Under the pieces are notes generated by a model. That model was given only the letters and a program-made list of their open reading frames with translations, did not search any database and was not told the origin of the DNA. From NCBI GenBank assembly GCA_965262615.1, contig OZ253545.1, forward strand, positions 1,248,001 to 1,312,000: a stretch of DNA of 64,000 nucleotides, given 5' to 3'. This stretch comes from Alphaproteobacteria bacterium. Its GTDB lineage: Bacteria; Pseudomonadota; Alphaproteobacteria; GM7ARS4; G965262615. The number at the start of each line of letters is the position of its first letter. The stretch's first letter is position 1. The translations under genes and the position numbers were made by a program. Below are positions 1 through 64,000 of this stretch, piece after piece.

Positions 1-814
1 GCATAATGTCATAAGCCTCTTGAAATGTTGTTTTGTCGGGATAGGCAATGCCACTGGCAATAGAGGCAGGGTCATCGTCATAAACATCAGACAATGTGAT
101 GGTATGGATTCGGGCTTTGGTCATCTGTGCCAATTGCCCCCCCTTGATTTTGGAGAGATGCTTACGTACACAATTAAGTTCGTGAATATCAGCACCCGCT
201 TCGAATAATAATTTCGTAACGGTAATTTTATCCTTTGGAATGATGCCATCCGCGGGCAAAACAGCAAGAGCGGAGCCACCACCACTCAACAATAACAAAA
301 TCACCTCATCCTCTTTTGCAGAACGAAATTTATCTAGCAAAATTTGTCCTGCTTTCACACTGCTTTGATTGGGAAAAGGATGACCTGCACTCACCTCTAT
401 AACTTTAGTTTCTTTTTTTTGTTTTTCAATAAACGGTAGAGTTTCGTGAAAACTAAAAGATTGAGAAACTTCATGGGTCACAATAATGAACGATGATATA
501 TGAGCATGTAGCCCATGCAAAATCGCACTCGCCATCTTCACAGATGCTTTGCCTAAAGCTATCACATGAAATTTAGTCCCTTCAGGGTAAGATGCTTCAT
601 ATGTTAATGGATTGAACGCCTTAAAAGGATTGGGGTGTTCCAATTCGGTAAAAGGTTCAAAGTATAAATAATCTGGCATAAATTTAATTTTATACTCATA
701 AAGTGTATCATCATAGCGGATTGCTGCATTGACAAATTGTCCAGGGTTGGCGGCATCAACTGCTCTTTGAAATAATTCTTGCGCCAGCTGACGCAATTTT
801 TCGCGAGATGCCAT
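1..814 (-). CDS. Glycerate 2-kinase (GckA/TtuD, DUF4147-MOFRL family), 3'-partial (runs off window start)
   Basis: Not in the ORF track. Manual translation from ATG 814 (TGATG overlap with upstream stop) gives MASREKLRQLAQELFQRAVDAANP...FHVIALGKAS...SAGHPFP...LLLSGGGSAL...ADIHELNCVRKHLSKIKGGQL...LSDVYDDDPASIASG, which are the family motifs. The frame is open to position 1. Confidence 0.92.
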   Translation of the reverse strand, partial: MASREKLRQLAQELFQRAVDAANPGQFVNAAIRYDDTLYEYKIKFMPDYLYFEPFTELEHPNPFKAFNPLTYEASYPEGTKFHVIALGKASVKMASAILHGLHAHISSFIIVTHEVSQSFSFHETLPFIEKQKKETKVIEVSAGHPFPNQSSVKAGQILLDKFRSAKEDEVILLLLSGGGSALAVLPADGIIPKDKITVTKLLFEAGADIHELNCVRKHLSKIKGGQLAQMTKARIHTITLSDVYDDDPASIASGIAYPDKTTFQEAYDIM

Positions 815-1785
815 CAGGCAACCCTATCTCTAATTTCTTCGCCTTGCAGAAATGCTTGGACATTTTCCACGACGCGCATTCCCATTGCCTCGCGGGTCTC
901 ATTTGTGGCACTGCCCAGGTGGGGCAGCAACACCACATTGTTCAACCTCAGCAATCCTCTGCTGACGGTGGGCTCGTTTTCATAGACATCTAATCCGGCG
1001 CCGGCGATCACACCATCTTTTAATGCGGTTATCAATGCTGCTTCATCCACGATGTCACCGCGAGCGGTGTTGATCAAAAAAGAATCCTTGCCCATTGTTG
1101 CAAAGGCGAGTGCGTCCATAAGCCCGCGTGTGCCTTCGGTTGAGGGACAATGGATTGAGATAAAATCGCCCCACTTTAACAATTCAGGCAAATTATCGCA
1201 TTGGCTCGCCGCCACATCTCTGCCGGCATCGGTGTCTTTGACAAAGGGGTCAAAAAACATAATCTCCATGCCAAAGCCGTGATGCGCCTTGCGAGCCATT
1301 GCGTGCGCGATTCTGCCAAATCCCACCAGTGCCAATTTTTTCCCGGTGACCTTGCACCCCATCATGTGGGTGGGACGCCAGCCCGTCCATTCACCCGCCC
1401 GCAGGTGACGCTCGCCCTCGCTTAGGCGGCGCGCCACCATCAGCACCAAGCTCATGGCAATATCCGCGGTGCAATCGGTGAGCACATCGGGGGTGTTGCT
1501 CACCACGATGCCCTGATGTCGTGCCGTTTTAATATCAATGTTGTTAAAGCCAACGCCAAAATTGCCCACCATCCGCACCGTGCGCCCCTCCACAGAGAGA
1601 ATATCGGCAGTGATGGCATCGGTGACGGTGGGCATCAGCACATCGTAATCCCGCATGGCTTGTTTCAGCTCATCGGCAGTGAGCGGCACATCGTTGGTGC
1701 TGAGGGTGGCATCAAACAGCTCAGCAACACGAGCCTCCACCCTTTGTGGCCATCGTCTGGTGACCAACACGCGCCCCAGTGACAT
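814..1785 (-). CDS. D-glycerate dehydrogenase / hydroxypyruvate-glyoxylate reductase (D-2-hydroxyacid dehydrogenase)
   Basis: Motifs GVGFNNID, NTPDVLTDCTAD, Rossmann GFGRIA, INTARG, GLDVYENEP and LPHLGSAT. Likely start is MSLGRVLVTRR at 1785, just after the sgaA stop; the track's 1920 start overlaps sgaA. Confidence 0.9.
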   Translation of the reverse strand: MSLGRVLVTRRWPQRVEARVAELFDATLSTNDVPLTADELKQAMRDYDVLMPTVTDAITADILSVEGRTVRMVGNFGVGFNNIDIKTARHQGIVVSNTPDVLTDCTADIAMSLVLMVARRLSEGERHLRAGEWTGWRPTHMMGCKVTGKKLALVGFGRIAHAMARKAHHGFGMEIMFFDPFVKDTDAGRDVAASQCDNLPELLKWGDFISIHCPSTEGTRGLMDALAFATMGKDSFLINTARGDIVDEAALITALKDGVIAGAGLDVYENEPTVSRGLLRLNNVVLLPHLGSATNETREAMGMRVVENVQAFLQGEEIRDRVA

Positions 1786-1786
1786 A

Positions 1787-2995
1787 TCAGCCGCCTTCGG
1801 GGGTGTGTTCGCGCCAGTATTCGCCCGCCGCCGCCATGCCACTGCCCGCTTCCACCTTGATGCCATGATCGCGCATCGCCATCTCAGCTCCCGCCACCGC
1901 GGCGGCTGCTTGCAGTTCATTCAAATCCCCCAAGTGACCAATGCGAAACACCTTGCCCATCACCTCATGCAATCCCGCACCCAGCGACATGTGATACTTA
2001 TGATAGGCTGTGGCAATCACGGGACGCGCATCCGCTCCTTCGGGCACACAAATGGCACTGACGGTGTCGGACTCCCACTGCGTGTCCTTGGCACACAACG
2101 ACAAGCCCCAGCCATCCTTGACCGCCCGCCGCACCCCCTCGGCAATGCGATGATGACGAGCAAACACATTCTCAAGACCCTCTTGCAGCAATAAATCACA
2201 CGCCACATCCAACGCTCGCAACATGGGAAGCTGCGGGGTGTAGGGGAAATATCCATCCTTATTGGTCTTCAGCATATCCTCCCACGAATAATAACAGCGT
2301 GGCAAGTTCGCCGACTCATTGGCTTTGAGAGCCTTCGCACTCGCCGCCAAAATGCCAATGCCCGCAGGCAACATAAAGCCCTTCTGTGAGCCGGCAATGG
2401 CACAATCAACGCCCCACTCATCCATGCGAAAATCAATACTGGCGATGGAACTCACACCATCCACAAACAACAAGGCGGGATGCTTGCAACTGTCCATCGC
2501 TTTGCGCACCGCCGCCACATCGGAAGTGACTCCGGTTGCCGTCTCGTTGTGAGTCACACACACCGCCTTGTATTGATGATTTTTGTCATCATTCAGGCGT
2601 TGGGCGACATCCTCAGGCGGCGTTCCCGTTCCCCACGGACGATCCACCACATCCACATCCAGCCCCAGGCGCGTCATCATATCCGCCCACAACAGACTAA
2701 ATGTGCCAAAGCGATAAATCAAAACCTTATCCCCAGCAGACAAAGTGTTGGTCAAAGCCGACTCCCACGCCCCCGTGCCAGAACCCGGATACAGAAAAAC
2801 CTGTCCCTTTGCTGTCTTGAAAACCTTCTTGACCTTCTCATACAAAGGCTTGGTGAATTCAGGCAGGTCAGGTGCTCGCTGGTCTTCAGTGGCAATATGA
2901 ACCGCATTCAAAATGGCATCAGGAATATGGGTGGGACCAGGAATAAAGGTGTGAATACGCCCCACATGACGGCGTCCGAGACTGTTTTTAGCCAT
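1787..2995 (-). CDS. sgaA: Serine-glyoxylate aminotransferase (class V PLP-dependent)
   Basis: FIPGPT, SGTGAWE, HNETATGV, VDGVSS, GSQKG (PLP lysine), FPYTP, FRIGHLG. Closely resembles methylotroph SgaA as recalled, and is clustered with hydroxypyruvate reductase and glycerate kinase. Confidence 0.85.
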   Translation of the reverse strand: MAKNSLGRRHVGRIHTFIPGPTHIPDAILNAVHIATEDQRAPDLPEFTKPLYEKVKKVFKTAKGQVFLYPGSGTGAWESALTNTLSAGDKVLIYRFGTFSLLWADMMTRLGLDVDVVDRPWGTGTPPEDVAQRLNDDKNHQYKAVCVTHNETATGVTSDVAAVRKAMDSCKHPALLFVDGVSSIASIDFRMDEWGVDCAIAGSQKGFMLPAGIGILAASAKALKANESANLPRCYYSWEDMLKTNKDGYFPYTPQLPMLRALDVACDLLLQEGLENVFARHHRIAEGVRRAVKDGWGLSLCAKDTQWESDTVSAICVPEGADARPVIATAYHKYHMSLGAGLHEVMGKVFRIGHLGDLNELQAAAAVAGAEMAMRDHGIKVEAGSGMAAAGEYWREHTPEGG

Positions 2996-3002
2996 AAATA
3001 AT

Positions 3003-3009
3003 CCTCCTC
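3003..3009 (-). promoter_or_regulatory. Shine-Dalgarno of sgaA
   Basis: GAGGAGG on the minus strand, 7 nt upstream of ATG 2995. Confidence 0.75.
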
Positions 3010-3051
3010 AAGGTTGTGACCGCCTCACCATAGACAATCTCATCACAAAAA

Positions 3052-3657
3052 TCAACGCCGCAAACGAGCCAGTCGCTCCCGCCACCACGCTCGAGCATAA
3101 TACACACGAGCCGCCACCAAAGCCACAATCACCGCCCCATAGCCAAGCGGAGCGGCGATGTCACTGCGGGAGAGAATCAAAAAATGGACAAACGACAAAA
3201 ACGCCACAAGAAAAATCACCTTGTGCAACCGCCGCCAGTTTTTGCCTCCCATTTTTTTGATGAGACGCGGGATCGTTGTCACCGCCATCACCGATAGCCA
3301 AACCCACGCCCCAAAGCCCATGATAATGTAAGGACGCTCCGTCACCTCCTTGTTCAAGCGACTGATATCCATATCCAGCAAAAAAACGAAAAACACCGTC
3401 ACATGGACACAACCATAAAAATAGCACCACAAGCCCAACTGACGGCGCAAACGCACCAGACGCGGCATATTGAGATAACGAGCCATAGGACTCACCATCA
3501 AACAAAGAACAAGAAAATTCAAAGCCCAAATGCCCGATTCCAGCGTCATGGTTTTGACAGGGTCAGCGCCCAATTGACCCGTCACGCCGTTATAAAGCAA
3601 AAACAAAAACGGCAAGGAAGATGCAATAAAAACATAAAAAGCAGCCGACATCATCAA
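3052..3657 (-). CDS. msrQ: Methionine sulfoxide reductase heme-binding membrane subunit
   Basis: LGADPV, RRQLGLW..FY...H, ERPYI..G, W..LHK; multiple TM segments; ATGA overlap with msrP. Confidence 0.92.
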
Positions 3658-4727
3658 TAGAAGCGATGAATCAAATCCATGCCCTTGTAGAGGGAAGCCA
3701 CCTGCTCGCCATAGCCGTTGAATATTTGGGTTGGAATGCGCTGGGTGTTTTGAAATCCGACACGACTGATAAACCGCCGCTCAGAGCTTTGTGACCAACG
3801 AGGATGAGAGCGATTGGGATTGACATTGCTGTAGAATCCGTATTCTCGCGGGGCGGCGATGTTCCATGTGGAGGGCGGTTGTTTTTCGGTAAAGGTAATC
3901 CGCACCACCGATTTGGGACTCTTAAAGCCATACTTCCAAGGAATGACCACCTTCACCGGCGCGCCATTTTGCGGATAGAGCCGCTCCCCGTACATCCCCA
4001 CCGTGAAAAAAGTCAGAGGGTGACGCGCCTCATCCATCCGCAATCCCTCCACATAGGGATAGCGAATGGTGGCGAACAGACTCTTCTGCTGCGGCATCTC
4101 TTCAGGACGATAGAGCGTCTGAAACGCCACATAGCGCGCCGATGTCATGGGCTCCACATGGTCAATCAGGCGGGCGAGGGAAAAGCCAATCCAAGGAATC
4201 ACCATAGACCAAGCCTCCACACAGCGCAGACGATACATGCGCTCCTCCAAGCCGCCACTCAAGCGCACAAGAGTTTCCAAATCGTAAGTGCCTCCTTTGT
4301 GACACAAACCGTCAATGACAACGCTCCATGGATCCACCGTCAGCTGGTGAGCATAGCGCGCGGGGTCTTCTTTGGCGGTGCCAAATTCGTAAAAGTTGTT
4401 GTATTCGGTGGCGATAGACAGCGGCGTGACGGCTTCATCGGTGGTCACGGTGCGCTTTGCTTTGCCAATGGGCTCAAGCAAAAATTGATTGGGCACAGGA
4501 GGCGGTGGCGGCTGTGGCGTTGGTGTGGGCGGCATGGGAGCGATTTGTGTCGTCTCATCTTTGACTCTGCCAAAAGACGCATTCTCTTTGCGTGCCTGAT
4601 TTTTAGGTGCGCCGCCATAGCGACTGCCCAACCACGCCGCCGCGCCCACAACCGAGAGTCCTGCCACAAACCGCCGCCGCGAACGATAAATTGCCTCATC
4701 CGTCACTTGAGATTCTTTTTCATTCAT
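3654..4727 (-). CDS. msrP: Protein-methionine-sulfoxide reductase catalytic subunit (molybdoenzyme, Tat-exported)
   Basis: SRRRF Tat motif; [52 protein letters not shown]. Confidence 0.95.
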
Positions 4728-6850
4728 GATGCGCTTTTCTCCAACAAATCAAGAACTTTAGTGGCAGCGGCAATGACATTCGTTCCAGGTCCAAACACGG
4801 CATCCACACCGCTTTGGGTGAGAAACTGATAGTCAGACGGCGGAATCACCCCGCCACAGATCACCTTTATATCATCCCCCCCCTGCTTGTGCAACTCTTG
4901 CACCAACATGGGCATCAGCGTTTTGTGTCCCGCCACCAGACTGGACACCCCAATGACATGGACATCATTTTCCACCGCCTGCCGAGCCGCTTCCTGCGGT
5001 GTTTGAAAGAGCGACCCCACATCCACATCAAAACCAAAATCGGCAAATGCAGTGGCAATGATGCGCGCACCTCTGTCATGCCCATCTTGTCCCATTTTGA
5101 CCACCAGCAAGCGAGGACGGCGACCCTCACGCTTTGCAAAACCAGAAGTGCGCGCGCGCATGCCATCAAACTCATCATCCCCCGCCCGCGCCTCAGCATA
5201 AGCCCCCTGCACAATATCCGCCTGCAGACGGTGACGCTCAAACACATCCTCCAAAGCTGAGCTCACCTCACCCAGTGTGGCACGCACCCGCATGGCATCA
5301 ATGGTGAGCGCGAGCAAATTGCCGTCTTTGTGCGCGCCTTCTCGCAAGCGATTCAATGATTGGGTCACGGCGTTTTCATCTCGCTCCTTCTTGATTTTTT
5401 GCAAACGCGCCAGCTGAGCCTCGCGCACCTGACTGTTGTCAATAAAGCGAATGTCAATGTCTTCTTCTTGCTGTGGCTGATAGCGATTGACTCCCACCAC
5501 AATATCATCACCGCGATCCACTCGCGCTTGGCGGCGGACGGCGGATTCCTCAATGCGCCGTTTGGGAACACCCAATGCCACCGCTTTGGTCATGCCGCCC
5601 AGTTCTTCCACCTCATCAATGAGACGGCGCGCCTCACAAATCATGCTATGGGTCAAATTTTCAATAAAATAAGAGCCTCCCAGCGGATCCACCACCTTTG
5701 CCAAGCCCGCCTCATCACGCAAAATCAACTGCGTATTGCGGGCAATGCGCGCCGAAAACACCGTGGGCAGAGCCAGTGCCTCATCAAAGGCATTGGTGTG
5801 CAATGACTGCGTTCCCCCCAGCACCGCCGCCATCGCCTCAATGGTGGTGCGCACAACATTGTTGTGAGGGTCTTGCTCCGTCAATGACACCCCCGATGTC
5901 TGACAGTGGGTGCGCAGACACAAACTGCGCTCATCCTCAGGATGAAACGGTTTCATCAATTCCGCCCACAAAAAGCGCGCCGCTCGCAACTTGGCAATCT
6001 CCATGAAAAAATTCATGCCAATGGCAAAAAAGAATGAAAGGCGCGGCGCAAACTGATCAATAGGCAACCCCTTTGACAAAGCCGTCCGCACATATTCAAC
6101 GCCATCCGCCAGAGTGTAAGCCAGCTCTTGCGTCTGTGTCGCCCCCGCCTCTTGCATATGATAACCGGAAATAGAAATGGAATTAAAACGAGGCATAGCC
6201 CGTGATGTGTAATCAATGATGTCCGCCACAATGCGCATGCTGGGCTCGGGCGGATAAATGTAGGTGTTACGCACCATGAATTCTTTCAAAATATCATTTT
6301 GAATAGTGCCCGATAATTGCTCCTGCGAGACTCCTTGTTCTTCCGCCGCCACAATAAATGCCGCCAAGACCGGCAACACTGCGCCGTTCATGGTCATGGA
6401 GACGCTCATGCGCTCCAACGGAATGCCAGCAAAGAGAATTTTCATGTCCTCCACCGAATCAATGGCGACCCCCGCCTTGCCCACATCGCCAATGACGCGC
6501 TCGTGGTCAGAGTCATACCCTCTGTGAGTCGCCAGATCAAAAGCGACCGAGAGCCCCGTCACGCCGTTTTTCAGCCCCTGATGATAAAACTGATTGGTCT
6601 CTTCGGCGGTGGAAAATCCCGCATACTGACGAATCGTCCAAGGGCGATTGGCGTACATGGTGGCGCGCACGCCGCGAGTAAATGGCGCAAAACCAGGCAA
6701 GCTCTGCAAATGCTCCATTTCTTCTAGGTCTTCTGCGGTGTAGAGAGGTTTCACCTCAATGCCTTCGGGCGTTTGCCACACAAGGGATTCAAGGGGCTTG
6801 TCTTTGAGCTCTGTGCGCGCGCGTTTCTCCCACTGTTTGATTGAGGTCAC
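4724..6850 (-). CDS. scpA: Methylmalonyl-CoA mutase (adenosylcobalamin-dependent)
   Basis: [41 protein letters not shown] and C-terminal B12-binding [11 protein letters not shown] start overlaps the tldD stop. Confidence 0.95.
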
Positions 6851-8304
6851 GATGTCCCTCCCACAGTGAGATTGTCAATACGCAATGTGGGCTGTCCCAC
6901 GCCCACAGGGACGAGTTGTCCCTCTTTGCCGCATGTGCCGATGCCGTCATCCAACGCCATGTCATTGCCCACCATGGCAATGTGACGCAATGCCGTCGCC
7001 CCACTGCCAATCAATGTCGCCCCTTTGATGGGATGCGTCACCTTGCCATTCTCAATGCGATAGGCAAGACTGGCAGAAAACACAAACTGTCCCGAAGTGA
7101 TATCCACCTGTCCGCCGCCAAATTGCACGGCATAAATGCCATCCTTCACCGATTCAATGATCTCTTGAGGCTCATGGTCTCCCGCCAGCATGTAGGTATT
7201 GGTCATGCGGGGCATGACGCAATGGGCGTAGCTTTCTCTGCGTCCGTTGCCTGTGGGAGCAACGCCCATCAGACGAGCATTCATGCGATCCTGCATGAAG
7301 CCGCACAAAATGCCATCCTCAATGAGTGTGGTGTTCTGTCCCGCCGTGCCTTCATCGTCCATCGTCAAAGAGCCACGCCGCGCCGTGATGGTGGCATCAT
7401 CCACCACAGTAACGCCTTTGGCGGCAATGCGTTTCCCCATCAAATGAGCAAAAGCCGACAAACCCTTGCGATTGAAATCTCCCTCCAAGCCGTGTCCCAC
7501 CGCTTCATGCAACAAAATGCCAGGCCATCCGTGACTCAGCACCACCTGCGTTTCTCCTGCCGGTGCGGCGTGGGCATCCAAGTTCAAACGCGCCATGCCG
7601 ATGGCATCATCAAGAAGACGATTCGTCACCGTCTTGTTTGTCCAGTTATTCCAGTGGTCTCTGCCGCCCGTGCCTGAGACTCCCGTCTCTCGTTGGTCGC
7701 CTTGCTGCACGGTCACGCGCACGCCCAAACGCACCAAAGGACGAATATCACAATAGTGCGAGCCATCAGGACGCAGCACCAACACCAATTGCCACGAACT
7801 ATGCAACGATGCCCAAAAACCACACACCGCAGAATCTTTACCATGCGCCTCTTTTTCCAAACGCTGCAACAATGCCACCTTATCCACAAGACCGTAATCG
7901 GCAATGGGATGACTCGCCTCATAGCGCGCCACATGAGCATGGCCCGGAGATGCCGCCAGCGTCACATTGCCACCTTTCAGGGAGCGCACACTCGCCACCG
8001 CCCGCTTGAGAGAAGCCAGACGCAAATCACTGCTGTGAGCCAACGCCTGCCGCGTGCCACTGATGACGCGCACACTAAAACCCCGCCGTGTCTCATCTTG
8101 CACATTCTTAAGCGTGCCATCCTCCCAATTGAGTCCCTCGCTGTGGTGATACTCAAAAAACAAATCGGCATCATCCCGCCCGCGAGCCGCTTCTTGTAGC
8201 ACCGCCGTTGCCGTCTCCAGCGATAAATCATCGCCGAAAAATAACTCGTTTGCTCGTGACAAAGAATCATCCATCCCTTTAGGATAATCCTCATCGCCCA
8301 CCAT
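6847..8304 (-). CDS. tldD: Metalloprotease TldD
   Basis: [72 protein letters not shown]. Confidence 0.95.
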
Positions 8305-8311
8305 AGCAACA

Positions 8312-9070
8312 TCAAAAGCGATAGAATACGCCCAAAGTAATCACATGCTCACTCAACTCATTGGATGACACCACCTGCACATTGTTACTGCTCTGATTGA
8401 CCACCGCCATTGTGTGAATGTCATCATCCATCGTGCCGTATTTGAGGTAGTTATAGTCACTTCTGAGAAAGACATCATGATTGAGCGCAAAAGCGATGCC
8501 GCCTCCCAGACGCACCGCCTCAGCACTGACACTGTTGCTTTGCCGTAGGTGCGGTGTCGTGGTTGTCATATCAAAGCGGGCATTGACAAACCCCACCACG
8601 CCGTAGAGCACCCACACCTCACGCCCCACGCCTACCAAAAAAGACAAGCCGATGCGATGCTTGCGCTTGATCTCTTGCGTGTGAGATTGAGTGCTGTCCG
8701 TGAGGCTCATTGAGCCACCCCCCACCGCAATATCGCTCTCCATTCCCAGATAAATATTGTGGGGGTCTAGCAAAAATCCGTATCCCAACACAAAGGCATA
8801 ATCAATGGTTTGCTGATCCTCTTTGAGGCTGATGGTGGTGGGATTGGCAACGCGACTGGTCACAAGGCTGCCCTTCATGTGAGACGAAGAAAGACCCGCC
8901 ATCAAGCCCATATAAAATCCCTGATGCGCCGCATGAGGCTTGTGAATGCGAATGTCTTCGTCAAAAAATGAGCCTGCATTCTGAGCCGCCACATCAGCCG
9001 ATGCGCACACCATCGCCATCGCCCAACCCAGCAAAAACCGAAAACGCACCTCCTGTGGCAATCCTCTCAT
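8312..9070 (-). CDS. Outer-membrane beta-barrel protein (Omp25/RopB-like, probably 8-stranded)
   Basis: Signal peptide (..ADVAA), GFYMG first strand, alternating amphipathic strands, LRSDYNY, C-terminal beta-signal LGVFYRF. Confidence 0.75.
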   Translation of the reverse strand: MRGLPQEVRFRFLLGWAMAMVCASADVAAQNAGSFFDEDIRIHKPHAAHQGFYMGLMAGLSSSHMKGSLVTSRVANPTTISLKEDQQTIDYAFVLGYGFLLDPHNIYLGMESDIAVGGGSMSLTDSTQSHTQEIKRKHRIGLSFLVGVGREVWVLYGVVGFVNARFDMTTTTPHLRQSNSVSAEAVRLGGGIAFALNHDVFLRSDYNYLKYGTMDDDIHTMAVVNQSSNNVQVVSSNELSEHVITLGVFYRF

Positions 9071-9073
9071 GCA

Positions 9074-9276
9074 TTATGAGTAACGCCTTGTGTGTCTTTG
9101 TCACAACGAAAAAAGGATAAACGGTGGTGACACAACACACGCCTCATTTATGAGTGACGCCTTGTGTGTCTTTGTCACAACGAAAAAAGGATAAACAGTG
9201 GTGACACAACACACGCCTCATTTATGAGTGACGCCTTGCGTGTCTTTGTCACAACGAAAAAAGGATAAACAGTGGT
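9074..9276. repeat. 74-bp tandem repeat (~2.75 copies) duplicating the rsmD 3' end
   Basis: TTATGAGTRACGCCTTGYGTGTCTTTGTCACAACGAAAAAAGGATAAACRGTGGT starts at 9074, 9148 and 9222 (period 74). Confidence 0.95.
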
Positions 9277-9760
9277 CGCCAATCACACGGCGATACAAAA
9301 AGACAAACGGTGGTGACACAACACATTCTTCATTTTTATGAGTCTCAATCATCATCAAAGCATGAGGCGCACACCATTCCTGCCGATGCAATTGCTGCGC
9401 CGCCACACTCGCCGTTCCCGAATGCCATGGCGGGGTGAGTAAAATCAGATTCGCCCGCACGCTATCTTTATTGGGAATTGGCTTTGTCATGTCGGCAATC
9501 AGACAGTGGGCAGATTCTTTTGTCTCACTAATTCGCTGCCGCAACGGTGTCATGACTTCAGCCGTATGGTCTATAAAAATCACCCGATGCGCGCCTTCTT
9601 GCAAAGCTTGCCATCCCAGTGCGCCACTGCCGCAAAAGCCGTCAATCACGGTCGCTCCGCCGAAGGAAAAGAAATCGTGATGGCGCAGATGGTCAAACAA
9701 TGAGCGTTTGGCTCGTGCTGTCATGGGGCGCGTGCCGCAAGGTAAATATCGTTTTCTCAT
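9218..9760 (-). CDS. rsmD: RsmD-family SAM-dependent methyltransferase, divergent
   Basis: TRPMTARAKRSLFDHL (cf. RPT.DR.RE.LF..L), DGFCGSGALG.QAL..GA SAM motif, LILLTPPW in place of DPPY, MIET. Probable start ATG 9760, 4 nt after the autotransporter stop. Confidence 0.7.
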   Translation of the reverse strand: MRKRYLPCGTRPMTARAKRSLFDHLRHHDFFSFGGATVIDGFCGSGALGWQALQEGAHRVIFIDHTAEVMTPLRQRISETKESAHCLIADMTKPIPNKDSVRANLILLTPPWHSGTASVAAQQLHRQEWCAPHALMMIETHKNEECVVSPPFVFLYRRVIGDHCLSFFRCDKDTQGVTHK

Positions 9761-9764
9761 CCCA

Positions 9765-12700
9765 TCAGAAAAACAATTGCAGCGTGCCACTGTGACTTTG
9801 CGCTGCGCCACCGCCCATGCCAAAAATTCCCTGATAATTGAGATGCCCCGTCACTTCCTGTCCCAGCGATAGGGTCACGCCCACGCCCACATCAAAAAAT
9901 ATGGGGCTTCCCTCATCTTGATAAGAGACATCCACCGCCTCGCCAGAGGCTGTCGTCAACTGACTCTCCACCTCAATCTCTTGTCCCGTGACAAGATAAG
10001 TCATGCCCAGAGTGACCTGAGGCAGAAACACATTATTTCCTGCACCAGCACCGTATGCCATTCCCATGTCCACCGCTCCCCTCAAGCTGGCATAGGTGTG
10101 AGAGGCATCCTGCACATTCAATGACGCATCCAAATCAAGCCCATTGACACCTTTCTGTTGCAATGATTCCGATGTCCCTGCCAACAACACCTGCATGATG
10201 GATGCCGAAAAAGAAGGCTCAATATAATCATCAGCCGACCAGCCATAACGATACGATCCCGCACCATGCACCCCCACAAAGCCCACTGAAGGCGACGACT
10301 CATAAAAATCGCCAAAAACCTGACGCTGCACCTGATACAAATTGTAGCCTCCGGCAATACCCATCCCCAGCCGATAGCCTCGCTGTTGCGTCATGTGATA
10401 CTCGGAGAGGTGAACTGATGACGCAAAAGTCAATCTGTGTCCGCTGGCATCACTGTCGCCGCCTTCGTTGGTGTGATTAACATAGGAATAATTGCCGCCC
10501 AAGCTGACAAAAAGATCAGGACGCAATGCCACATCCCACATGGCTTCCAAGCCAACGGGTGTGTGTTCCGTAAAGCCAATGGCAGCCTCACTGTTACTGC
10601 GCGTGAGCATTGAACTGGAGATGGCACTGCGCGCACACATCACCACCCCATTTTGCTTCTTCAACCACGACAAACGCTTCTCCTGCCCCGCAAAAGCACT
10701 CACATCGCCACATGAGGGTTTCATCACGACTCGGCTGAAATTCTGCTCGGCAAACCAATTGGCTTGCACCAACGAGGCATAAATCGTCCCCGCCAATGAC
10801 GATAAGTCATTGCCATACACATCCAACCTCTTTTCGGCATCTTCCAAGCGACCATTGTCGGTGACCCGCGCCTCCAAATAAGTATAAAGACTTTCCAGAA
10901 AATCATACAACGAGTCGGAAAGAGAGGGGCTTTCTGACAAGCGATTGAGAGAACGAGCAATGTGCGTCTCACGCTCCTTGAGGTCACTGATGCCATCGCC
11001 GTCGCGATCCCCCAGCAGTAAAAAATCAAAACTGTTCATGTTCTCCAGCGCGAAATTGAGTCCTTGAGATTCATCCAGTGCGCCACTGAGTCGCCCCCGA
11101 TACTGTCTGCCATCTTTGGTGATGAAGCGAATGGATTGCACCCATCGCTTCAAAATATCAAGACGACCCTCGGTCACGGTATTGCCCGCTTGATTGGTGA
11201 TGACCACCGCCCTTGCCGCCTTGAGAAATGGCTCGGTGCTGGCAAATGACAATCGCCGTGTCGCCTGTCCGCCAAAAAATCGCTCAACATCGGTGAGATA
11301 AACCTTTGTGAATGGCAAGCGTCCGTCATCATTGAGCTCCATCGTCACAGTGGTATCGCTCATGGTGATGCCTTGCACCGTTTGGTTAGCCAGTGCGATG
11401 TTGCCACTGTTCATGTAAATGTCCATGGTTGCGCCCTGCCTGATGTGCCAATCTTCCAGCGAGACAAAGGGCACATCCTTCACCGCCACCGAACGGCTTC
11501 CCAGAATCATCTCGCCATGACTGATGAGGCGATCGCGCCCGTCACCAAAATTCATGACACCCGAAGATGTGGTGAGGGTTGTGCTTTGTCCAATGGTGAC
11601 GGTGTCATTGCCGCCGCCAAGCGTGATGCGCCCCATGACACTGCCGCCGTTAATGGTCATGGTGATGTTGCCTGAAAAGGTGGAATTGATGATTTCATTC
11701 GCTGTGACCGTGCCCGATGTCAAGTTGATGGTGGCGGCGGTGGTGGATGAGCCGCCCGTCAAAGCGATCGCCGCGCCACTGCCCACATTGATATTGCCCG
11801 AATTGGTGATGGTGACCGTGCCAGAGCCGCCGTGATTGACCAAAATCCCCCGATGCCCTGTTCCGCAATTGCTTGAGCAGCTAGAGATAAAGCCGATGGT
11901 TGTTCCACTATTATTGTTTACGCTCACATTGCCCGTTCCCGCCGATGTTGCCTCAATGCCGCGCAAGCCGTTACGATAGGGCGCGCCCGCAAACACCAAA
12001 TTACCGCCATTCGTGATGGTGACACCCACAGACGACTTCACATAAAGAGCCGCTTTGCCTGCCCCCCGCACCTGAACATCATGCTTGGTGGCAGAGGCGG
12101 TCTGATTATTGACCGTCACACTTCCCGTTACCCGAGAACCTGCCATCGTTCCATCAATCGTGATGCCATGTCCTGCGGAATTGACCCCATTGATGACACC
12201 GCTCATGTTACGCAATTCCACCGTCAAATCGCCGTTGTAATGAGCGTTTTTGCTCAGGTCGTCTCTGTCGGTGATGCTGGCAAAAAAGCGATCCATGTTT
12301 AATCCCTCACCGCGCTCGGCGGCATCATTGGCAGACCCTTCACACAGCATCAAACTGCTGGCTGCCACAAAGCGACAATTCAAAGTGGTGGGATTTGCCC
12401 CCGAATTCAAATTGCTCCATGTCATGGTGATATGACCGCCACTCACCGCAAGGGTGATGGTATCGGCGCGCAGCAATCGTCCTGAAGCGTTATACATTTT
12501 GATGCGAGCGTCATTGGGAAAAATAGACACGGTTTTGTTGAGCCCTCGCAAAACCGCATCCGTGGCACTCGCCGTGCTGCCAGACAATAAATTAAACGGC
12601 GCAGCAAGGGTTTGATGTCCCGATGAATCCAAAGAAAAATCCGATGGCAAATAGACTCGCAATTCGTCCAGCAATGCCAGAGTGATGGTCGCCCCACTGC

Positions 12701-15700
12701 CAATCGCCACCGCCCTGAACAATTGATTGCCTGCGCCCGCCGCCGTGTTGCGCGTCAAATACAGTTGCAGCGTGCTCCCTGCATTGAGGTTGAAGTTCTC
12801 CAAGCCACTGAGCATCACGCCATCCGAACCACTGGTGGCATTTCCCATAATCAGAGTGCCATTGTTATTCACCGTGAGGCTATCTGTTCCACCGCCGAAG
12901 GCAGATGTGCCGTTTGTCAGCGTCATTGTTCCGCCATTCACGGTGACGGTGTCGCTGCCGCCGCCTGTGGTGATGCGTCCCGTTGCCGTGCCGCCAGCCA
13001 TGGTCATGGTGACATTGCCCGAAAAGTCCGAGTTGATGATTTCATTCGCCGTGACCGTGCCTGATGTGAAATTAATTGTTGCGGTGTCATTGGACGCGCC
13101 ACCCGTGAGAGACACCGCCGCACCTGAAACATTAATATTTCCCGTGTTGGCAACCATCACAGCTGCCGTTGCCGTTCCAGCTTCCACACGGATACCGTGT
13201 GCCGCCGTGCCAGAACCCGTGAGATTGATTACGCCTGCATTGCTCACACTTACTGTTCCTGAGCCAGCGTGATTCACCAAAATCCCCCGATGACTCGTGC
13301 CACAATTGGATGAACAATCAGTAGCAAAGCCGATGGTTGTTCCCGTATTATTGTTTATGCTCACATTTCCTGTGCCTGCTGAAATCGCCTCAATGCCCCG
13401 CAGTCCAGAATTGTGGGTATTGTCAGAAAGAGGCTTAAAAACCAATGATGCCGCATTATTGATGGTGACACCTATTGCCGACTTCACATACAGAGCCGCC
13501 TTGTTTGCTCCACGCACCAACACATTGTTCTTTGTGCCTGTGGTTTGATGATTGACCGTCATTGTGCCACTCACAAACGACCCATCCAGAGTGCCATCCA
13601 AAGTAATGCCGTGGTCGTCACCACTGTTATTGATTACTCCTCCCAAGTCAAACAAGGTGACTGTCAAATTACCCAGATGATTGCCACTGACAAACGGACG
13701 ACTCGCAACATTAAGATGGGCTTGTCTGAATAGGCGTCCCATTTGCATGCCGTTTGCGCGATCGCTATCGCTGGTGTTGGCATCGGCGACACACACCAGA
13801 TTATTGACACTATAGTTGGAAGAACAATCAAATCCCGACTCCTCAAGAACAATGGACAGCTGTGACCATGCCAGCTGCAACAGATTGCCACTGACCGAAA
13901 GCGTAAAGACGGCATTCCATTGCTGCGACCCCGAAAAAAGCTGCAAACGACTCGCCAATAGCTGCAGCATCTCCGCCTGAGTGGGAACAGTTCCCGATGG
14001 TGTGGCACGCTCAATGCCGCCTGTGCTCCAGATGGTAAACGCCGTTTGCGTGGCATGGGTTCTTTGGCTGATCGTCCCTGACGGCAAATTAATATTGATA
14101 AATGGCGCATCGTTGCCATTGCGAGTGGCATAAAATCTCACCTTATAGCTGGGAGCGGTGCTGGGGGCGGTGCTGGTCAAGCCATTGAGTCCCAAAACAA
14201 CCGTAGAGTTCGCCCGCACATTGAAATAATTCAAACCACTGATGGTGAGTGACTTCAAGGCTTGATTGCTGCTGGCTTGTCCCAAACGCACCGTGCCGTA
14301 ATTAGTGATGACACTGTCGGAAGCATTGTCGCGATCAAAATTATATGTGCCACCGCCATTGAGGGTGAGGATGCCATAATTGGTGAGGGTGTTTGTGCCG
14401 CCGCCCAAATCAAGACTGGTGAGAGAGGCACGGGGTGCGGTGGCATCGGTATAATTGGTGTTCGCCGCGCCAATGGTGATGGTATCGTTGCCGTCACCAA
14501 CGCTCATGCCGCCTGAGATTTGATTGCCACTGCCGCCCCCCGTATGGGTGAAAGTGACGGCGGCGTTTGCCCTATTATTGGAATCAACGGGCTTGAGATG
14601 GATGATATCGCCTCCTGCGCGCACACCGCCTGTATTGGCAATGGTGATGGCGGCGGTGGTGCTGCCCACATCCAGATAGAATGCGTGCGAGCCACTGTGC
14701 GTTCCCACATCAATGACCCCAACGCCGCTATTGATGGTGATGACCCCACTGCCCGCCCGTTTGACAAAAATCCCCCGCGTGTTATTGCCAAACGATGATG
14801 CGCCACTGACATAGCCAATTGTGCCATTGGCGGTGGTGATGGCAATGGCATCATTGCCAGTGCTGATGGACTCGGCATAAATTCCCACAAGGCGATTGAG
14901 AGTCGTGCCTGATGTTTGCCCCGGTGTGGTCATGCGAATTTCATGATTATTGGCAATGGTGATGGCGAGTGCTTTTTGCGAGCGGGCATAAATGGCGGCA
15001 GCCCCCACATCGCCGCTCACGGTTGTTGCCGATGAGCCAAAAACATACATGTGCCTTGCCTGACCGGCATTATAGTTAAAGGTCAAATCCCCCGTGACGG
15101 CACTGCCAGGGGATGTGCCGTCCACAATGATGCCATGCCCCGAATGAGTCGCCGTTGCTCCATAATTGATGGAATACTGATTTTGCGCCACATTGATGAG
15201 CTGTGGCAGCGACAGCGTCAAATCACCACTGTGGGTGCCATCCGCCAATGATTGACCCACGGCGGCAAACATGCGTCCCAGATTAAGCCCTCCTTGCAGC
15301 TCGGCAATGGCGGCGGCGGAGGCGGTGGTTGCCTCACAGGTGAGGGCATTGCCCACCAAGCGACAGGTCAGAGCCGATGCGTCATAATGAAAGCGCATAT
15401 CGCTCCACGACAGGGTGAGGTCTTGATAGCCCGCCACAGACGAATTGACCGCCGTCAAAGAAAAGTTCGCCCGCACTCCAAGACTGCCTTTGGGCGCATC
15501 ACTGGCGAATAACACATCATCATCCAACTGGTCGCCCATGGCGGTCAGCAGCGCACCCAATGACGCACGATTGCTGCCAGAACCCAGCGCAACCGATGAC
15601 ACACGCCACAAAACAAAACTTTGATTGCCACTCTGCAAGGCAAAAGTCGCAGGCGTATGCACAGTGATGGTGGGCACGGCAAGAGACGAATCAATTAATT

Positions 15701-18700
15701 GCAAGGCAAAATCATGACGGCGCGTGTTGTCAGCCAGATTCGTTCCCGAGCCTTGCAGATAAAAATGAAGACGGCTCTGAGGATGCCAGCGCATGACATC
15801 CAAGCCGCTCAGTGAGATATCATTGCTGACAACGCCCCTGCCTCCCATATGGAGCGTGCCGTAATGTTCAAAATTCGCCACCACATTGCCCGTTCCTGTG
15901 GCGTGATAGATGGCGTTGGAGCTGACAATGGTGCCGCGATTGACAATATCCACCGTGTGATTGTGCGCCCCCCCCACAACATAAAACGCCGCATTGCGAT
16001 TGGCGTTGTCGGCAAAGTTTCCCATCACATCAATGACGGTGTCAGAGCCGATTTCCACATCAATATCACTGACGGCACGGGAGGCATCCACATAGATGGC
16101 ATAATGACCATTGCCGCGATTGGCACATCCTTTGCTGGTTTGGGTGCAGGCGTGGGTGTCGGCAAAGCCGATGCGAGCGACATCCTTATTGCGATCATCG
16201 GTGCGAATCACCACCTTGCCACCCGCCGTGCTCTCCACATAAATGGCGGCGGTGTTGTTGTAGAAATTCGTGCCATTGTGAGAGCCAAAAAGCAGCTCAA
16301 GAGCCGTTCCCGCCTGTGCCGAGCCAAGACGCACATCCACATCCATTCCATGACGCACCCGAACGATGGATTCAATGGTGCTGTCACTGTCTCCTCGCAC
16401 AACCAATTGAGAAATCGCACCCTGCCGATTATTCACCGCGCTGTTTTGTCCGATGCGAATGGCAAGGTCACCCATGACCAATGACCCCAACGCATCCCCA
16501 TCAAAAAACAGGGCATCGTTATAAATCATGGCACTTTGATTATTGGCAGACGCATCAATGCGGGTGATGGCAATGGCGGCATCGGCAAAAATAATGTGTC
16601 TGTTATTGCCACTGACATTGCGATAGGTGAACGCTTCTTCTAAATCAAAGCGCGATGCGCTGGTGATGGTGCAGCTGAGCGCGGCGGAGCATTGGGTGTT
16701 GGTGGCGGTGGGCGTGGCTTTCCACTGTAATTGCAAAACCGCCCCACCCGAGGTGTGATTCCATTGAAAGGCATAAATTCTGCCACTGATGGCAACATTG
16801 CTTGAAATGGATGAATCTCTGGTGGCAAACCCTCGCACCTGACGCTCCGTGATGCCACTGAAGCTGAGTCCATTGCTGCCCAACACGGGAAAACGATAGA
16901 GATCAATGGTGGCGGCGGCGGTGGTGTCGCTGGCGGCAAAAACAAGGTCAAAACTGGGTGCAGCAGAAGATGTGCCGTAGAGAATATGCCGCCCACCGCT
17001 CATATCCACAAAGCAATAGGCATTGGCGGCGCAGCTTGTTCCCTCGCCTTTTTTCACATAGAGCCGTAGGGTGCTGGTGGCACGATAATGAAAAGTCTCC
17101 AAAGCCGTCACGGTGACATCATGAGACGACCCCGAAGAGCCTCCTCGCACCCATGTTCCTGCCAGATCAAAAGCATCCGTGCCGCCGCCAAAATTCATAG
17201 CACCCGACGATGTGGTGAGGGTTGCGCTTTGTCCAATGGTGACGGTGTCACTGCCGCCGCCAAGAGTGATGCGTCCCGAAGCACTGCCACCGTTAATGGT
17301 GACTGTCACATTACCCGCAAAATCTGAGTTAATAATCTCATTCGCTGTCACCGTTCCTGATGTGAAATTAATAGTGGCGGTGTCGGCAGCTTCCCCGCCC
17401 GTCAAAGATACCGCCGCGCCCGACACATTAATTGTTCCCGTGTTGCTGATGGTCACCGCTTCGGTCGCCGTCCCCGCCTCCACACGAATGCCATGTGATG
17501 CCGTGCCAGACCCCGTGAGATTGATGCTTCCTGCATTGCTCACGCTTACTGTTCCTGATCCAGCATGATTCACCAAAATCCCCCGATGCCCTGTTCCGCA
17601 ATTGCTTGAGCAGCTAGAGCTAAAGCCGATGGTTGTTCCCGTATTATTGTTTATGCTCACATTTCCTGTGCTCGCCGAAATCGCCTCAATGCCACGAATT
17701 CCATTGTTGTAAGGTGTTCCAGCAAACATCAGATTGCCGCCGTTGGTGATGGTCACGCCCACCGCCGACTTCACATACAGAGCCGCCTTGTTTGTTCCTC
17801 GCACCGACACATCTTGTTTTGTGCCGGTGACATTGAGATTGACGGTGATGCTGCCGGTCACCCGAGATCCGGTTTTACTGCCGTCAATCATGATGGCATG
17901 GTCTGTGCCGTTGGTATTGACCGTCCCCGCCAGATTCAGCAGTGTGAGGGAGAAGTCACCATTGCGCGTGCCGCTTTGCAAAGCATTGACACTGCGGAAA
18001 ATATCGGTGGCATCCATGCCATAGAGAAATTCATCATGGGTGGTGTCACCGCCCGAGCAGGTCACTGTCGCTCCGCTATCATTGGTGATGCAATTCATGG
18101 AGCTTGTGATGATTTGTCTTGTGAGATTTTGCCAAGCGATTTGCAGATTATCCGCCGAGCCCTCAGACAGCGTCACCGTGCCGCTATAGCGAGAGCCATT
18201 GTGGGTGTAGATTCGCACCCGCGCCGCCAGTTCGGCAAAAGTAAGCGTGGATGCCAGTGATAAATCCGTGCCATCAATAAGGGTGAAGGCACTCTCATCG
18301 CCAAGCGTGATGCCACGGGGCAGATAAATGGCAATGATGGGCGCGTCACTGGATGTTGTGCCATTGATGGTGATGGCGGAAGGCAGGGTGAGGGCGATAT
18401 CAAAATTGTTGTTGGTGCGAGTCAAGTAAAGCCGCAAGGAGCTGCCCGCATTGAGGGTGAATGAATTGAGCCCAGTCACGGTGACTCCTTTTGAGCCATT
18501 GGTGGCATCACCCACAATCAGCGTGCCGCCACTATTCACCGTGACGCTATCTGTTCCACCGCCAAATGCCGATGTGCCGTTTGTCAGCGTCATTGTGCCG
18601 CCATTGACCGTGACGGTGTCATTGCCGCCGCCGAGCGTGATACGCCCCATTGCGCTACCGCCACTCATGGTCATGGTGATGTTGCCTGCAAAGCTGGAAT

Positions 18701-21700
18701 TGATAATCTCGCTCGCCGTGACCGTGCCCGATGTCAAATTGATTGTGGCGGTGTCGGCAGATGCACCTCCTGTCAAAGACACCGCCGCGCCCGCCACATT
18801 GATAGTTCCCGTGTTGCTGATGGTCATCGCTTCGGTCGCCGTCCCCGCCGAAACCTGTATGCCATGTGCCGCCGTGCCAGAACTGGTGAGATTAATTGTT
18901 CCAGAATTTGTGATGCTCACCGTGCCAGAGCCAGCATGATTGACAAAAATACCCCGATGACTCGTGCCACAATTGGTGGTGCAGTTTGTCGCAAAGCCGA
19001 TGGTGGCAGAATTTGTGATGCTGACACTGCCTGTGCCTGCCGAAATCGCCTCAATTCCCCGCAGTCCAGAACTGTGGGTATTGCCCGTCCCAGACTTAAA
19101 GACCAATGATGCCGCATTATTGATGCTCACGCCCACAGATGATTTCACATACAGAGCGGCTTGGTTTGCCCCTCGCACCTGCACTTCTTTTCTGGCATTG
19201 GCAGCGGTGGTGGTTTGATGATTGAGGGTGATATTTCCCGTCACTCGTGACCCTGTCACCGTGCCATCCAGCGTGATGCCGTGTCCTGTTCCTGTGGCAT
19301 TCACATGCGCGCCCAAATTATTGAGATTGAGGATGAGATTGCCCGCAAGAGACGAACCCGTGACATTGACCTTGCCGAAAATGGTAGCAAGTGTGAGCCC
19401 CGATGCAAAATCGCTATCGGTTCCCCCCATGCAGTCAATGGTATTGCCGGTGCGGGTGCAATAAAGCCGAGCAATGAGATCGCTCCATGCGATGCGCAGT
19501 TCCTCGCTCACTTCGGTGAGGGTAATCGTTCCTTCGTATGTCACGATGCCTTTTTGGATGACAACGCGCTCTTGCAGATGAGCCAGGGTGATTCCCGACA
19601 GTGTGAGGGTGGTGGAATCAATAATGGCAAACGCGTTTTTGTCGGCGACCACATAGCCAGAGGGCAGATGCAGCTCAATGATGGGTGTGGTGGCGGCACC
19701 GCCTGCCAAAGTCACCGTTCCAGCGATTGTCAAAGCATTGAAATTGCTGTCCATATAAAGACGCAGTCTGCTATTGGCATTGAGATTGAAATTCTCCAAG
19801 CCCGAAATTGTTACGCCATCCGAGCCGTTGGTGGCATTCCCCATAATCAGCGTGCCATTGTTATTCACCGTGAGGCTATCCGTCCCTGAGCCGAAGGCAG
19901 ATGTGCCGTTTGTCAGCGTCATTGTGCCGCCATTGACCGTCACGGTGTCACTGCCGCCGCCGAGCGTGATGCGCCCCAAAACACTGCCGCCGTTAATGGT
20001 GACTGTCACATTACCTGAAAAATCTGAGTTAATAATCTCACTCGCCGTCACCGTGCCAGATGTCAGGTTGATGGTGGCGGTGTCAGCAGACGCTCCCCCC
20101 GTCAAAGACATCGCCGCACCCGCCACATTAATTGTTCCCGTATTGCTGATGGTGACGGCTGCCGTTGCTGTTCCAGCGTCCACACGGATGCCATGTGCGT
20201 CTGTGCCAGAACCCGTGAGATTAATTGTTCCAGAATTTGTGATACTCACCGTGCCAGAGCCAGCATGATTGACCAGTATGCCTCTATGGTTGCTGCCGCA
20301 ATTGGTGGTGCAGTTTGTCGCAAAGCCGATAGTGGCAGAATTCGTGATGGTCATGCTGCCTGTTCCCGCCGAAATAGCCTCAATTCCCCGTAGTCCATTG
20401 TTGTAAGGTGTTCCAGCAAACACCAGATTGCCACCGTTGGTGATGGTCACACCCGCCGCCGACTTCACATACAGAGCCGCCTTGTTTGCGCCTCGCACCG
20501 ACACATCGCGCCTCGTGCCTGTGGTTTGATGATTGACGGTCAGACTGCCCGTGACCTGTGAGCCTGCCACCGTGCCATCCAGCGTGATGCCATGACCCGT
20601 GCCACTGGTGTTGACCGCACTGGTGAAACTATGAAGAGTCACGGTGAGATTGCCCGAACGCAATCCTTCCGCCGCCAATTCCGACACATCGGCAAACATG
20701 CGATCCATCGTCAGACCGCCACTGAGCTCACTGGCAGAGCCACCCGTGCAGGTCAGAGTCGGCACGCTGTAAGAACAATCCAATGTGCTGGCGGCAACAG
20801 ACGCAAAAAGACCCGTCCACGACACTTGCAAATTCTCGCCGTCCTCACGCAAAACAAATCTGCCTCTGTAGGTGACAGCCCCACGCAGCACCTTCACCCG
20901 AGCATCCAAGTCAGCCAGATTGGCAATGGTGAGAGAACCACTGCCTGTGTCAATCAAATCAAAAGCCGTGCGGTCGGAAAGATCGTAACTGGCGGGAAGA
21001 TGAATCTCAATCACGGGGGCATTGCTGCCCGTGCCATTAAAACGCACAGCAGAAGATAACTTCACAGCATTGAAATCTCTCCCCAAATAAAACCGCACAG
21101 TGCTGCCGGACTCCGCCGTGAAGCTCTCCAACCCTCTGATGATGAGATTGCCCGCAGAGCGTGTCCTCATGCCAAAATGCACCGTGCCGCGATTGGTCAC
21201 AGAGTCCGTGCCAGAGCCAAAATCAGAAATCAGAGAATCCCAACGCCATGTGCCGTTCGCCGCAACGCTCACCGCATCATTGCCACCGCCACTGCGCACA
21301 CCACCTTGAACATTTGCACCACCAGCAATGCTCACCGTGCTGTTGCCACCCAAATCTTCACCCCAGTAAATGTAGGTTGCCGAAACATCCGAGCCACTGG
21401 CAAAAGTCACATTGGCACTCTTGCCCGAGCCTCCCTCAACCGCAATGGCGATGTTACGAGAATTGATGCTGCCACTGTTGCTGATGGTGGCACTGGCGAC
21501 AGAGGACGGATGAGACAGTTCAGCCAAAATCCCCACCATCCTAATGACACCAATGGTGGCATTCACATTGATGTCGCCACTGTTCACAATACTGATATTC
21601 CCCGTGCCGATATGACTCGCCGCAATGCCACGGTGAGCTTGTCCACAACTCACCGTGCATGTAGCAGAAAAGCCAAGAGTGGCAGAAGAATTATTGGTGA

Positions 21701-24700
21701 CGGTCAGATTGCCCGTTCCTGTGGCAATGGCGTGAATGCCATAAAGAGATGACTCATGGCGACCAGCATTGGTGGCAAACTGCACATTCGCTCCATTAAC
21801 AACAGTGACGGCGTTTCGTCCTTTGACATACAACCCCGCCTGACCACGATGGCGCACTTGCACATCACGCTTTGTGCCGGTGGTCTGATGATTGACCGTC
21901 AGATTGCCGCTCACCCGTGAGCCTTCCCGTGCCCCATCAATGCGCACACCATGACCCGTGCCATCCGAGTTGATGGTGGTGTCGGTCACATTGTTAATGG
22001 TGACGGTGAGATTGCCCGTGTGAACACCATCTTGCAAAGAGGTGATGTCTTGAAACAAACGCCGAGCATTGATGCCTGAATTGAGTTCGCTGACATTGCC
22101 GCCCGTGCAGGTGAGGGTGGTGCTGGCAAGGGCACAGGTCATGGTGGAGGCGGTGGTGTTGACCACCGCCATATTGCTCCAGCGCATCGTCAGAGCGGTG
22201 GGAATGGCGTTGGTGCTGGTGACACCCAGTTCAATAAAACCAACATATTCCGTGCTACCGTCTGACGAGAACAGACGCACCTGAGATGCCAAGTCCGCCA
22301 AATCAAAAACGCTATTGGGAACAAAAGCCGTGGCACTCAGAAGGGTGAAATAGTTTTGATCGCTGATGCTATACCCAGACGGCAGATACACATGCAATGC
22401 GGTGGGGTCTTGTCCCACCGTGCTATTGACATTCACACGCCCCGACAGAGTCATGGCGGTGTCAAAGACACTGGCGGTGCGACTCAGATAAAGCCCCATG
22501 GTGGTATTGGCATTGACGGTGAATGTCTCCAAGCCGGTCACGGTGACTCCTTTTGAGCCATTGGTGGAATTTCCCATAATCAGAGTACCGCCGCTGAGTG
22601 TCATGCTATCAGTGCCCCCGCCAAATGCCGATGTGCCGTTTGTCAGCGTCATTGTGCCGCCACTGACCGTCACACTGTCACTGCCCCCCGCCAGAGTGAT
22701 GCGCCCCGTGGCACTGCCGCCGTTCATGGTCATGGTGATGTTGCCTGCAAAGCTGGAATTGATAATCTCGCTCGCCGTGACCGTGCCAGATGTGAGGCGA
22801 ATGGTGGCTGTGTCGGCAGCTTCCCCGCCCGTCAAAGACACCGCCGCACCCGCCACATTAATTGTTCCCGTGTTGCTGATGGTCACCGCTTCGGTCGCCG
22901 TCCCCGCCGACACCTGTATGCCATGTGATGCCGTGCCAGAACCCGTAAGATTAATTGTTCCAGAATTTGTGATGCTCACCGTGCCAGAGCCAGCGTGATT
23001 CACCAAAATCCCCCGATGCCCTGTTCCGCAATTGGTGGTGCAGTTTGTCGCAAAGCCGATGGTGGCAGAATTGCTGATGCTCACACTGCCTGTTCCTGCC
23101 GAAATCGCCTCAATGCCGCGCAAGCCATTGTTGTAAGGTGTTCCAGAAAACACCAGATTGCCGCCGTTGGTAACACTCACGCCCGCCGCCGACTTCACAT
23201 ACAGAGCCGCTTTGTTCGTCCCTCGCACCTGAATATCTCGCTTGGTGGCAGAAGCGGTCTGATTATTGACCGTCATACTTCCCGTCACCCGAGAATCCGT
23301 CACCGTGCCATCCAGCTCAATGCCGTGACCTGTGCCCGCCGTGTTCACAGTCGCCGCCAGAGATGCCGTTGACGAGCCAAAATTAACCGTCAAATCACCC
23401 GTGAAAACACCGCTTGATAATGAATCAATCTTTCTAAAAATATCATCCAAATCAAAGCCATCCACAAACTCAAAACTGCTGGCACTGCCGCCACTGCAGG
23501 TGATGGCAGTGCTCACCAACCGACAGTTTAACGCCTCACCAATCGTCCCCCACGCCAACTGCAACTGACCTCCTGTGGCGCGCGATAAGGTGAAATCACC
23601 GTCATACACCGTACCATCATGACTGCGCACGACCAGACGGCGAGCCAACTCCGAGAAAGTCAGAGTGGATTGCAAAACAATCGCCGATGCATCAATCAAG
23701 GTAAACGCCGAACGACTCCCAGATGTATAGCCCGCAGGAAGAAACAACTCAAGGATGGGAGCATTTCGGTCATTGCTGCCATTGAAAGTCACCGTGCCGG
23801 ATATATCCACCTTGCCAAAAAGACTATCCAGATACAAACGCAGCGTGCTGTTCGCCGCCAGTGTGAAAGTCTCCAAGCCGGTGATGCTAATATAGCGTGA
23901 CACCTGTGTGCTGCTGCCAATCGCCATGATGCCGCGATTGGTGATGGAATCGGTGCCGCCACCAAAAGACGAATTGTAATTGATTGTCCAACTGCCGTTC
24001 GCAAAAACCGACACAGATTCATTGCCCGTTCCCCCCATGATGCCTCCCGTCACAATAGCATAAGAGCCAATATTCACGGTGCTGTTGCCACCAAACTGCT
24101 GACTCCAATAGGCAATCAACGCCGAGGTACGAGACCCATTGTTGAAACTAAGAGTGGCGGTTTTACCTGTTCCCCCCACCACATTGATGGCAATATCACG
24201 AGCCTCAATAATGCCCGTATTGTCAATGCTCACACTGGCAGCGGCACTTGATGATGGCAGTTCCGCAAGAATTCCCACCATGCCCACAGCATTGACGGTA
24301 TTGCTCACCCGAATGACACCCGCATTGACAATATCAATGTCCCCCGTGCCGATATGACTCGCCGCAATGCCACGATGATTTGCCCCACAGTTTGCAGTGC
24401 AAGCAGCAGAAAAGCCAATGGTGGTGGCAAAATTGTTGGTGACGGTCAGATCGCCCGTTCCTGTGGCAATGGCATGAATGCCATAAAGAGATGAGGCGTA
24501 TTGACTGTTATTGGTGGCAAACAACACATTGGCACCATTGGTCACGGTCACGGCGTTTCGTCCTTTGACATACAGCCCCGCCTGACCGCGATGGCTTACC
24601 CGCACGGTGCGCTTTGTGCCGGTGGTTTGATGATTGACCGTCAGACTGCCGCTCACCCGTGAGCCTTCCCGTGCCCCGTCAATACGCACACCGTGACCCG

Positions 24701-27700
24701 TGCCACCGGAATTAATGGTGGTGTCGGTCACATTATTAATGGTGACGGTGAGATTGCCCGTGTGAACACCATCTTGCAAAGAAGTGATGTCTTGAAACAA
24801 ACGGCGCGCATTGATGCCTGAATTGAGTTCGCTGGCATTGCCGCCCGTGCAGGTGAGGGTGGTGCTGGCAAGATTGCAACTCATGGTGGATGCCGTATTA
24901 TTGACCACCGCCATATTGCTCCAGCGCATCGTCAAAGCAGTGGGAATGGCATTGGTGCTGGTGACACCCAACTCAACAAAGCCCACATACTCCGTGCCAT
25001 CAGCGGCAAAAATACGCACTTGAGATGCCAAGTCCGCCAAATCAAAAACGCTATTGGGAACAAGAGCGGTAGCACTCAGAAGGGTGAAATAGTTTTGATC
25101 GCTAATGCTATACCCAGACGGCAGATACACATGCAATGCGGTGGGGTCTTGTCCCACCGCCGCATTGACATTCACACGCCCCGACAGAGTCATGGCGGTG
25201 TCAAAGACACTGGCGGTGCGACTCAGATAAAGTCCCATGGTGGTATTGGCATTGACGGTGAATGTCTCCAAGCCGGTCACGGTGACTCCTTTTGAGCCAT
25301 TGGTGGAATTCCCCATAATCAGCGTGCCATTGTTATTCACCGTGAGGCTATCTGTTCCACCGCCAAATGCCGATATTCCATTGGCAAGAGTGAGCGTTCC
25401 GCCATTCACCGTGACGGTGTCATTGCCGCCGCCGAGCGTGATGCGCCCCATTGCGCTGCCGCCGCTCATGGTCATGGTGATGTTGCCTGAAAAGGTGGAA
25501 TTGATGATTTCATTCGCCGTTACCGTGCCCGATGTCAAGTTGATGGTGGCGGCGGTGGTGGATGAGCCACCCGTCAAAGCAATCGCCGCCCCACTGCCCA
25601 CATTGATATTGCCAGAATTGGTGATGCTGACACTCCCACTGCCGCCGTGATTGACCAGTATGCCTCTATGGTTGCTGCCGCAATTGGTGGTGCAGTTTGT
25701 CGCAAAGCCGATGGTGGCAGAATTGGTGATGCTCACATTTCCCGTGCCTGCTGAGATCCCGTGAATGCCCCGCAAGCCATTGTTGTAAGGTGTTCCAGCA
25801 AACACCAGATTGCCGCCATTGGTGATGCTCACGCCCACAGATGATTTCACATACAGAGCGGCTTTGTTTGCTCCTCGCACCTGAATATCACGCTTGGTGG
25901 CAGGAGCGGTCTGATTATTGACCGTCATACTTCCCGTCACCCGAGAATCCGTCACCGTGCCATCCAACTCAATGCCATGACCCGTGCCCGCCGTGTTCAC
26001 AGTCGCCGCCAGAGACGCCGTTGCCGAGCCAAAATTAACCGTCAAATTCCCCGTGAAAACACCGCTTGATAATGAGCTGATTTTTCTGAAAATATCATCC
26101 AAATCAAAGCCACCCACAAACTCAAAACTGCTGGCACTGCCCCCACTGCAGGTGATGGCAGTGCTCACCAACCGACAGTTTAACGCCTCACCAATCGTCC
26201 CCCACGCCAACTGCAACTGACCTCCTGTGGCGCGCGATAAGGTGAAATCACCGTCATACACCGTACCATCATGACTGCGCACGACCAGACGGCGAGCCAA
26301 CTCCGAGAAAGTCAGAGTGGATTGCAAAACAATCGCCGATGCATCAATCAAGGTAAACGCCGAACGACTCCCAGATGTATAGCCCGCAGGAAGAAACAAC
26401 TCAAGGATGGGAGCATTTCGGTCATTGCTGCCATTGAAAGTCACCGTGCCGGATATATCCACCTTGCCAAAAAGACTATCCAGATACAAACGCAGCGTGC
26501 TGTTCGCCGCCAGTGTGAAAGTCTCCAAGCCGGTGATGCCAATATAGCGTGACACCTGTGTGCTGCTGCCAATCGCCATGATGCCGCGATTGGTGATGGA
26601 GTCCGTGCCACCACCAAAAGACGAACTGTAATTGATATTCCATGTGCCACCTGAGGCAACAGTCACCGTCTCATTGCCCGTTCCCCCCATGATGCCGCCC
26701 GTCACAGTGGCATTGGAAGCAATACCCACCGTGCTGTTGCCGCCAAACTGCTGACTCCAATACGCCATCAAAGACGACACACGAGAGCCACCGTTGAAAC
26801 GGATGGTGGCGGTTTTACCTGAGCCGCCCACCACATTGACGGCAATGTCACGAGCCTCAATCGTTCCCGTGTTGACAATGCTCACACTGGCAGCAGCACT
26901 TGATGATGGCAGTTCCGCAAGAATCCCCACCATGCCCACAGCATTGACGGTATTGCTCACCCGAATGACACCCGCATTGACAATATCAATGTCCCCCGTG
27001 CCGATATGACTCGCCGCAATGCCGCGATGATTTGTCCCACAGTTTGCAGTGCAAGCAGCAGAAAAGCCAATGGTGGTGGCAAAATTGTTGGTGACGGTCA
27101 GATCGCCCGTCCCCGTCGCTATGGCATAGATGCCATACAACGATGAGGCGTACCGATTATTATTGGTGGCAAACTGCACATTCGCTCCATTGACAACCGT
27201 CACACCACTGCGTCCCTTCACATACAACCCCGCCTGACCGCGATGGCGCACTTGCACATCACGCTTTGTGCCGGTGGTTTGATGATTGACCGTCAGACTG
27301 CCGCTCACCCGCGAGCCTTCCCGTGCCCCATCAATACGCACACCGTGACCCGTGCCACCCGAGTTAATGGTGGTGTCGGTCACATTGTTAATGGTGACGG
27401 TGAGATTGCCCGTGTGAACACCATCTTGAAGTGATGCCACATCTTGAAAAAGACGGCGGGCTTTGATGCCTGTCCCCAATTCACTGGCATTGCCGCCCGT
27501 GCAGGTGAGGGTGGTGCTGGCAAGGGCACAGGTCATGGTGGATGCTGTATTATTGACCACCGCCATATTGCTCCAACGAAGAGTGAGGGCGGTGGGAATG
27601 GCGTTGGTGCTGGTGACTCCCAACTCAACAAAGCCCACATACTCCGTGCCATCAGCGGCAAAAATACGCACTTGAGATGCCAAGTCCGCCAAATCAAAAA

Positions 27701-30700
27701 CGCTATTGGGAACAAGGGCGGTGGCACTCAGAAGGGTGAAATAGTTTTGATCAGCGACGCTATACCCAGACGGCAGATACACATGCAATGCGGTGGGGTC
27801 TTGTCCCACCGCCGCATTGACATTCACCCGCCCCGACAGAGTCAAAGCGGTGTCAAAGACACTGCCCGTGCGGCTTAAATAAAGCCCCATGGTGGTATTG
27901 GCATTGACGGTGAAGGTCTCCAAGCCAGTCACGGTGACTCCTTTTGAGCCATTGGTGGCATTTCCCATAATCAGAGTACCGCCGCTGAGTGTCATGCTAT
28001 CAGTGCCACCGCCAAATGCCGATGTGCCGTTTGTCAGTGTCATTGTGCCACCACTCACCGTCACGGTGTCATTACCACTGCCAAGAGTGATGCGCCCCGT
28101 GGCACCGCCGCCGTTCATGGTCATGGTGATGTTGCCTGCAAAGCTGGAATTGATAATCTCGCTTGCCGTCACCGTGCCAGATGTCAAACCGATGGTGGCG
28201 GCAGTGGTGGATGAACCCCCAGTCAAAGACACCGCCGCACCACTGCCCACATTGATATTGCCCGAATTGGTGATGCTGACCGTGCCAGAGCCACCGTGAT
28301 TCACCAGTATGCCTCTATGGTTGCTGCCGCAATTGGTGGTGCAATTGCTGGCAAAGCCGATGGTGGCAGAATTGTTTATGCTCACGCTGCCTGTGCCTGC
28401 CGAAATCCCATGAATTCCCCGTAGTCCATTGTTGTAAGGTGTTCCAGCAAACACCAGATTGCCGCCGTTGGTGATGGTCACGCCCACCGCCGATTTCACA
28501 TAGAGAGCCGCTTTGTTTGCTCCTCGCACCTGAATATCACGCTTGGTGGCAGGAGCGGTCTGATTATTGACCGTCATACTTCCCGTTACCCGAGAATCCG
28601 TCACCGTGCCATCCAACTCAATGCCATGACCCGTGCCCGCCGTGTTCACTGTCGCCGCCAAAGACTCCGTTGCCGAGCCGAGATTGACCGTCAAATCGCC
28701 CGTGAAAACACCGCTTGATAATGAACTGATTTTTCTAAAAATATCATCCAAATCAAAGCCACCCACAAACTCAAAACTGCTGGCACTGCCCCCACTGCAG
28801 GTGATGGCACTGCCCACCAACCGACAATTTAACGCCTCACCAATCGTCCCCCACGCCAACTGCAACTGACCTCCCGTGGCGCGCGATAAGGTGAAATCAC
28901 CATCATACACCGTGCCGTCATGACTGCGCACAATGAGACGGCGAGCCAACTCCGAGAAAGTCAGAGTGGATTGCAAAACAATCGCCGATGCATCAATCAA
29001 GGTAAACGCCGAGCGACTCCCAGAATCATAGCCCGCAGGAAGAAACAACTCAAGGATGGGAGCATTTCGGTCACTGCTGCCATTGAAGGTCACCGTGCCG
29101 GATATATCCACCTTGCCAAAAAGACTATCCAGATACAAACGCAGCGTGCTGTTCGCCGCCAGGGTGAAAGTCTCCAAACCCGTGATGCCAATATAGCGTG
29201 ACACCTGTGTGCTGCTGCCAATCGCCATGATGCCACGATTGGTGATGGAATCCGTGCCACCACCAAAAGACGAACTGTAATTGATATTCCATGTGCCACC
29301 TGAGGCAACAGTCACCGTCTCATTGCCCGTTCCCCCCGTGATGCCGCCCGTCACAATGGCATTAGAGGCAATGGTCACCGTGCTGTTGCCGCCAAACTGC
29401 CCACTCCAATAGGCCATCAAGGACGACACACGAGAGCCACCGTTGAAACGAATGGTGGCGGTTTTACCTGTTCCCCCCACCACATTGATGGCAATATCAC
29501 GAGCCTCAATAATCCCCGTATTGTCAATGCTCACACTGGCAGCGGCACTTGATGATGGCAGTTCCGCAAGAATCCCCACCATGCCCACAGCATTGACGGT
29601 ATTGGTAACCCGAATGACACCCGCATTGACAATATCAATGTCCCCCGTGCCGATATGACTCGCCACAATGCCGCGATGATTTGCCCCACAGTTTGCAGTG
29701 CAAGCAGCAGAAAAGCCAATGGTGGTGGCAAAATTGTTGGTGACGGTCAGATCGCCCGTCCCTGTGGCAATGGCGTGAATGCCATAAAGAGATGACTCAT
29801 GGCGACCAGCATTAGTGCCAAACAACACATTGGCACCATTGGTCACGGTCACGGCGTTTCTTCCTTTGACATACAGCCCCGCCTGACCGCGATGGCTTAC
29901 CTGCACGGTGCGCTTTGTCCCTGTGGTTTGATGATTGACCGTCAGATTGCCGCTCACCCGTGAGCCTTCCCGTGCCCCATCAATACGCACACCGTGACCC
30001 GTGCCATCCGAGTTGATGGTGGTGTCGGTCACATTGTTAATGGTGACGGTGAGATTGCCCGTGTGAACACCATCTTGAAGTGATGCCACATCTTGAAAAA
30101 GACGGCGGGCTTTGATGCCCGTCCCCAATTCACTGGCATTGCCGCCCGTGCAGGTGAGGGTGGTGCTGGCAAGGGCACAGCTCATGGTGGAAGCCGTATT
30201 ATTGACCACCGCCATATTGCTCCAACTCATCGTCAGAGCGGTGGGAATGGAATTGGTGGTGGTGACACCCAGCTCAATAAAACCAACATATTCGGTGCTG
30301 CCATCTGATGAGAACAGACGCACCTGAGATGCCAAGTCCGCCAAATCAAAAACACTATTGGGCACAAGAGCCGCAGCACTCAGAAGGGTGAAATAGTTTT
30401 GGTCGCTAATGCTATACCCAGACGGCAGATACACATGCAATGCGGTGGGGTCTTGCCCCACCGCCGCATTGACATTCACACGCCCCGACAGAGTCATGGC
30501 GGTGTCAAAAACACTGGCGGTGCGACTCAGATAAAGCCCCATGGTGGTATTGGCATTGACGGTGAATGTCTCCAAGCCGGTCACGGTGACTCCTTTTGAG
30601 CCATTGGTGGAATTTCCCATAATCAGCGTGCCATTGTTATTCACCGTGACGCTATCTGTTCCACCGCCAAATGCCGATGTGCCATTGGCGAGCGTGAGTG

Positions 30701-33700
30701 TTCCGCCATTCACCGTGACGGTGTCATTGCCGCCGCCGAGCGTGATGCGCCCCGAAACACTGCCGCCGTTCATGGTCATGGTGATGTTGCCTGCAAAGCT
30801 GGAATTGATAATCTCGCTCGCCGTCACCGTGCCAGATGTCAAACCAATGGTGGCAACGGTGGTGGATGAACCTCCCGTCAAGGCGATCGCCGCACCACTG
30901 CCCACATTGATATTGCCCGAATTGCTAATGCTCACCGTGCCAGAGCCACCGTGATTGACCAGTATGCCCCGATGGTTGCTGCCGCAATTGGTGGTGCAGT
31001 TTGTCGCAAAGCCGATGGTGGCAGAATTGGTGATGCTGACACTGCCTGTGCCTGCCGAAATCGCCTCAATGCCACGCAATTCAGAACTGTGGGTATTGCT
31101 AGAACGAGGCTTAAAAACCAATGATGCCGCATTATTGATGGTGACACCCACAGACGATTTCACATACAGAGCCGCCTTGTTCGCTCCCCGCACCTGAATA
31201 TCACGCTTGGTGGCAGAAGCGGTCTGATTATTGACCGTCATACTGCCCGTGACCTGTGAGCCTGCCACCGTGCCATCCAGCGTGATGCCATGTCCCGTCC
31301 CACTGGTATTGACCGCACTGGTGAAACTATGAAGAGTCACGGTGAGATTGCCCGAACGCAACCCTTCCGCCGCCAATTCCGACACATCGGCAAACATGCG
31401 ATCCATCGTCAGACCGCCACTGAGCTCACTGGCAGAGCCTCCCGTGCAGGTCAGAGTCGGCACGCTGTAGGAACAATCCAATGTGCTGGCGGCAACAGAC
31501 GCAAAAAGACCCGTCCAGGACACTTGCAAATTCTCGCCGTCCTCACGCAAAACAAATCTGCCCCTGTAGGTGACAGCTCCACGCAACACCTTCACCCGAG
31601 CATCCAAGTCAGACAGACTCGCTATCGTGAGAGAACCACTGCCTGTGTCAATCAAATCAAAAGCCGTGCGGTCGGAAAGATCGTAACTGGCGGGCAGATG
31701 AATCTCAATCACGGGCGCATTACTGCCCGTGCCATTAAAACGAACCGCAGAAGATAACTTCACAGCATTGAAATCTCTCCCCAAATAAAACCGCACAGTG
31801 CTGCCGGACTCCGCCGTGAAGCTCTCCAATCCTCTGATGATGAGATTGCCCGCAGGGCGTGTTCTCATGCCAAAATGCACCGTGCCGCGATTGGTCACAG
31901 AGTCCGTGCCAGAGCCAAAATCAGAAATCAGAGAATCCCAACGCCATGTGCCGTTCGCCGCAACGCTCACCGCATCATTGCCACTGCCACTGCGCACACC
32001 ACCTTGAACATTTGCACCACCAGCAATTCTCACCGTGCTGTTGCCACCCAAATCTTCGCCCCAGTAAATGTAGGTTGCCGAAACATCCGAGCCACTGGAA
32101 AAAGTCACATTGGCACTCTTGCCCGAGCCTCCCTCAACGGCAATGGCGATGTTACGAGAACTGATGCTGCCACTGTTGCTGATGGTGGCACTGGCGACAG
32201 AGGATGGATGAGACAGTTCAGCCAAAATCCCCACCATCCTACTGACGCCAATGGTGGCATTCACATTGATGTCGCCACTGTTCACAATACTGATATTCCC
32301 CGTGCCGATATGACTCGCCGCAATGCCACGATGACTCGTGCCACAACTCACGGTGCAAGCGGCAGAAAAACCAAGAGTGGCAGACGAATTGTTGGTGACG
32401 GTCAGATTGCCCGTCCCTGTGGCAATGGCGTGAATGCCATAAAGAGATGACTCATGGCGACCAGCATTGGTGGCAAACATCAAATTCGCACCATTGACAA
32501 CAGTGACGGCGTTTCGTCCTTTGACATACAACCCCGCCTGACCACGATGGCGCACTTGCACGGTGCGTGGCGTGCCGGTGGTTTGATGATTGACCGTCAG
32601 ACTGCCGGTCACCCGTGAGCCTTCCCGTGCCCCATCAATACGCACACCGTGACCCGTGCCATCCGAGTTGATGGTGGTGTCGGTCACATTATTGATGGTG
32701 ACGGTGAGATTGCCCGTGTGAACACCGTCTTGCAAAGAGGTGATGTCTTGAAACAAACGCCGCGCATTGATGCCTGTCCCCAACTCGCTGGCATTGCCGC
32801 CCGTGCAGGTGAGGGTGGTGCTGGCAAGGGCACAGGTCATGGTGGAGGCGGTATTATTGACCACCGCCATATTGCTCCAACGAAGGGTGAGAGCGGTGGG
32901 AATGGCGTTGGTGGTGGTCACGCCCAACTCAACAAAGCCCACATATTCCGTGCCATCAGCGGCAAAAATACGCACCTGAGATGCCAAGTCCGCCAAATCA
33001 AAAACACTATTGGGAACAAGAGCCGTGGCACTGATGAGGGTGAAATAGTTTTGGTCACTGATGCTATACCCAGACGGCAGATACACATGCAATGCGGTGG
33101 GGTCTTGTCCCACCGCCGCATTGACATTCACACGCCCTGATAGAGTCATGGCGGTATCAAAGACATTGCCCGTGCGGCTTAAATAAAGCCCCATGGTGGT
33201 ATTGGCATTGACGGTGAATGTCTCCAAACCGGTCACGGTGACTCCTTTTGAGCCATTGCTGGCATCCCCCACAATCAGCGTGCCACCACTGAGTGTCATG
33301 CTATCTGTTCCACCGCCAAATGCCGATGTGCCGTTTGTCAGCGTCATTGTGCCACCATTGACCGTGACGGTGTCATTGCCGCCGCCAAGAGTGATGCGAC
33401 CCGTGGCATTGCCGCCGTTCATGGTGACTGTCACATTACCTGCAAAATCTGAGTTAATAATCTCGCTCGCCGTGACCGTGCCCGATGTCAAGTTGATGGT
33501 GGCGGTGTCAGCAGACGCTCCCCCCGTCAAAGACATCGCCGCGCCCGCCACATTAATTGTTCCCGTGTTACTGATGGTCACCGCTTCGGTCGCCGTCCCC
33601 GCCGACACCTGTATGCCATGTGCCGCCGTGCCAGAACCCGTAAGATTAATTGTTCCAGAATTTGTGATGCTCACTGTTCCCGAGCCAGCATGATTGATAA

Positions 33701-36700
33701 AAATACCCTGATGACTCGTGCCACAATTGGTGGTGCAAGCAGAAGCAAAACCAATTTGACTTCCACTATTATTGGTCACATTCACATTTCCTGTGCCTGC
33801 TGAAATCGCCTCAATGCCCCGTAGTCCATTGTTGTAGGGTGTTCCAGAAAACACCAGATTGCCGCCATTGGTGATGGTCACGCCCGCCGCCGACTTCACA
33901 TACAGAGCCGCTTTGTTTGTCCCCCGCACCTGAATATCACGCTTGGTGGCAGGAGCGGTCTGATTATTGACCGTCATACTGCCCGTCACCCGAGAATCCG
34001 TCACCGTGCCATCCAGCTCAATGCCATGACCCGTGCCCGCCGTGTTCACTGTCGCCGCCAAAGACTCCGTTGCCGAGCCAAGATTGACCGTCAAATCGCC
34101 CGTAAAAACACCGCTTGATAATGAACTGATTTTTCTAAAAATATCATCCAAATCAAAGCCACCCACAAACTCAAAACTGCTGGCACTGCCACCACTGCAG
34201 GTGATGGCACTGCCCACCAACCGACAGTTTAATGCCTCACCAATCGTCCCCCACGCCAACTGCAACTGACCCCCTGTGGCGCGCGATAAGGTGAAATCAC
34301 CGTCATACACCGTGCCGTCACGACTCCGCACGACCAGACGGCGAGCCAACTCCGAGAAAGTCAGAGTGGATTGCAAAACAATCGCCGATGCATCAATCAA
34401 GGTAAAAGCCGAGCGACTTCCAGAATCATAGCCCGCAGGAAGAAACAACTCAAGGATGGGAGCATCTCGGTCATTGCTGCCATTGAAAGTCACCGTGCCG
34501 GATATATCCACCTTGCCAAAAAGACTATCCAGATACAAACGCAGCGTGCTGTTCGCCGCCATGGTGAAAGTCTCCAAGCCGGTGATGCTGATATAACGTG
34601 ACACCTGTGTGCTGCTGCCAATCGCCATGATGCCGCGATTGGTGATGGAATCCGTGCCGCTACCAAAAGACGAATTGTAATTAATTGTCCAACTGCCGTT
34701 CGCAAAAACCGACACAGATTCATTGCCCGTTCCTCCCATGATGCCACCCGTCACAACGGCATAAGAGCCAATATTCACGGTGCTGTTGCCACCAAACTGC
34801 TGACTCCAATAGGCAACCAACGCCGAGGTACGAGAACCATTGTTGAAACTAAGAGTCGCGGTTTTACCTGTTCCCCCCACCACATTGATGGCAATATCAC
34901 GAGCCTCAATAATGCCCGTATTGTCAATGCTCACACTGGCAGTGGCACTTGATGATGGCAGTTCCGCAAGAATCCCCACCATGCCCACAGCATTGACGGT
35001 ATTGCTCACCCGAATGACACCCGCATTGACAATATCAATGTCCCCCGTGCCGATATGACTCGCCGCAATGCCGCGATGATTTGTCCCACAGTTTGCAGTG
35101 CAAGCAGCAGAAAAGCCAATGGTGGTGGCAAAATTGTTGGTGACGGTCAGATTGCCCGTCCCCGTCGCTATGGCATAGATGCCATACAACGATGAGGCGT
35201 ACCGATTATTATTGGTGGCAAACTGCACATTCGCTCCATTGACAACCGTCACACCACTGCGTCCCTTCACATACAACCCCGCCTGACCGCGATGGCTTAC
35301 CTGCACGGTGCGCTTTGTCCCGGTGGTCTGATGATTGACCGCCAGACTGCCGGTCACCCGTGAGCCTTCCCGCGCCCCATCAATGCGCACACCGTGTCCC
35401 GTGCCATCCGAGTTGATGGTGGTGTCGGTCACATTATTAATGGTGACGGTCAGATTGCCCGTGTGAACACCGTCTTGCAAAGAGGTGATGTCTTGAAACA
35501 AACGCCGAGCATTGATGCCCGAATTGAGCTCGCTGGCATTGCCGCCCGTGCAGGTGAGGGTGGTGCTGGCAAGATTGCAACTCATGGTGGATGCCGTATT
35601 ATTGACCACCGCCATATTGCTCCAGCGCATCGTCAAAGCGGTGGGAATGGAATTGGTGGTTGTCACACCCAGTTCAATAAAACCCACATATTCGGTGCTA
35701 CCGTCTGATGAAAACAGACGCACCTGAGATGCCAAGTCCGCCAAATCAAAAACGCTATTGGGAACAAGAGCGGCGGCACTCAGAAGGGTGAAATAGTTTT
35801 GATCGCTCATGCTATATCCAGACGGCAGATACACATGCAATGCGGTGGGGTCTTGTCCCACCGCCGCATTGACATTCACCCGCCCCGACAGAGTCATGGC
35901 GGTGTCAAAGACACTGGCGGTGCGACTCAGATAAAGTCCCATGGTGGTATTGGCATTGACGGTGAATGTCTCCAAACCGGTCACGGTGACTCCCTTTGAG
36001 CCATTGCTGGCATCCCCCACAATCAGCGTGCCACCACTGAGTGTCATGCTATCTGTTCCACCGCCAAATGCCGATATTCCATTGGCAAGAGTGAGCGTTC
36101 CGCCATTCACCGTCACGGTGTCATTACCACTGCCAAGAGTGATGCGACCCGTGGCACTGCCGCCGTTCATGGTCATGGTGATGTTGCCCGCAAAGTCCGA
36201 ATTGATGAGCTCATTCGCCGTGACCGTGCCAGATGTCAATCTAATGGTGGCGGCGGTGCTGGATGTCCCGCCCGTCAGAGCGATCGCCGCACCACTGCCC
36301 ACATTGATATCACCCGAATTGCTAATGCTCACCGTGCCAGAGCCGCCGTGACTCACCAATATCCCCCGATGATTGCTGCCGCAATTGGTAGTGCAAGTGC
36401 TGGCAAAGCCGATGGTGGCAGAATTGTTTATGGTCACATTGCCTGTGCCTGCCGAGGTCGCTTCAATGCCGCGCAAGCCATTGTTGTAAGGTGTTCCAGC
36501 AAACACCAGATTGCCACCATTGGTGACACTCACACCCGCCGCCGACTTCACATACAGAGCCGCCTTGTTCGCCCCACGCACCGACACATCTTGTTTTGTG
36601 CCTGTGGTTTGATGATTGACCGTCATACTTCCCGTCACTCGTGACCCTGCCACCGTGCCATCCAATGTGATGCCATGCCCAGTGCCACTGGTATTGACCG

Positions 36701-39700
36701 CACTGGTGAAACTATGAAGAGTCACGGTGAGATTGCCCGAACGCAATCCTTCCGCCGCCAATTCCGACACATCCGCAAACATGCGATCCATCCTCAGACC
36801 GCCAGCCAACTCATCGGCAGAGCCTCCCGTGCAGGTCAGAGTCGGCACACTGTAGGAACAATCCAATGTGCTGGCAGGCACAGACGCAAAAAGACCCGTC
36901 CAGGACACTTGCAAATTCTCACCGTCCTCACGCAAAACAAATCTGCCTCTGTAGGTGACAGCTCCGCGCAACACCTTCACCTTGGCATCCAAGTCAGACA
37001 GACTCGCTATCGTGAGAGAACCACTGCCTGTGTCAATCAAATCAAAAGCCGTGCGGTCGGAAAGATCGTAACTGGCGGGCAGATGAATCTCAATCACGGG
37101 CGCATTGCTACCCGTGCCATTAAAACGAACCGCAGAAGATAACCTAAGAGCATTGAAATCTCTCCCCAAATAAAACCGCACAATGCTGCCGGACTCCGCC
37201 GTGAAGCTCTCCAACCCTCTGATGATGAGATTGCCCGCAGGGCGTGTCCTCATGCCAAAATGCACCGTGCCGCGATTGGTCACAGAGTCAGTGCCAGAGC
37301 CAAAATCAGAAATCAGAGAATCCCAACGCCATGTGCCATTCGCCGCAACGCTCACCGCATCATTGCCACTGCCACTGCGCACCCCGCCTTGGACATTTGC
37401 ACCACCAGCAATGCTCACCGTGCTGTTGCCACCCAAATCTTCACCCCAGTAAATGTATGATGCCGAAACATCCGAGCCACTGGCAAAAGTCACATTGGCA
37501 CTCTTGCCCGAGCCTCCCTCAACCGCAATGGCAATGTTATGGGATTTGATGCTGCCACTGTTGCTGATGGTGGCACTGGCGACAGAGGATGGATGAGACA
37601 ATTCAGCCAAAATCCCCACCATCCTAATGACGCCAATGGTGGCATTCACATTGATGTCGCCACTGTTCACAATACTGATATTCCCCGTGCCGATATGACT
37701 CGCCGCAATGCCACGATGAGCTTGTCCACAACTCACGGTGCAAGCGGCAGAAAAACCAAGAGTGGCAGAAGAATTGTTGGTGACGGTCAGATTGCCCGTT
37801 CCTGTGGCAATGGCGTGAATACCATACAGAGATGACTCATGACGACCAGCATTGCTGCCAAACAGCACATTCGCACCATTGACAACAGTGACGGCGTTTC
37901 TTCCTTTGACATACAACCCCGCCTGACCGCGATGGCGCACTTGCACATCACGCTTTGTGCCGGTGGTTTGATGATTGACCGTCAGACTACCGGTCACTCG
38001 TGAGCCTTCTCGTGCCCCATCAATACGCACGCCGTGTCCCGTGCCATCCGAGTTAATGGTGGTGTCGGTGACATTATTAATGGTGACGGTGAGATCGCCC
38101 GTGTGAACACCGTCTTGCAAAGAGGTGATGTCTTGAAACAAACGCCGAGCATCAATGCCTGTCCCCAACTCGCTGGCATTGCCGCCCGTGCAGGTGAGGG
38201 TGGTGCTGGCAAGACCACAGGTCATGGTGGAGGCGGTATTATTAACCACCGCCATATTGCTCCAGCGCATCGTCAGAGCCGTGGGAATGGCATTGGTGCT
38301 GGTGATGCCCAACTCAACAAAGCCCACATATTCCGTGCCATCAGCGGCAAAAATACGCACCTGAGATGCCAAGTCCGCCAAATCAAAGACGCTATTGGGA
38401 ACAAGAGCGGCGGCACTCAAAAGGGTGAAATAGTTTTGATCGCTAACGCTATACCCAGACGGCAGATACACATGCAATGCGGTGGGGTCTTGTCCCACCG
38501 TGCTATTGACATTCACACGCCCCGACAGAGTCATGGCGGTGTCAAAGACACTGGCGGTGCGACTCAGATAAAGTCCCATGGTGGTATTGGCATTGACGGT
38601 GAATGTCTCCAAACCGGTCACGGTGACTCCCTTTGAGCCATTGCTGGCATCGCCCACAATCAGCGTGCCGCCACTATTCACCGTGAGGCTATCTGTTCCA
38701 CCGCCAAATGCCGATGTGCCATTGGCAAGAGTGAGCGTTCCGCCATTCACCGTCACACTGTCACTGCCTCCTGCCAGAGTGACGCGCCCCGTGGCACTGC
38801 CGCCGCTCACGGTCACGGTGACATCACCCGTAAAGGTGGAATTGATGATTTCACTCGCTGTCACCGTTCCTGATGTGAAATTAATAGTGGCGGTGTCAGC
38901 AGCTTCTCCGCCCGTCAGAGCCACCACCGCACCCTGACCCACATTGATATCTGCCGAATTGGTAATGCTCACACTGCCACTCCCACCGTGATTCACCAGT
39001 ATCCCCCGATGGTTATCGTTACACTGAGAAATATCAGGACAGAAGCCGCCAAAACCAATAGCACCAGTGTTGGTGATGCTCACGCTACCCGTCCCCGCCG
39101 AAATAACCTCCATGCCACGCAGTCCACTTCTGAAGGGAGAGCCCACAAACCTCAAACTGCCGCCATTGGTCACGCTCACCCCCATCTGTGATTTCACATA
39201 TAACGCCGCCCTGTTGGTCCCTTGCACCCACACTTCATGTCTCGTCCCTGTGGTTTGATGATTGACCGTCAGATTGCCCGTCACGCGGCTGCCAAGAATC
39301 GTCCCATCCAGTGTGATGCCATGACCCGTTCCCACCGCATTCACAATTGCTCCAAAACTATGAAGAATCACAATCAGCTCGCCCGAACGCACTCCCCGCC
39401 TCAATAGCGATGGGGAAGAGGCAAACAAACGCCGAAGATCAATACCTTCAGTGACATTACTGTCAGAACGACCCGTACAGGTGAGGGTCGGCACACTGTA
39501 AGAACAACTCAGTGTGCTATTGGTCGTGGGAGCATAAAGATCCTCAAATGAAACCTGCAAATTCTCACCGTCTTCACTCAAGGTCACAATCCCACTGAGG
39601 TTGATTCCGCCCCGCCTAATCGACACTTTGGCATTCAAAGCCGCCAGACTCGCTATCGTGAGAGAACCACTCCCTGTGTCAATCAAATCAAAAGCCGCAC

Positions 39701-42700
39701 GATCGGAAAGATCATAACTGGCTGGCAGATTAATCTCAATCACGGGCGCATCGCTCGTCCCATTAAAGCGCACAGCAGAAGATAATGTCACAGCATTGAA
39801 ATCACCGTCCAAATAAAGACGCAAAGTCGCCCCTGCATTCACGGTAAATGTCTCCAACCCACTTAATGTCACACCATCAGAGCCAGCCGTGGCATTGCCC
39901 CAAACCAGCGTGCCATTATGAATGACGGAATCAGAGCCACCGCCCAAAGTAGAACTTTGCGTCATATTCCACAAACCGCCCGAGGCAATCGTCACGGTCT
40001 CATTGCCCGAGCCCCCCGTGATGCCGCCCGTCACAATGGCATTGGAACTAATATTCACGGCACTGTTGCCGCCAAAATTCGTGCTGGCATAGATGGACTG
40101 AGATGTCACGCGAGAGCCACTGTTGAAATTGACGGTGGCGGTTTTGCCCGAGCCCCCTTGAACGGAAACGGCAACATCAGGAACATTGATGGTCGCCGTG
40201 TTGGTGATGGTCACGCTGGCAGACGCTGATGTACGAGGCATCAGTACCAAAATACCCACCATGCCTGTGGCTTGAGTGGTGTGATTCAATTGAATCGTCC
40301 CCCCATTGGCAATGGTGATGTTCCCCGTGCCTGTGTGGCTTGCCACAATGCCGCGATGATTTGCGCCACAGGTCGCCGTGCACGCAGAAGAAAAACCAAT
40401 GGTGGCAGCCGAATTGTTGGTCACCGAAAGAGTGCCCGTCCCCGTTGCGATGGCATGAATGCCTTCAAGAAATAATTCATACTGACCATCGCGCTCAGCC
40501 GCAAGCACCAAATTGGCGGAATTGGCAACAGTCACGCCACTGCCTCCTTTCACATACAGTGCCGCACGACCACGATGGCGAACCTGAACATTAGTTGTCG
40601 TGCCTGTGGTTTGATGATTGACCGTCAGATTGCCCGTCACCCGAGAACCGTTACGCTCGCCATCAATGGTCACACCGTGTCCTAAACCAACGAAATTGAC
40701 AACATTCTCGCCGACACGATTGATCACAACCGTGAGATCACCATCGTGAATACCATCTCGCAAAGACGCAATATCTTGAAACAAACGACGCGCATTGATG
40801 CCACGACCAATTTCACTAAAATCGCCTCCCGTACAAGTGAGGGTATTGGAGGCAAAAGAGCAATTCATGGTAGAAGGGGTGTTATTAAATCCCACCATAT
40901 TGCTCCAACGAATTCTGAGGGCATTGAAACTGCTCTGCAGCTCAATGGTGCCTTCATATTCGGTGTTGCCGTCTGATGAGAAAATCCGCACTCTCTGTGC
41001 CATGTCCGTCAAATCAAAGGCGGCATTGGAGGCAACAGAGATGGCATTGATGAGAACGAAATACGATTGGTTGCCGATGGTGTACCCAGACGGCAAATGC
41101 ACATACAACGCCGTTGGATCTTTGCCCGCCTCTCCATTGATATTGATGCGCCCCGAAAGTGTCAGAGCGAAATCAAAAGCATTGCCCGTGCGACTCAGAT
41201 AGAGCTGCGTGGTGGAATCGGCATTGAGCGTCAATGTCTCCAAACCAGAAAATGTGACGCCTTTGGAGCCATTGGTGACATCCCCTAAAGTCAGCCAAGT
41301 GCCATCATTCACCGTGAAGCTGTCTGTGCCATTGCCAAAATTGAGAGTGCCATTGGCAATGGTGACTCTCCCACCATTGAGGGTCATGCTGTCATTGCCA
41401 CTGCCAAAATTGGATGTGCCATTGGCAATGGTGAGAGTGCCGCCACTCACCGTCATGGTGTCATTGCCAGCGCCAAAATTCAGAAGCCCTGAGGCACTGC
41501 CACCACTCATGGTCACAAACACCGAGCCCACAAAATTAGAATTGATGATTCGTGACGCTGTCACACTCCCTGCTGAAAGGGCGATGGTGGAAAAATTGAA
41601 AAAGGTGCCGCCATCCAATCTGATTGCATCACCGTTGCCCACATTAATGTTGCCCGAATTGCTGATGCTCACCACTCCACTGACACGCTGATCCACCCAT
41701 ATACCCCGATGATTGCTGCCACAGTTGGCGGTGCAATTGGATGCAAAACCGATGGCTTTTGTGTTGGTGATGGTCACACCGCCCGTCCCCGTTGAAATGG
41801 CATGAATGCCGCTCAATCCGCTGTTGTAATTTGTGCCAGAAAAAACCAAATCGCCACTATTGCTGATGGTAATTCCCGCCGCAGATTTAACATAGAGCGC
41901 AGCCCTGTTGCCACCTCGCACCTGCACATTGCGCGTCGCATTGCTGCTTGTTTGATTATTGACCGTCAGATTGCCCGTCACCCGCGAGCCTTCCATTGTG
42001 CCATCAATCGTCATGCCGTGCCTGTTGCCGGTGGCATTGATGGTGGTGTCGGTGACGCTATCAATGTTAATGGTGAGGTTGCCCGTGTGGGTGCCACCTT
42101 GCAGGGCGGTGATATCTTTGAAGAGAAGGCGGGCATTGATTCCCGTATTGAGTTCGGCGACTGAGCCTCCCGTGCAGGTGAGGGTATTGGATGCAAAGGA
42201 GCAGTCCATGCTAGAGGCGGTATTACTGATAGCGACCATATCGCTCCAACGGATTCTCAGATTGGTTCTGTTGGAGAGGGGCGATGCGACCATCTGAATG
42301 GCGCCCACATATTCGGTGTTGTCGTCTGCTGAGAAAATGAGCACTCGTGATTCCAAATCCGCCAGCCTCAGAGCGAGATTGGTGGAAACGGTCAAGCCAC
42401 TCATAAGGGTAAAATACCCTTCATTGCCGATGGTGTAGCCAGATGGCAGATACAAAAGCAATGATGCAGGCTCTTCGCCCACAGCGCCATTGAGAGCAAT
42501 GTTTCCAGAAAATGTCAGAGCGGAATCAAAAGCAGTTCCTGTGCGTGTCAGATAGAGTCGCATGGTTGCGCCGACATTGACATTGATTGTCTGCAGATTA
42601 GAAAATCGTGTTCCTTTAGAGCCATTGGTGGCATCTCCCAGTGTGAGCAATCCGCCATTGAGGGTGAGGGTATCGTTGCCGCCGCGAAAATTGGATTCTC

Positions 42701-43640
42701 CATTGACGAGGGTGAGATGACCGCCACTCAGTGTCACAGTGTCATTGCCGTTGGAAATATCAAAAAGCCCAGAGACGCTGCCGCCACTGATGACGGCGTT
42801 CACTCTGCCGCCAAAATTAGAATTGATAATTCGTGAAGCGGTGACGCGTCCATTAGCAAAGGTAACATTGGCGACACTGTTGTCAGCACCGCCTTCCAAA
42901 GTGACGGCGTTTGCTCCTGCCACATTGATATTGCCCGAATTGGTGACACTCAATGGTCCTCCGACACGCTGAATCAGCCAAATGGCGCTGTGATCAGAGC
43001 CGCAGTTGGCGGTGCAATTGGAAGCAAATCCGATGTTGCCGCTGTTGTTGATATTAATAACGAGGCTGGCGAGCGTTTCGGCGTGAATCCCTCGCAGACC
43101 GTTATTGTATCCGCCGCCACTTTTGGTGTCAAAGACGAGATTTGCGCTGTTATTGATATTCACATCTGAGGAGTTTCTCACATACAAAGCGGCTTGCGAT
43201 TCCCCCCGCACCTGCACATCTCTCTTGGTGGTGCTGTTGGTCTGATGATTGAGTGTGATGCCGAGCCTGATTCGTGTGCTCTGCAGCGAGCCATCAATGG
43301 TGATGCCATGCCCTGTGCCTGTGGTGTTGACGGTGGTATCAAAATCATTGAGATTGATGATGGCATTATCGGAGATGCCGGTGACGGATGCGGCGGAGAA
43401 AATAGTGCCGAGTGTGAGTCCGCCTGCGAGTTGAGCGGCGGTTCCGCCTGTGCAGGTGATGGTGTTATTGTTGTTGGCACACGCCAGAGCGGCGAGCGTG
43501 ACCGCATCGCCAGACGATGACCGCGCCTCAACAGACGCCGTCCCTAGAAGAAGCAAAAATGCAAACAAATGCACTAAAGACCACCTCCCCCACAACTCAC
43601 ACGACACCGTGCCCGCCTCACGACAGGACAAAGATGACAC
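9765..43640 (-). CDS. Giant modular autotransporter (type Va) adhesin-like protein, 11,291 aa, 24 passenger modules
   Basis: Uninterrupted 33.9-kb ORF. GTG start with signal peptide (..LLLLGTASVEA), G/T/N/S-rich beta-helix-like passenger, then a helical linker and ~300-aa barrel (IEPSF, PQVTLG, FDVGVGV, LNYQG, HSGTLQLFF-COOH). Confidence 0.9.
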   Translation of the reverse strand: MSSLSCREAGTVSCELWGRWSLVHLFAFLLLLGTASVEARSSSGDAVTLAALACANNNNTITCTGGTAAQLAGGLTLGTIFSAASVTGISDNAIINLNDFDTTVNTTGTGHGITIDGSLQSTRIRLGITLNHQTNSTTKRDVQVRGESQAALYVRNSSDVNINNSANLVFDTKSGGGYNNGLRGIHAETLASLVININNSGNIGFASNCTANCGSDHSAIWLIQRVGGPLSVTNSGNINVAGANAVTLEGGADNSVANVTFANGRVTASRIINSNFGGRVNAVISGGSVSGLFDISNGNDTVTLSGGHLTLVNGESNFRGGNDTLTLNGGLLTLGDATNGSKGTRFSNLQTINVNVGATMRLYLTRTGTAFDSALTFSGNIALNGAVGEEPASLLLYLPSGYTIGNEGYFTLMSGLTVSTNLALRLADLESRVLIFSADDNTEYVGAIQMVASPLSNRTNLRIRWSDMVAISNTASSMDCSFASNTLTCTGGSVAELNTGINARLLFKDITALQGGTHTGNLTINIDSVTDTTINATGNRHGMTIDGTMEGSRVTGNLTVNNQTSSNATRNVQVRGGNRAALYVKSAAGITISNSGDLVFSGTNYNSGLSGIHAISTGTGGVTITNTKAIGFASNCTANCGSNHRGIWVDQRVSGVVSISNSGNINVGNGDAIRLDGGTFFNFSTIALSAGSVTASRIINSNFVGSVFVTMSGGSASGLLNFGAGNDTMTVSGGTLTIANGTSNFGSGNDSMTLNGGRVTIANGTLNFGNGTDSFTVNDGTWLTLGDVTNGSKGVTFSGLETLTLNADSTTQLYLSRTGNAFDFALTLSGRININGEAGKDPTALYVHLPSGYTIGNQSYFVLINAISVASNAAFDLTDMAQRVRIFSSDGNTEYEGTIELQSSFNALRIRWSNMVGFNNTPSTMNCSFASNTLTCTGGDFSEIGRGINARRLFQDIASLRDGIHDGDLTVVINRVGENVVNFVGLGHGVTIDGERNGSRVTGNLTVNHQTTGTTTNVQVRHRGRAALYVKGGSGVTVANSANLVLAAERDGQYELFLEGIHAIATGTGTLSVTNNSAATIGFSSACTATCGANHRGIVASHTGTGNITIANGGTIQLNHTTQATGMVGILVLMPRTSASASVTITNTATINVPDVAVSVQGGSGKTATVNFNSGSRVTSQSIYASTNFGGNSAVNISSNAIVTGGITGGSGNETVTIASGGLWNMTQSSTLGGGSDSVIHNGTLVWGNATAGSDGVTLSGLETFTVNAGATLRLYLDGDFNAVTLSSAVRFNGTSDAPVIEINLPASYDLSDRAAFDLIDTGSGSLTIASLAALNAKVSIRRGGINLSGIVTLSEDGENLQVSFEDLYAPTTNSTLSCSYSVPTLTCTGRSDSNVTEGIDLRRLFASSPSLLRRGVRSGELIVILHSFGAIVNAVGTGHGITLDGTILGSRVTGNLTVNHQTTGTRHEVWVQGTNRAALYVKSQMGVSVTNGGSLRFVGSPFRSGLRGMEVISAGTGSVSITNTGAIGFGGFCPDISQCNDNHRGILVNHGGSGSVSITNSADINVGQGAVVALTGGEAADTATINFTSGTVTASEIINSTFTGDVTVTVSGGSATGRVTLAGGSDSVTVNGGTLTLANGTSAFGGGTDSLTVNSGGTLIVGDASNGSKGVTVTGLETFTVNANTTMGLYLSRTASVFDTAMTLSGRVNVNSTVGQDPTALHVYLPSGYSVSDQNYFTLLSAAALVPNSVFDLADLASQVRIFAADGTEYVGFVELGITSTNAIPTALTMRWSNMAVVNNTASTMTCGLASTTLTCTGGNASELGTGIDARRLFQDITSLQDGVHTGDLTVTINNVTDTTINSDGTGHGVRIDGAREGSRVTGSLTVNHQTTGTKRDVQVRHRGQAGLYVKGRNAVTVVNGANVLFGSNAGRHESSLYGIHAIATGTGNLTVTNNSSATLGFSAACTVSCGQAHRGIAASHIGTGNISIVNSGDINVNATIGVIRMVGILAELSHPSSVASATISNSGSIKSHNIAIAVEGGSGKSANVTFASGSDVSASYIYWGEDLGGNSTVSIAGGANVQGGVRSGSGNDAVSVAANGTWRWDSLISDFGSGTDSVTNRGTVHFGMRTRPAGNLIIRGLESFTAESGSIVRFYLGRDFNALRLSSAVRFNGTGSNAPVIEIHLPASYDLSDRTAFDLIDTGSGSLTIASLSDLDAKVKVLRGAVTYRGRFVLREDGENLQVSWTGLFASVPASTLDCSYSVPTLTCTGGSADELAGGLRMDRMFADVSELAAEGLRSGNLTVTLHSFTSAVNTSGTGHGITLDGTVAGSRVTGSMTVNHQTTGTKQDVSVRGANKAALYVKSAAGVSVTNGGNLVFAGTPYNNGLRGIEATSAGTGNVTINNSATIGFASTCTTNCGSNHRGILVSHGGSGTVSISNSGDINVGSGAAIALTGGTSSTAATIRLTSGTVTANELINSDFAGNITMTMNGGSATGRITLGSGNDTVTVNGGTLTLANGISAFGGGTDSMTLSGGTLIVGDASNGSKGVTVTGLETFTVNANTTMGLYLSRTASVFDTAMTLSGRVNVNAAVGQDPTALHVYLPSGYSMSDQNYFTLLSAAALVPNSVFDLADLASQVRLFSSDGSTEYVGFIELGVTTTNSIPTALTMRWSNMAVVNNTASTMSCNLASTTLTCTGGNASELNSGINARRLFQDITSLQDGVHTGNLTVTINNVTDTTINSDGTGHGVRIDGAREGSRVTGSLAVNHQTTGTKRTVQVSHRGQAGLYVKGRSGVTVVNGANVQFATNNNRYASSLYGIYAIATGTGNLTVTNNFATTIGFSAACTANCGTNHRGIAASHIGTGDIDIVNAGVIRVSNTVNAVGMVGILAELPSSSATASVSIDNTGIIEARDIAINVVGGTGKTATLSFNNGSRTSALVAYWSQQFGGNSTVNIGSYAVVTGGIMGGTGNESVSVFANGSWTINYNSSFGSGTDSITNRGIMAIGSSTQVSRYISITGLETFTMAANSTLRLYLDSLFGKVDISGTVTFNGSNDRDAPILELFLPAGYDSGSRSAFTLIDASAIVLQSTLTFSELARRLVVRSRDGTVYDGDFTLSRATGGQLQLAWGTIGEALNCRLVGSAITCSGGSASSFEFVGGFDLDDIFRKISSLSSGVFTGDLTVNLGSATESLAATVNTAGTGHGIELDGTVTDSRVTGSMTVNNQTAPATKRDIQVRGTNKAALYVKSAAGVTITNGGNLVFSGTPYNNGLRGIEAISAGTGNVNVTNNSGSQIGFASACTTNCGTSHQGIFINHAGSGTVSITNSGTINLTGSGTAAHGIQVSAGTATEAVTISNTGTINVAGAAMSLTGGASADTATINLTSGTVTASEIINSDFAGNVTVTMNGGNATGRITLGGGNDTVTVNGGTMTLTNGTSAFGGGTDSMTLSGGTLIVGDASNGSKGVTVTGLETFTVNANTTMGLYLSRTGNVFDTAMTLSGRVNVNAAVGQDPTALHVYLPSGYSISDQNYFTLISATALVPNSVFDLADLASQVRIFAADGTEYVGFVELGVTTTNAIPTALTLRWSNMAVVNNTASTMTCALASTTLTCTGGNASELGTGINARRLFQDITSLQDGVHTGNLTVTINNVTDTTINSDGTGHGVRIDGAREGSRVTGSLTVNHQTTGTPRTVQVRHRGQAGLYVKGRNAVTVVNGANLMFATNAGRHESSLYGIHAIATGTGNLTVTNNSSATLGFSAACTVSCGTSHRGIAASHIGTGNISIVNSGDINVNATIGVSRMVGILAELSHPSSVASATISNSGSISSRNIAIAVEGGSGKSANVTFSSGSDVSATYIYWGEDLGGNSTVRIAGGANVQGGVRSGSGNDAVSVAANGTWRWDSLISDFGSGTDSVTNRGTVHFGMRTRPAGNLIIRGLESFTAESGSTVRFYLGRDFNAVKLSSAVRFNGTGSNAPVIEIHLPASYDLSDRTAFDLIDTGSGSLTIASLSDLDARVKVLRGAVTYRGRFVLREDGENLQVSWTGLFASVAASTLDCSYSVPTLTCTGGSASELSGGLTMDRMFADVSELAAEGLRSGNLTVTLHSFTSAVNTSGTGHGITLDGTVAGSQVTGSMTVNNQTASATKRDIQVRGANKAALYVKSSVGVTINNAASLVFKPRSSNTHSSELRGIEAISAGTGSVSITNSATIGFATNCTTNCGSNHRGILVNHGGSGTVSISNSGNINVGSGAAIALTGGSSTTVATIGLTSGTVTASEIINSSFAGNITMTMNGGSVSGRITLGGGNDTVTVNGGTLTLANGTSAFGGGTDSVTVNNNGTLIMGNSTNGSKGVTVTGLETFTVNANTTMGLYLSRTASVFDTAMTLSGRVNVNAAVGQDPTALHVYLPSGYSISDQNYFTLLSAAALVPNSVFDLADLASQVRLFSSDGSTEYVGFIELGVTTTNSIPTALTMSWSNMAVVNNTASTMSCALASTTLTCTGGNASELGTGIKARRLFQDVASLQDGVHTGNLTVTINNVTDTTINSDGTGHGVRIDGAREGSRVSGNLTVNHQTTGTKRTVQVSHRGQAGLYVKGRNAVTVTNGANVLFGTNAGRHESSLYGIHAIATGTGDLTVTNNFATTIGFSAACTANCGANHRGIVASHIGTGDIDIVNAGVIRVTNTVNAVGMVGILAELPSSSAAASVSIDNTGIIEARDIAINVVGGTGKTATIRFNGGSRVSSLMAYWSGQFGGNSTVTIASNAIVTGGITGGTGNETVTVASGGTWNINYSSSFGGGTDSITNRGIMAIGSSTQVSRYIGITGLETFTLAANSTLRLYLDSLFGKVDISGTVTFNGSSDRNAPILELFLPAGYDSGSRSAFTLIDASAIVLQSTLTFSELARRLIVRSHDGTVYDGDFTLSRATGGQLQLAWGTIGEALNCRLVGSAITCSGGSASSFEFVGGFDLDDIFRKISSLSSGVFTGDLTVNLGSATESLAATVNTAGTGHGIELDGTVTDSRVTGSMTVNNQTAPATKRDIQVRGANKAALYVKSAVGVTITNGGNLVFAGTPYNNGLRGIHGISAGTGSVSINNSATIGFASNCTTNCGSNHRGILVNHGGSGTVSITNSGNINVGSGAAVSLTGGSSTTAATIGLTSGTVTASEIINSSFAGNITMTMNGGGATGRITLGSGNDTVTVSGGTMTLTNGTSAFGGGTDSMTLSGGTLIMGNATNGSKGVTVTGLETFTVNANTTMGLYLSRTGSVFDTALTLSGRVNVNAAVGQDPTALHVYLPSGYSVADQNYFTLLSATALVPNSVFDLADLASQVRIFAADGTEYVGFVELGVTSTNAIPTALTLRWSNMAVVNNTASTMTCALASTTLTCTGGNASELGTGIKARRLFQDVASLQDGVHTGNLTVTINNVTDTTINSGGTGHGVRIDGAREGSRVSGSLTVNHQTTGTKRDVQVRHRGQAGLYVKGRSGVTVVNGANVQFATNNNRYASSLYGIYAIATGTGDLTVTNNFATTIGFSAACTANCGTNHRGIAASHIGTGDIDIVNAGVIRVSNTVNAVGMVGILAELPSSSAAASVSIVNTGTIEARDIAVNVVGGSGKTATIRFNGGSRVSSLMAYWSQQFGGNSTVGIASNATVTGGIMGGTGNETVTVASGGTWNINYSSSFGGGTDSITNRGIMAIGSSTQVSRYIGITGLETFTLAANSTLRLYLDSLFGKVDISGTVTFNGSNDRNAPILELFLPAGYTSGSRSAFTLIDASAIVLQSTLTFSELARRLVVRSHDGTVYDGDFTLSRATGGQLQLAWGTIGEALNCRLVSTAITCSGGSASSFEFVGGFDLDDIFRKISSLSSGVFTGNLTVNFGSATASLAATVNTAGTGHGIELDGTVTDSRVTGSMTVNNQTAPATKRDIQVRGANKAALYVKSSVGVSITNGGNLVFAGTPYNNGLRGIHGISAGTGNVSITNSATIGFATNCTTNCGSNHRGILVNHGGSGSVSITNSGNINVGSGAAIALTGGSSTTAATINLTSGTVTANEIINSTFSGNITMTMSGGSAMGRITLGGGNDTVTVNGGTLTLANGISAFGGGTDSLTVNNNGTLIMGNSTNGSKGVTVTGLETFTVNANTTMGLYLSRTASVFDTAMTLSGRVNVNAAVGQDPTALHVYLPSGYSISDQNYFTLLSATALVPNSVFDLADLASQVRIFAADGTEYVGFVELGVTSTNAIPTALTMRWSNMAVVNNTASTMSCNLASTTLTCTGGNASELNSGINARRLFQDITSLQDGVHTGNLTVTINNVTDTTINSGGTGHGVRIDGAREGSRVSGSLTVNHQTTGTKRTVRVSHRGQAGLYVKGRNAVTVTNGANVLFATNNSQYASSLYGIHAIATGTGDLTVTNNFATTIGFSAACTANCGANHRGIAASHIGTGDIDIVNAGVIRVSNTVNAVGMVGILAELPSSSAAASVSIDNTGIIEARDIAINVVGGTGKTATLSFNNGSRTSALIAYWSQQFGGNSTVNIGSYAIVTGGIMGGTGNESVSVFANGSWTINYNSSFGGGTDSITNRGIMAIGSSTQVSRYISITGLETFTLAANSTLRLYLDSLFGKVDISGTVTFNGSNDRNAPILELFLPAGYTSGSRSAFTLIDASAIVLQSTLTFSELARRLVVRSHDGTVYDGDFTLSRATGGQLQLAWGTIGEALNCRLVSTAITCSGGSASSFEFVDGFDLDDIFRKIDSLSSGVFTGDLTVNFGSSTASLAATVNTAGTGHGIELDGTVTDSRVTGSMTVNNQTASATKRDIQVRGTNKAALYVKSAAGVSVTNGGNLVFSGTPYNNGLRGIEAISAGTGSVSISNSATIGFATNCTTNCGTGHRGILVNHAGSGTVSITNSGTINLTGSGTASHGIQVSAGTATEAVTISNTGTINVAGAAVSLTGGEAADTATIRLTSGTVTASEIINSSFAGNITMTMNGGSATGRITLAGGSDSVTVSGGTMTLTNGTSAFGGGTDSMTLSGGTLIMGNSTNGSKGVTVTGLETFTVNANTTMGLYLSRTASVFDTAMTLSGRVNVNSTVGQDPTALHVYLPSGYSISDQNYFTLLSATAFVPNSVFDLADLASQVRLFSSDGSTEYVGFIELGVTSTNAIPTALTMRWSNMAVVNTTASTMTCALASTTLTCTGGNVSELNSGINARRLFQDITSLQDGVHTGNLTVTINNVTDTTINSDGTGHGVRIDGAREGSRVSGNLTVNHQTTGTKRDVQVRHRGQAGLYVKGRNAVTVVNGANVQFATNAGRHESSLYGIHAIATGTGNLTVTNNSSATLGFSATCTVSCGQAHRGIAASHIGTGNISIVNSGDINVNATIGVIRMVGILAELSHPSSVASATISNSGSINSRNIAIAVEGGSGKSANVTFASGSDVSATYIYWGEDLGGNSTVSIAGGANVQGGVRSGGGNDAVSVAANGTWRWDSLISDFGSGTDSVTNRGTVHFGMRTRSAGNLIIRGLESFTAESGSTVRFYLGRDFNAVKLSSAVRFNGTGSNAPVIEIHLPASYDLSDRTAFDLIDTGSGSLTIANLADLDARVKVLRGAVTYRGRFVLREDGENLQVSWTGLFASVAASTLDCSYSVPTLTCTGGSASELSGGLTMDRMFADVSELAAEGLRSGNLTVTLHSFTSAVNTSGTGHGITLDGTVAGSQVTGSLTVNHQTTGTRRDVSVRGANKAALYVKSAAGVTITNGGNLVFAGTPYNNGLRGIEAISAGTGSMTITNSATIGFATNCTTNCGSNHRGILVNHAGSGTVSITNSGTINLTGSGTDAHGIRVDAGTATAAVTISNTGTINVAGAAMSLTGGASADTATINLTSGTVTASEIINSDFSGNVTVTINGGSVLGRITLGGGSDTVTVNGGTMTLTNGTSAFGSGTDSLTVNNNGTLIMGNATNGSDGVTISGLENFNLNANSRLRLYMDSNFNALTIAGTVTLAGGAATTPIIELHLPSGYVVADKNAFAIIDSTTLTLSGITLAHLQERVVIQKGIVTYEGTITLTEVSEELRIAWSDLIARLYCTRTGNTIDCMGGTDSDFASGLTLATIFGKVNVTGSSLAGNLILNLNNLGAHVNATGTGHGITLDGTVTGSRVTGNITLNHQTTTAANARKEVQVRGANQAALYVKSSVGVSINNAASLVFKSGTGNTHSSGLRGIEAISAGTGSVSITNSATIGFATNCTTNCGTSHRGIFVNHAGSGTVSITNSGTINLTSSGTAAHGIQVSAGTATEAMTISNTGTINVAGAAVSLTGGASADTATINLTSGTVTASEIINSSFAGNITMTMSGGSAMGRITLGGGNDTVTVNGGTMTLTNGTSAFGGGTDSVTVNSGGTLIVGDATNGSKGVTVTGLNSFTLNAGSSLRLYLTRTNNNFDIALTLPSAITINGTTSSDAPIIAIYLPRGITLGDESAFTLIDGTDLSLASTLTFAELAARVRIYTHNGSRYSGTVTLSEGSADNLQIAWQNLTRQIITSSMNCITNDSGATVTCSGGDTTHDEFLYGMDATDIFRSVNALQSGTRNGDFSLTLLNLAGTVNTNGTDHAIMIDGSKTGSRVTGSITVNLNVTGTKQDVSVRGTNKAALYVKSAVGVTITNGGNLMFAGTPYNNGIRGIEAISASTGNVSINNNTGTTIGFSSSCSSNCGTGHRGILVNHAGSGTVSVSNAGSINLTGSGTASHGIRVEAGTATEAVTISNTGTINVSGAAVSLTGGEAADTATINFTSGTVTANEIINSDFAGNVTVTINGGSASGRITLGGGSDTVTIGQSATLTTSSGAMNFGGGTDAFDLAGTWVRGGSSGSSHDVTVTALETFHYRATSTLRLYVKKGEGTSCAANAYCFVDMSGGRHILYGTSSAAPSFDLVFAASDTTAAATIDLYRFPVLGSNGLSFSGITERQVRGFATRDSSISSNVAISGRIYAFQWNHTSGGAVLQLQWKATPTATNTQCSAALSCTITSASRFDLEEAFTYRNVSGNNRHIIFADAAIAITRIDASANNQSAMIYNDALFFDGDALGSLVMGDLAIRIGQNSAVNNRQGAISQLVVRGDSDSTIESIVRVRHGMDVDVRLGSAQAGTALELLFGSHNGTNFYNNTAAIYVESTAGGKVVIRTDDRNKDVARIGFADTHACTQTSKGCANRGNGHYAIYVDASRAVSDIDVEIGSDTVIDVMGNFADNANRNAAFYVVGGAHNHTVDIVNRGTIVSSNAIYHATGTGNVVANFEHYGTLHMGGRGVVSNDISLSGLDVMRWHPQSRLHFYLQGSGTNLADNTRRHDFALQLIDSSLAVPTITVHTPATFALQSGNQSFVLWRVSSVALGSGSNRASLGALLTAMGDQLDDDVLFASDAPKGSLGVRANFSLTAVNSSVAGYQDLTLSWSDMRFHYDASALTCRLVGNALTCEATTASAAAIAELQGGLNLGRMFAAVGQSLADGTHSGDLTLSLPQLINVAQNQYSINYGATATHSGHGIIVDGTSPGSAVTGDLTFNYNAGQARHMYVFGSSATTVSGDVGAAAIYARSQKALAITIANNHEIRMTTPGQTSGTTLNRLVGIYAESISTGNDAIAITTANGTIGYVSGASSFGNNTRGIFVKRAGSGVITINSGVGVIDVGTHSGSHAFYLDVGSTTAAITIANTGGVRAGGDIIHLKPVDSNNRANAAVTFTHTGGGSGNQISGGMSVGDGNDTITIGAANTNYTDATAPRASLTSLDLGGGTNTLTNYGILTLNGGGTYNFDRDNASDSVITNYGTVRLGQASSNQALKSLTISGLNYFNVRANSTVVLGLNGLTSTAPSTAPSYKVRFYATRNGNDAPFININLPSGTISQRTHATQTAFTIWSTGGIERATPSGTVPTQAEMLQLLASRLQLFSGSQQWNAVFTLSVSGNLLQLAWSQLSIVLEESGFDCSSNYSVNNLVCVADANTSDSDRANGMQMGRLFRQAHLNVASRPFVSGNHLGNLTVTLFDLGGVINNSGDDHGITLDGTLDGSFVSGTMTVNHQTTGTKNNVLVRGANKAALYVKSAIGVTINNAASLVFKPLSDNTHNSGLRGIEAISAGTGNVSINNNTGTTIGFATDCSSNCGTSHRGILVNHAGSGTVSVSNAGVINLTGSGTAAHGIRVEAGTATAAVMVANTGNINVSGAAVSLTGGASNDTATINFTSGTVTANEIINSDFSGNVTMTMAGGTATGRITTGGGSDTVTVNGGTMTLTNGTSAFGGGTDSLTVNNNGTLIMGNATSGSDGVMLSGLENFNLNAGSTLQLYLTRNTAAGAGNQLFRAVAIGSGATITLALLDELRVYLPSDFSLDSSGHQTLAAPFNLLSGSTASATDAVLRGLNKTVSIFPNDARIKMYNASGRLLRADTITLAVSGGHITMTWSNLNSGANPTTLNCRFVAASSLMLCEGSANDAAERGEGLNMDRFFASITDRDDLSKNAHYNGDLTVELRNMSGVINGVNSAGHGITIDGTMAGSRVTGSVTVNNQTASATKHDVQVRGAGKAALYVKSSVGVTITNGGNLVFAGAPYRNGLRGIEATSAGTGNVSVNNNSGTTIGFISSCSSNCGTGHRGILVNHGGSGTVTITNSGNINVGSGAAIALTGGSSTTAATINLTSGTVTANEIINSTFSGNITMTINGGSVMGRITLGGGNDTVTIGQSTTLTTSSGVMNFGDGRDRLISHGEMILGSRSVAVKDVPFVSLEDWHIRQGATMDIYMNSGNIALANQTVQGITMSDTTVTMELNDDGRLPFTKVYLTDVERFFGGQATRRLSFASTEPFLKAARAVVITNQAGNTVTEGRLDILKRWVQSIRFITKDGRQYRGRLSGALDESQGLNFALENMNSFDFLLLGDRDGDGISDLKERETHIARSLNRLSESPSLSDSLYDFLESLYTYLEARVTDNGRLEDAEKRLDVYGNDLSSLAGTIYASLVQANWFAEQNFSRVVMKPSCGDVSAFAGQEKRLSWLKKQNGVVMCARSAISSSMLTRSNSEAAIGFTEHTPVGLEAMWDVALRPDLFVSLGGNYSYVNHTNEGGDSDASGHRLTFASSVHLSEYHMTQQRGYRLGMGIAGGYNLYQVQRQVFGDFYESSPSVGFVGVHGAGSYRYGWSADDYIEPSFSASIMQVLLAGTSESLQQKGVNGLDLDASLNVQDASHTYASLRGAVDMGMAYGAGAGNNVFLPQVTLGMTYLVTGQEIEVESQLTTASGEAVDVSYQDEGSPIFFDVGVGVTLSLGQEVTGHLNYQGIFGMGGGAAQSHSGTLQLFF
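19850..38950 (-). repeat. Near-identical intragenic tandem repeat, seven ~2.65-2.75 kb two-module units
   Basis: Equivalent positions recur at about 22069, 24811, 27463, 30112, 32767, 35512 and 38155 (spacings 2742, 2652, 2649, 2655, 2745, 2643). Boundaries approximate. Confidence 0.92.
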
Positions 43641-43662
43641 TATAGGATGCTATTTCAAACGA

Positions 43663-46600
43663 TCAAAATGACAGTTTGAAAGTCGCCGAATGCCGTCCGA
43701 CATCTCCATTGATGCCCACCATGCCGTCATAATCCAGCGAGCCAAAGAATTGCTCATCGGCGAACAGCTGCACCCCAGCGGCGAAATCCACATAGATGTC
43801 ATCCATCACGCCGGTATAGGTGAAACTATTGCCCATGCGGTCGGCGGCGAGCTGCGAGGTGATATCAATCTCATCAAATCCTGAGAGCACATAAGTCACA
43901 CCGAGTTTGAAGAGCGGCTGAAATGTGACATCCCCAGGATAGAGATAGTCCCCCCCAAAGAGGAGTGCGGTACGCAAACTGGTGAAATTGAAATGCTCAT
44001 CATTGACATTGAGATTGAAAGGCGAGATACCACTGACGGTGCTCAGATTATTCTCTTCAACATCCTGCATGAAGATTTGTGTCGCGCTGATTCCAGCACT
44101 GGGCTCCATATAAACATCGGCATCAACATACGCCCTGTAGGCGACTTTGGCGTGAACGCCATAGTTGACGAAGACGGGTTCAGACTCAACGACGGCGGTA
44201 TTGAAGGTGGCGCGTTCCATGTCGTGTGCGGTGACACCCAGTGTTATTGCGCCGCCTGCTCTGAATCCGTCTGTTTGGAGCAGTCCGCTTGGAGCAAAGT
44301 GTCCTGATGCGGCAAAGGAGACTCGGTGTCCATCGGATTCGCCGCCTCTGTTATTTTCGTGGGCGAGCAGGCTGTAGCTGCCTCCGAACGACATATGGAT
44401 TTGATTGGTCAGTGACAAATCCCAGAATGCGGCAAAGTTGATTGGCGAATCTTCGTTAAATCCGACCGTTCCTTCCTTGTCGGTTTTGCGCAGGAGCGAG
44501 CCCCAGATGGCGGTTCTGCCACAGACGATTTGCCCCTGGCGTCTCAACGCGCTGTAGGTGCTGTAGCGTTTTTTGCCCAAATAGTTGGATTGGGCGCACG
44601 ACTGATTAAGCACCTGCTCTGCCAGTTGTTGGTCGGCGAACCAGTTGGCTTGCACCATGGTGCCATAGATGGGCGCAGAGACGCGATCCAGTGCCTCACC
44701 AAGATTTTGGTGTCTGTCATTGCCAACTTCTTCCAGCGCATTGTAGAGGTGATCAAAAACCTCGCCACTGCCATCCCGCAAAGAGGCGGTTTGCAACACT
44801 CTGGCGATGCCCAGCTGTCTCTGATTAGCACCAGCAGCGATGGCGAGGTCACTGAAATCCACTCTTTGAATGGCAGCCCATTGAGCCTTGAGGATATTAG
44901 TGCCGCTCACGCTAAATGCGACATCTCTGGCTTTGAGGAGTGTTCCAGCTTGAACAAATCGCACTCGTGCCGCGAGCCCCGCCAGTGTTGGGGCATCATC
45001 ACCGCTAGAGGCAGTCACACCGATGGAGAGTGAGGAGGCAGTGAACAGATTAAGGTCACCGCCGGCGGAAAGGTCATAACCAGAGGGCAGATTGATGACG
45101 ATGGTGGGAGCATTGCCCTCTCCTCTGACGGCGAGCGTCGCGCCAGACATGGAGATGGTGCTGAAGTTGTTATTCACAAACAAGTTCAAGGTGGAGCCTC
45201 CCTCAAGGGTGAAGTTTTCCACACCAGCGATGCTCACGCCATCCGAGCCATTGGTGGCATCGCCCAAAGTCAGATTGCCGCCGCTATTGACGGTGACGCT
45301 GTCCGTTCCAGCACCAAAGTTGGATGCGCCGTTGTTAATCACAAGGTTGCCGCCGCTATTGACGGTGACGCTGTCATTGCCGCCGCCGAGATTGAATGTC
45401 CCCGCGAGCCTGCCACCACTGACAGTCACGCTGTCATTGCCGTCACCGAGATTGAGTGTGCTTGCGAGCGTGCCACCACTGACAGTGACGCTGTCATTGC
45501 CGCCGCCGAGGTCCAGTGTGCCGGTGAGCGTGCCACCACTGACAGTCACGCCGTCATTGCCGCCGCCGAGACTGACCGTGCCGGTGAGCGTGCCACCACT
45601 GACATTCACACGGTCAGCTCCGTTGCTCAAACTGATTGCTCCCGTTGCCGTGCCACGATTCATATTGACCGTGACGATATTGTTGGTCGTGTCAGAAGTT
45701 ACCAAATTACCAGTGGCTGTCACCCTGCCACCATTGAAATTGACAGTCGCTGACCCAACAGTCGCTGCCCCCCCAGCAATACTGTTAAAAGTAACGGCAT
45801 CACCCTTCACATTGATGTTGCCGGTGTTGGTGACGGTCGGCGTTCCCCCTTGCACATAAATCGCATTAGCGTTGACGGTGGCGGTGGTATCGGGGTTCAT
45901 GCTGATGGTGCCACTGTTGGTGACGCGGTTCGCCCCCGAGCCAGAGGAAATTCTTGAGATGATGCCGAAATGGGTCGTGCCACAATTGGCACTGCAGGAA
46001 GCGGCGTAGCCGATTGCACCAGAGTTGGTGACAGTCGCCGTGCCACTCGCCGCGGTGACCTCAATGCCCCGCAGAGAGGTGGCATAGACACCGCTCACGG
46101 CGGCAAACGAAAGGGGCGCGGCACTCGTAACTGTCACGCTTGCCGCACCTCTCACAAACAGTGCGGCTTGGCTTGCCCCTCGCACAAACACACTGCGTCT
46201 GGTGACGGAATTGGTTTGATGATTGACGGTGATATTGCCACCGATGAGGTCGGGGTCGCCAGCCGTGCCATCAATCTCAATGCCGTGCGTATTGCTGTTG
46301 GCATTTGTATTCACATCCACGCCAAGATTATTGAGGTTGATGACACCAGCCCCTGCGATTCTGGTCACAGCCGAGCCGGCATAAGAGAAAATCTCGGCGG
46401 CAGTCAGACCGTCAGCCAATTCAGTGGCTGCACCCGATGAGCAACTGATGGTGCTATTGCTATTGGATGGTGAGCAAGCAAGGGAATTGGCTGTCAGCAA
46501 TCTCCACTGCACCTGCAGTATCTCGCCTGATGCTTCCGACACCGTGGCAATATAACTGCCCAAATTGACTCCGCCGCGAATAAGCCTCACATTAAAGTCA

Positions 46601-49600
46601 TTGACACTGAAGCCACCGCTAAAATCAAGGGTGTTATTGCTGCCATCCACATCAATCAAATCAAAGGCATCGCGGGTTGCCAGCGTGTAGCCGCTGGGCA
46701 ACACAATCTCAAGGGTGACAGTTCCGCTGCCATTAAACACAAAGTCACCGGAATCAAATGTGAATTTATTGGCGGCACTGCCACTGAAGGAGCTGTCCAT
46801 GAAGATTCGCAAAGTCGCACCCGAATTGACGGTAAATGTCTCCACCCCATTGATGTCCACGCCATCGGAGCCATTGGTAGAGTCGCCGAGACGCAGACTG
46901 CCGCCGCTATCGACAATAATCCTATCGTTTGAGCCAGCACCAAAATCGGAAGTTCCATTGCTCATCACATAAGTGCCGCCATTGTTCACTCTGATTAAGT
47001 CATCATCGCCATAGGATCTGAATCTGCCCGTCACCGTGCCACCACTGACTCTCATTTCAACAGAGTAATTAGCATCCCGACTGGAGCGCACGGCATAAGT
47101 TGCCGTCACCGTGCCACCACGGAAATTGACACTGACACCATCATTGGAGCCCTCCGTCACAACAGCCGCGCCACTGTTGTTAGCGGTGTCTCCCACGGAG
47201 ATGTTTCCATAGTTGTCAATGGACACAGCTCCCCCTGATTGCGCAATAAAAATACCACCGCTTCCAGAACCATTGCCAGAGTCACCGCCGATGGTGATGT
47301 TCCCCCGATTGGTCACGGTGATATTCCCCGCATCAGAGGCATCGGGCAGATTAATCTCCATGCCCCAATGCCCCACGCCACAATCGTCGGTGCACGAATT
47401 GCCGATATTGCCTGTGTTGGTGATTGTCGCGTTCCCCGTGCCAGTAGTCGCCAGGGCAATGATTCCCCGAAATTGGTCGTTGTAGGCATTGTTGCGTTGG
47501 GAATGGACGATGTTGGACGCATTGTTAATGGTCAACCCTGCTTGGCTTAGCAAATACATCCCACTTGTGTTTGCCGCGGAGACAAAAAGAGTGCGCTTGA
47601 TAGCGGAGTTGGTTTGAACATTGACAGTCAAATTGCCCGACACCCTTGAGCCAGTTTCGCCTGCATTCATGTAAATGGCATGAGTTGTGGTATCATTGGC
47701 GGTGTTCAAATCGGCAACCAGATTATCCAGATTGATCACAAGATTTCCTGTGTATGATGTGCCCAGAGCACTGACATCGGCAAAGATGCGTCTCAAAGTG
47801 ATGCCTTTGGTGATTTCATCGTCACTGGCAGTTCCCCCTGAGCAGGAAATGGTGGGAGGCGTTCCCGAGCAAGCAAGGGTGGATGGCGTCACAGTCAGCC
47901 ATTGCACCCGCAGAATCTCGCCATCTGTTCCTGAGTCCGTCGGTGTGACAATATACCCCGACAAGGCTGTTCCCCCCTGCCTCAGAATCACATTAACATT
48001 ATTGACATCTGCACCATTGATAAAATCAAGGGTGTTGTTGTTGCCATCCACATTAATCAAATCAAAGGCATTGCGATCTGCCAGCGTGTAGCCAGAGGGC
48101 AACACAATCTCAATGGTGTAGGTGCCGCTGCCATCAAACACGAAGTCCCCCGAACCAAATGTGAGTTCGGTATGAGTGCTCGCACCAAAATCGCTGCGCA
48201 TAAACAGCCGCAAAGTCGTCCCCGCTTTGACGGTAAATGTATCCAACCCATTGAGGTTCACCTCGTCCGTGCCTTCGGTGCTGGCATGCCCCAAATACAC
48301 CGTGCCGCCGCTATTGACTGTCAGGCTATTGTCGCCGCCAGCAAATTCCGATGTGCCTCTGAAATCCAACACACCGCCATTATTCACCGTGACCACCGCA
48401 TTGCCCCCATGCCAGCGCAGCGCGCCCCGCACCGTGCCACCGTTAATCGTTGCGTTGAGAGTATAATCCGCCGAGCGTTCGGCATACAAAAAGTAATGAG
48501 CATCCACCGTGCCACCATTGAAATTGACAACGGAATTGCTCTGAAGGGAAATAGCTTTGCCCCTGTTGCTGTCAGCAGTCCCCGCAGCATTGGCAACATT
48601 AATATTCCCCGTGTTGGTGATGGTCACCGTGCCGCCCGCCCGAGTCACAAAAATACCAGAACTGCCAGCATTACTACCAGAGTCACCAGGACCGAAAGTG
48701 ATATTGCCACTATTGGTCACAGTGACCGTAGACCCCGAATCAGAATTACCAGAAGCGAGCAGTTCCAAGCCCCGATGTGCAACACCGCAGTCGGATGTGC
48801 ACGAAACACCAATATTGCCACTGTTGCTGACCGTCAAAGCCGAAGTGCCACCCGCCCGAGCAAGAATTCCCCGAAAAGCACTGTCGTAAGCATTGCCGGT
48901 TCGTTTATGACGAATCTCGGCAGCATTGTTGACGACCACCTCTCCTGAACCCCACACACGCAAGCCCGCTCTGTTCGCAACGGGACTCTCAATGGCACGC
49001 TTGGTGGAAGAATTGGTTTGCATATTGACGGTCAATTTGCCCGACACGGTCGACCCACTCGCTGTTCCATCAAAATTAACGACATGGTCTGTGGGGGTGC
49101 CGCTGCCAATATTGCCAGAGAGATTATTCAGAGTCACCGTCAAATCTCCCGTGTAACTTGCCAGCTGCGTGGCATCGGCAAAGATGCGCCGCAAATGCAT
49201 TCCGACTCTGAATTCGTCGTCACCGGTATTTCCCCCCGTGCAGGTAACGGTGGCGGAGGCAAAAGAGCAATTCATGGTGGATGCCGTCACGGTCTGCCAT
49301 GCCACCCGCAGTTTCTCGCCTGAGCCTTCCGTCACAATGCCATAATACCCACCCAAGGTGTTTCCATTACTCGCAATAAGACGCACACGAATGTTATCAA
49401 CACTGGCACCATTTTCAAAATCAAGGGTGTTGTTGTTGCCTTCCACATCAATCAAATCAAAGGCATCGCGATTTGCCAGCGAGTAGCCACTGGGCAACAC
49501 AATCTCAAGGGTGATGAGGCCGCTGCCATCAAATTTCAAATCACCACCACCAAATGTGCCAAATATGAAAGAGTTAGAGGCGGAGCTGGTAAAGGTGCTG

Positions 49601-51039
49601 TCCATAAACATCCGCAATGTTGCCCCGGCTTTGATGGTAAATGTATCCAACCCATTGAGATCCACGATATCCGAACCATCGGTGGCGTTACCCAACCACA
49701 CCGCACCGCCGCTATTGACCGTCACGGAATCATCGCCTTCGCGAAACTCCGCTCCAGCAGTCGCGCTGTTCAAAAATTGCCACACACCGCCACTATTCAC
49801 ATTGATGGTATCATCACCCCCCTGCAAATGAACCGCGCCCGACACCCTGCCGCCGCTCACATTGATGGTAATATCATCATCAGCCTCACCGCGAGTCACA
49901 TCCACAACATAATAAGCCGACACATTGCCACCTTGGAAATTAACCGTCATGCCCTCAGCCGCACCCTCAGTCGCAATAGCTCTGCCCCTGTTGTTTTGAG
50001 TGTCACCAATTCTGATGTCCGCATTATTGCTAATGGTCACCGCACCCCCCGCTTGCCTGACCATAATACCAGCACTGCCATCACCATCACCACCGTTTCC
50101 GCCGAGGCGAATCCATCCAGTATTGGTCACAGTGACATCAGAAGCCGTATTATTATTGGTGGAAGGGACAATTTCTATGCCAAAATGCCCAGTGGCACAG
50201 TTGGTGGTGCAGCTATTACCAATATTGCCGCTGTTCGTGACATTGACAGTTTTGGTGGTTCCGTCATTGCGCGCATAAGCAAGAATTCCGCGAAACTGGT
50301 GGTTGTAATTCTGACCGCTTCGGTTATGAGTAATAGTGGTTCCATTGTTAATGACAATCCCCGCTCTGGCATTCACATTCAACCCAGCGGCATTGGAAGC
50401 AGTAGCAAGAATCTCCCTCGTTCCGCTTGTGTTTTGAAGATTGACGGTGACCAGACCAACCGTTACATGACTACCTGATGCCAAATCCATGTTAATGACA
50501 TGACCGGAGGTGTTAGCCGGCGAGTCTTCAAAATCATTAATGTTGAACACAAAATTATTGGCATTGGATGCACTGCTTCCCGTCACACCTGCTTCGTTAA
50601 TAAAGGTATCCGCTGTCAGCCCCGAACTCACCTCATTGCCTCTTCCCCCCGTGCAAGTGACCGTGAGAGGCGTTGATGCGTTGAAGAAAAAAGGTCTGCC
50701 TGTATGCGAGCAATCCAAAGGTGCCAATGGCACAGGCAGCTGATCGGTTTCTCTATCGGCTGCAAAGGCGGCTGCGACATTCGCGACGGCGCGATCCTCA
50801 TCAGTGCAATAAACCATGCCCCATGGGCTGTTGGCTATGGCATGGTCAGAGCATGCCACGCTCACATCATTACTTGCGTTGATGCTTTGCGCGTGAACAG
50901 GCGATGCCATCCACAATGACATCGCTCCCAGCATCGCCACCAGCGAGCCGTATGTCCACAAGGCATGTGGCACAATCAACATTCTCACCTTTTTTGCTTG
51001 TTGACAAAGTTCGTTCATCCAAAGGAACAATGACATCAT
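43663..51039 (-). CDS. Modular autotransporter, 2458 aa, 4 passenger modules
   Basis: AGGAG RBS; ~50-aa signal ending PVHA|Q; modules begin LDCSHT..TCTGG, MNCSF..TCTGG, LACSGT..SCSGG, LACSPS..SCSSG; barrel ends RHSATFKLSF. Confidence 0.9.
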   Translation of the reverse strand: MMSLFLWMNELCQQAKKVRMLIVPHALWTYGSLVAMLGAMSLWMASPVHAQSINASNDVSVACSDHAIANSPWGMVYCTDEDRAVANVAAAFAADRETDQLPVPLAPLDCSHTGRPFFFNASTPLTVTCTGGRGNEVSSGLTADTFINEAGVTGSSASNANNFVFNINDFEDSPANTSGHVINMDLASGSHVTVGLVTVNLQNTSGTREILATASNAAGLNVNARAGIVINNGTTITHNRSGQNYNHQFRGILAYARNDGTTKTVNVTNSGNIGNSCTTNCATGHFGIEIVPSTNNNTASDVTVTNTGWIRLGGNGGDGDGSAGIMVRQAGGAVTISNNADIRIGDTQNNRGRAIATEGAAEGMTVNFQGGNVSAYYVVDVTRGEADDDITINVSGGRVSGAVHLQGGDDTINVNSGGVWQFLNSATAGAEFREGDDSVTVNSGGAVWLGNATDGSDIVDLNGLDTFTIKAGATLRMFMDSTFTSSASNSFIFGTFGGGDLKFDGSGLITLEIVLPSGYSLANRDAFDLIDVEGNNNTLDFENGASVDNIRVRLIASNGNTLGGYYGIVTEGSGEKLRVAWQTVTASTMNCSFASATVTCTGGNTGDDEFRVGMHLRRIFADATQLASYTGDLTVTLNNLSGNIGSGTPTDHVVNFDGTASGSTVSGKLTVNMQTNSSTKRAIESPVANRAGLRVWGSGEVVVNNAAEIRHKRTGNAYDSAFRGILARAGGTSALTVSNSGNIGVSCTSDCGVAHRGLELLASGNSDSGSTVTVTNSGNITFGPGDSGSNAGSSGIFVTRAGGTVTITNTGNINVANAAGTADSNRGKAISLQSNSVVNFNGGTVDAHYFLYAERSADYTLNATINGGTVRGALRWHGGNAVVTVNNGGVLDFRGTSEFAGGDNSLTVNSGGTVYLGHASTEGTDEVNLNGLDTFTVKAGTTLRLFMRSDFGASTHTELTFGSGDFVFDGSGTYTIEIVLPSGYTLADRNAFDLINVDGNNNTLDFINGADVNNVNVILRQGGTALSGYIVTPTDSGTDGEILRVQWLTVTPSTLACSGTPPTISCSGGTASDDEITKGITLRRIFADVSALGTSYTGNLVINLDNLVADLNTANDTTTHAIYMNAGETGSRVSGNLTVNVQTNSAIKRTLFVSAANTSGMYLLSQAGLTINNASNIVHSQRNNAYNDQFRGIIALATTGTGNATITNTGNIGNSCTDDCGVGHWGMEINLPDASDAGNITVTNRGNITIGGDSGNGSGSGGIFIAQSGGAVSIDNYGNISVGDTANNSGAAVVTEGSNDGVSVNFRGGTVTATYAVRSSRDANYSVEMRVSGGTVTGRFRSYGDDDLIRVNNGGTYVMSNGTSDFGAGSNDRIIVDSGGSLRLGDSTNGSDGVDINGVETFTVNSGATLRIFMDSSFSGSAANKFTFDSGDFVFNGSGTVTLEIVLPSGYTLATRDAFDLIDVDGSNNTLDFSGGFSVNDFNVRLIRGGVNLGSYIATVSEASGEILQVQWRLLTANSLACSPSNSNSTISCSSGAATELADGLTAAEIFSYAGSAVTRIAGAGVINLNNLGVDVNTNANSNTHGIEIDGTAGDPDLIGGNITVNHQTNSVTRRSVFVRGASQAALFVRGAASVTVTSAAPLSFAAVSGVYATSLRGIEVTAASGTATVTNSGAIGYAASCSANCGTTHFGIISRISSGSGANRVTNSGTISMNPDTTATVNANAIYVQGGTPTVTNTGNINVKGDAVTFNSIAGGAATVGSATVNFNGGRVTATGNLVTSDTTNNIVTVNMNRGTATGAISLSNGADRVNVSGGTLTGTVSLGGGNDGVTVSGGTLTGTLDLGGGNDSVTVSGGTLASTLNLGDGNDSVTVSGGRLAGTFNLGGGNDSVTVNSGGNLVINNGASNFGAGTDSVTVNSGGNLTLGDATNGSDGVSIAGVENFTLEGGSTLNLFVNNNFSTISMSGATLAVRGEGNAPTIVINLPSGYDLSAGGDLNLFTASSLSIGVTASSGDDAPTLAGLAARVRFVQAGTLLKARDVAFSVSGTNILKAQWAAIQRVDFSDLAIAAGANQRQLGIARVLQTASLRDGSGEVFDHLYNALEEVGNDRHQNLGEALDRVSAPIYGTMVQANWFADQQLAEQVLNQSCAQSNYLGKKRYSTYSALRRQGQIVCGRTAIWGSLLRKTDKEGTVGFNEDSPINFAAFWDLSLTNQIHMSFGGSYSLLAHENNRGGESDGHRVSFAASGHFAPSGLLQTDGFRAGGAITLGVTAHDMERATFNTAVVESEPVFVNYGVHAKVAYRAYVDADVYMEPSAGISATQIFMQDVEENNLSTVSGISPFNLNVNDEHFNFTSLRTALLFGGDYLYPGDVTFQPLFKLGVTYVLSGFDEIDITSQLAADRMGNSFTYTGVMDDIYVDFAAGVQLFADEQFFGSLDYDGMVGINGDVGRHSATFKLSF
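45361..45604 (-). repeat. 60-bp x4 coding tandem repeat (VSGGTLTGTxxLGGGNDSVT)
   Basis: Consecutive 60-nt blocks at 45361, 45421, 45481 and 45541 align closely. Confidence 0.9.
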
Positions 51040-51046
51040 GAGTTCT

Positions 51047-51051
51047 CTCCT
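51047..51051 (-). promoter_or_regulatory. Shine-Dalgarno of the 2458-aa autotransporter
   Basis: Minus strand reads TAGGAGAGAACTC-ATG. Confidence 0.6.
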
Positions 51052-51165
51052 ATTGATATATCACAAAAGCAAACGGCAACGAAAAAATCTGAACGCGCCG
51101 TTCATCCAAAAGACACACTACAACAAAATCAAATCATAAGCAAGAGATAAAATGATGAAAAATCA

Positions 51166-51362
51166 TGAAAAAATTCGCAGTGAAAAAATTAGCAGTGAAA
51201 AAATCAGCAGTGAAAAAATCAGCAGTGAAAAAATTAGCAGTGAAAAAATTAGCAGTGAAAAAATTAGCAGTGAAAAAATTAGCAGTGAAAAAATTAGCAG
51301 TGAAAAAATTAGCAGTGAAAAAATTAGCAGTGAAAAAATTAGCAGTGAAAAAATTAGCAGTG
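51166..51362. repeat. 15-bp tandem repeat (TGAAAAAATTAGCAG) x13, intergenic
   Basis: 13 units at 51166-51360. Unit 1 has TTCGCAG, units 3-4 have ATCAGCAG, and the rest are identical. Confidence 0.97.
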
Positions 51363-51382
51363 CCTTTACAAGCCTCCTCACA

Positions 51383-51415
51383 AGCCAATGCCTCACTCTT
51401 AGTGAGGCATTGGCT
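51383..51415 (-). terminator. Perfect 15-bp inverted repeat (terminator or mRNA-stabilising hairpin) after the largest-coordinate autotransporter
   Basis: AGCCAATGCCTCACT-ctt-AGTGAGGCATTGGCT, 27 nt past the stop at 51443. There is no U-tract directly adjacent. Confidence 0.55.
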
Positions 51416-51442
51416 AAGCTCCCCCACGGGCATCATTACACC

Positions 51443-54400
51443 TTAGAATGACAACCGCAGGCGAGCGGAATGACGGCGTGTTTTACCAATCAGGCTAAAC
51501 ATGCCTTCATAATCCAGCGAGCCGAGCATTTCCTCGTCTCCAAAGAGCAAGAATCCGGTGCTGATGTCCACAAACAAGCGATCCATGTCATTGTTGTAGG
51601 CGATGAAGTTCTGTTCATTGAGGTCACCCACAAAGCGACTGTTGACATCAATATCGGTTCCTGTGGCGATGTATGTGAGTCCAGCTTTGAGTGATGGCTC
51701 CATCTGCATGGAGTTAGACAGTTGCCACTGGTCTCCCATCATGACGCTACCGTGCAACGATGTGAAGCTGTGGCGACCGTCATCCAGTGCGAGATTGAAG
51801 TCACTGGTTCCCTGCACCCTGCGAGAGACCTCTTCTTGCGTTTCCTGCATGAACAGTTGCGAGAAGCTGATACCACCGCGCGGCTCAATGAACATATCGC
51901 CCAAGAGTGTCAAGCGCAATCCGCCTCTGGCGTGTAGCCCGTAGGTCACCATAGAGACATCGGAAGTCACAGACCCGCCGCCGACAGTATCCCGATCCAC
52001 ATCAAAGATAGAGCCACTCACGGTCGCGCCCGCCGATGCGATAAATCCATTGCGTTGCAACGCACCATTTTGAGTCAAATGCAACACCGCCGCCCCCGAC
52101 ACCCGATGACCATAAGATTCACCACCGCGATTGCTCTCATGATTGATCAGACCATAGCTCACCGCACCCGAGAAGGTGAAGTGCTTGTTGAGTCCTCTGC
52201 TCCAGAATCCGCCGAAGTTAAAGAGACTGTTTTCTTCAAATCCGACCGCGCCATCATCATCGGACTTGCGAGTGACCGAACTCCAGATATCCGCCCGTCC
52301 GCACGAAGTCCGCTTGTTGCGAGTGGAATGCTCCGAATAGCTGAGTTTCTTCAAGCCAGTCACTCTATGACGAGAACAGAAGTTTTCCATGACCTCATTC
52401 ACAAAGCGATGCCCCGCAAACCAGCTGGATTGCACCAGCGAGCCATAAATGGGCGCAAGACTGGACTCAAGGTTTTTAGCATCGCCACTGTCCTCAACGG
52501 CATTAAAGAGATCCCGATAGAGGTTGGGATTGCCACTTCTTTCAGCCGCATTGGAAAGCGCAAGAGCAACGCTACTTTGATTGTCATCGCCACCCAAACC
52601 TCGAGCGATTTCATTGAATTTGATCGCCTCAAGACTATCATTCCATGCCATCTGCAAATTCGTGCCATCAGCCGACAGACTGAATGTCAGAGCACTGCCG
52701 CCTTTGAAACGCTGCGAGCCTCTCACAAGGCGAACATTATTGGCAAGACCTCGCAGCGTTGCCGCATCCACCGTGACCGTATTAGTGCCCGTCACACCAA
52801 TCAAGGTGAAGGCACTGCGCGCCGCGAGGTCATAGCCCACAGGCAGATTGATGACCAAAGTGGGAGCGTCACTGCCGCCATTGATGGCAATACTGGTCGC
52901 CATGGAGAACGCATTGAAGTTGCTATCCAAATACACACTCAGCGTGGATTTGGCGTTCAGCGTGAAAGTCTCAAGTCCGCTGATGGTGACCCCATCAGAG
53001 CCACCCGTCGCATCATTGCTGAGATTCAGGTGACCGCCCTCATTGACCACAATGGCATCAGCACCCGCACCGAATTTGGACTCGCCATTGGTGATGACCA
53101 GCGTGCCACCACTATTGACATTCACGGTTTCTGCGCCAGCGGCGATCGTGCCGCCAAAGTTGAAGCGTCCTTCCACTTCTGTTCCAGCGTTCACATTGAC
53201 GGTTGTGGTGCCGCCCAAAGCAAGCTCGCCATTGACAATCTCATCGGTTTTCACCTCACCGCCATTGAAATTGATGACCCGATTCTGCGCACCCGCACCA
53301 GCAATGATGCCAACCGCCGATGAGTATTCACCGCCCGTAATATTGCCGGTGTTGGTCACGGTGACATTGTTACCGTAAGGAACAGTCAACAAAATGGCGG
53401 TATTGGCGGTAACAATTTCAGAGGTCACTGGAGCTTGCCCGGGAATGTTGATGCTCAAACGCTCCACGCCACCGCTTCCCATGGCGATATTGCCCACATT
53501 GGTCACACTGACATCCCCCGTAGCACTGTGACCAATGGCAATGCCAATATGACCCTCACCACACTGTGGCACACAAGAGGATGCAAAGCCAATATCGCCA
53601 CTGTTAACAACGGTGATGCTTCCCGTGGTGTTCTCCAATGACGAAACGGAGAGTCCCGTCAGAGAGTCATCGTAAAAGCCGGTGTCTTTGGTTTTGAATC
53701 TCAAATCGGCGGCATTATTCACGGTGACATTGGCGGCTGCTGCCACATACAATGCGGCGTTTGTGCCCCCTCTGACCTGAACCTCTCCTCTGGTGCCGGT
53801 CACCTGATTATTGACGGTGAGATCCCCTGCGATATACCTCGTCGTGGTGAAAGTGGTGTTGGAATCGGTGGGATCATCAGGAACAACGGTGACAGCCTCA
53901 ATGGCGATACCGTGTCCCAAGCCAGCCGTGTTGACTGTGGTGGTCAGTCCACTGAGGTTAATGGTGAGATTGCCACTATATTGACCGTTGTTATAGAGAC
54001 CTCCTCTGCCGAAGGACACATCATTAAAGATGCGCGTGAGATTCATTCCATGAGAGAATTCAGTATCACTGGCATCGCCGCCACTGCACTGAATGGATCT
54101 GGCAATGCTGGTGTATGAGCAGTTCATGGATGAAGCCCCTGCAAATTGTGTCAAGTCGCTCCATGCGATTTGCAGGTCTTCTCCGCTTTGACTGAGGGTA
54201 ATCGTTCCCTGATACAGCACCCCTCCACTATCAAAAATGCGCACCCGATTGCTCAAGATTCTAAGACTTCCCACATCAAGAGCGGTGGCATCAATAAGCG
54301 TGAATGCGGTCTTATCGCCGATGGTGTATCCCGAAGGCAGGTTGATATCAATGTTCGCGGAGGAATTGATTGAGACGGTGCTATTGATTCTCGCGGCATT

Positions 54401-57400
54401 GACGCTGTTGCTGCTGACGCTGTCATCCAAGTAGAGCCGCAGCGTTGCGCCCGCATTGAGGTTGAAGTTCTCCAATCCCGAGAATTGGATGCTACTAGAG
54501 CCAGTGGGGATGCTGGTTTCATTGGGATCACTGGAAGAGCCAGCCACATAGGGAGAACCCAACACCAAGGTGCCTCCTCTGCCCACACTGAGGGTATCGG
54601 TTCCTCTGCCAAAGTCGGAGACACCGCCCGCACCGCCGTCTGCTGTGACACTGGGCAGAACCAAAATGCCTCCCGTCACATTGACGGTGTCATCGGAGCT
54701 GACGGCTCTGTTGAAGACAAAGTTACCAACATTGAGACCACCGGTCACATTGACGGTCACCTTGCCAACGAATCCAGAATCCACCTTGCAGGCATCGGTG
54801 TCATTGGTGGTATCGGCGTCGTTACAAACGGCGGCGTTCAAATCCAGCGTGCTGAGATCCACATCGGGCGAATCCAAGTCCTCAAAGTTAAAGCGATCGG
54901 CATGAACGAGAGCGGCTGTGCGCACGACTCCGCCACTGAAATTAATGACAGCCGTATCACTGGCTGGGTCACCATCTATCTGCGAGAATATGACAGCATT
55001 TTTGGCAGTGATGTTGCCGTTGTTGGTGATGGTCACCGTTCCGACTCCGCCCAGTTGCTGAACAAAGATGGCATCGTTGCCACCCCCCACATTGATGCTG
55101 CCGTTATTGACGACAATGGTTGCCCCCGCCTCATGTTGACTGGCAGAAATTCCAATGAGTTCCGAGCCGCAATTTGCGCCATTGGTAACGGCGATGCACA
55201 CTTCATCAAATCCGATTCTGGCATTGTTGGTGACATGCAACCGCCCCGCTCCCAATGAGTTGGCACTGAGAGCGATCATGGCGTTGCTGTAGTTAGCGGT
55301 GTTGCCAATCTTTCTGAAGAAGATGTTGCCCGCATTGGTGACGGTGGCGGCTTTAGCCGAGTTGACAAAAATGCCCGCTTGCTCGGAGGCTCGCACATAG
55401 ACATCTTTTTTGTCGTCATCGGCGGTTCTCACCTGATTATTGACGGTGAGATTGCCTCTGACTTCCGACAATGAGCTGCGTCCATCAACATAAATGCCGT
55501 AGCCGCTGCCCGTCAGATTGACATGACTGACAAGGTTATCAAGATTGAGGACGAATCCTGTTTCCACAAACCCGGTTTGGGCCTCATCTCCGAGGGTCAC
55601 GACCCCCAATCTCTCAAGAATACCAATCAGGCTGATTCCAGAGTTGAATTCATTTGATCCCAGGACACCCCCCGAGCAATTCACGATCTCTCCTCCGAGA
55701 CGGCAATCCATCTGTGAGACATTGAAATTGGGAGCACCCGTGGTCACCCATCCGAGATTCAGTGAGTCAAAGCCTCTGATGGTCAAATACGATGCAACGG
55801 AGAGGATTTGCCCATCCTGAATAATCCGCACCCTTGATGCCATGTCACGCAGCGATTCCGCCGTCACGCCGGCGCTTGCCACTGAACCGGGATTAGTCCG
55901 ATAGATTCTTTGTGTCGCAATGATGGTAAAATCGGGGCGAGGGACACGGCCAGCACCTTCCAAAGCAAATCCACTGGGCAGATGAATCCGAATGATGGGA
56001 GCATTATTTCCCCTGCCTTGGAATGCCACTTGACCTTGCACTTTGAATGCCTTTGCATCCAACGCTCCGAGGGCGACTCTCAATGCGGTTTGGGCGGCTC
56101 TGATTTGTGCCTGCGTGCTGCTGCTGTTGGCGGTGACTGTGCTCAGGTTTGCTTGTGCGGTGGTCCATGCGCTGTATGCGGCATTGAATCCGCTGTCCAG
56201 GAACAGTGTCAGGCTTGCGCTATTGCTGAAGGTGACTGATTCCAAGCCGTTGAGTTGCACATCGTCAGAGCCATCGGTGGCATTGCCGGCGATGATTTGT
56301 GCTCGGTCACGAACGATGAGGCTATCGTCTCCAGCCCCAAAGTTGAATGGGCTACCGAGGGTAAACTTGGCACTATCGGAGACGGTGACGGTATCATTGC
56401 CTCGTCCCAGCGACAAAGACCCCATAACATCCGTGCTACTGATATTGAGATTGACTTTGAAATTGGCTGTGGAGCTGGTTGTCACGATTTCTCCAGCGGT
56501 GATGTCGCCGCCCGTGAGATTGATGGTCACCGTCTGCGAGCTGCTTCCTGTGTTTGCGATTCGCACTGCGCTGTGGTCATCTTGCACGGTGATATTGCCA
56601 GAGCTGGTAATGGTGACATCGCCGCTATTGTTGCCGTGTTCCACATAGAATGCTGCGCCTCTTTGGATGTTGATGTCGCCAGAGTTGGTGATGGTCACCG
56701 TTCCCGAGCCACCATGTTGCACATTGATTCCTCTGTGTCCGCCGCCGCAGCTGATATCGGTGCAGTTGCCGTTAAAGCCGATGGCGGCACTGTTGGTGAT
56801 GGCGACACTTCCCGAGCCCGCCGACACAGCCGTGATGCCAGCCAGATTGTTTCTGTAGGGATTTGACGGACGATTCGCATCGGGACAACTCCCCGTGGTG
56901 ACACAAAGCCATGATGTCGTCCCCTCAGCCCGATGAAAGACGAGGTCGGCGGCATTATTGACGGTCACACCGGCATCAGATTTCACATACAGTGCGGCGA
57001 CATGGGTGGTGATGTGTGCGAGTCCTCTCACAAACACATCCACCTTGTCGGCACTGGCGGTGTTCACCTGATTATTGACGGTGAGATTGCCCGAGAGACT
57101 GCTGCTGAGCGTTGCATCAACGACAATGCCATGCCCGTTCGTATCAATGTTGGATTTGCTTCCCACATTGGCGGCGAGGTCATCAAAGTTGAATGTGGGG
57201 TTGGCGACCGATGATGTGATCCCTGCTGCCTCAAAGATGACAATAGATGCCAATCCATCCTCCACCTCGCTCACGACACCGCCAGAGCAATTGAAGGCAT
57301 TGGTGACACCAGCGGCTGGAGCGCAACCAAAATCAAGGTAAGAAATGTCACCCAGCCACTCCAATTGCAAGGTGCTACCGGATTGGATCACATTGAGTGT

Positions 57401-60400
57401 TCCCTTAAGGCGAGAGCCTCTGTAATACAGGCGCGCATTGGCGGCGACATCAGAAAGAGATGCAACGCTCGCGGTGCCGGCGGTGATGAAGGCAAACCGA
57501 CTGCGCGCGCCCAGCACATACCCATTGGGCAGATAAATCTCCAACCGTGCGGCGCTCTCGCCTGTTCCGTTCAGAGAGTAGGCTCCGCCCAGGTTCAAAA
57601 CGGTGGAATTGGCACTGTCAAAGGAGTCGCCCAGATAAACCCGCAACGCACCACCGGCATTGGCGGTAAAGTTGTCCAATCCCGTGAGTGCGGCTCCGCT
57701 TGTGACGGCGAATGTGCCTCCCTGTTCGGCAATGACGGAATTATTGCCGAGACCAAAATCAGCCGAGCTGCCCACATTGAACGACCCGCCAGTGATTCTA
57801 ACGGTGTCATTGCCAGATCTGAGGTTAAACGAGCCACTCACATCACCGCCCGTGATATTGATATTAAAGTTGGCATTGGATGGACTTTTGACGATGGTGT
57901 CAGCCACCACGCTATTGCCGATATTGACCGTGAATGTGCGCGCCGATGAGGCAGACCCTGCGAATTCGGCGAACACCGACCCCGTGCCAAGAGCGACAGT
58001 GCCGCTGTTGGTGACGGTGATATTCCCGCTATTGTTGGTGTGACTCACATAGATGCCCACACTGTTGGTGGCGACACCGAAATCAATCGCCCCGCTGTTG
58101 GTGATGGTGGCGGCTGTTTGTCCCGTGGTGGAGTTCGTTCCGGTGTGTTCCACGAAGATGCCTCGGTGTCCCGAGCCGCAGTTGGATGTGCAAGAAACAA
58201 AGCCGATGTTTCCTTTATTGGACACGGTGGTAGCCTTGCCTCTTCCAGCAACGGCATGAATACCCCGCATATTATTGACATTGCTTCCTGCGAACACGAG
58301 GGGTGAGTTGCTCTCCACATAGAGGTCGCCGCTTGCTTTGGCGAAGATGGCGGCTCTCTCGGCAGCTCTCACCTGCACCTGTCTTCTTGTTGGGTTTTGG
58401 TTTAGGGTTTCTGTTCTGCTCTCTTTCACTTGATTGAAGACCCGCAGATCTCCCGTGACCAGCGAGCCATTGGCGGTGGCATCAAAGGTCATGCCGTGTC
58501 CTGTGCCTGAGGTGTTCACATTGGCAGAGAGGCCATCCACCCACACACGCAAGCCGCCATCAACGGCTCCTGTGTTTGTGACGAAGTTGGCGTGACCAAA
58601 GAAGCGCGAGAGCAAAAAGCCATTGGTGTATTCGCTACCCGAACCGCCCGTGCAGCTGAAGTCATTGCCGCCTGAGACGCAGGTGAGCCCGCTGGCAGTA
58701 TCCAGCATCGTCAGATTGACTACGAAATTGCCACCGGTATTGCTGAAGGTGCGCGTGAACGGACTGGCGACAACGCCTCCCAGTGTGAATCTGGCTTTGC
58801 TGACAAGACCAGCCGCGTCCGCGATAGTGGTTGTATTGGCACTGATGATGCCATAGTTGCCATTTCCTGTGCCTGTGGGCAGATGCACCACAACGGTGGG
58901 GGCGTTGCTGCCAGAACCCGAGATGCTTGCCGTCCCCGTGATGCTGAAGTTGCCAAACACTTCCAAGATACCGTTGGCATTCAGATTAAAGTTCTCCAGC
59001 CCAGTCAGCGTGACATTTGTGCTGGAAGTTCCCATGATCAATCTGCCACCGTTATTGACGGTGATGGCATCGGTGCCGCCATAGAAGTTAGAAGTGCCGA
59101 CAAGATGGAGTGTGCCGACTTGGAGTGTGCCGCCTTGGGGTGTGTTGCCGCTAACGGTGACGGTGTCATTGTCGTTGTCATCGCTGAACACCAACTGACC
59201 TTTGGCAGTGCCGCCGTTCACATTGACATTGAAAGCGAGGTCTGTGGTTGCGTTGGCGCGCACCAAAGTGCCAACATCCACCGTGCCGCCATTGAAATTG
59301 ACGGTGATGCTGTTGGATGTGGCAGTTCCCGCCGCCACATAAACGGCTCTTGAATTGCTCCCACCCGAGATATTTCCTGTGTTGGTGATGGTGACATTAC
59401 CCAAATCACTACCGCTAAAAACATAAATGGCACGATTGTAGTCAGCATCAGAGCTTCCACCGCTACCAATTGCAATATTGCCACTGTTGACGATGGTGAT
59501 GGTTCCCGTGGCGGCTCCAACCATAATGCCGCGCTGATTAGCTCCACAGTTGCTGGTGCAGGCGGATTCAAAGCCGATGTCAGCCGAGTTGGTGACCATC
59601 GCATTACCCGTGCCCGTTGCCACAACACTCAGACCTCTCATGACGCTGTTATATCCGCCGCCGCTTTTTTCGCCAAAGAACAGATTACCCTCATTGGTGA
59701 CGGTGATATTTCTGTTGGTGATGGCTTTCGCATACAGGGCGGCTTGACTGGCGGCTCTCACATAGGCGGTGAATGCGGGCGATGAGGTGGTTTGATTATT
59801 GACGATGAGATTTCCCGTCACCCGACTGCCGCCCGCAGAGCCATCAATGGTGATGGTGCTGTTCGTGGGTGATTGTGCGTCATTCCAAGCGAGGTCATTG
59901 CCGAGGTTATTGATGTTGACGGTGAGGTCGCCACTATGGATGCCCGAATTGAGGGTGCTGACTTTCTGGAAGAAGCGATTCAAATTAACACCGCCTTGCA
60001 GATACTCCCGCCCCAGATAAGGAGCGTTAAAGTCAGTCCGTCTGGGTCCTGTGCAGGCGAGGGTGCCGCTGGCGAGGGAGCAGGTGAATGCGGACGGATC
60101 CACAACCGAATAGGCATCAGTCCAAGTCAGATTGAGCTTGGTAGTGTCGTTACTGTCTCTATTGAGCGTGAAAGTGGCTCTGTAGGTTGTGTTCCCTTGC
60201 ACCAGTCTGACTCGCCGTGCCATGTCGGTGAGGGTTGTGGCACTGGCTGTGATTGCGGCGGAGGCATCAAAGATAGTGAACTCGGAACGCTGGGTGGCGA
60301 GGGTGTAGTTTTCATGAAGATACACTTCAATGACGGGGGCATTGTTTCCCGTGCCAGCAAAGGCGGTTGTTGCGGCGATGTTGGCGGCGTTAAACGAGGC

Positions 60401-63400
60401 ATCCATGTAGAGTCTCAGCGTGCCACCGGCATTGACATTGAAGTTCTCCAGCCCTGCGATGGTGACTCTGTCGGAGCCATCGGAGGCATTGCCCAAGGCG
60501 ACCGTGCCGCCGCTATTGACATTGATTGTGTCGGCATTGCCGCCGCCGAAGTTGTTGGTGTCGTTTGAGACACCTGCGATAATCAGCGTTCCCGTGCCAC
60601 TGACGGTGACGGTGTCATTGCCGCCGCCCGTGACGATGCGTCCTTGTGCCGTTCCCCCCGTGACACGCATGATAACGGGTGAATTTCCTGAGGAAGAAAC
60701 CAGATTATCGGCTTCCACGCGTCCGCCCGAGACATTGATATTGATGTTGCCCGAAGCCGAAATCGCGCCAAAGGCGGTGGTGTTCGCGCCGCCGAGGATG
60801 ACCCCAGAGCCCGAGTTGGTCATCGTCCCGCCGGTGCTACCAGAAGTCTGCACGACGATTCCTCTGTTGCCGTTGCCGGTGCCACCGGCACCCAAGAAGA
60901 TGTTGCCCTGATTGGTGACCGAGACACTGCCGCTTCCCTTATGGTCGGCGAGAATGCCGATGTGCTGATTGCCGCAGTTAGCAGAACAGCTGGATGACAC
61001 AGTGACGGTGCGGCGAATGGTCTTGGTGGCGGTGCCATTGGAGAATTCAATGACATCCTCAACCCTGCGATTGACAAACCCGATTGACCCCGTGTTGGTG
61101 ACCGTAATTCCGCCACTTCCGCCCGATTCGGCAGAGATTCCGTCAAGGTTGTTGGCGTAGCTGGTGCCATTTTGCACAAACACGAGGTCACCGCCATTGG
61201 TGATACCCACCGAGGCGGCGGCTTTCACATAGAGGGCGGCATTGCCAGAGCCACGCACTTGGATGGCGCGCGGGCTCACGCTGTTGCTTTGATTGGTGAC
61301 GGTGATATTCCCACTGACGCTGTTCGCGCCCGAAGTGCCATCAAGTTCCAAGCCATGCCCTGTGCCAGTGGCTCGGGAGTTGATATCAGCCCCAAGAGTG
61401 CCAATAGCCACACTCACATTGCGCCGATCGCCGCCCAATTCGTCATTGAGATTCACCCCCGACCCCATGCCGAATGCGCTGCCGCCGGCGCAGGTCAGGG
61501 CGGCATCATTGGTGCTGATGGTGCGTGAGCAGTCAACGGAGGGGGCGATGGATGCGGACGCTCTGAGATTCACCCATCGCACTTGCAGATTGTTGGTGTT
61601 GGGGTCTATTCTCACTTCGGCATCGGCGAAAATCTCGCGTGTCCCACGGAAGAAACGCATCCCGAGAGCCAGCCCTTGTGCCGCCGTGATGTCGGCAAGC
61701 CGCAGGTTGAGGGCGTTGTTGCTGGTGATGGTGTTAGGAAGGTTGACATCTCTGGTGGCTCTGTTGAGGGTGACGCTGCCCTGAATGAGGGTAATCCAGC
61801 TGGTGCGGTCGCCGAGCGCGACACCAGAGGGCAGGTGCATCACGATGGTTGTGCCACTGCTGTGCGTTCCATCCACGGTGACATTGGTCGTGCCAGTGAA
61901 GGTCAACCCCGCGTTACTCAAATCGTTGTTGAAATAAAGGTGCAGGGTGCTCAATCCACGCAGATGGAAGTTCTCCAGCCCCGTGATAGTGCCACCGACA
62001 GAAGCCGATGAGCCCACCGTGAGCGTTCCCGTGCCGCCCACCGTCATGGTGTCCGTTCCAGCCCCAAAGGTCAGATTGCCACTGCCGCCGAAGGAGTATG
62101 AACCCCCCGCAAAGCCGTTATTGACAGTAAAGAGAGTGGTTTGCACGCTTTGCCCGCTTTGCCCTCCCTGTGGCACATTGCGTGTGCGCGTGCCTTGATT
62201 GTAGCCGCCGCCGATGTAGAAACTGTCACTGCCTGCGCCCAGATCAATATCACCCCTGACATTCGCCAGTTCCCGCACTTCAACGATGGCATTGCCCGCA
62301 AAGCCAGTGGTATCCACGAGCGTTCCGATGGCGCTGTTGTTGAGTCCTGTTTGCGAGACGCTGATGACTCCCTTGTCACCACTGCGCGTTCCCACCAGTT
62401 TGAAGGCGGTGATGTTCGCGCCCCCTATGATTGTTCCCTTATTGCTGATGGTGATATCAACATTCGCGCTGGCACTGGTGGTATCCACCTCAATGGCGGT
62501 ACTCGCGCTATTGCCGATGCGAATCGTGCCGCTTGTTTCATTGGTAACCCGCACAAAGGATGCACTGGAGCTCTCAGCCTTGACATAAATTCCCTTGTGT
62601 CCCGAGCCACAGTTGGATGTGCAGGCTGAGCTAAAGCCCATGGTGCCGCGATTGATGACGGTGGTGTATTCGCCCAAGCCTTCCACCTGAGCGGCGATAA
62701 GATTGTCGAGGTATGAACCGCCAGCGCGTGCGAAGAAAACCAGTCCCCCATCGTTATCCAGCGTGACATTGCGATCATGTTTGATGAAAGCGGCGGCACT
62801 GCCTATAATCCGTGTTCCGATGTTTACTTTGTCGCTGTCGCTGGTGTTTTTTTGCAGATTGATCCAAAGATTGCCCGGCACCCGTGATTGGTTGGCTGTG
62901 CCATCGGCGATGAATGCGCTATCTATGTTAGAAGTTCCCACATTACCAGCGAGGTCATCCACACTGAGAGTCAAATCACCGGGCACCGAGGTGCTGAGAC
63001 CTGTGGCTTTGGAGAAAAACCGATTCATGTTCAAGCCCCTACTGAATTCGGTACCTCCTGCCGTTCCGTTCTCGCAAGAGAGGGTTGCAGCCGATGCGCT
63101 GTAGGTGCAATCCATGGTGGATGCGGTGGCTGCCGTGCCCAAAGACAGTGCTTCCCATGAGACTCGCAGAGTTTCGCCTGTGCCTTCTAACACCTTGCCG
63201 CCTTGCACAACCATTTGTCCGCCGCCCGCTTGGAACACCCGCAAGGTCATTGAGACGCCCGGCTCGCGGTCAAAGAAATTGATGGCATTGCCCGCGCCGC
63301 TCACATCAATGATGGTGAAGGCGGCGCGCGGCCCCGTGAAGGAGTAGGAATTGGGAATGGTGACATCAATATTGATGTTCTCGGGGACAAAGCTGGGATC

Positions 63401-64000
63401 CGGTCGTCCCGATGGGAGTGTGGTCACTTCGCCATCAAACGCGAGATTAGCGTTCAGCGTGAGGGGTGCGGCATCGTTGCTGGTGGAGAATCGGCTGTCC
63501 ATGAACACCCGCAAGGTTGCGCCGGCAATGACATGAAAATTCTCCAAGCCATTGAGGGTCACGCCGTCCGAGCCACTGATGGAATCGCCCACTTGGATTG
63601 TGCCACCGTCATTGACGCTGATATCATCTCTGCCACCGCCAAAATTGGATGTGCCAGAACTAATGACAAGCGTTCCGCCATCATTGACAACGGTCTGACT
63701 GTCGTTGCTGTTGAGATTGAACCGCCCTGTCGCCGTGCCACCATTGACATTGACAGCGACATAACCCGTCGCCGTGTTACTCAAACTCACCAAGTTCGTT
63801 TGACTTATCGCCGTGCCACCATTGAAATTGACGGTCATATTGCCACTCGTGCCCGAAAAACGAACGGCACTGCCAAAGGCGGTGATGGTGCCGGTGTTGG
63901 TGACCGTCTGATGCCTGCCGCCATTCATAAAAATGGCGTTGCGCGCAATGATTGTGCCACTGTTGGTGACCGTGCTAGCCGCCGCCGAACCAGAGACAGC
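51443..64000 (-). CDS. Large modular autotransporter, >4185 aa, 5'-partial (at least 7 complete modules plus a partial one)
   Basis: The frame stays open to 64000 (AVSGSAAASTVTNSGTIIARNAIF-MNGG..), so the track's Met at 63928 is internal. Same module motifs as its neighbours; barrel ends RHSARLRLSF. Confidence 0.9.
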   Translation of the reverse strand, partial: AVSGSAAASTVTNSGTIIARNAIFMNGGRHQTVTNTGTITAFGSAVRFSGTSGNMTVNFNGGTAISQTNLVSLSNTATGYVAVNVNGGTATGRFNLNSNDSQTVVNDGGTLVISSGTSNFGGGRDDISVNDGGTIQVGDSISGSDGVTLNGLENFHVIAGATLRVFMDSRFSTSNDAAPLTLNANLAFDGEVTTLPSGRPDPSFVPENINIDVTIPNSYSFTGPRAAFTIIDVSGAGNAINFFDREPGVSMTLRVFQAGGGQMVVQGGKVLEGTGETLRVSWEALSLGTAATASTMDCTYSASAATLSCENGTAGGTEFSRGLNMNRFFSKATGLSTSVPGDLTLSVDDLAGNVGTSNIDSAFIADGTANQSRVPGNLWINLQKNTSDSDKVNIGTRIIGSAAAFIKHDRNVTLDNDGGLVFFARAGGSYLDNLIAAQVEGLGEYTTVINRGTMGFSSACTSNCGSGHKGIYVKAESSSASFVRVTNETSGTIRIGNSASTAIEVDTTSASANVDITISNKGTIIGGANITAFKLVGTRSGDKGVISVSQTGLNNSAIGTLVDTTGFAGNAIVEVRELANVRGDIDLGAGSDSFYIGGGYNQGTRTRNVPQGGQSGQSVQTTLFTVNNGFAGGSYSFGGSGNLTFGAGTDTMTVGGTGTLTVGSSASVGGTITGLENFHLRGLSTLHLYFNNDLSNAGLTFTGTTNVTVDGTHSSGTTIVMHLPSGVALGDRTSWITLIQGSVTLNRATRDVNLPNTITSNNALNLRLADITAAQGLALGMRFFRGTREIFADAEVRIDPNTNNLQVRWVNLRASASIAPSVDCSRTISTNDAALTCAGGSAFGMGSGVNLNDELGGDRRNVSVAIGTLGADINSRATGTGHGLELDGTSGANSVSGNITVTNQSNSVSPRAIQVRGSGNAALYVKAAASVGITNGGDLVFVQNGTSYANNLDGISAESGGSGGITVTNTGSIGFVNRRVEDVIEFSNGTATKTIRRTVTVSSSCSANCGNQHIGILADHKGSGSVSVTNQGNIFLGAGGTGNGNRGIVVQTSGSTGGTMTNSGSGVILGGANTTAFGAISASGNININVSGGRVEADNLVSSSGNSPVIMRVTGGTAQGRIVTGGGNDTVTVSGTGTLIIAGVSNDTNNFGGGNADTINVNSGGTVALGNASDGSDRVTIAGLENFNVNAGGTLRLYMDASFNAANIAATTAFAGTGNNAPVIEVYLHENYTLATQRSEFTIFDASAAITASATTLTDMARRVRLVQGNTTYRATFTLNRDSNDTTKLNLTWTDAYSVVDPSAFTCSLASGTLACTGPRRTDFNAPYLGREYLQGGVNLNRFFQKVSTLNSGIHSGDLTVNINNLGNDLAWNDAQSPTNSTITIDGSAGGSRVTGNLIVNNQTTSSPAFTAYVRAASQAALYAKAITNRNITVTNEGNLFFGEKSGGGYNSVMRGLSVVATGTGNAMVTNSADIGFESACTSNCGANQRGIMVGAATGTITIVNSGNIAIGSGGSSDADYNRAIYVFSGSDLGNVTITNTGNISGGSNSRAVYVAAGTATSNSITVNFNGGTVDVGTLVRANATTDLAFNVNVNGGTAKGQLVFSDDNDNDTVTVSGNTPQGGTLQVGTLHLVGTSNFYGGTDAITVNNGGRLIMGTSSTNVTLTGLENFNLNANGILEVFGNFSITGTASISGSGSNAPTVVVHLPTGTGNGNYGIISANTTTIADAAGLVSKARFTLGGVVASPFTRTFSNTGGNFVVNLTMLDTASGLTCVSGGNDFSCTGGSGSEYTNGFLLSRFFGHANFVTNTGAVDGGLRVWVDGLSANVNTSGTGHGMTFDATANGSLVTGDLRVFNQVKESRTETLNQNPTRRQVQVRAAERAAIFAKASGDLYVESNSPLVFAGSNVNNMRGIHAVAGRGKATTVSNKGNIGFVSCTSNCGSGHRGIFVEHTGTNSTTGQTAATITNSGAIDFGVATNSVGIYVSHTNNSGNITVTNSGTVALGTGSVFAEFAGSASSARTFTVNIGNSVVADTIVKSPSNANFNINITGGDVSGSFNLRSGNDTVRITGGSFNVGSSADFGLGNNSVIAEQGGTFAVTSGAALTGLDNFTANAGGALRVYLGDSFDSANSTVLNLGGAYSLNGTGESAARLEIYLPNGYVLGARSRFAFITAGTASVASLSDVAANARLYYRGSRLKGTLNVIQSGSTLQLEWLGDISYLDFGCAPAAGVTNAFNCSGGVVSEVEDGLASIVIFEAAGITSSVANPTFNFDDLAANVGSKSNIDTNGHGIVVDATLSSSLSGNLTVNNQVNTASADKVDVFVRGLAHITTHVAALYVKSDAGVTVNNAADLVFHRAEGTTSWLCVTTGSCPDANRPSNPYRNNLAGITAVSAGSGSVAITNSAAIGFNGNCTDISCGGGHRGINVQHGGSGTVTITNSGDINIQRGAAFYVEHGNNSGDVTITSSGNITVQDDHSAVRIANTGSSSQTVTINLTGGDITAGEIVTTSSTANFKVNLNISSTDVMGSLSLGRGNDTVTVSDSAKFTLGSPFNFGAGDDSLIVRDRAQIIAGNATDGSDDVQLNGLESVTFSNSASLTLFLDSGFNAAYSAWTTAQANLSTVTANSSSTQAQIRAAQTALRVALGALDAKAFKVQGQVAFQGRGNNAPIIRIHLPSGFALEGAGRVPRPDFTIIATQRIYRTNPGSVASAGVTAESLRDMASRVRIIQDGQILSVASYLTIRGFDSLNLGWVTTGAPNFNVSQMDCRLGGEIVNCSGGVLGSNEFNSGISLIGILERLGVVTLGDEAQTGFVETGFVLNLDNLVSHVNLTGSGYGIYVDGRSSLSEVRGNLTVNNQVRTADDDKKDVYVRASEQAGIFVNSAKAATVTNAGNIFFRKIGNTANYSNAMIALSANSLGAGRLHVTNNARIGFDEVCIAVTNGANCGSELIGISASQHEAGATIVVNNGSINVGGGNDAIFVQQLGGVGTVTITNNGNITAKNAVIFSQIDGDPASDTAVINFSGGVVRTAALVHADRFNFEDLDSPDVDLSTLDLNAAVCNDADTTNDTDACKVDSGFVGKVTVNVTGGLNVGNFVFNRAVSSDDTVNVTGGILVLPSVTADGGAGGVSDFGRGTDTLSVGRGGTLVLGSPYVAGSSSDPNETSIPTGSSSIQFSGLENFNLNAGATLRLYLDDSVSSNSVNAARINSTVSINSSANIDINLPSGYTIGDKTAFTLIDATALDVGSLRILSNRVRIFDSGGVLYQGTITLSQSGEDLQIAWSDLTQFAGASSMNCSYTSIARSIQCSGGDASDTEFSHGMNLTRIFNDVSFGRGGLYNNGQYSGNLTINLSGLTTTVNTAGLGHGIAIEAVTVVPDDPTDSNTTFTTTRYIAGDLTVNNQVTGTRGEVQVRGGTNAALYVAAAANVTVNNAADLRFKTKDTGFYDDSLTGLSVSSLENTTGSITVVNSGDIGFASSCVPQCGEGHIGIAIGHSATGDVSVTNVGNIAMGSGGVERLSINIPGQAPVTSEIVTANTAILLTVPYGNNVTVTNTGNITGGEYSSAVGIIAGAGAQNRVINFNGGEVKTDEIVNGELALGGTTTVNVNAGTEVEGRFNFGGTIAAGAETVNVNSGGTLVITNGESKFGAGADAIVVNEGGHLNLSNDATGGSDGVTISGLETFTLNAKSTLSVYLDSNFNAFSMATSIAINGGSDAPTLVINLPVGYDLAARSAFTLIGVTGTNTVTVDAATLRGLANNVRLVRGSQRFKGGSALTFSLSADGTNLQMAWNDSLEAIKFNEIARGLGGDDNQSSVALALSNAAERSGNPNLYRDLFNAVEDSGDAKNLESSLAPIYGSLVQSSWFAGHRFVNEVMENFCSRHRVTGLKKLSYSEHSTRNKRTSCGRADIWSSVTRKSDDDGAVGFEENSLFNFGGFWSRGLNKHFTFSGAVSYGLINHESNRGGESYGHRVSGAAVLHLTQNGALQRNGFIASAGATVSGSIFDVDRDTVGGGSVTSDVSMVTYGLHARGGLRLTLLGDMFIEPRGGISFSQLFMQETQEEVSRRVQGTSDFNLALDDGRHSFTSLHGSVMMGDQWQLSNSMQMEPSLKAGLTYIATGTDIDVNSRFVGDLNEQNFIAYNNDMDRLFVDISTGFLLFGDEEMLGSLDYEGMFSLIGKTRRHSARLRLSF

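Follow-up and report, generated by a model that had tools for sequence, protein, structure and literature searches.

Autotransporters need no external source of energy to move their passenger over the outer membrane, and many very large ones carry an extended signal peptide of the ESPR type. In small genomes, the rickettsial Sca and the chlamydial Pmp proteins form multi-copy, fast-diverging autotransporter families that serve as major surface proteins, with sizes of about 1,000-2,300 aa. The closest described system in terms of size is BigE, a 10,429-aa type Va autotransporter of a betaproteobacterium. BigE grew by an eight-fold replication of its passenger domain, with eight copies of an approximately 300-aa segment in addition to 69-aa repeats; its barrel was grouped with EstA and its passenger placed with BrkA-like proteins (Celik et al. 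2012, PMC3419190). UpaB is a 13-turn helix of 75 Å with an autochaperone-like C-terminal cap (PMC6488583). Here we analysed a stretch of 64,000 nucleotides (the window) that contains a gene whose product is slightly longer than the largest autotransporter in print, yet is a known kind of protein. We consider it likely that this gene encodes a genuine and selectively maintained type Va autotransporter whose passenger is a giant modular beta-helix fibre. The gene and its N-terminal region were defined as follows:

9765..43640, minus strand: giant autotransporter ORF (genome positions 1,257,765-1,291,640), GTG start, 11,291 codons and a stop codon at 9765-9767
43524..43640, minus strand: signal-peptide-like N-terminus, aa 1-39 (inspection and hydropathy)

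The intact 33.9-kb ORF reported in an earlier note on this DNA is indeed one uninterrupted frame of 11,291 codons, without an internal stop and with zero N in the window sequence. Since the DNA is 51-55% G+C, a chance origin of such a frame can be rejected. The frames that come next in length in this genome belong to paralogous members of the family. The computed mass and pI of the protein are 1,150 kDa and 5.9, respectively. Its N-terminus looks like a Sec signal peptide upon inspection: an n-region with Arg is followed by the hydrophobic core LVHLFAFLLLLG (11-residue Kyte-Doolittle mean of 2.84) and then by TASVEA and RSSS, with the candidate cleavage falling between VEA and R. The Sec-type signal suggested by the earlier note therefore appears to be present. 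Alternative in-frame GTG starts exist at codons 12 and 23, with GAGG and GGAGG located 8-9 nt upstream, and the gene caller chose the start at codon 23 for the sister-strain fragment P0007. With this ambiguity of up to 22 codons at the start, the length of the protein is 11,269-11,291 aa; the hydrophobic core and the cleavage motif are retained with any of the three candidate starts. The ESPR-type extended signal peptide (PF13018) was not detected by hmmscan in aa 1-1200.

The C-terminal region comprises a linker and a barrel:

10722..10976, minus strand: linker of four predicted helices that precede the barrel, aa 10,889-10,973 (model, pLDDT 59-83 there)
10635..10712, minus strand: Cys10977...Cys11002 loop from the linker helix to the first strand (alignment A2; low model confidence in the loop)
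9768..10646, minus strand: beta-barrel translocator, aa 10,999-11,291 (PF03797 at window positions 9831-10553, and model)

The score of PF03797 exceeds the family cut-off of 26 in both searches (32.2 bits with hmmscan, 36.4 bits in the genome search) and the protein ends in ...HSGTLQLFF, which bears out the earlier description of a barrel ending in Phe. Across the nine sequences of alignment A2, the terminal pattern H-S-x-x-x-x-x-x-F is conserved and both Cys10977 and Cys11002 are invariant. The C-terminal model is of moderate confidence (pLDDT 75, pTM 0.76). When the barrel model was searched with Foldseek, the top 18 rows were all type Va translocators; EstA was the best match (E 3e-13), and EspP, NalP, BrkA, AIDA-I and Hbp were also retrieved. 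Ranks 1-18 were likewise all autotransporters with VIA-align, including AaaA (Z 29.0) and NalP (1uyn, Z 26.6, rmsd 2.8 Å, 275/279 residues). The last helix before the barrel (model residues 81-102) is aligned to the helix that runs through the pore in NalP and EspP. DSSP assigns 15 strand segments to the model, and the figure of 12 strands was taken from the superposition on NalP and not from counting. On the basis of this superposition, we infer that the C-terminus is a 12-stranded autotransporter barrel with a pore helix, in agreement with the barrel that had been proposed from the sequence. The family score, the modelled barrel and the predicted passenger fold together support the assignment of the protein to the classical (type Va) autotransporters.

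The earlier note started from the premise that adhesins of this size are typically type I secretion (T1SS) substrates. In this form, the premise is not supported, given BigE and the autotransporter-like proteins of 5,700-6,800 aa that we found among the distant matches. The possibility that the protein is a T1SS substrate of the LapA/SiiE/MpIBP type, or a two-partner-secretion substrate, would nevertheless be in line with its large size, with the match of 3p4g to the module model described below (Z 14.8, 18% identity) and with 28 occurrences of the motif G-x-G-x-D-x-U-x-U where 0.2 are expected. This motif resembles the turns that bind Ca2+ in the repeats of RTX proteins and MpIBP. However, the RTX nonapeptide family (HemolysinCabind, PF00353) and haemagglutinin families were unmatched in the regions scanned, and the TPS family was unmatched in the first 1,200 aa. 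The genes flanking the locus (rsmD-like, small OMP, tldD and methylmalonyl-CoA mutase) include no ABC/MFP or TpsB genes, and the genome has a single Omp85 match. With a signal peptide identified by inspection at one end and a PF03797 barrel at the other, this interpretation has next to no probability and the barrel evidence effectively refutes it.

The region between the signal peptide and the C-terminal helices is composed of tandem modules:

11034..43499, minus strand: passenger of 24 modules of ~430-510 aa, aa 48 to 10,869 (profile HMM, self-BLAST and Cys-pair register)
20796..39524, minus strand: core modules 4-17, alternating A and B types, with two subtypes of B (DNA self-BLAST and identity matrix)
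13845..16709, minus strand: modules 21-22, the most divergent ones, with 24-39% identity to the others (identity matrix and motif scan)
35598..36878, minus strand: module 6, aa 2255-2681, the modelled unit (AlphaFold2 pLDDT 94.1, pTM 0.92)

The profile HMM built from alignment A1 yielded 26 domain hits that correspond to 24 modules, two of which were split. Modules are typically about 450 aa long and abut directly without linkers. The core shows two registers of duplication, one of two modules (about 2.65 kb) and one of four modules (about 10.7 kb), and DNA self-BLAST offsets of 2,652, 5,300, 10,686 and 16,083 were observed there. All 100 cysteines of the protein belong to 50 tight pairs. Every one of the 48 passenger pairs is kept in register, which gives two short predicted disulfide loops per module with partners 4-11 residues apart. 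Module 21 lacks both the C-T-x-N-C-G and the G-x-G-x-D motifs. Profile searches were mostly negative: no Pfam family was found in aa 1-1200 at E<=0.01, none in modules 20-22 and one A-B pair at E<=5, and the passenger had no NCBIfam match. The named passenger families Pertactin (PF03212), PATR (PF12951), AIDA and AC_1 (PF18883) were unmatched in the passenger regions scanned. The sole Pfam match was DUF2807 in module 24, with an E of 0.011 and below the family cut-off.

In its model, module 6 forms a right-handed beta-helix that has a Cys hairpin and a helical cap at the N-terminal end and a beta-hairpin cap at the C-terminal end. Each module is confidently predicted to be a complete helix of this type. 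A Foldseek search of the module model against the PDB found nothing at E<=0.001, and its weak list was led by pertactin, Hap and IgA1 protease. The fold resemblance became visible with the wide VIA-align search: the best structural match was UpaB (Z 20.4, 320 residues over model positions 1-422), followed by Vag8 (Z 19.5), and both outrank generic beta-helices. Next in the list are AlgE4 mannuronan epimerase (Z 17.5) and phage tailspike depolymerases, polygalacturonases and polysaccharide lyases (Z 14-17). These matches raise the possibility that the protein is a secreted or surface-bound enzyme array with polysaccharide-active (lyase, hydrolase, epimerase-like) or glycan-binding modules that act on host or matrix glycans, in which case the passenger may be cleaved and released. 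Such an array would be consistent with the near-invariant polar residues repeated in every module (N-x-Q, C-G-x-x-H-x-G-I and D) and with the ESM Atlas neighbours, which are 'BigA pectate lyase-like' clusters (score 0.91). UpaB itself is described as having a lyase-like glycosaminoglycan groove (PMC6488583). However, a common beta-helix fold does not imply catalysis, and neither of the two best matches, both autotransporter passengers, is an enzyme. Moreover, no enzyme family of Pfam or NCBIfam was matched even with E up to 5, no cleavage motif was identified and we know of no precedent for 24 catalytic units in series. We therefore regard an enzyme array as unlikely. A very long surface fibre is the better reading of the passenger, and this is what the earlier note had envisaged as an unusually long surface filament. 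Most likely, the protein acts as a surface fibre or an adhesin with a length of about 180 nm.

A protein built from so many repeats raises the question of assembly integrity. The best DNA repeat pair is 90.5% identical over 5.8 kb, the longest exact repeat in the gene is 397 nt, 98.2% of 151-mers are unique and no module pair exceeds 96% amino acid identity. For the 23 of 276 module pairs with at least 75% identity, dS ranges from 0.14 to 0.73 and dN/dS from 0.13 to 0.32; these pairs are non-independent and their dS is open to distortion by gene conversion. These between-module values point to an old origin of the modules and to purifying selection on them. Judging from their sequences, the repeats are diverged copies and are not assembly copies, and the divergence of the repeats does not look like the over-expansion that the earlier note had named as a refuting outcome. 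Logan contigs from four runs of two studies covered 28-30 of the 30 bins of window positions 20001-40000, with pieces of only about 100-800 nt that are too short to confirm module order or number, and their many alternative letters indicate that several strains co-occur. Some contigs contain joints at multiples of the repeat period, with skips of 2,649-2,672, 5,225 and 16,095, back-jumps of about 10,680-10,692 and 20-52 nt on the shorter side. These joints at multiples of 2.65 kb could be copy-number variants among strains or chimeric short contigs. Alternatively, the giant length might be an assembly error in which the array was over-expanded, collapsed or made chimeric between co-existing strains; the joints, the strain mixture and the failure to find an independent full-length copy would fit this scenario. 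It is nevertheless highly improbable: the copies are about 10% or more apart in DNA whereas artefact copies are expected to be near identical, with the smallest between-module dS at 0.14, and every junction keeps the frame open. The joints also sit in contigs of a few hundred nucleotides, which are prone to chimerism given repeats and strain mixtures, and the genome was assembled into one contig of 1.54 Mb, at 98.3% completeness and 0.02% contamination.

The gene belongs to a family of five paralogous giants that amount to about 61 modules and 5.7% of the 1.54-Mb genome. Two of its paralogues lie upstream in the window:

43663..51039, minus strand: upstream paralogue of 2,458 aa with the same module family and barrel type
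51443..64000, minus strand: second upstream paralogue, 5,839 aa in the genome, running past the window end

The stop of the 2,458-aa paralogue is located 22 nt ahead of the first GTG of the giant ORF. Promoter and terminator scans covered the 400-nt interval ahead of the 2,458-aa gene as well as the 3' end of the giant gene, and they gave counts that were not above those of shuffles. A further paralogue (genome positions 264450-279587) shows frame changes at both ends, which leave its barrel as a separate 523-aa frame. The family does decay, since one member is itself broken.

A search of 40 related genomes did not recover the module. Its occurrences in public protein sets are limited to unnamed fragments of at most 2,436 aa, and fragments of the giant gene itself reach at most 1,420 aa. 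Among 20 top public matches that we compared, identity to one of the five giants is 88-98.5% for 16, and seven map to the giant gene; these come from independent assemblies. The 2,458-aa paralogue has near-full-length sister-strain copies (P0003 and P0153, about 89-90% identity). A search with region 5000-9999 of a 9,999-aa reference matched no protein of 5,499-17,499 aa, in a collection that apparently lacks the proteins of this very genome, and the C-terminal 550 aa had no match among candidates of 302-963 aa. A scan of JGI metagenomes with the C-terminus returned six loci, all with 46% identity over 48 residues, which we judged spurious. One of the listed sequencing runs is labelled 'sponge metagenome' (share 0.13), which we do not treat as evidence of habitat.

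Some public fragments carry frameshift-like tails at one shared module position, which could represent broken sister-strain copies or assembly ends. Along with the broken paralogue, these tails would fit a giant gene that is still intact through its recent history but disused, i.e., decaying or silent in a shrinking genome. There was no RNA run among the listed runs, which says nothing on expression. We find this scenario very unlikely in view of the low dN/dS over module pairs with dS up to 0.73, the 33.9 kb without a stop, the register of all 48 passenger Cys pairs and the persistence of the 2,458-aa paralogue near full length and at about 90% identity in other assemblies.

For the preferred reading, a maintained autotransporter with a fibrous passenger, we took the export route from the established autotransporter pathway, and we likewise infer surface display, fibre length, ratchet folding and an adhesive or coat function. 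The genome holds one Omp85/BamA frame (766 aa) with OmpH/Skp adjoining, and DsbA is present. The protein would be exported by Sec via its N-terminal signal peptide and would transit the periplasm with Skp-type chaperones, where DsbA could close the 48 short passenger loops; with partners 4-11 residues apart, these loops may be small enough for secretion. Leyton et al. reportedly addressed disulfide loops in autotransporters in 2011. The C-terminal barrel and pore-spanning helix would then be inserted with the help of BamA and the passenger would thread from C to N, each module folding outside as a self-contained capped beta-helix, such that the successive folding of 24 units might drive and rectify export. 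If the units line up head to tail and each spans about 7.5 nm, as the helix of UpaB with its 13 turns does, they would form a fibre of roughly 180 nm that stays anchored by the barrel. Most likely, it would serve in adhesion or as a protective and variable coat on the surface of a marine, host-associated bacterium. The giant and its four paralogues would constitute a lineage-specific family that unequal recombination expands and contracts in steps of two and four modules.

A more far-reaching interpretation, which we regard as doubtful, is that this is the longest described type Va autotransporter and follows an unanalysed building principle, in which 24 units, each with an autochaperone-like cap, two disulfide staples and Ca2+-type G-x-G-x-D turns, fold as a stepwise ratchet. 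A passenger of ~4 µm contour length would be exported without ATP through BamA alone (no TamA, TamB or AsmA-like protein was detected), and the five-gene family would be the dominant recombination-variable coat through which the animal host recognises the bacterium or is evaded by it. TamB (PF04357) and AsmA (PF05170) were not found in the genome in a profile search of low power; because TamB was likewise missed in 15 of 20 relatives, 4-5 Mb genomes among them, we do not claim its absence.

As the barrel is synthesised at the very end, the 11,000 residues of the passenger must stay export-competent until then. An intact and selectively maintained example of 1.15 MDa suggests that the pathway tolerates such cargo, provided that export occurs as we propose. 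The strict modularity of the protein offers a natural series on passenger length, short disulfide loops and unit-by-unit folding in secretion. From the viewpoint of symbiosis, devoting 5.7% of a reduced genome to one lineage-specific family of surface proteins places its members among the first candidates for the interface with the host. How secretion systems are classified is not affected.

Compared to the T1SS adhesins LapA, SiiE and MpIBP, the protein has a comparable size and inferred length, repetitive extender modules and possible Ca2+-binding G-x-G-x-D turns. In contrast to them, it has no C-terminal T1SS signal, RTX family match or adjacent ABC/MFP genes, and it would be anchored by its own barrel. 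The likeness to the Sca and Pmp proteins is that of expanded autotransporter sets in reduced genomes of host-associated bacteria; those proteins are not known to be made of tandem whole-passenger units, and no relationship to them by sequence came up in this analysis. The translocators of NalP, EspP, EstA, AaaA and AIDA-I likewise possess a 12-stranded barrel, a pore-spanning helix and an aromatic C-terminal residue, but identity to them is 9-16% and the family score is low (32-36 bits). The giant protein also differs from them by three extra predicted helices ahead of the pore helix and by a Cys-Cys loop of 25 residues, which is conserved, before strand 1.

In architecture, BigE resembles the giant protein: both are type Va, owe their size to tandem replication of a whole passenger unit and are known from sequence only. 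EstA provides a further link, through the grouping of BigE's barrel and as the top Foldseek match of the barrel studied here. The giant protein differs by its 24 units of about 450 aa, its additional 862 aa, its bacterial class and its 1.54-Mb genome with one Omp85 protein. Because BigE already has 10,429 aa, the earlier suggestion that the protein tests a size limit holds only in part: the known limit is stretched by about 8%, but no new limit is defined. Finally, UpaB (E. coli, PDB 6bea) and Vag8 (Bordetella, PDB 7akv) are like one module across nearly its full length, including the C-terminal cap that resembles an autochaperone region, with 15-17% sequence identity and no Pfam family in common. 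Each of these two passengers is a single helix, whereas the giant protein is predicted to line up 24 such helices, each of which carries two short and conserved disulfide loops.

The earlier note had described an intact 33.9-kb reading frame with a Sec-type N-terminus and a C-terminal barrel, and this description stands: the frame is open throughout, and the last ~250 residues match PF03797 (Autotransporter beta-domain) above its 26-bit cut-off, scoring 32.2 bits in hmmscan and 36.4 bits when the genome was searched. The 64-kb window contains 0 N. The computed protein (1,150 kDa, pI 5.9) is abundant in Gly, Thr, Ser, Ala and Asn and ends LQLFF. At its N-terminus, the segment TASVEA|RSSS comes after a hydrophobic core of hydropathy 2.84 (LVHLFAFLLLLG), and the whole reads, judged by eye, as a Sec signal peptide. 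The start is ambiguous over at most 22 codons: alternative in-frame GTGs lie at codons 12 and 23, with Shine-Dalgarno-like GAGG / GGAGG 8-9 nt upstream, and the sister-strain fragment P0007 was called from codon 23.

The giant gene, its paralogues and its downstream neighbours (C1, the genome's own contig)
Window 9765..43640, minus strand: giant ORF, GTG start, 11,291 codons, uninterrupted
Window 43663-51039, minus strand: paralogue of 2,458 aa, same module and barrel type, ending 22 nt before the giant ORF
Window 51443-64000+, minus strand: paralogue that runs beyond the window and encodes 5,839 aa in full, with the same module and barrel type, upstream in tandem
C1:262949-279587, minus strand: broken paralogue, a 5,045-aa passenger frame and a separate 523-aa barrel frame
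C1:699873-714365, plus strand: fifth paralogue, 4,830 aa, lipoprotein-type N-terminus (…IMLAAC GGGG), ending ...EFVLSW
Window 9218-9823, minus strand: rsmD-like methyltransferase ORF, which, if begun at its TTG, overlaps the last 59 nt of the giant gene
Window 8312-9070, minus strand: 252-aa exported protein ending ...LGVFYRF, downstream of the giant gene past the rsmD-like ORF

The last 420 residues were aligned with eight relatives (four same-genome paralogues and four metagenome proteins), and the C-terminus was modelled with AlphaFold2 (pLDDT 75, pTM 0.76). A Foldseek search of the PDB listed type Va translocators in each of its top 18 rows, including EstA (E 3e-13), EspP, BAM-EspP complexes, AaaA, NalP, BrkA, AIDA-I and Hbp. 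VIA-align likewise placed autotransporters at ranks 1-18, with AaaA at Z 29.0 and NalP (1uyn) at Z 26.6 (rmsd 2.8 A, 275/279 NalP residues aligned); other 12- to 14-stranded barrels reached at most Z 17.6. As modelled, the C-terminus forms a NalP-like barrel whose pore holds a helix. DSSP split the sheet into 15 segments, and the strand number of 12 was therefore taken from the NalP superposition and not from counting; on that superposition, the 12-stranded type Va barrel previously proposed is borne out by the model. Two features are unusual. Three extra helices are predicted upstream of the pore helix, and two cysteines 25 residues apart, invariant across the nine aligned members, lie in the stretch linking the pore helix to barrel strand 1 (window 10635-10712, minus strand). 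This pair could form a periplasmic disulfide loop; we know of no such loop at this position in textbook translocators.

The passenger, the repeat part that precedes the barrel, is modular. Self-comparison revealed ~24 repeats, whose register is set by two conserved Cys pairs: C-x8-C-T-G-G at the module start and C-T-x-N-C-G ~158 residues on. A profile built from 34 modules tiled residues 48-10,869 without gaps, its 26 domain hits corresponding to 24 modules, two of which were split. Pfam gave no match in the first 1,200 aa of the passenger at E<=0.01 and none in modules 20-22 or an A-B pair (the two alternating module types) at E<=5; the only Pfam trace in the passenger regions searched was DUF2807 in module 24, under its cut-off, and NCBIfam did not match the passenger.

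The model of a single module (aa 2255-2681) was of high quality (pLDDT 94.1, pTM 0.92). Foldseek returned nothing for it at E<=0.001, and its weak list was topped by pertactin, Hap and IgA1 protease. An exhaustive VIA-align search identified UpaB at Z 20.4, with 320 residues aligned over model positions 1-422, and Vag8 at Z 19.5, followed by generic right-handed beta-helices at Z 13-18 (NosD, AlgE4, tailspikes, polygalacturonases and lyases). Because the module model aligns on UpaB and Vag8, every module is predicted to be an entire autotransporter-type passenger helix. ESM Atlas look-alikes, which are leads only, comprised autotransporter clusters and 'BigA pectate-lyase-like' clusters (0.92, 0.91). 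The fold of the module is standard; the module itself is lineage-specific and without a family name. The UpaB helix is 75 A long, with 13 turns and an autochaperone-like cap at its end (PMC6488583). Stacked end to end, 24 such units would form a fibre of ~180 nm.

An alternative explanation for the length is that the repeat array was over-expanded during assembly. The genome is a single contig of 1,542,258 bp with a completeness of 98.3%. The best internal DNA repeat of the giant gene has 90.5% identity across 5.8 kb, no exact repeat is longer than 397 nt, 98.2% of the 151-mers are unique within the gene, and none of the 276 module pairs exceeds 96% amino acid identity. Artefactual copies would be identical and these copies have diverged, which argues strongly against over-expansion. 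The 23 module pairs with >=75% identity presented dS of 0.14-0.73 and dN/dS of 0.13-0.32, values to be read with the caution that module pairs are not independent and that gene conversion may distort dS. Judged from this divergence, the modules are old. Purifying selection has acted on them, an argument for translation of the whole array. Modules 4-17 form an alternating A/B core, and the identity matrix and DNA offsets (2,652; ~5,300; 10,686; 16,083) show its expansion via two-module and four-module duplications.

Contigs from four public runs of two studies, one run being labelled marine metagenome, covered 28-30 of the 30 bins of window 20001-40000 in pieces of ~100-800 nt. Within this interval, contig joints in runs X1, X3, X4 and X5 skip or back-jump by multiples of the 2.65-kb two-module period, and some recur across runs of the two studies (e.g., 34034>39260 and 22680>38776). 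These joints may be strain copy-number variants of modules or chimeric contigs. Separately, P0154 and P0006, sister-strain fragments of different modules, both end out of frame with ...F-CRQHHQ, in each case past a short T run and at one shared module position. The tail may reflect a slippage-prone site, the end of a contig, or an error that recurs in sequencing or assembly.

Cysteine pairing and a G-x-G-x-D-x-U-x-U motif in the sequence may bear on export. The 100 Cys form 50 nearest-neighbour pairs: the passenger holds 48, with partners 4-11 residues apart, and the signal region and the linker one each. Only short disulfide loops are reportedly tolerated in autotransporter passengers, and the same genome encodes a DsbA homologue. 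The motif occurs 28 times against 0.2 expected from shuffles, mostly twice per A-type module with a spacing of 23 residues. It resembles the turns through which RTX and MpIBP repeats bind Ca2+, and the MpIBP fragment 3p4g aligned to the module model with Z 14.8 and 18% identity. Ca2+ binding by these turns is hypothetical.

Three paralogues stand in tandem on the same strand and make up 3.8% of the genome; the giant gene comes last, after those encoding 5,839 and 2,458 aa. All five paralogues together comprise ~61 modules, 88 kb and 5.7% of the genome. In the fourth paralogue, which is broken at both ends, the 5,045-aa frame begins mid-module past a frame change and ends ...WHSHW, and linker and barrel lie in a different frame, in the 523-aa ORF ending FKMSF. 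A lipoprotein-like N-terminus replaces the ordinary signal peptide in the fifth; a lipidated passenger there would recall NalP/SphB1-type lipoprotein autotransporters. The genome encodes Skp and one Omp85/BamA, the sole Omp85 protein found; TamB (PF04357) and AsmA (PF05170) had no match in it, a weak test as TamB was missed in 15/20 relatives too.

Downstream of the giant gene lie rsmD-like, small OMP, tldD, methylmalonyl-CoA mutase and msrPQ genes, and its flanking genes include none for T1SS or TpsB. The true start of the rsmD-like ORF is probably further in, because the family match begins at residue 29. The 252-aa exported protein resembles a small outer-membrane beta-barrel and weakly matches TIGR04565, under its cut-off. 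Further along, a BhcA-like aspartate-glyoxylate aminotransferase (566 bits, below the 650 equivalog cut-off), a 2-hydroxyacid dehydrogenase and a glycerate-kinase-like ORF cluster at window 1-2995 (minus strand), which suggests glyoxylate or glycolate assimilation.

The module pair and C-terminal 550 aa were found in 0/40 genomes of the same order or class; 18 of these 40 possess PF03797 barrels, in open frames of at most 1,996 aa. A search of 1.84 billion representative proteins with the module profile yielded 247 hits at E<=0.001, of which only the first 20 or so span the whole module; the rest cover profile positions ~115-330 and are matches to generic helix rungs. Twenty of the top hits, all unnamed metagenome proteins of at most 2,436 aa, were compared with the five giants: 16 presented 88-98.5% identity and the other four 85.8, 77.7, 65 and 32%. 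Seven are pieces of the giant gene (longest 1,420 aa), and two nearly complete counterparts of the 2,458-aa neighbour (2,418 and 2,436 aa) share ~89-90% identity with it. A homologue search by length range found no protein of 5,499-17,499 aa matching the giant protein. As far as these searches see, the module family is restricted to one lineage and close strains.

The giant autotransporter is real, intact and selectively maintained. Its function, expression and physical length we infer: the most likely reading is a surface fibre or adhesin, or part of a coat, on a marine bacterium that has a small genome and lives with a host. The share of this reduced genome taken by the five genes is unusual, and the modular passenger offers a clean test bed for the effect of length on autotransport.

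In all sequence and structural features examined, the giant protein is a type Va autotransporter. Its closest architectural precedent is the 10,429-aa BigE (Celik et al. 2012, PMC3419190). The giant protein is 862 residues longer, and its size is at or above the published maximum; in the literature searched, no work besides Celik et al. names a largest autotransporter. Among the distant hits, those whose C-terminus carries a typical ...LNW barrel signal are up to 6,795 aa long. Because of BigE and these autotransporter-like hits, the contrast that the earlier note drew between such a size and T1SS adhesins (LapA, SiiE, MpIBP) was overstated: the giant gene extends a known class without breaking it.
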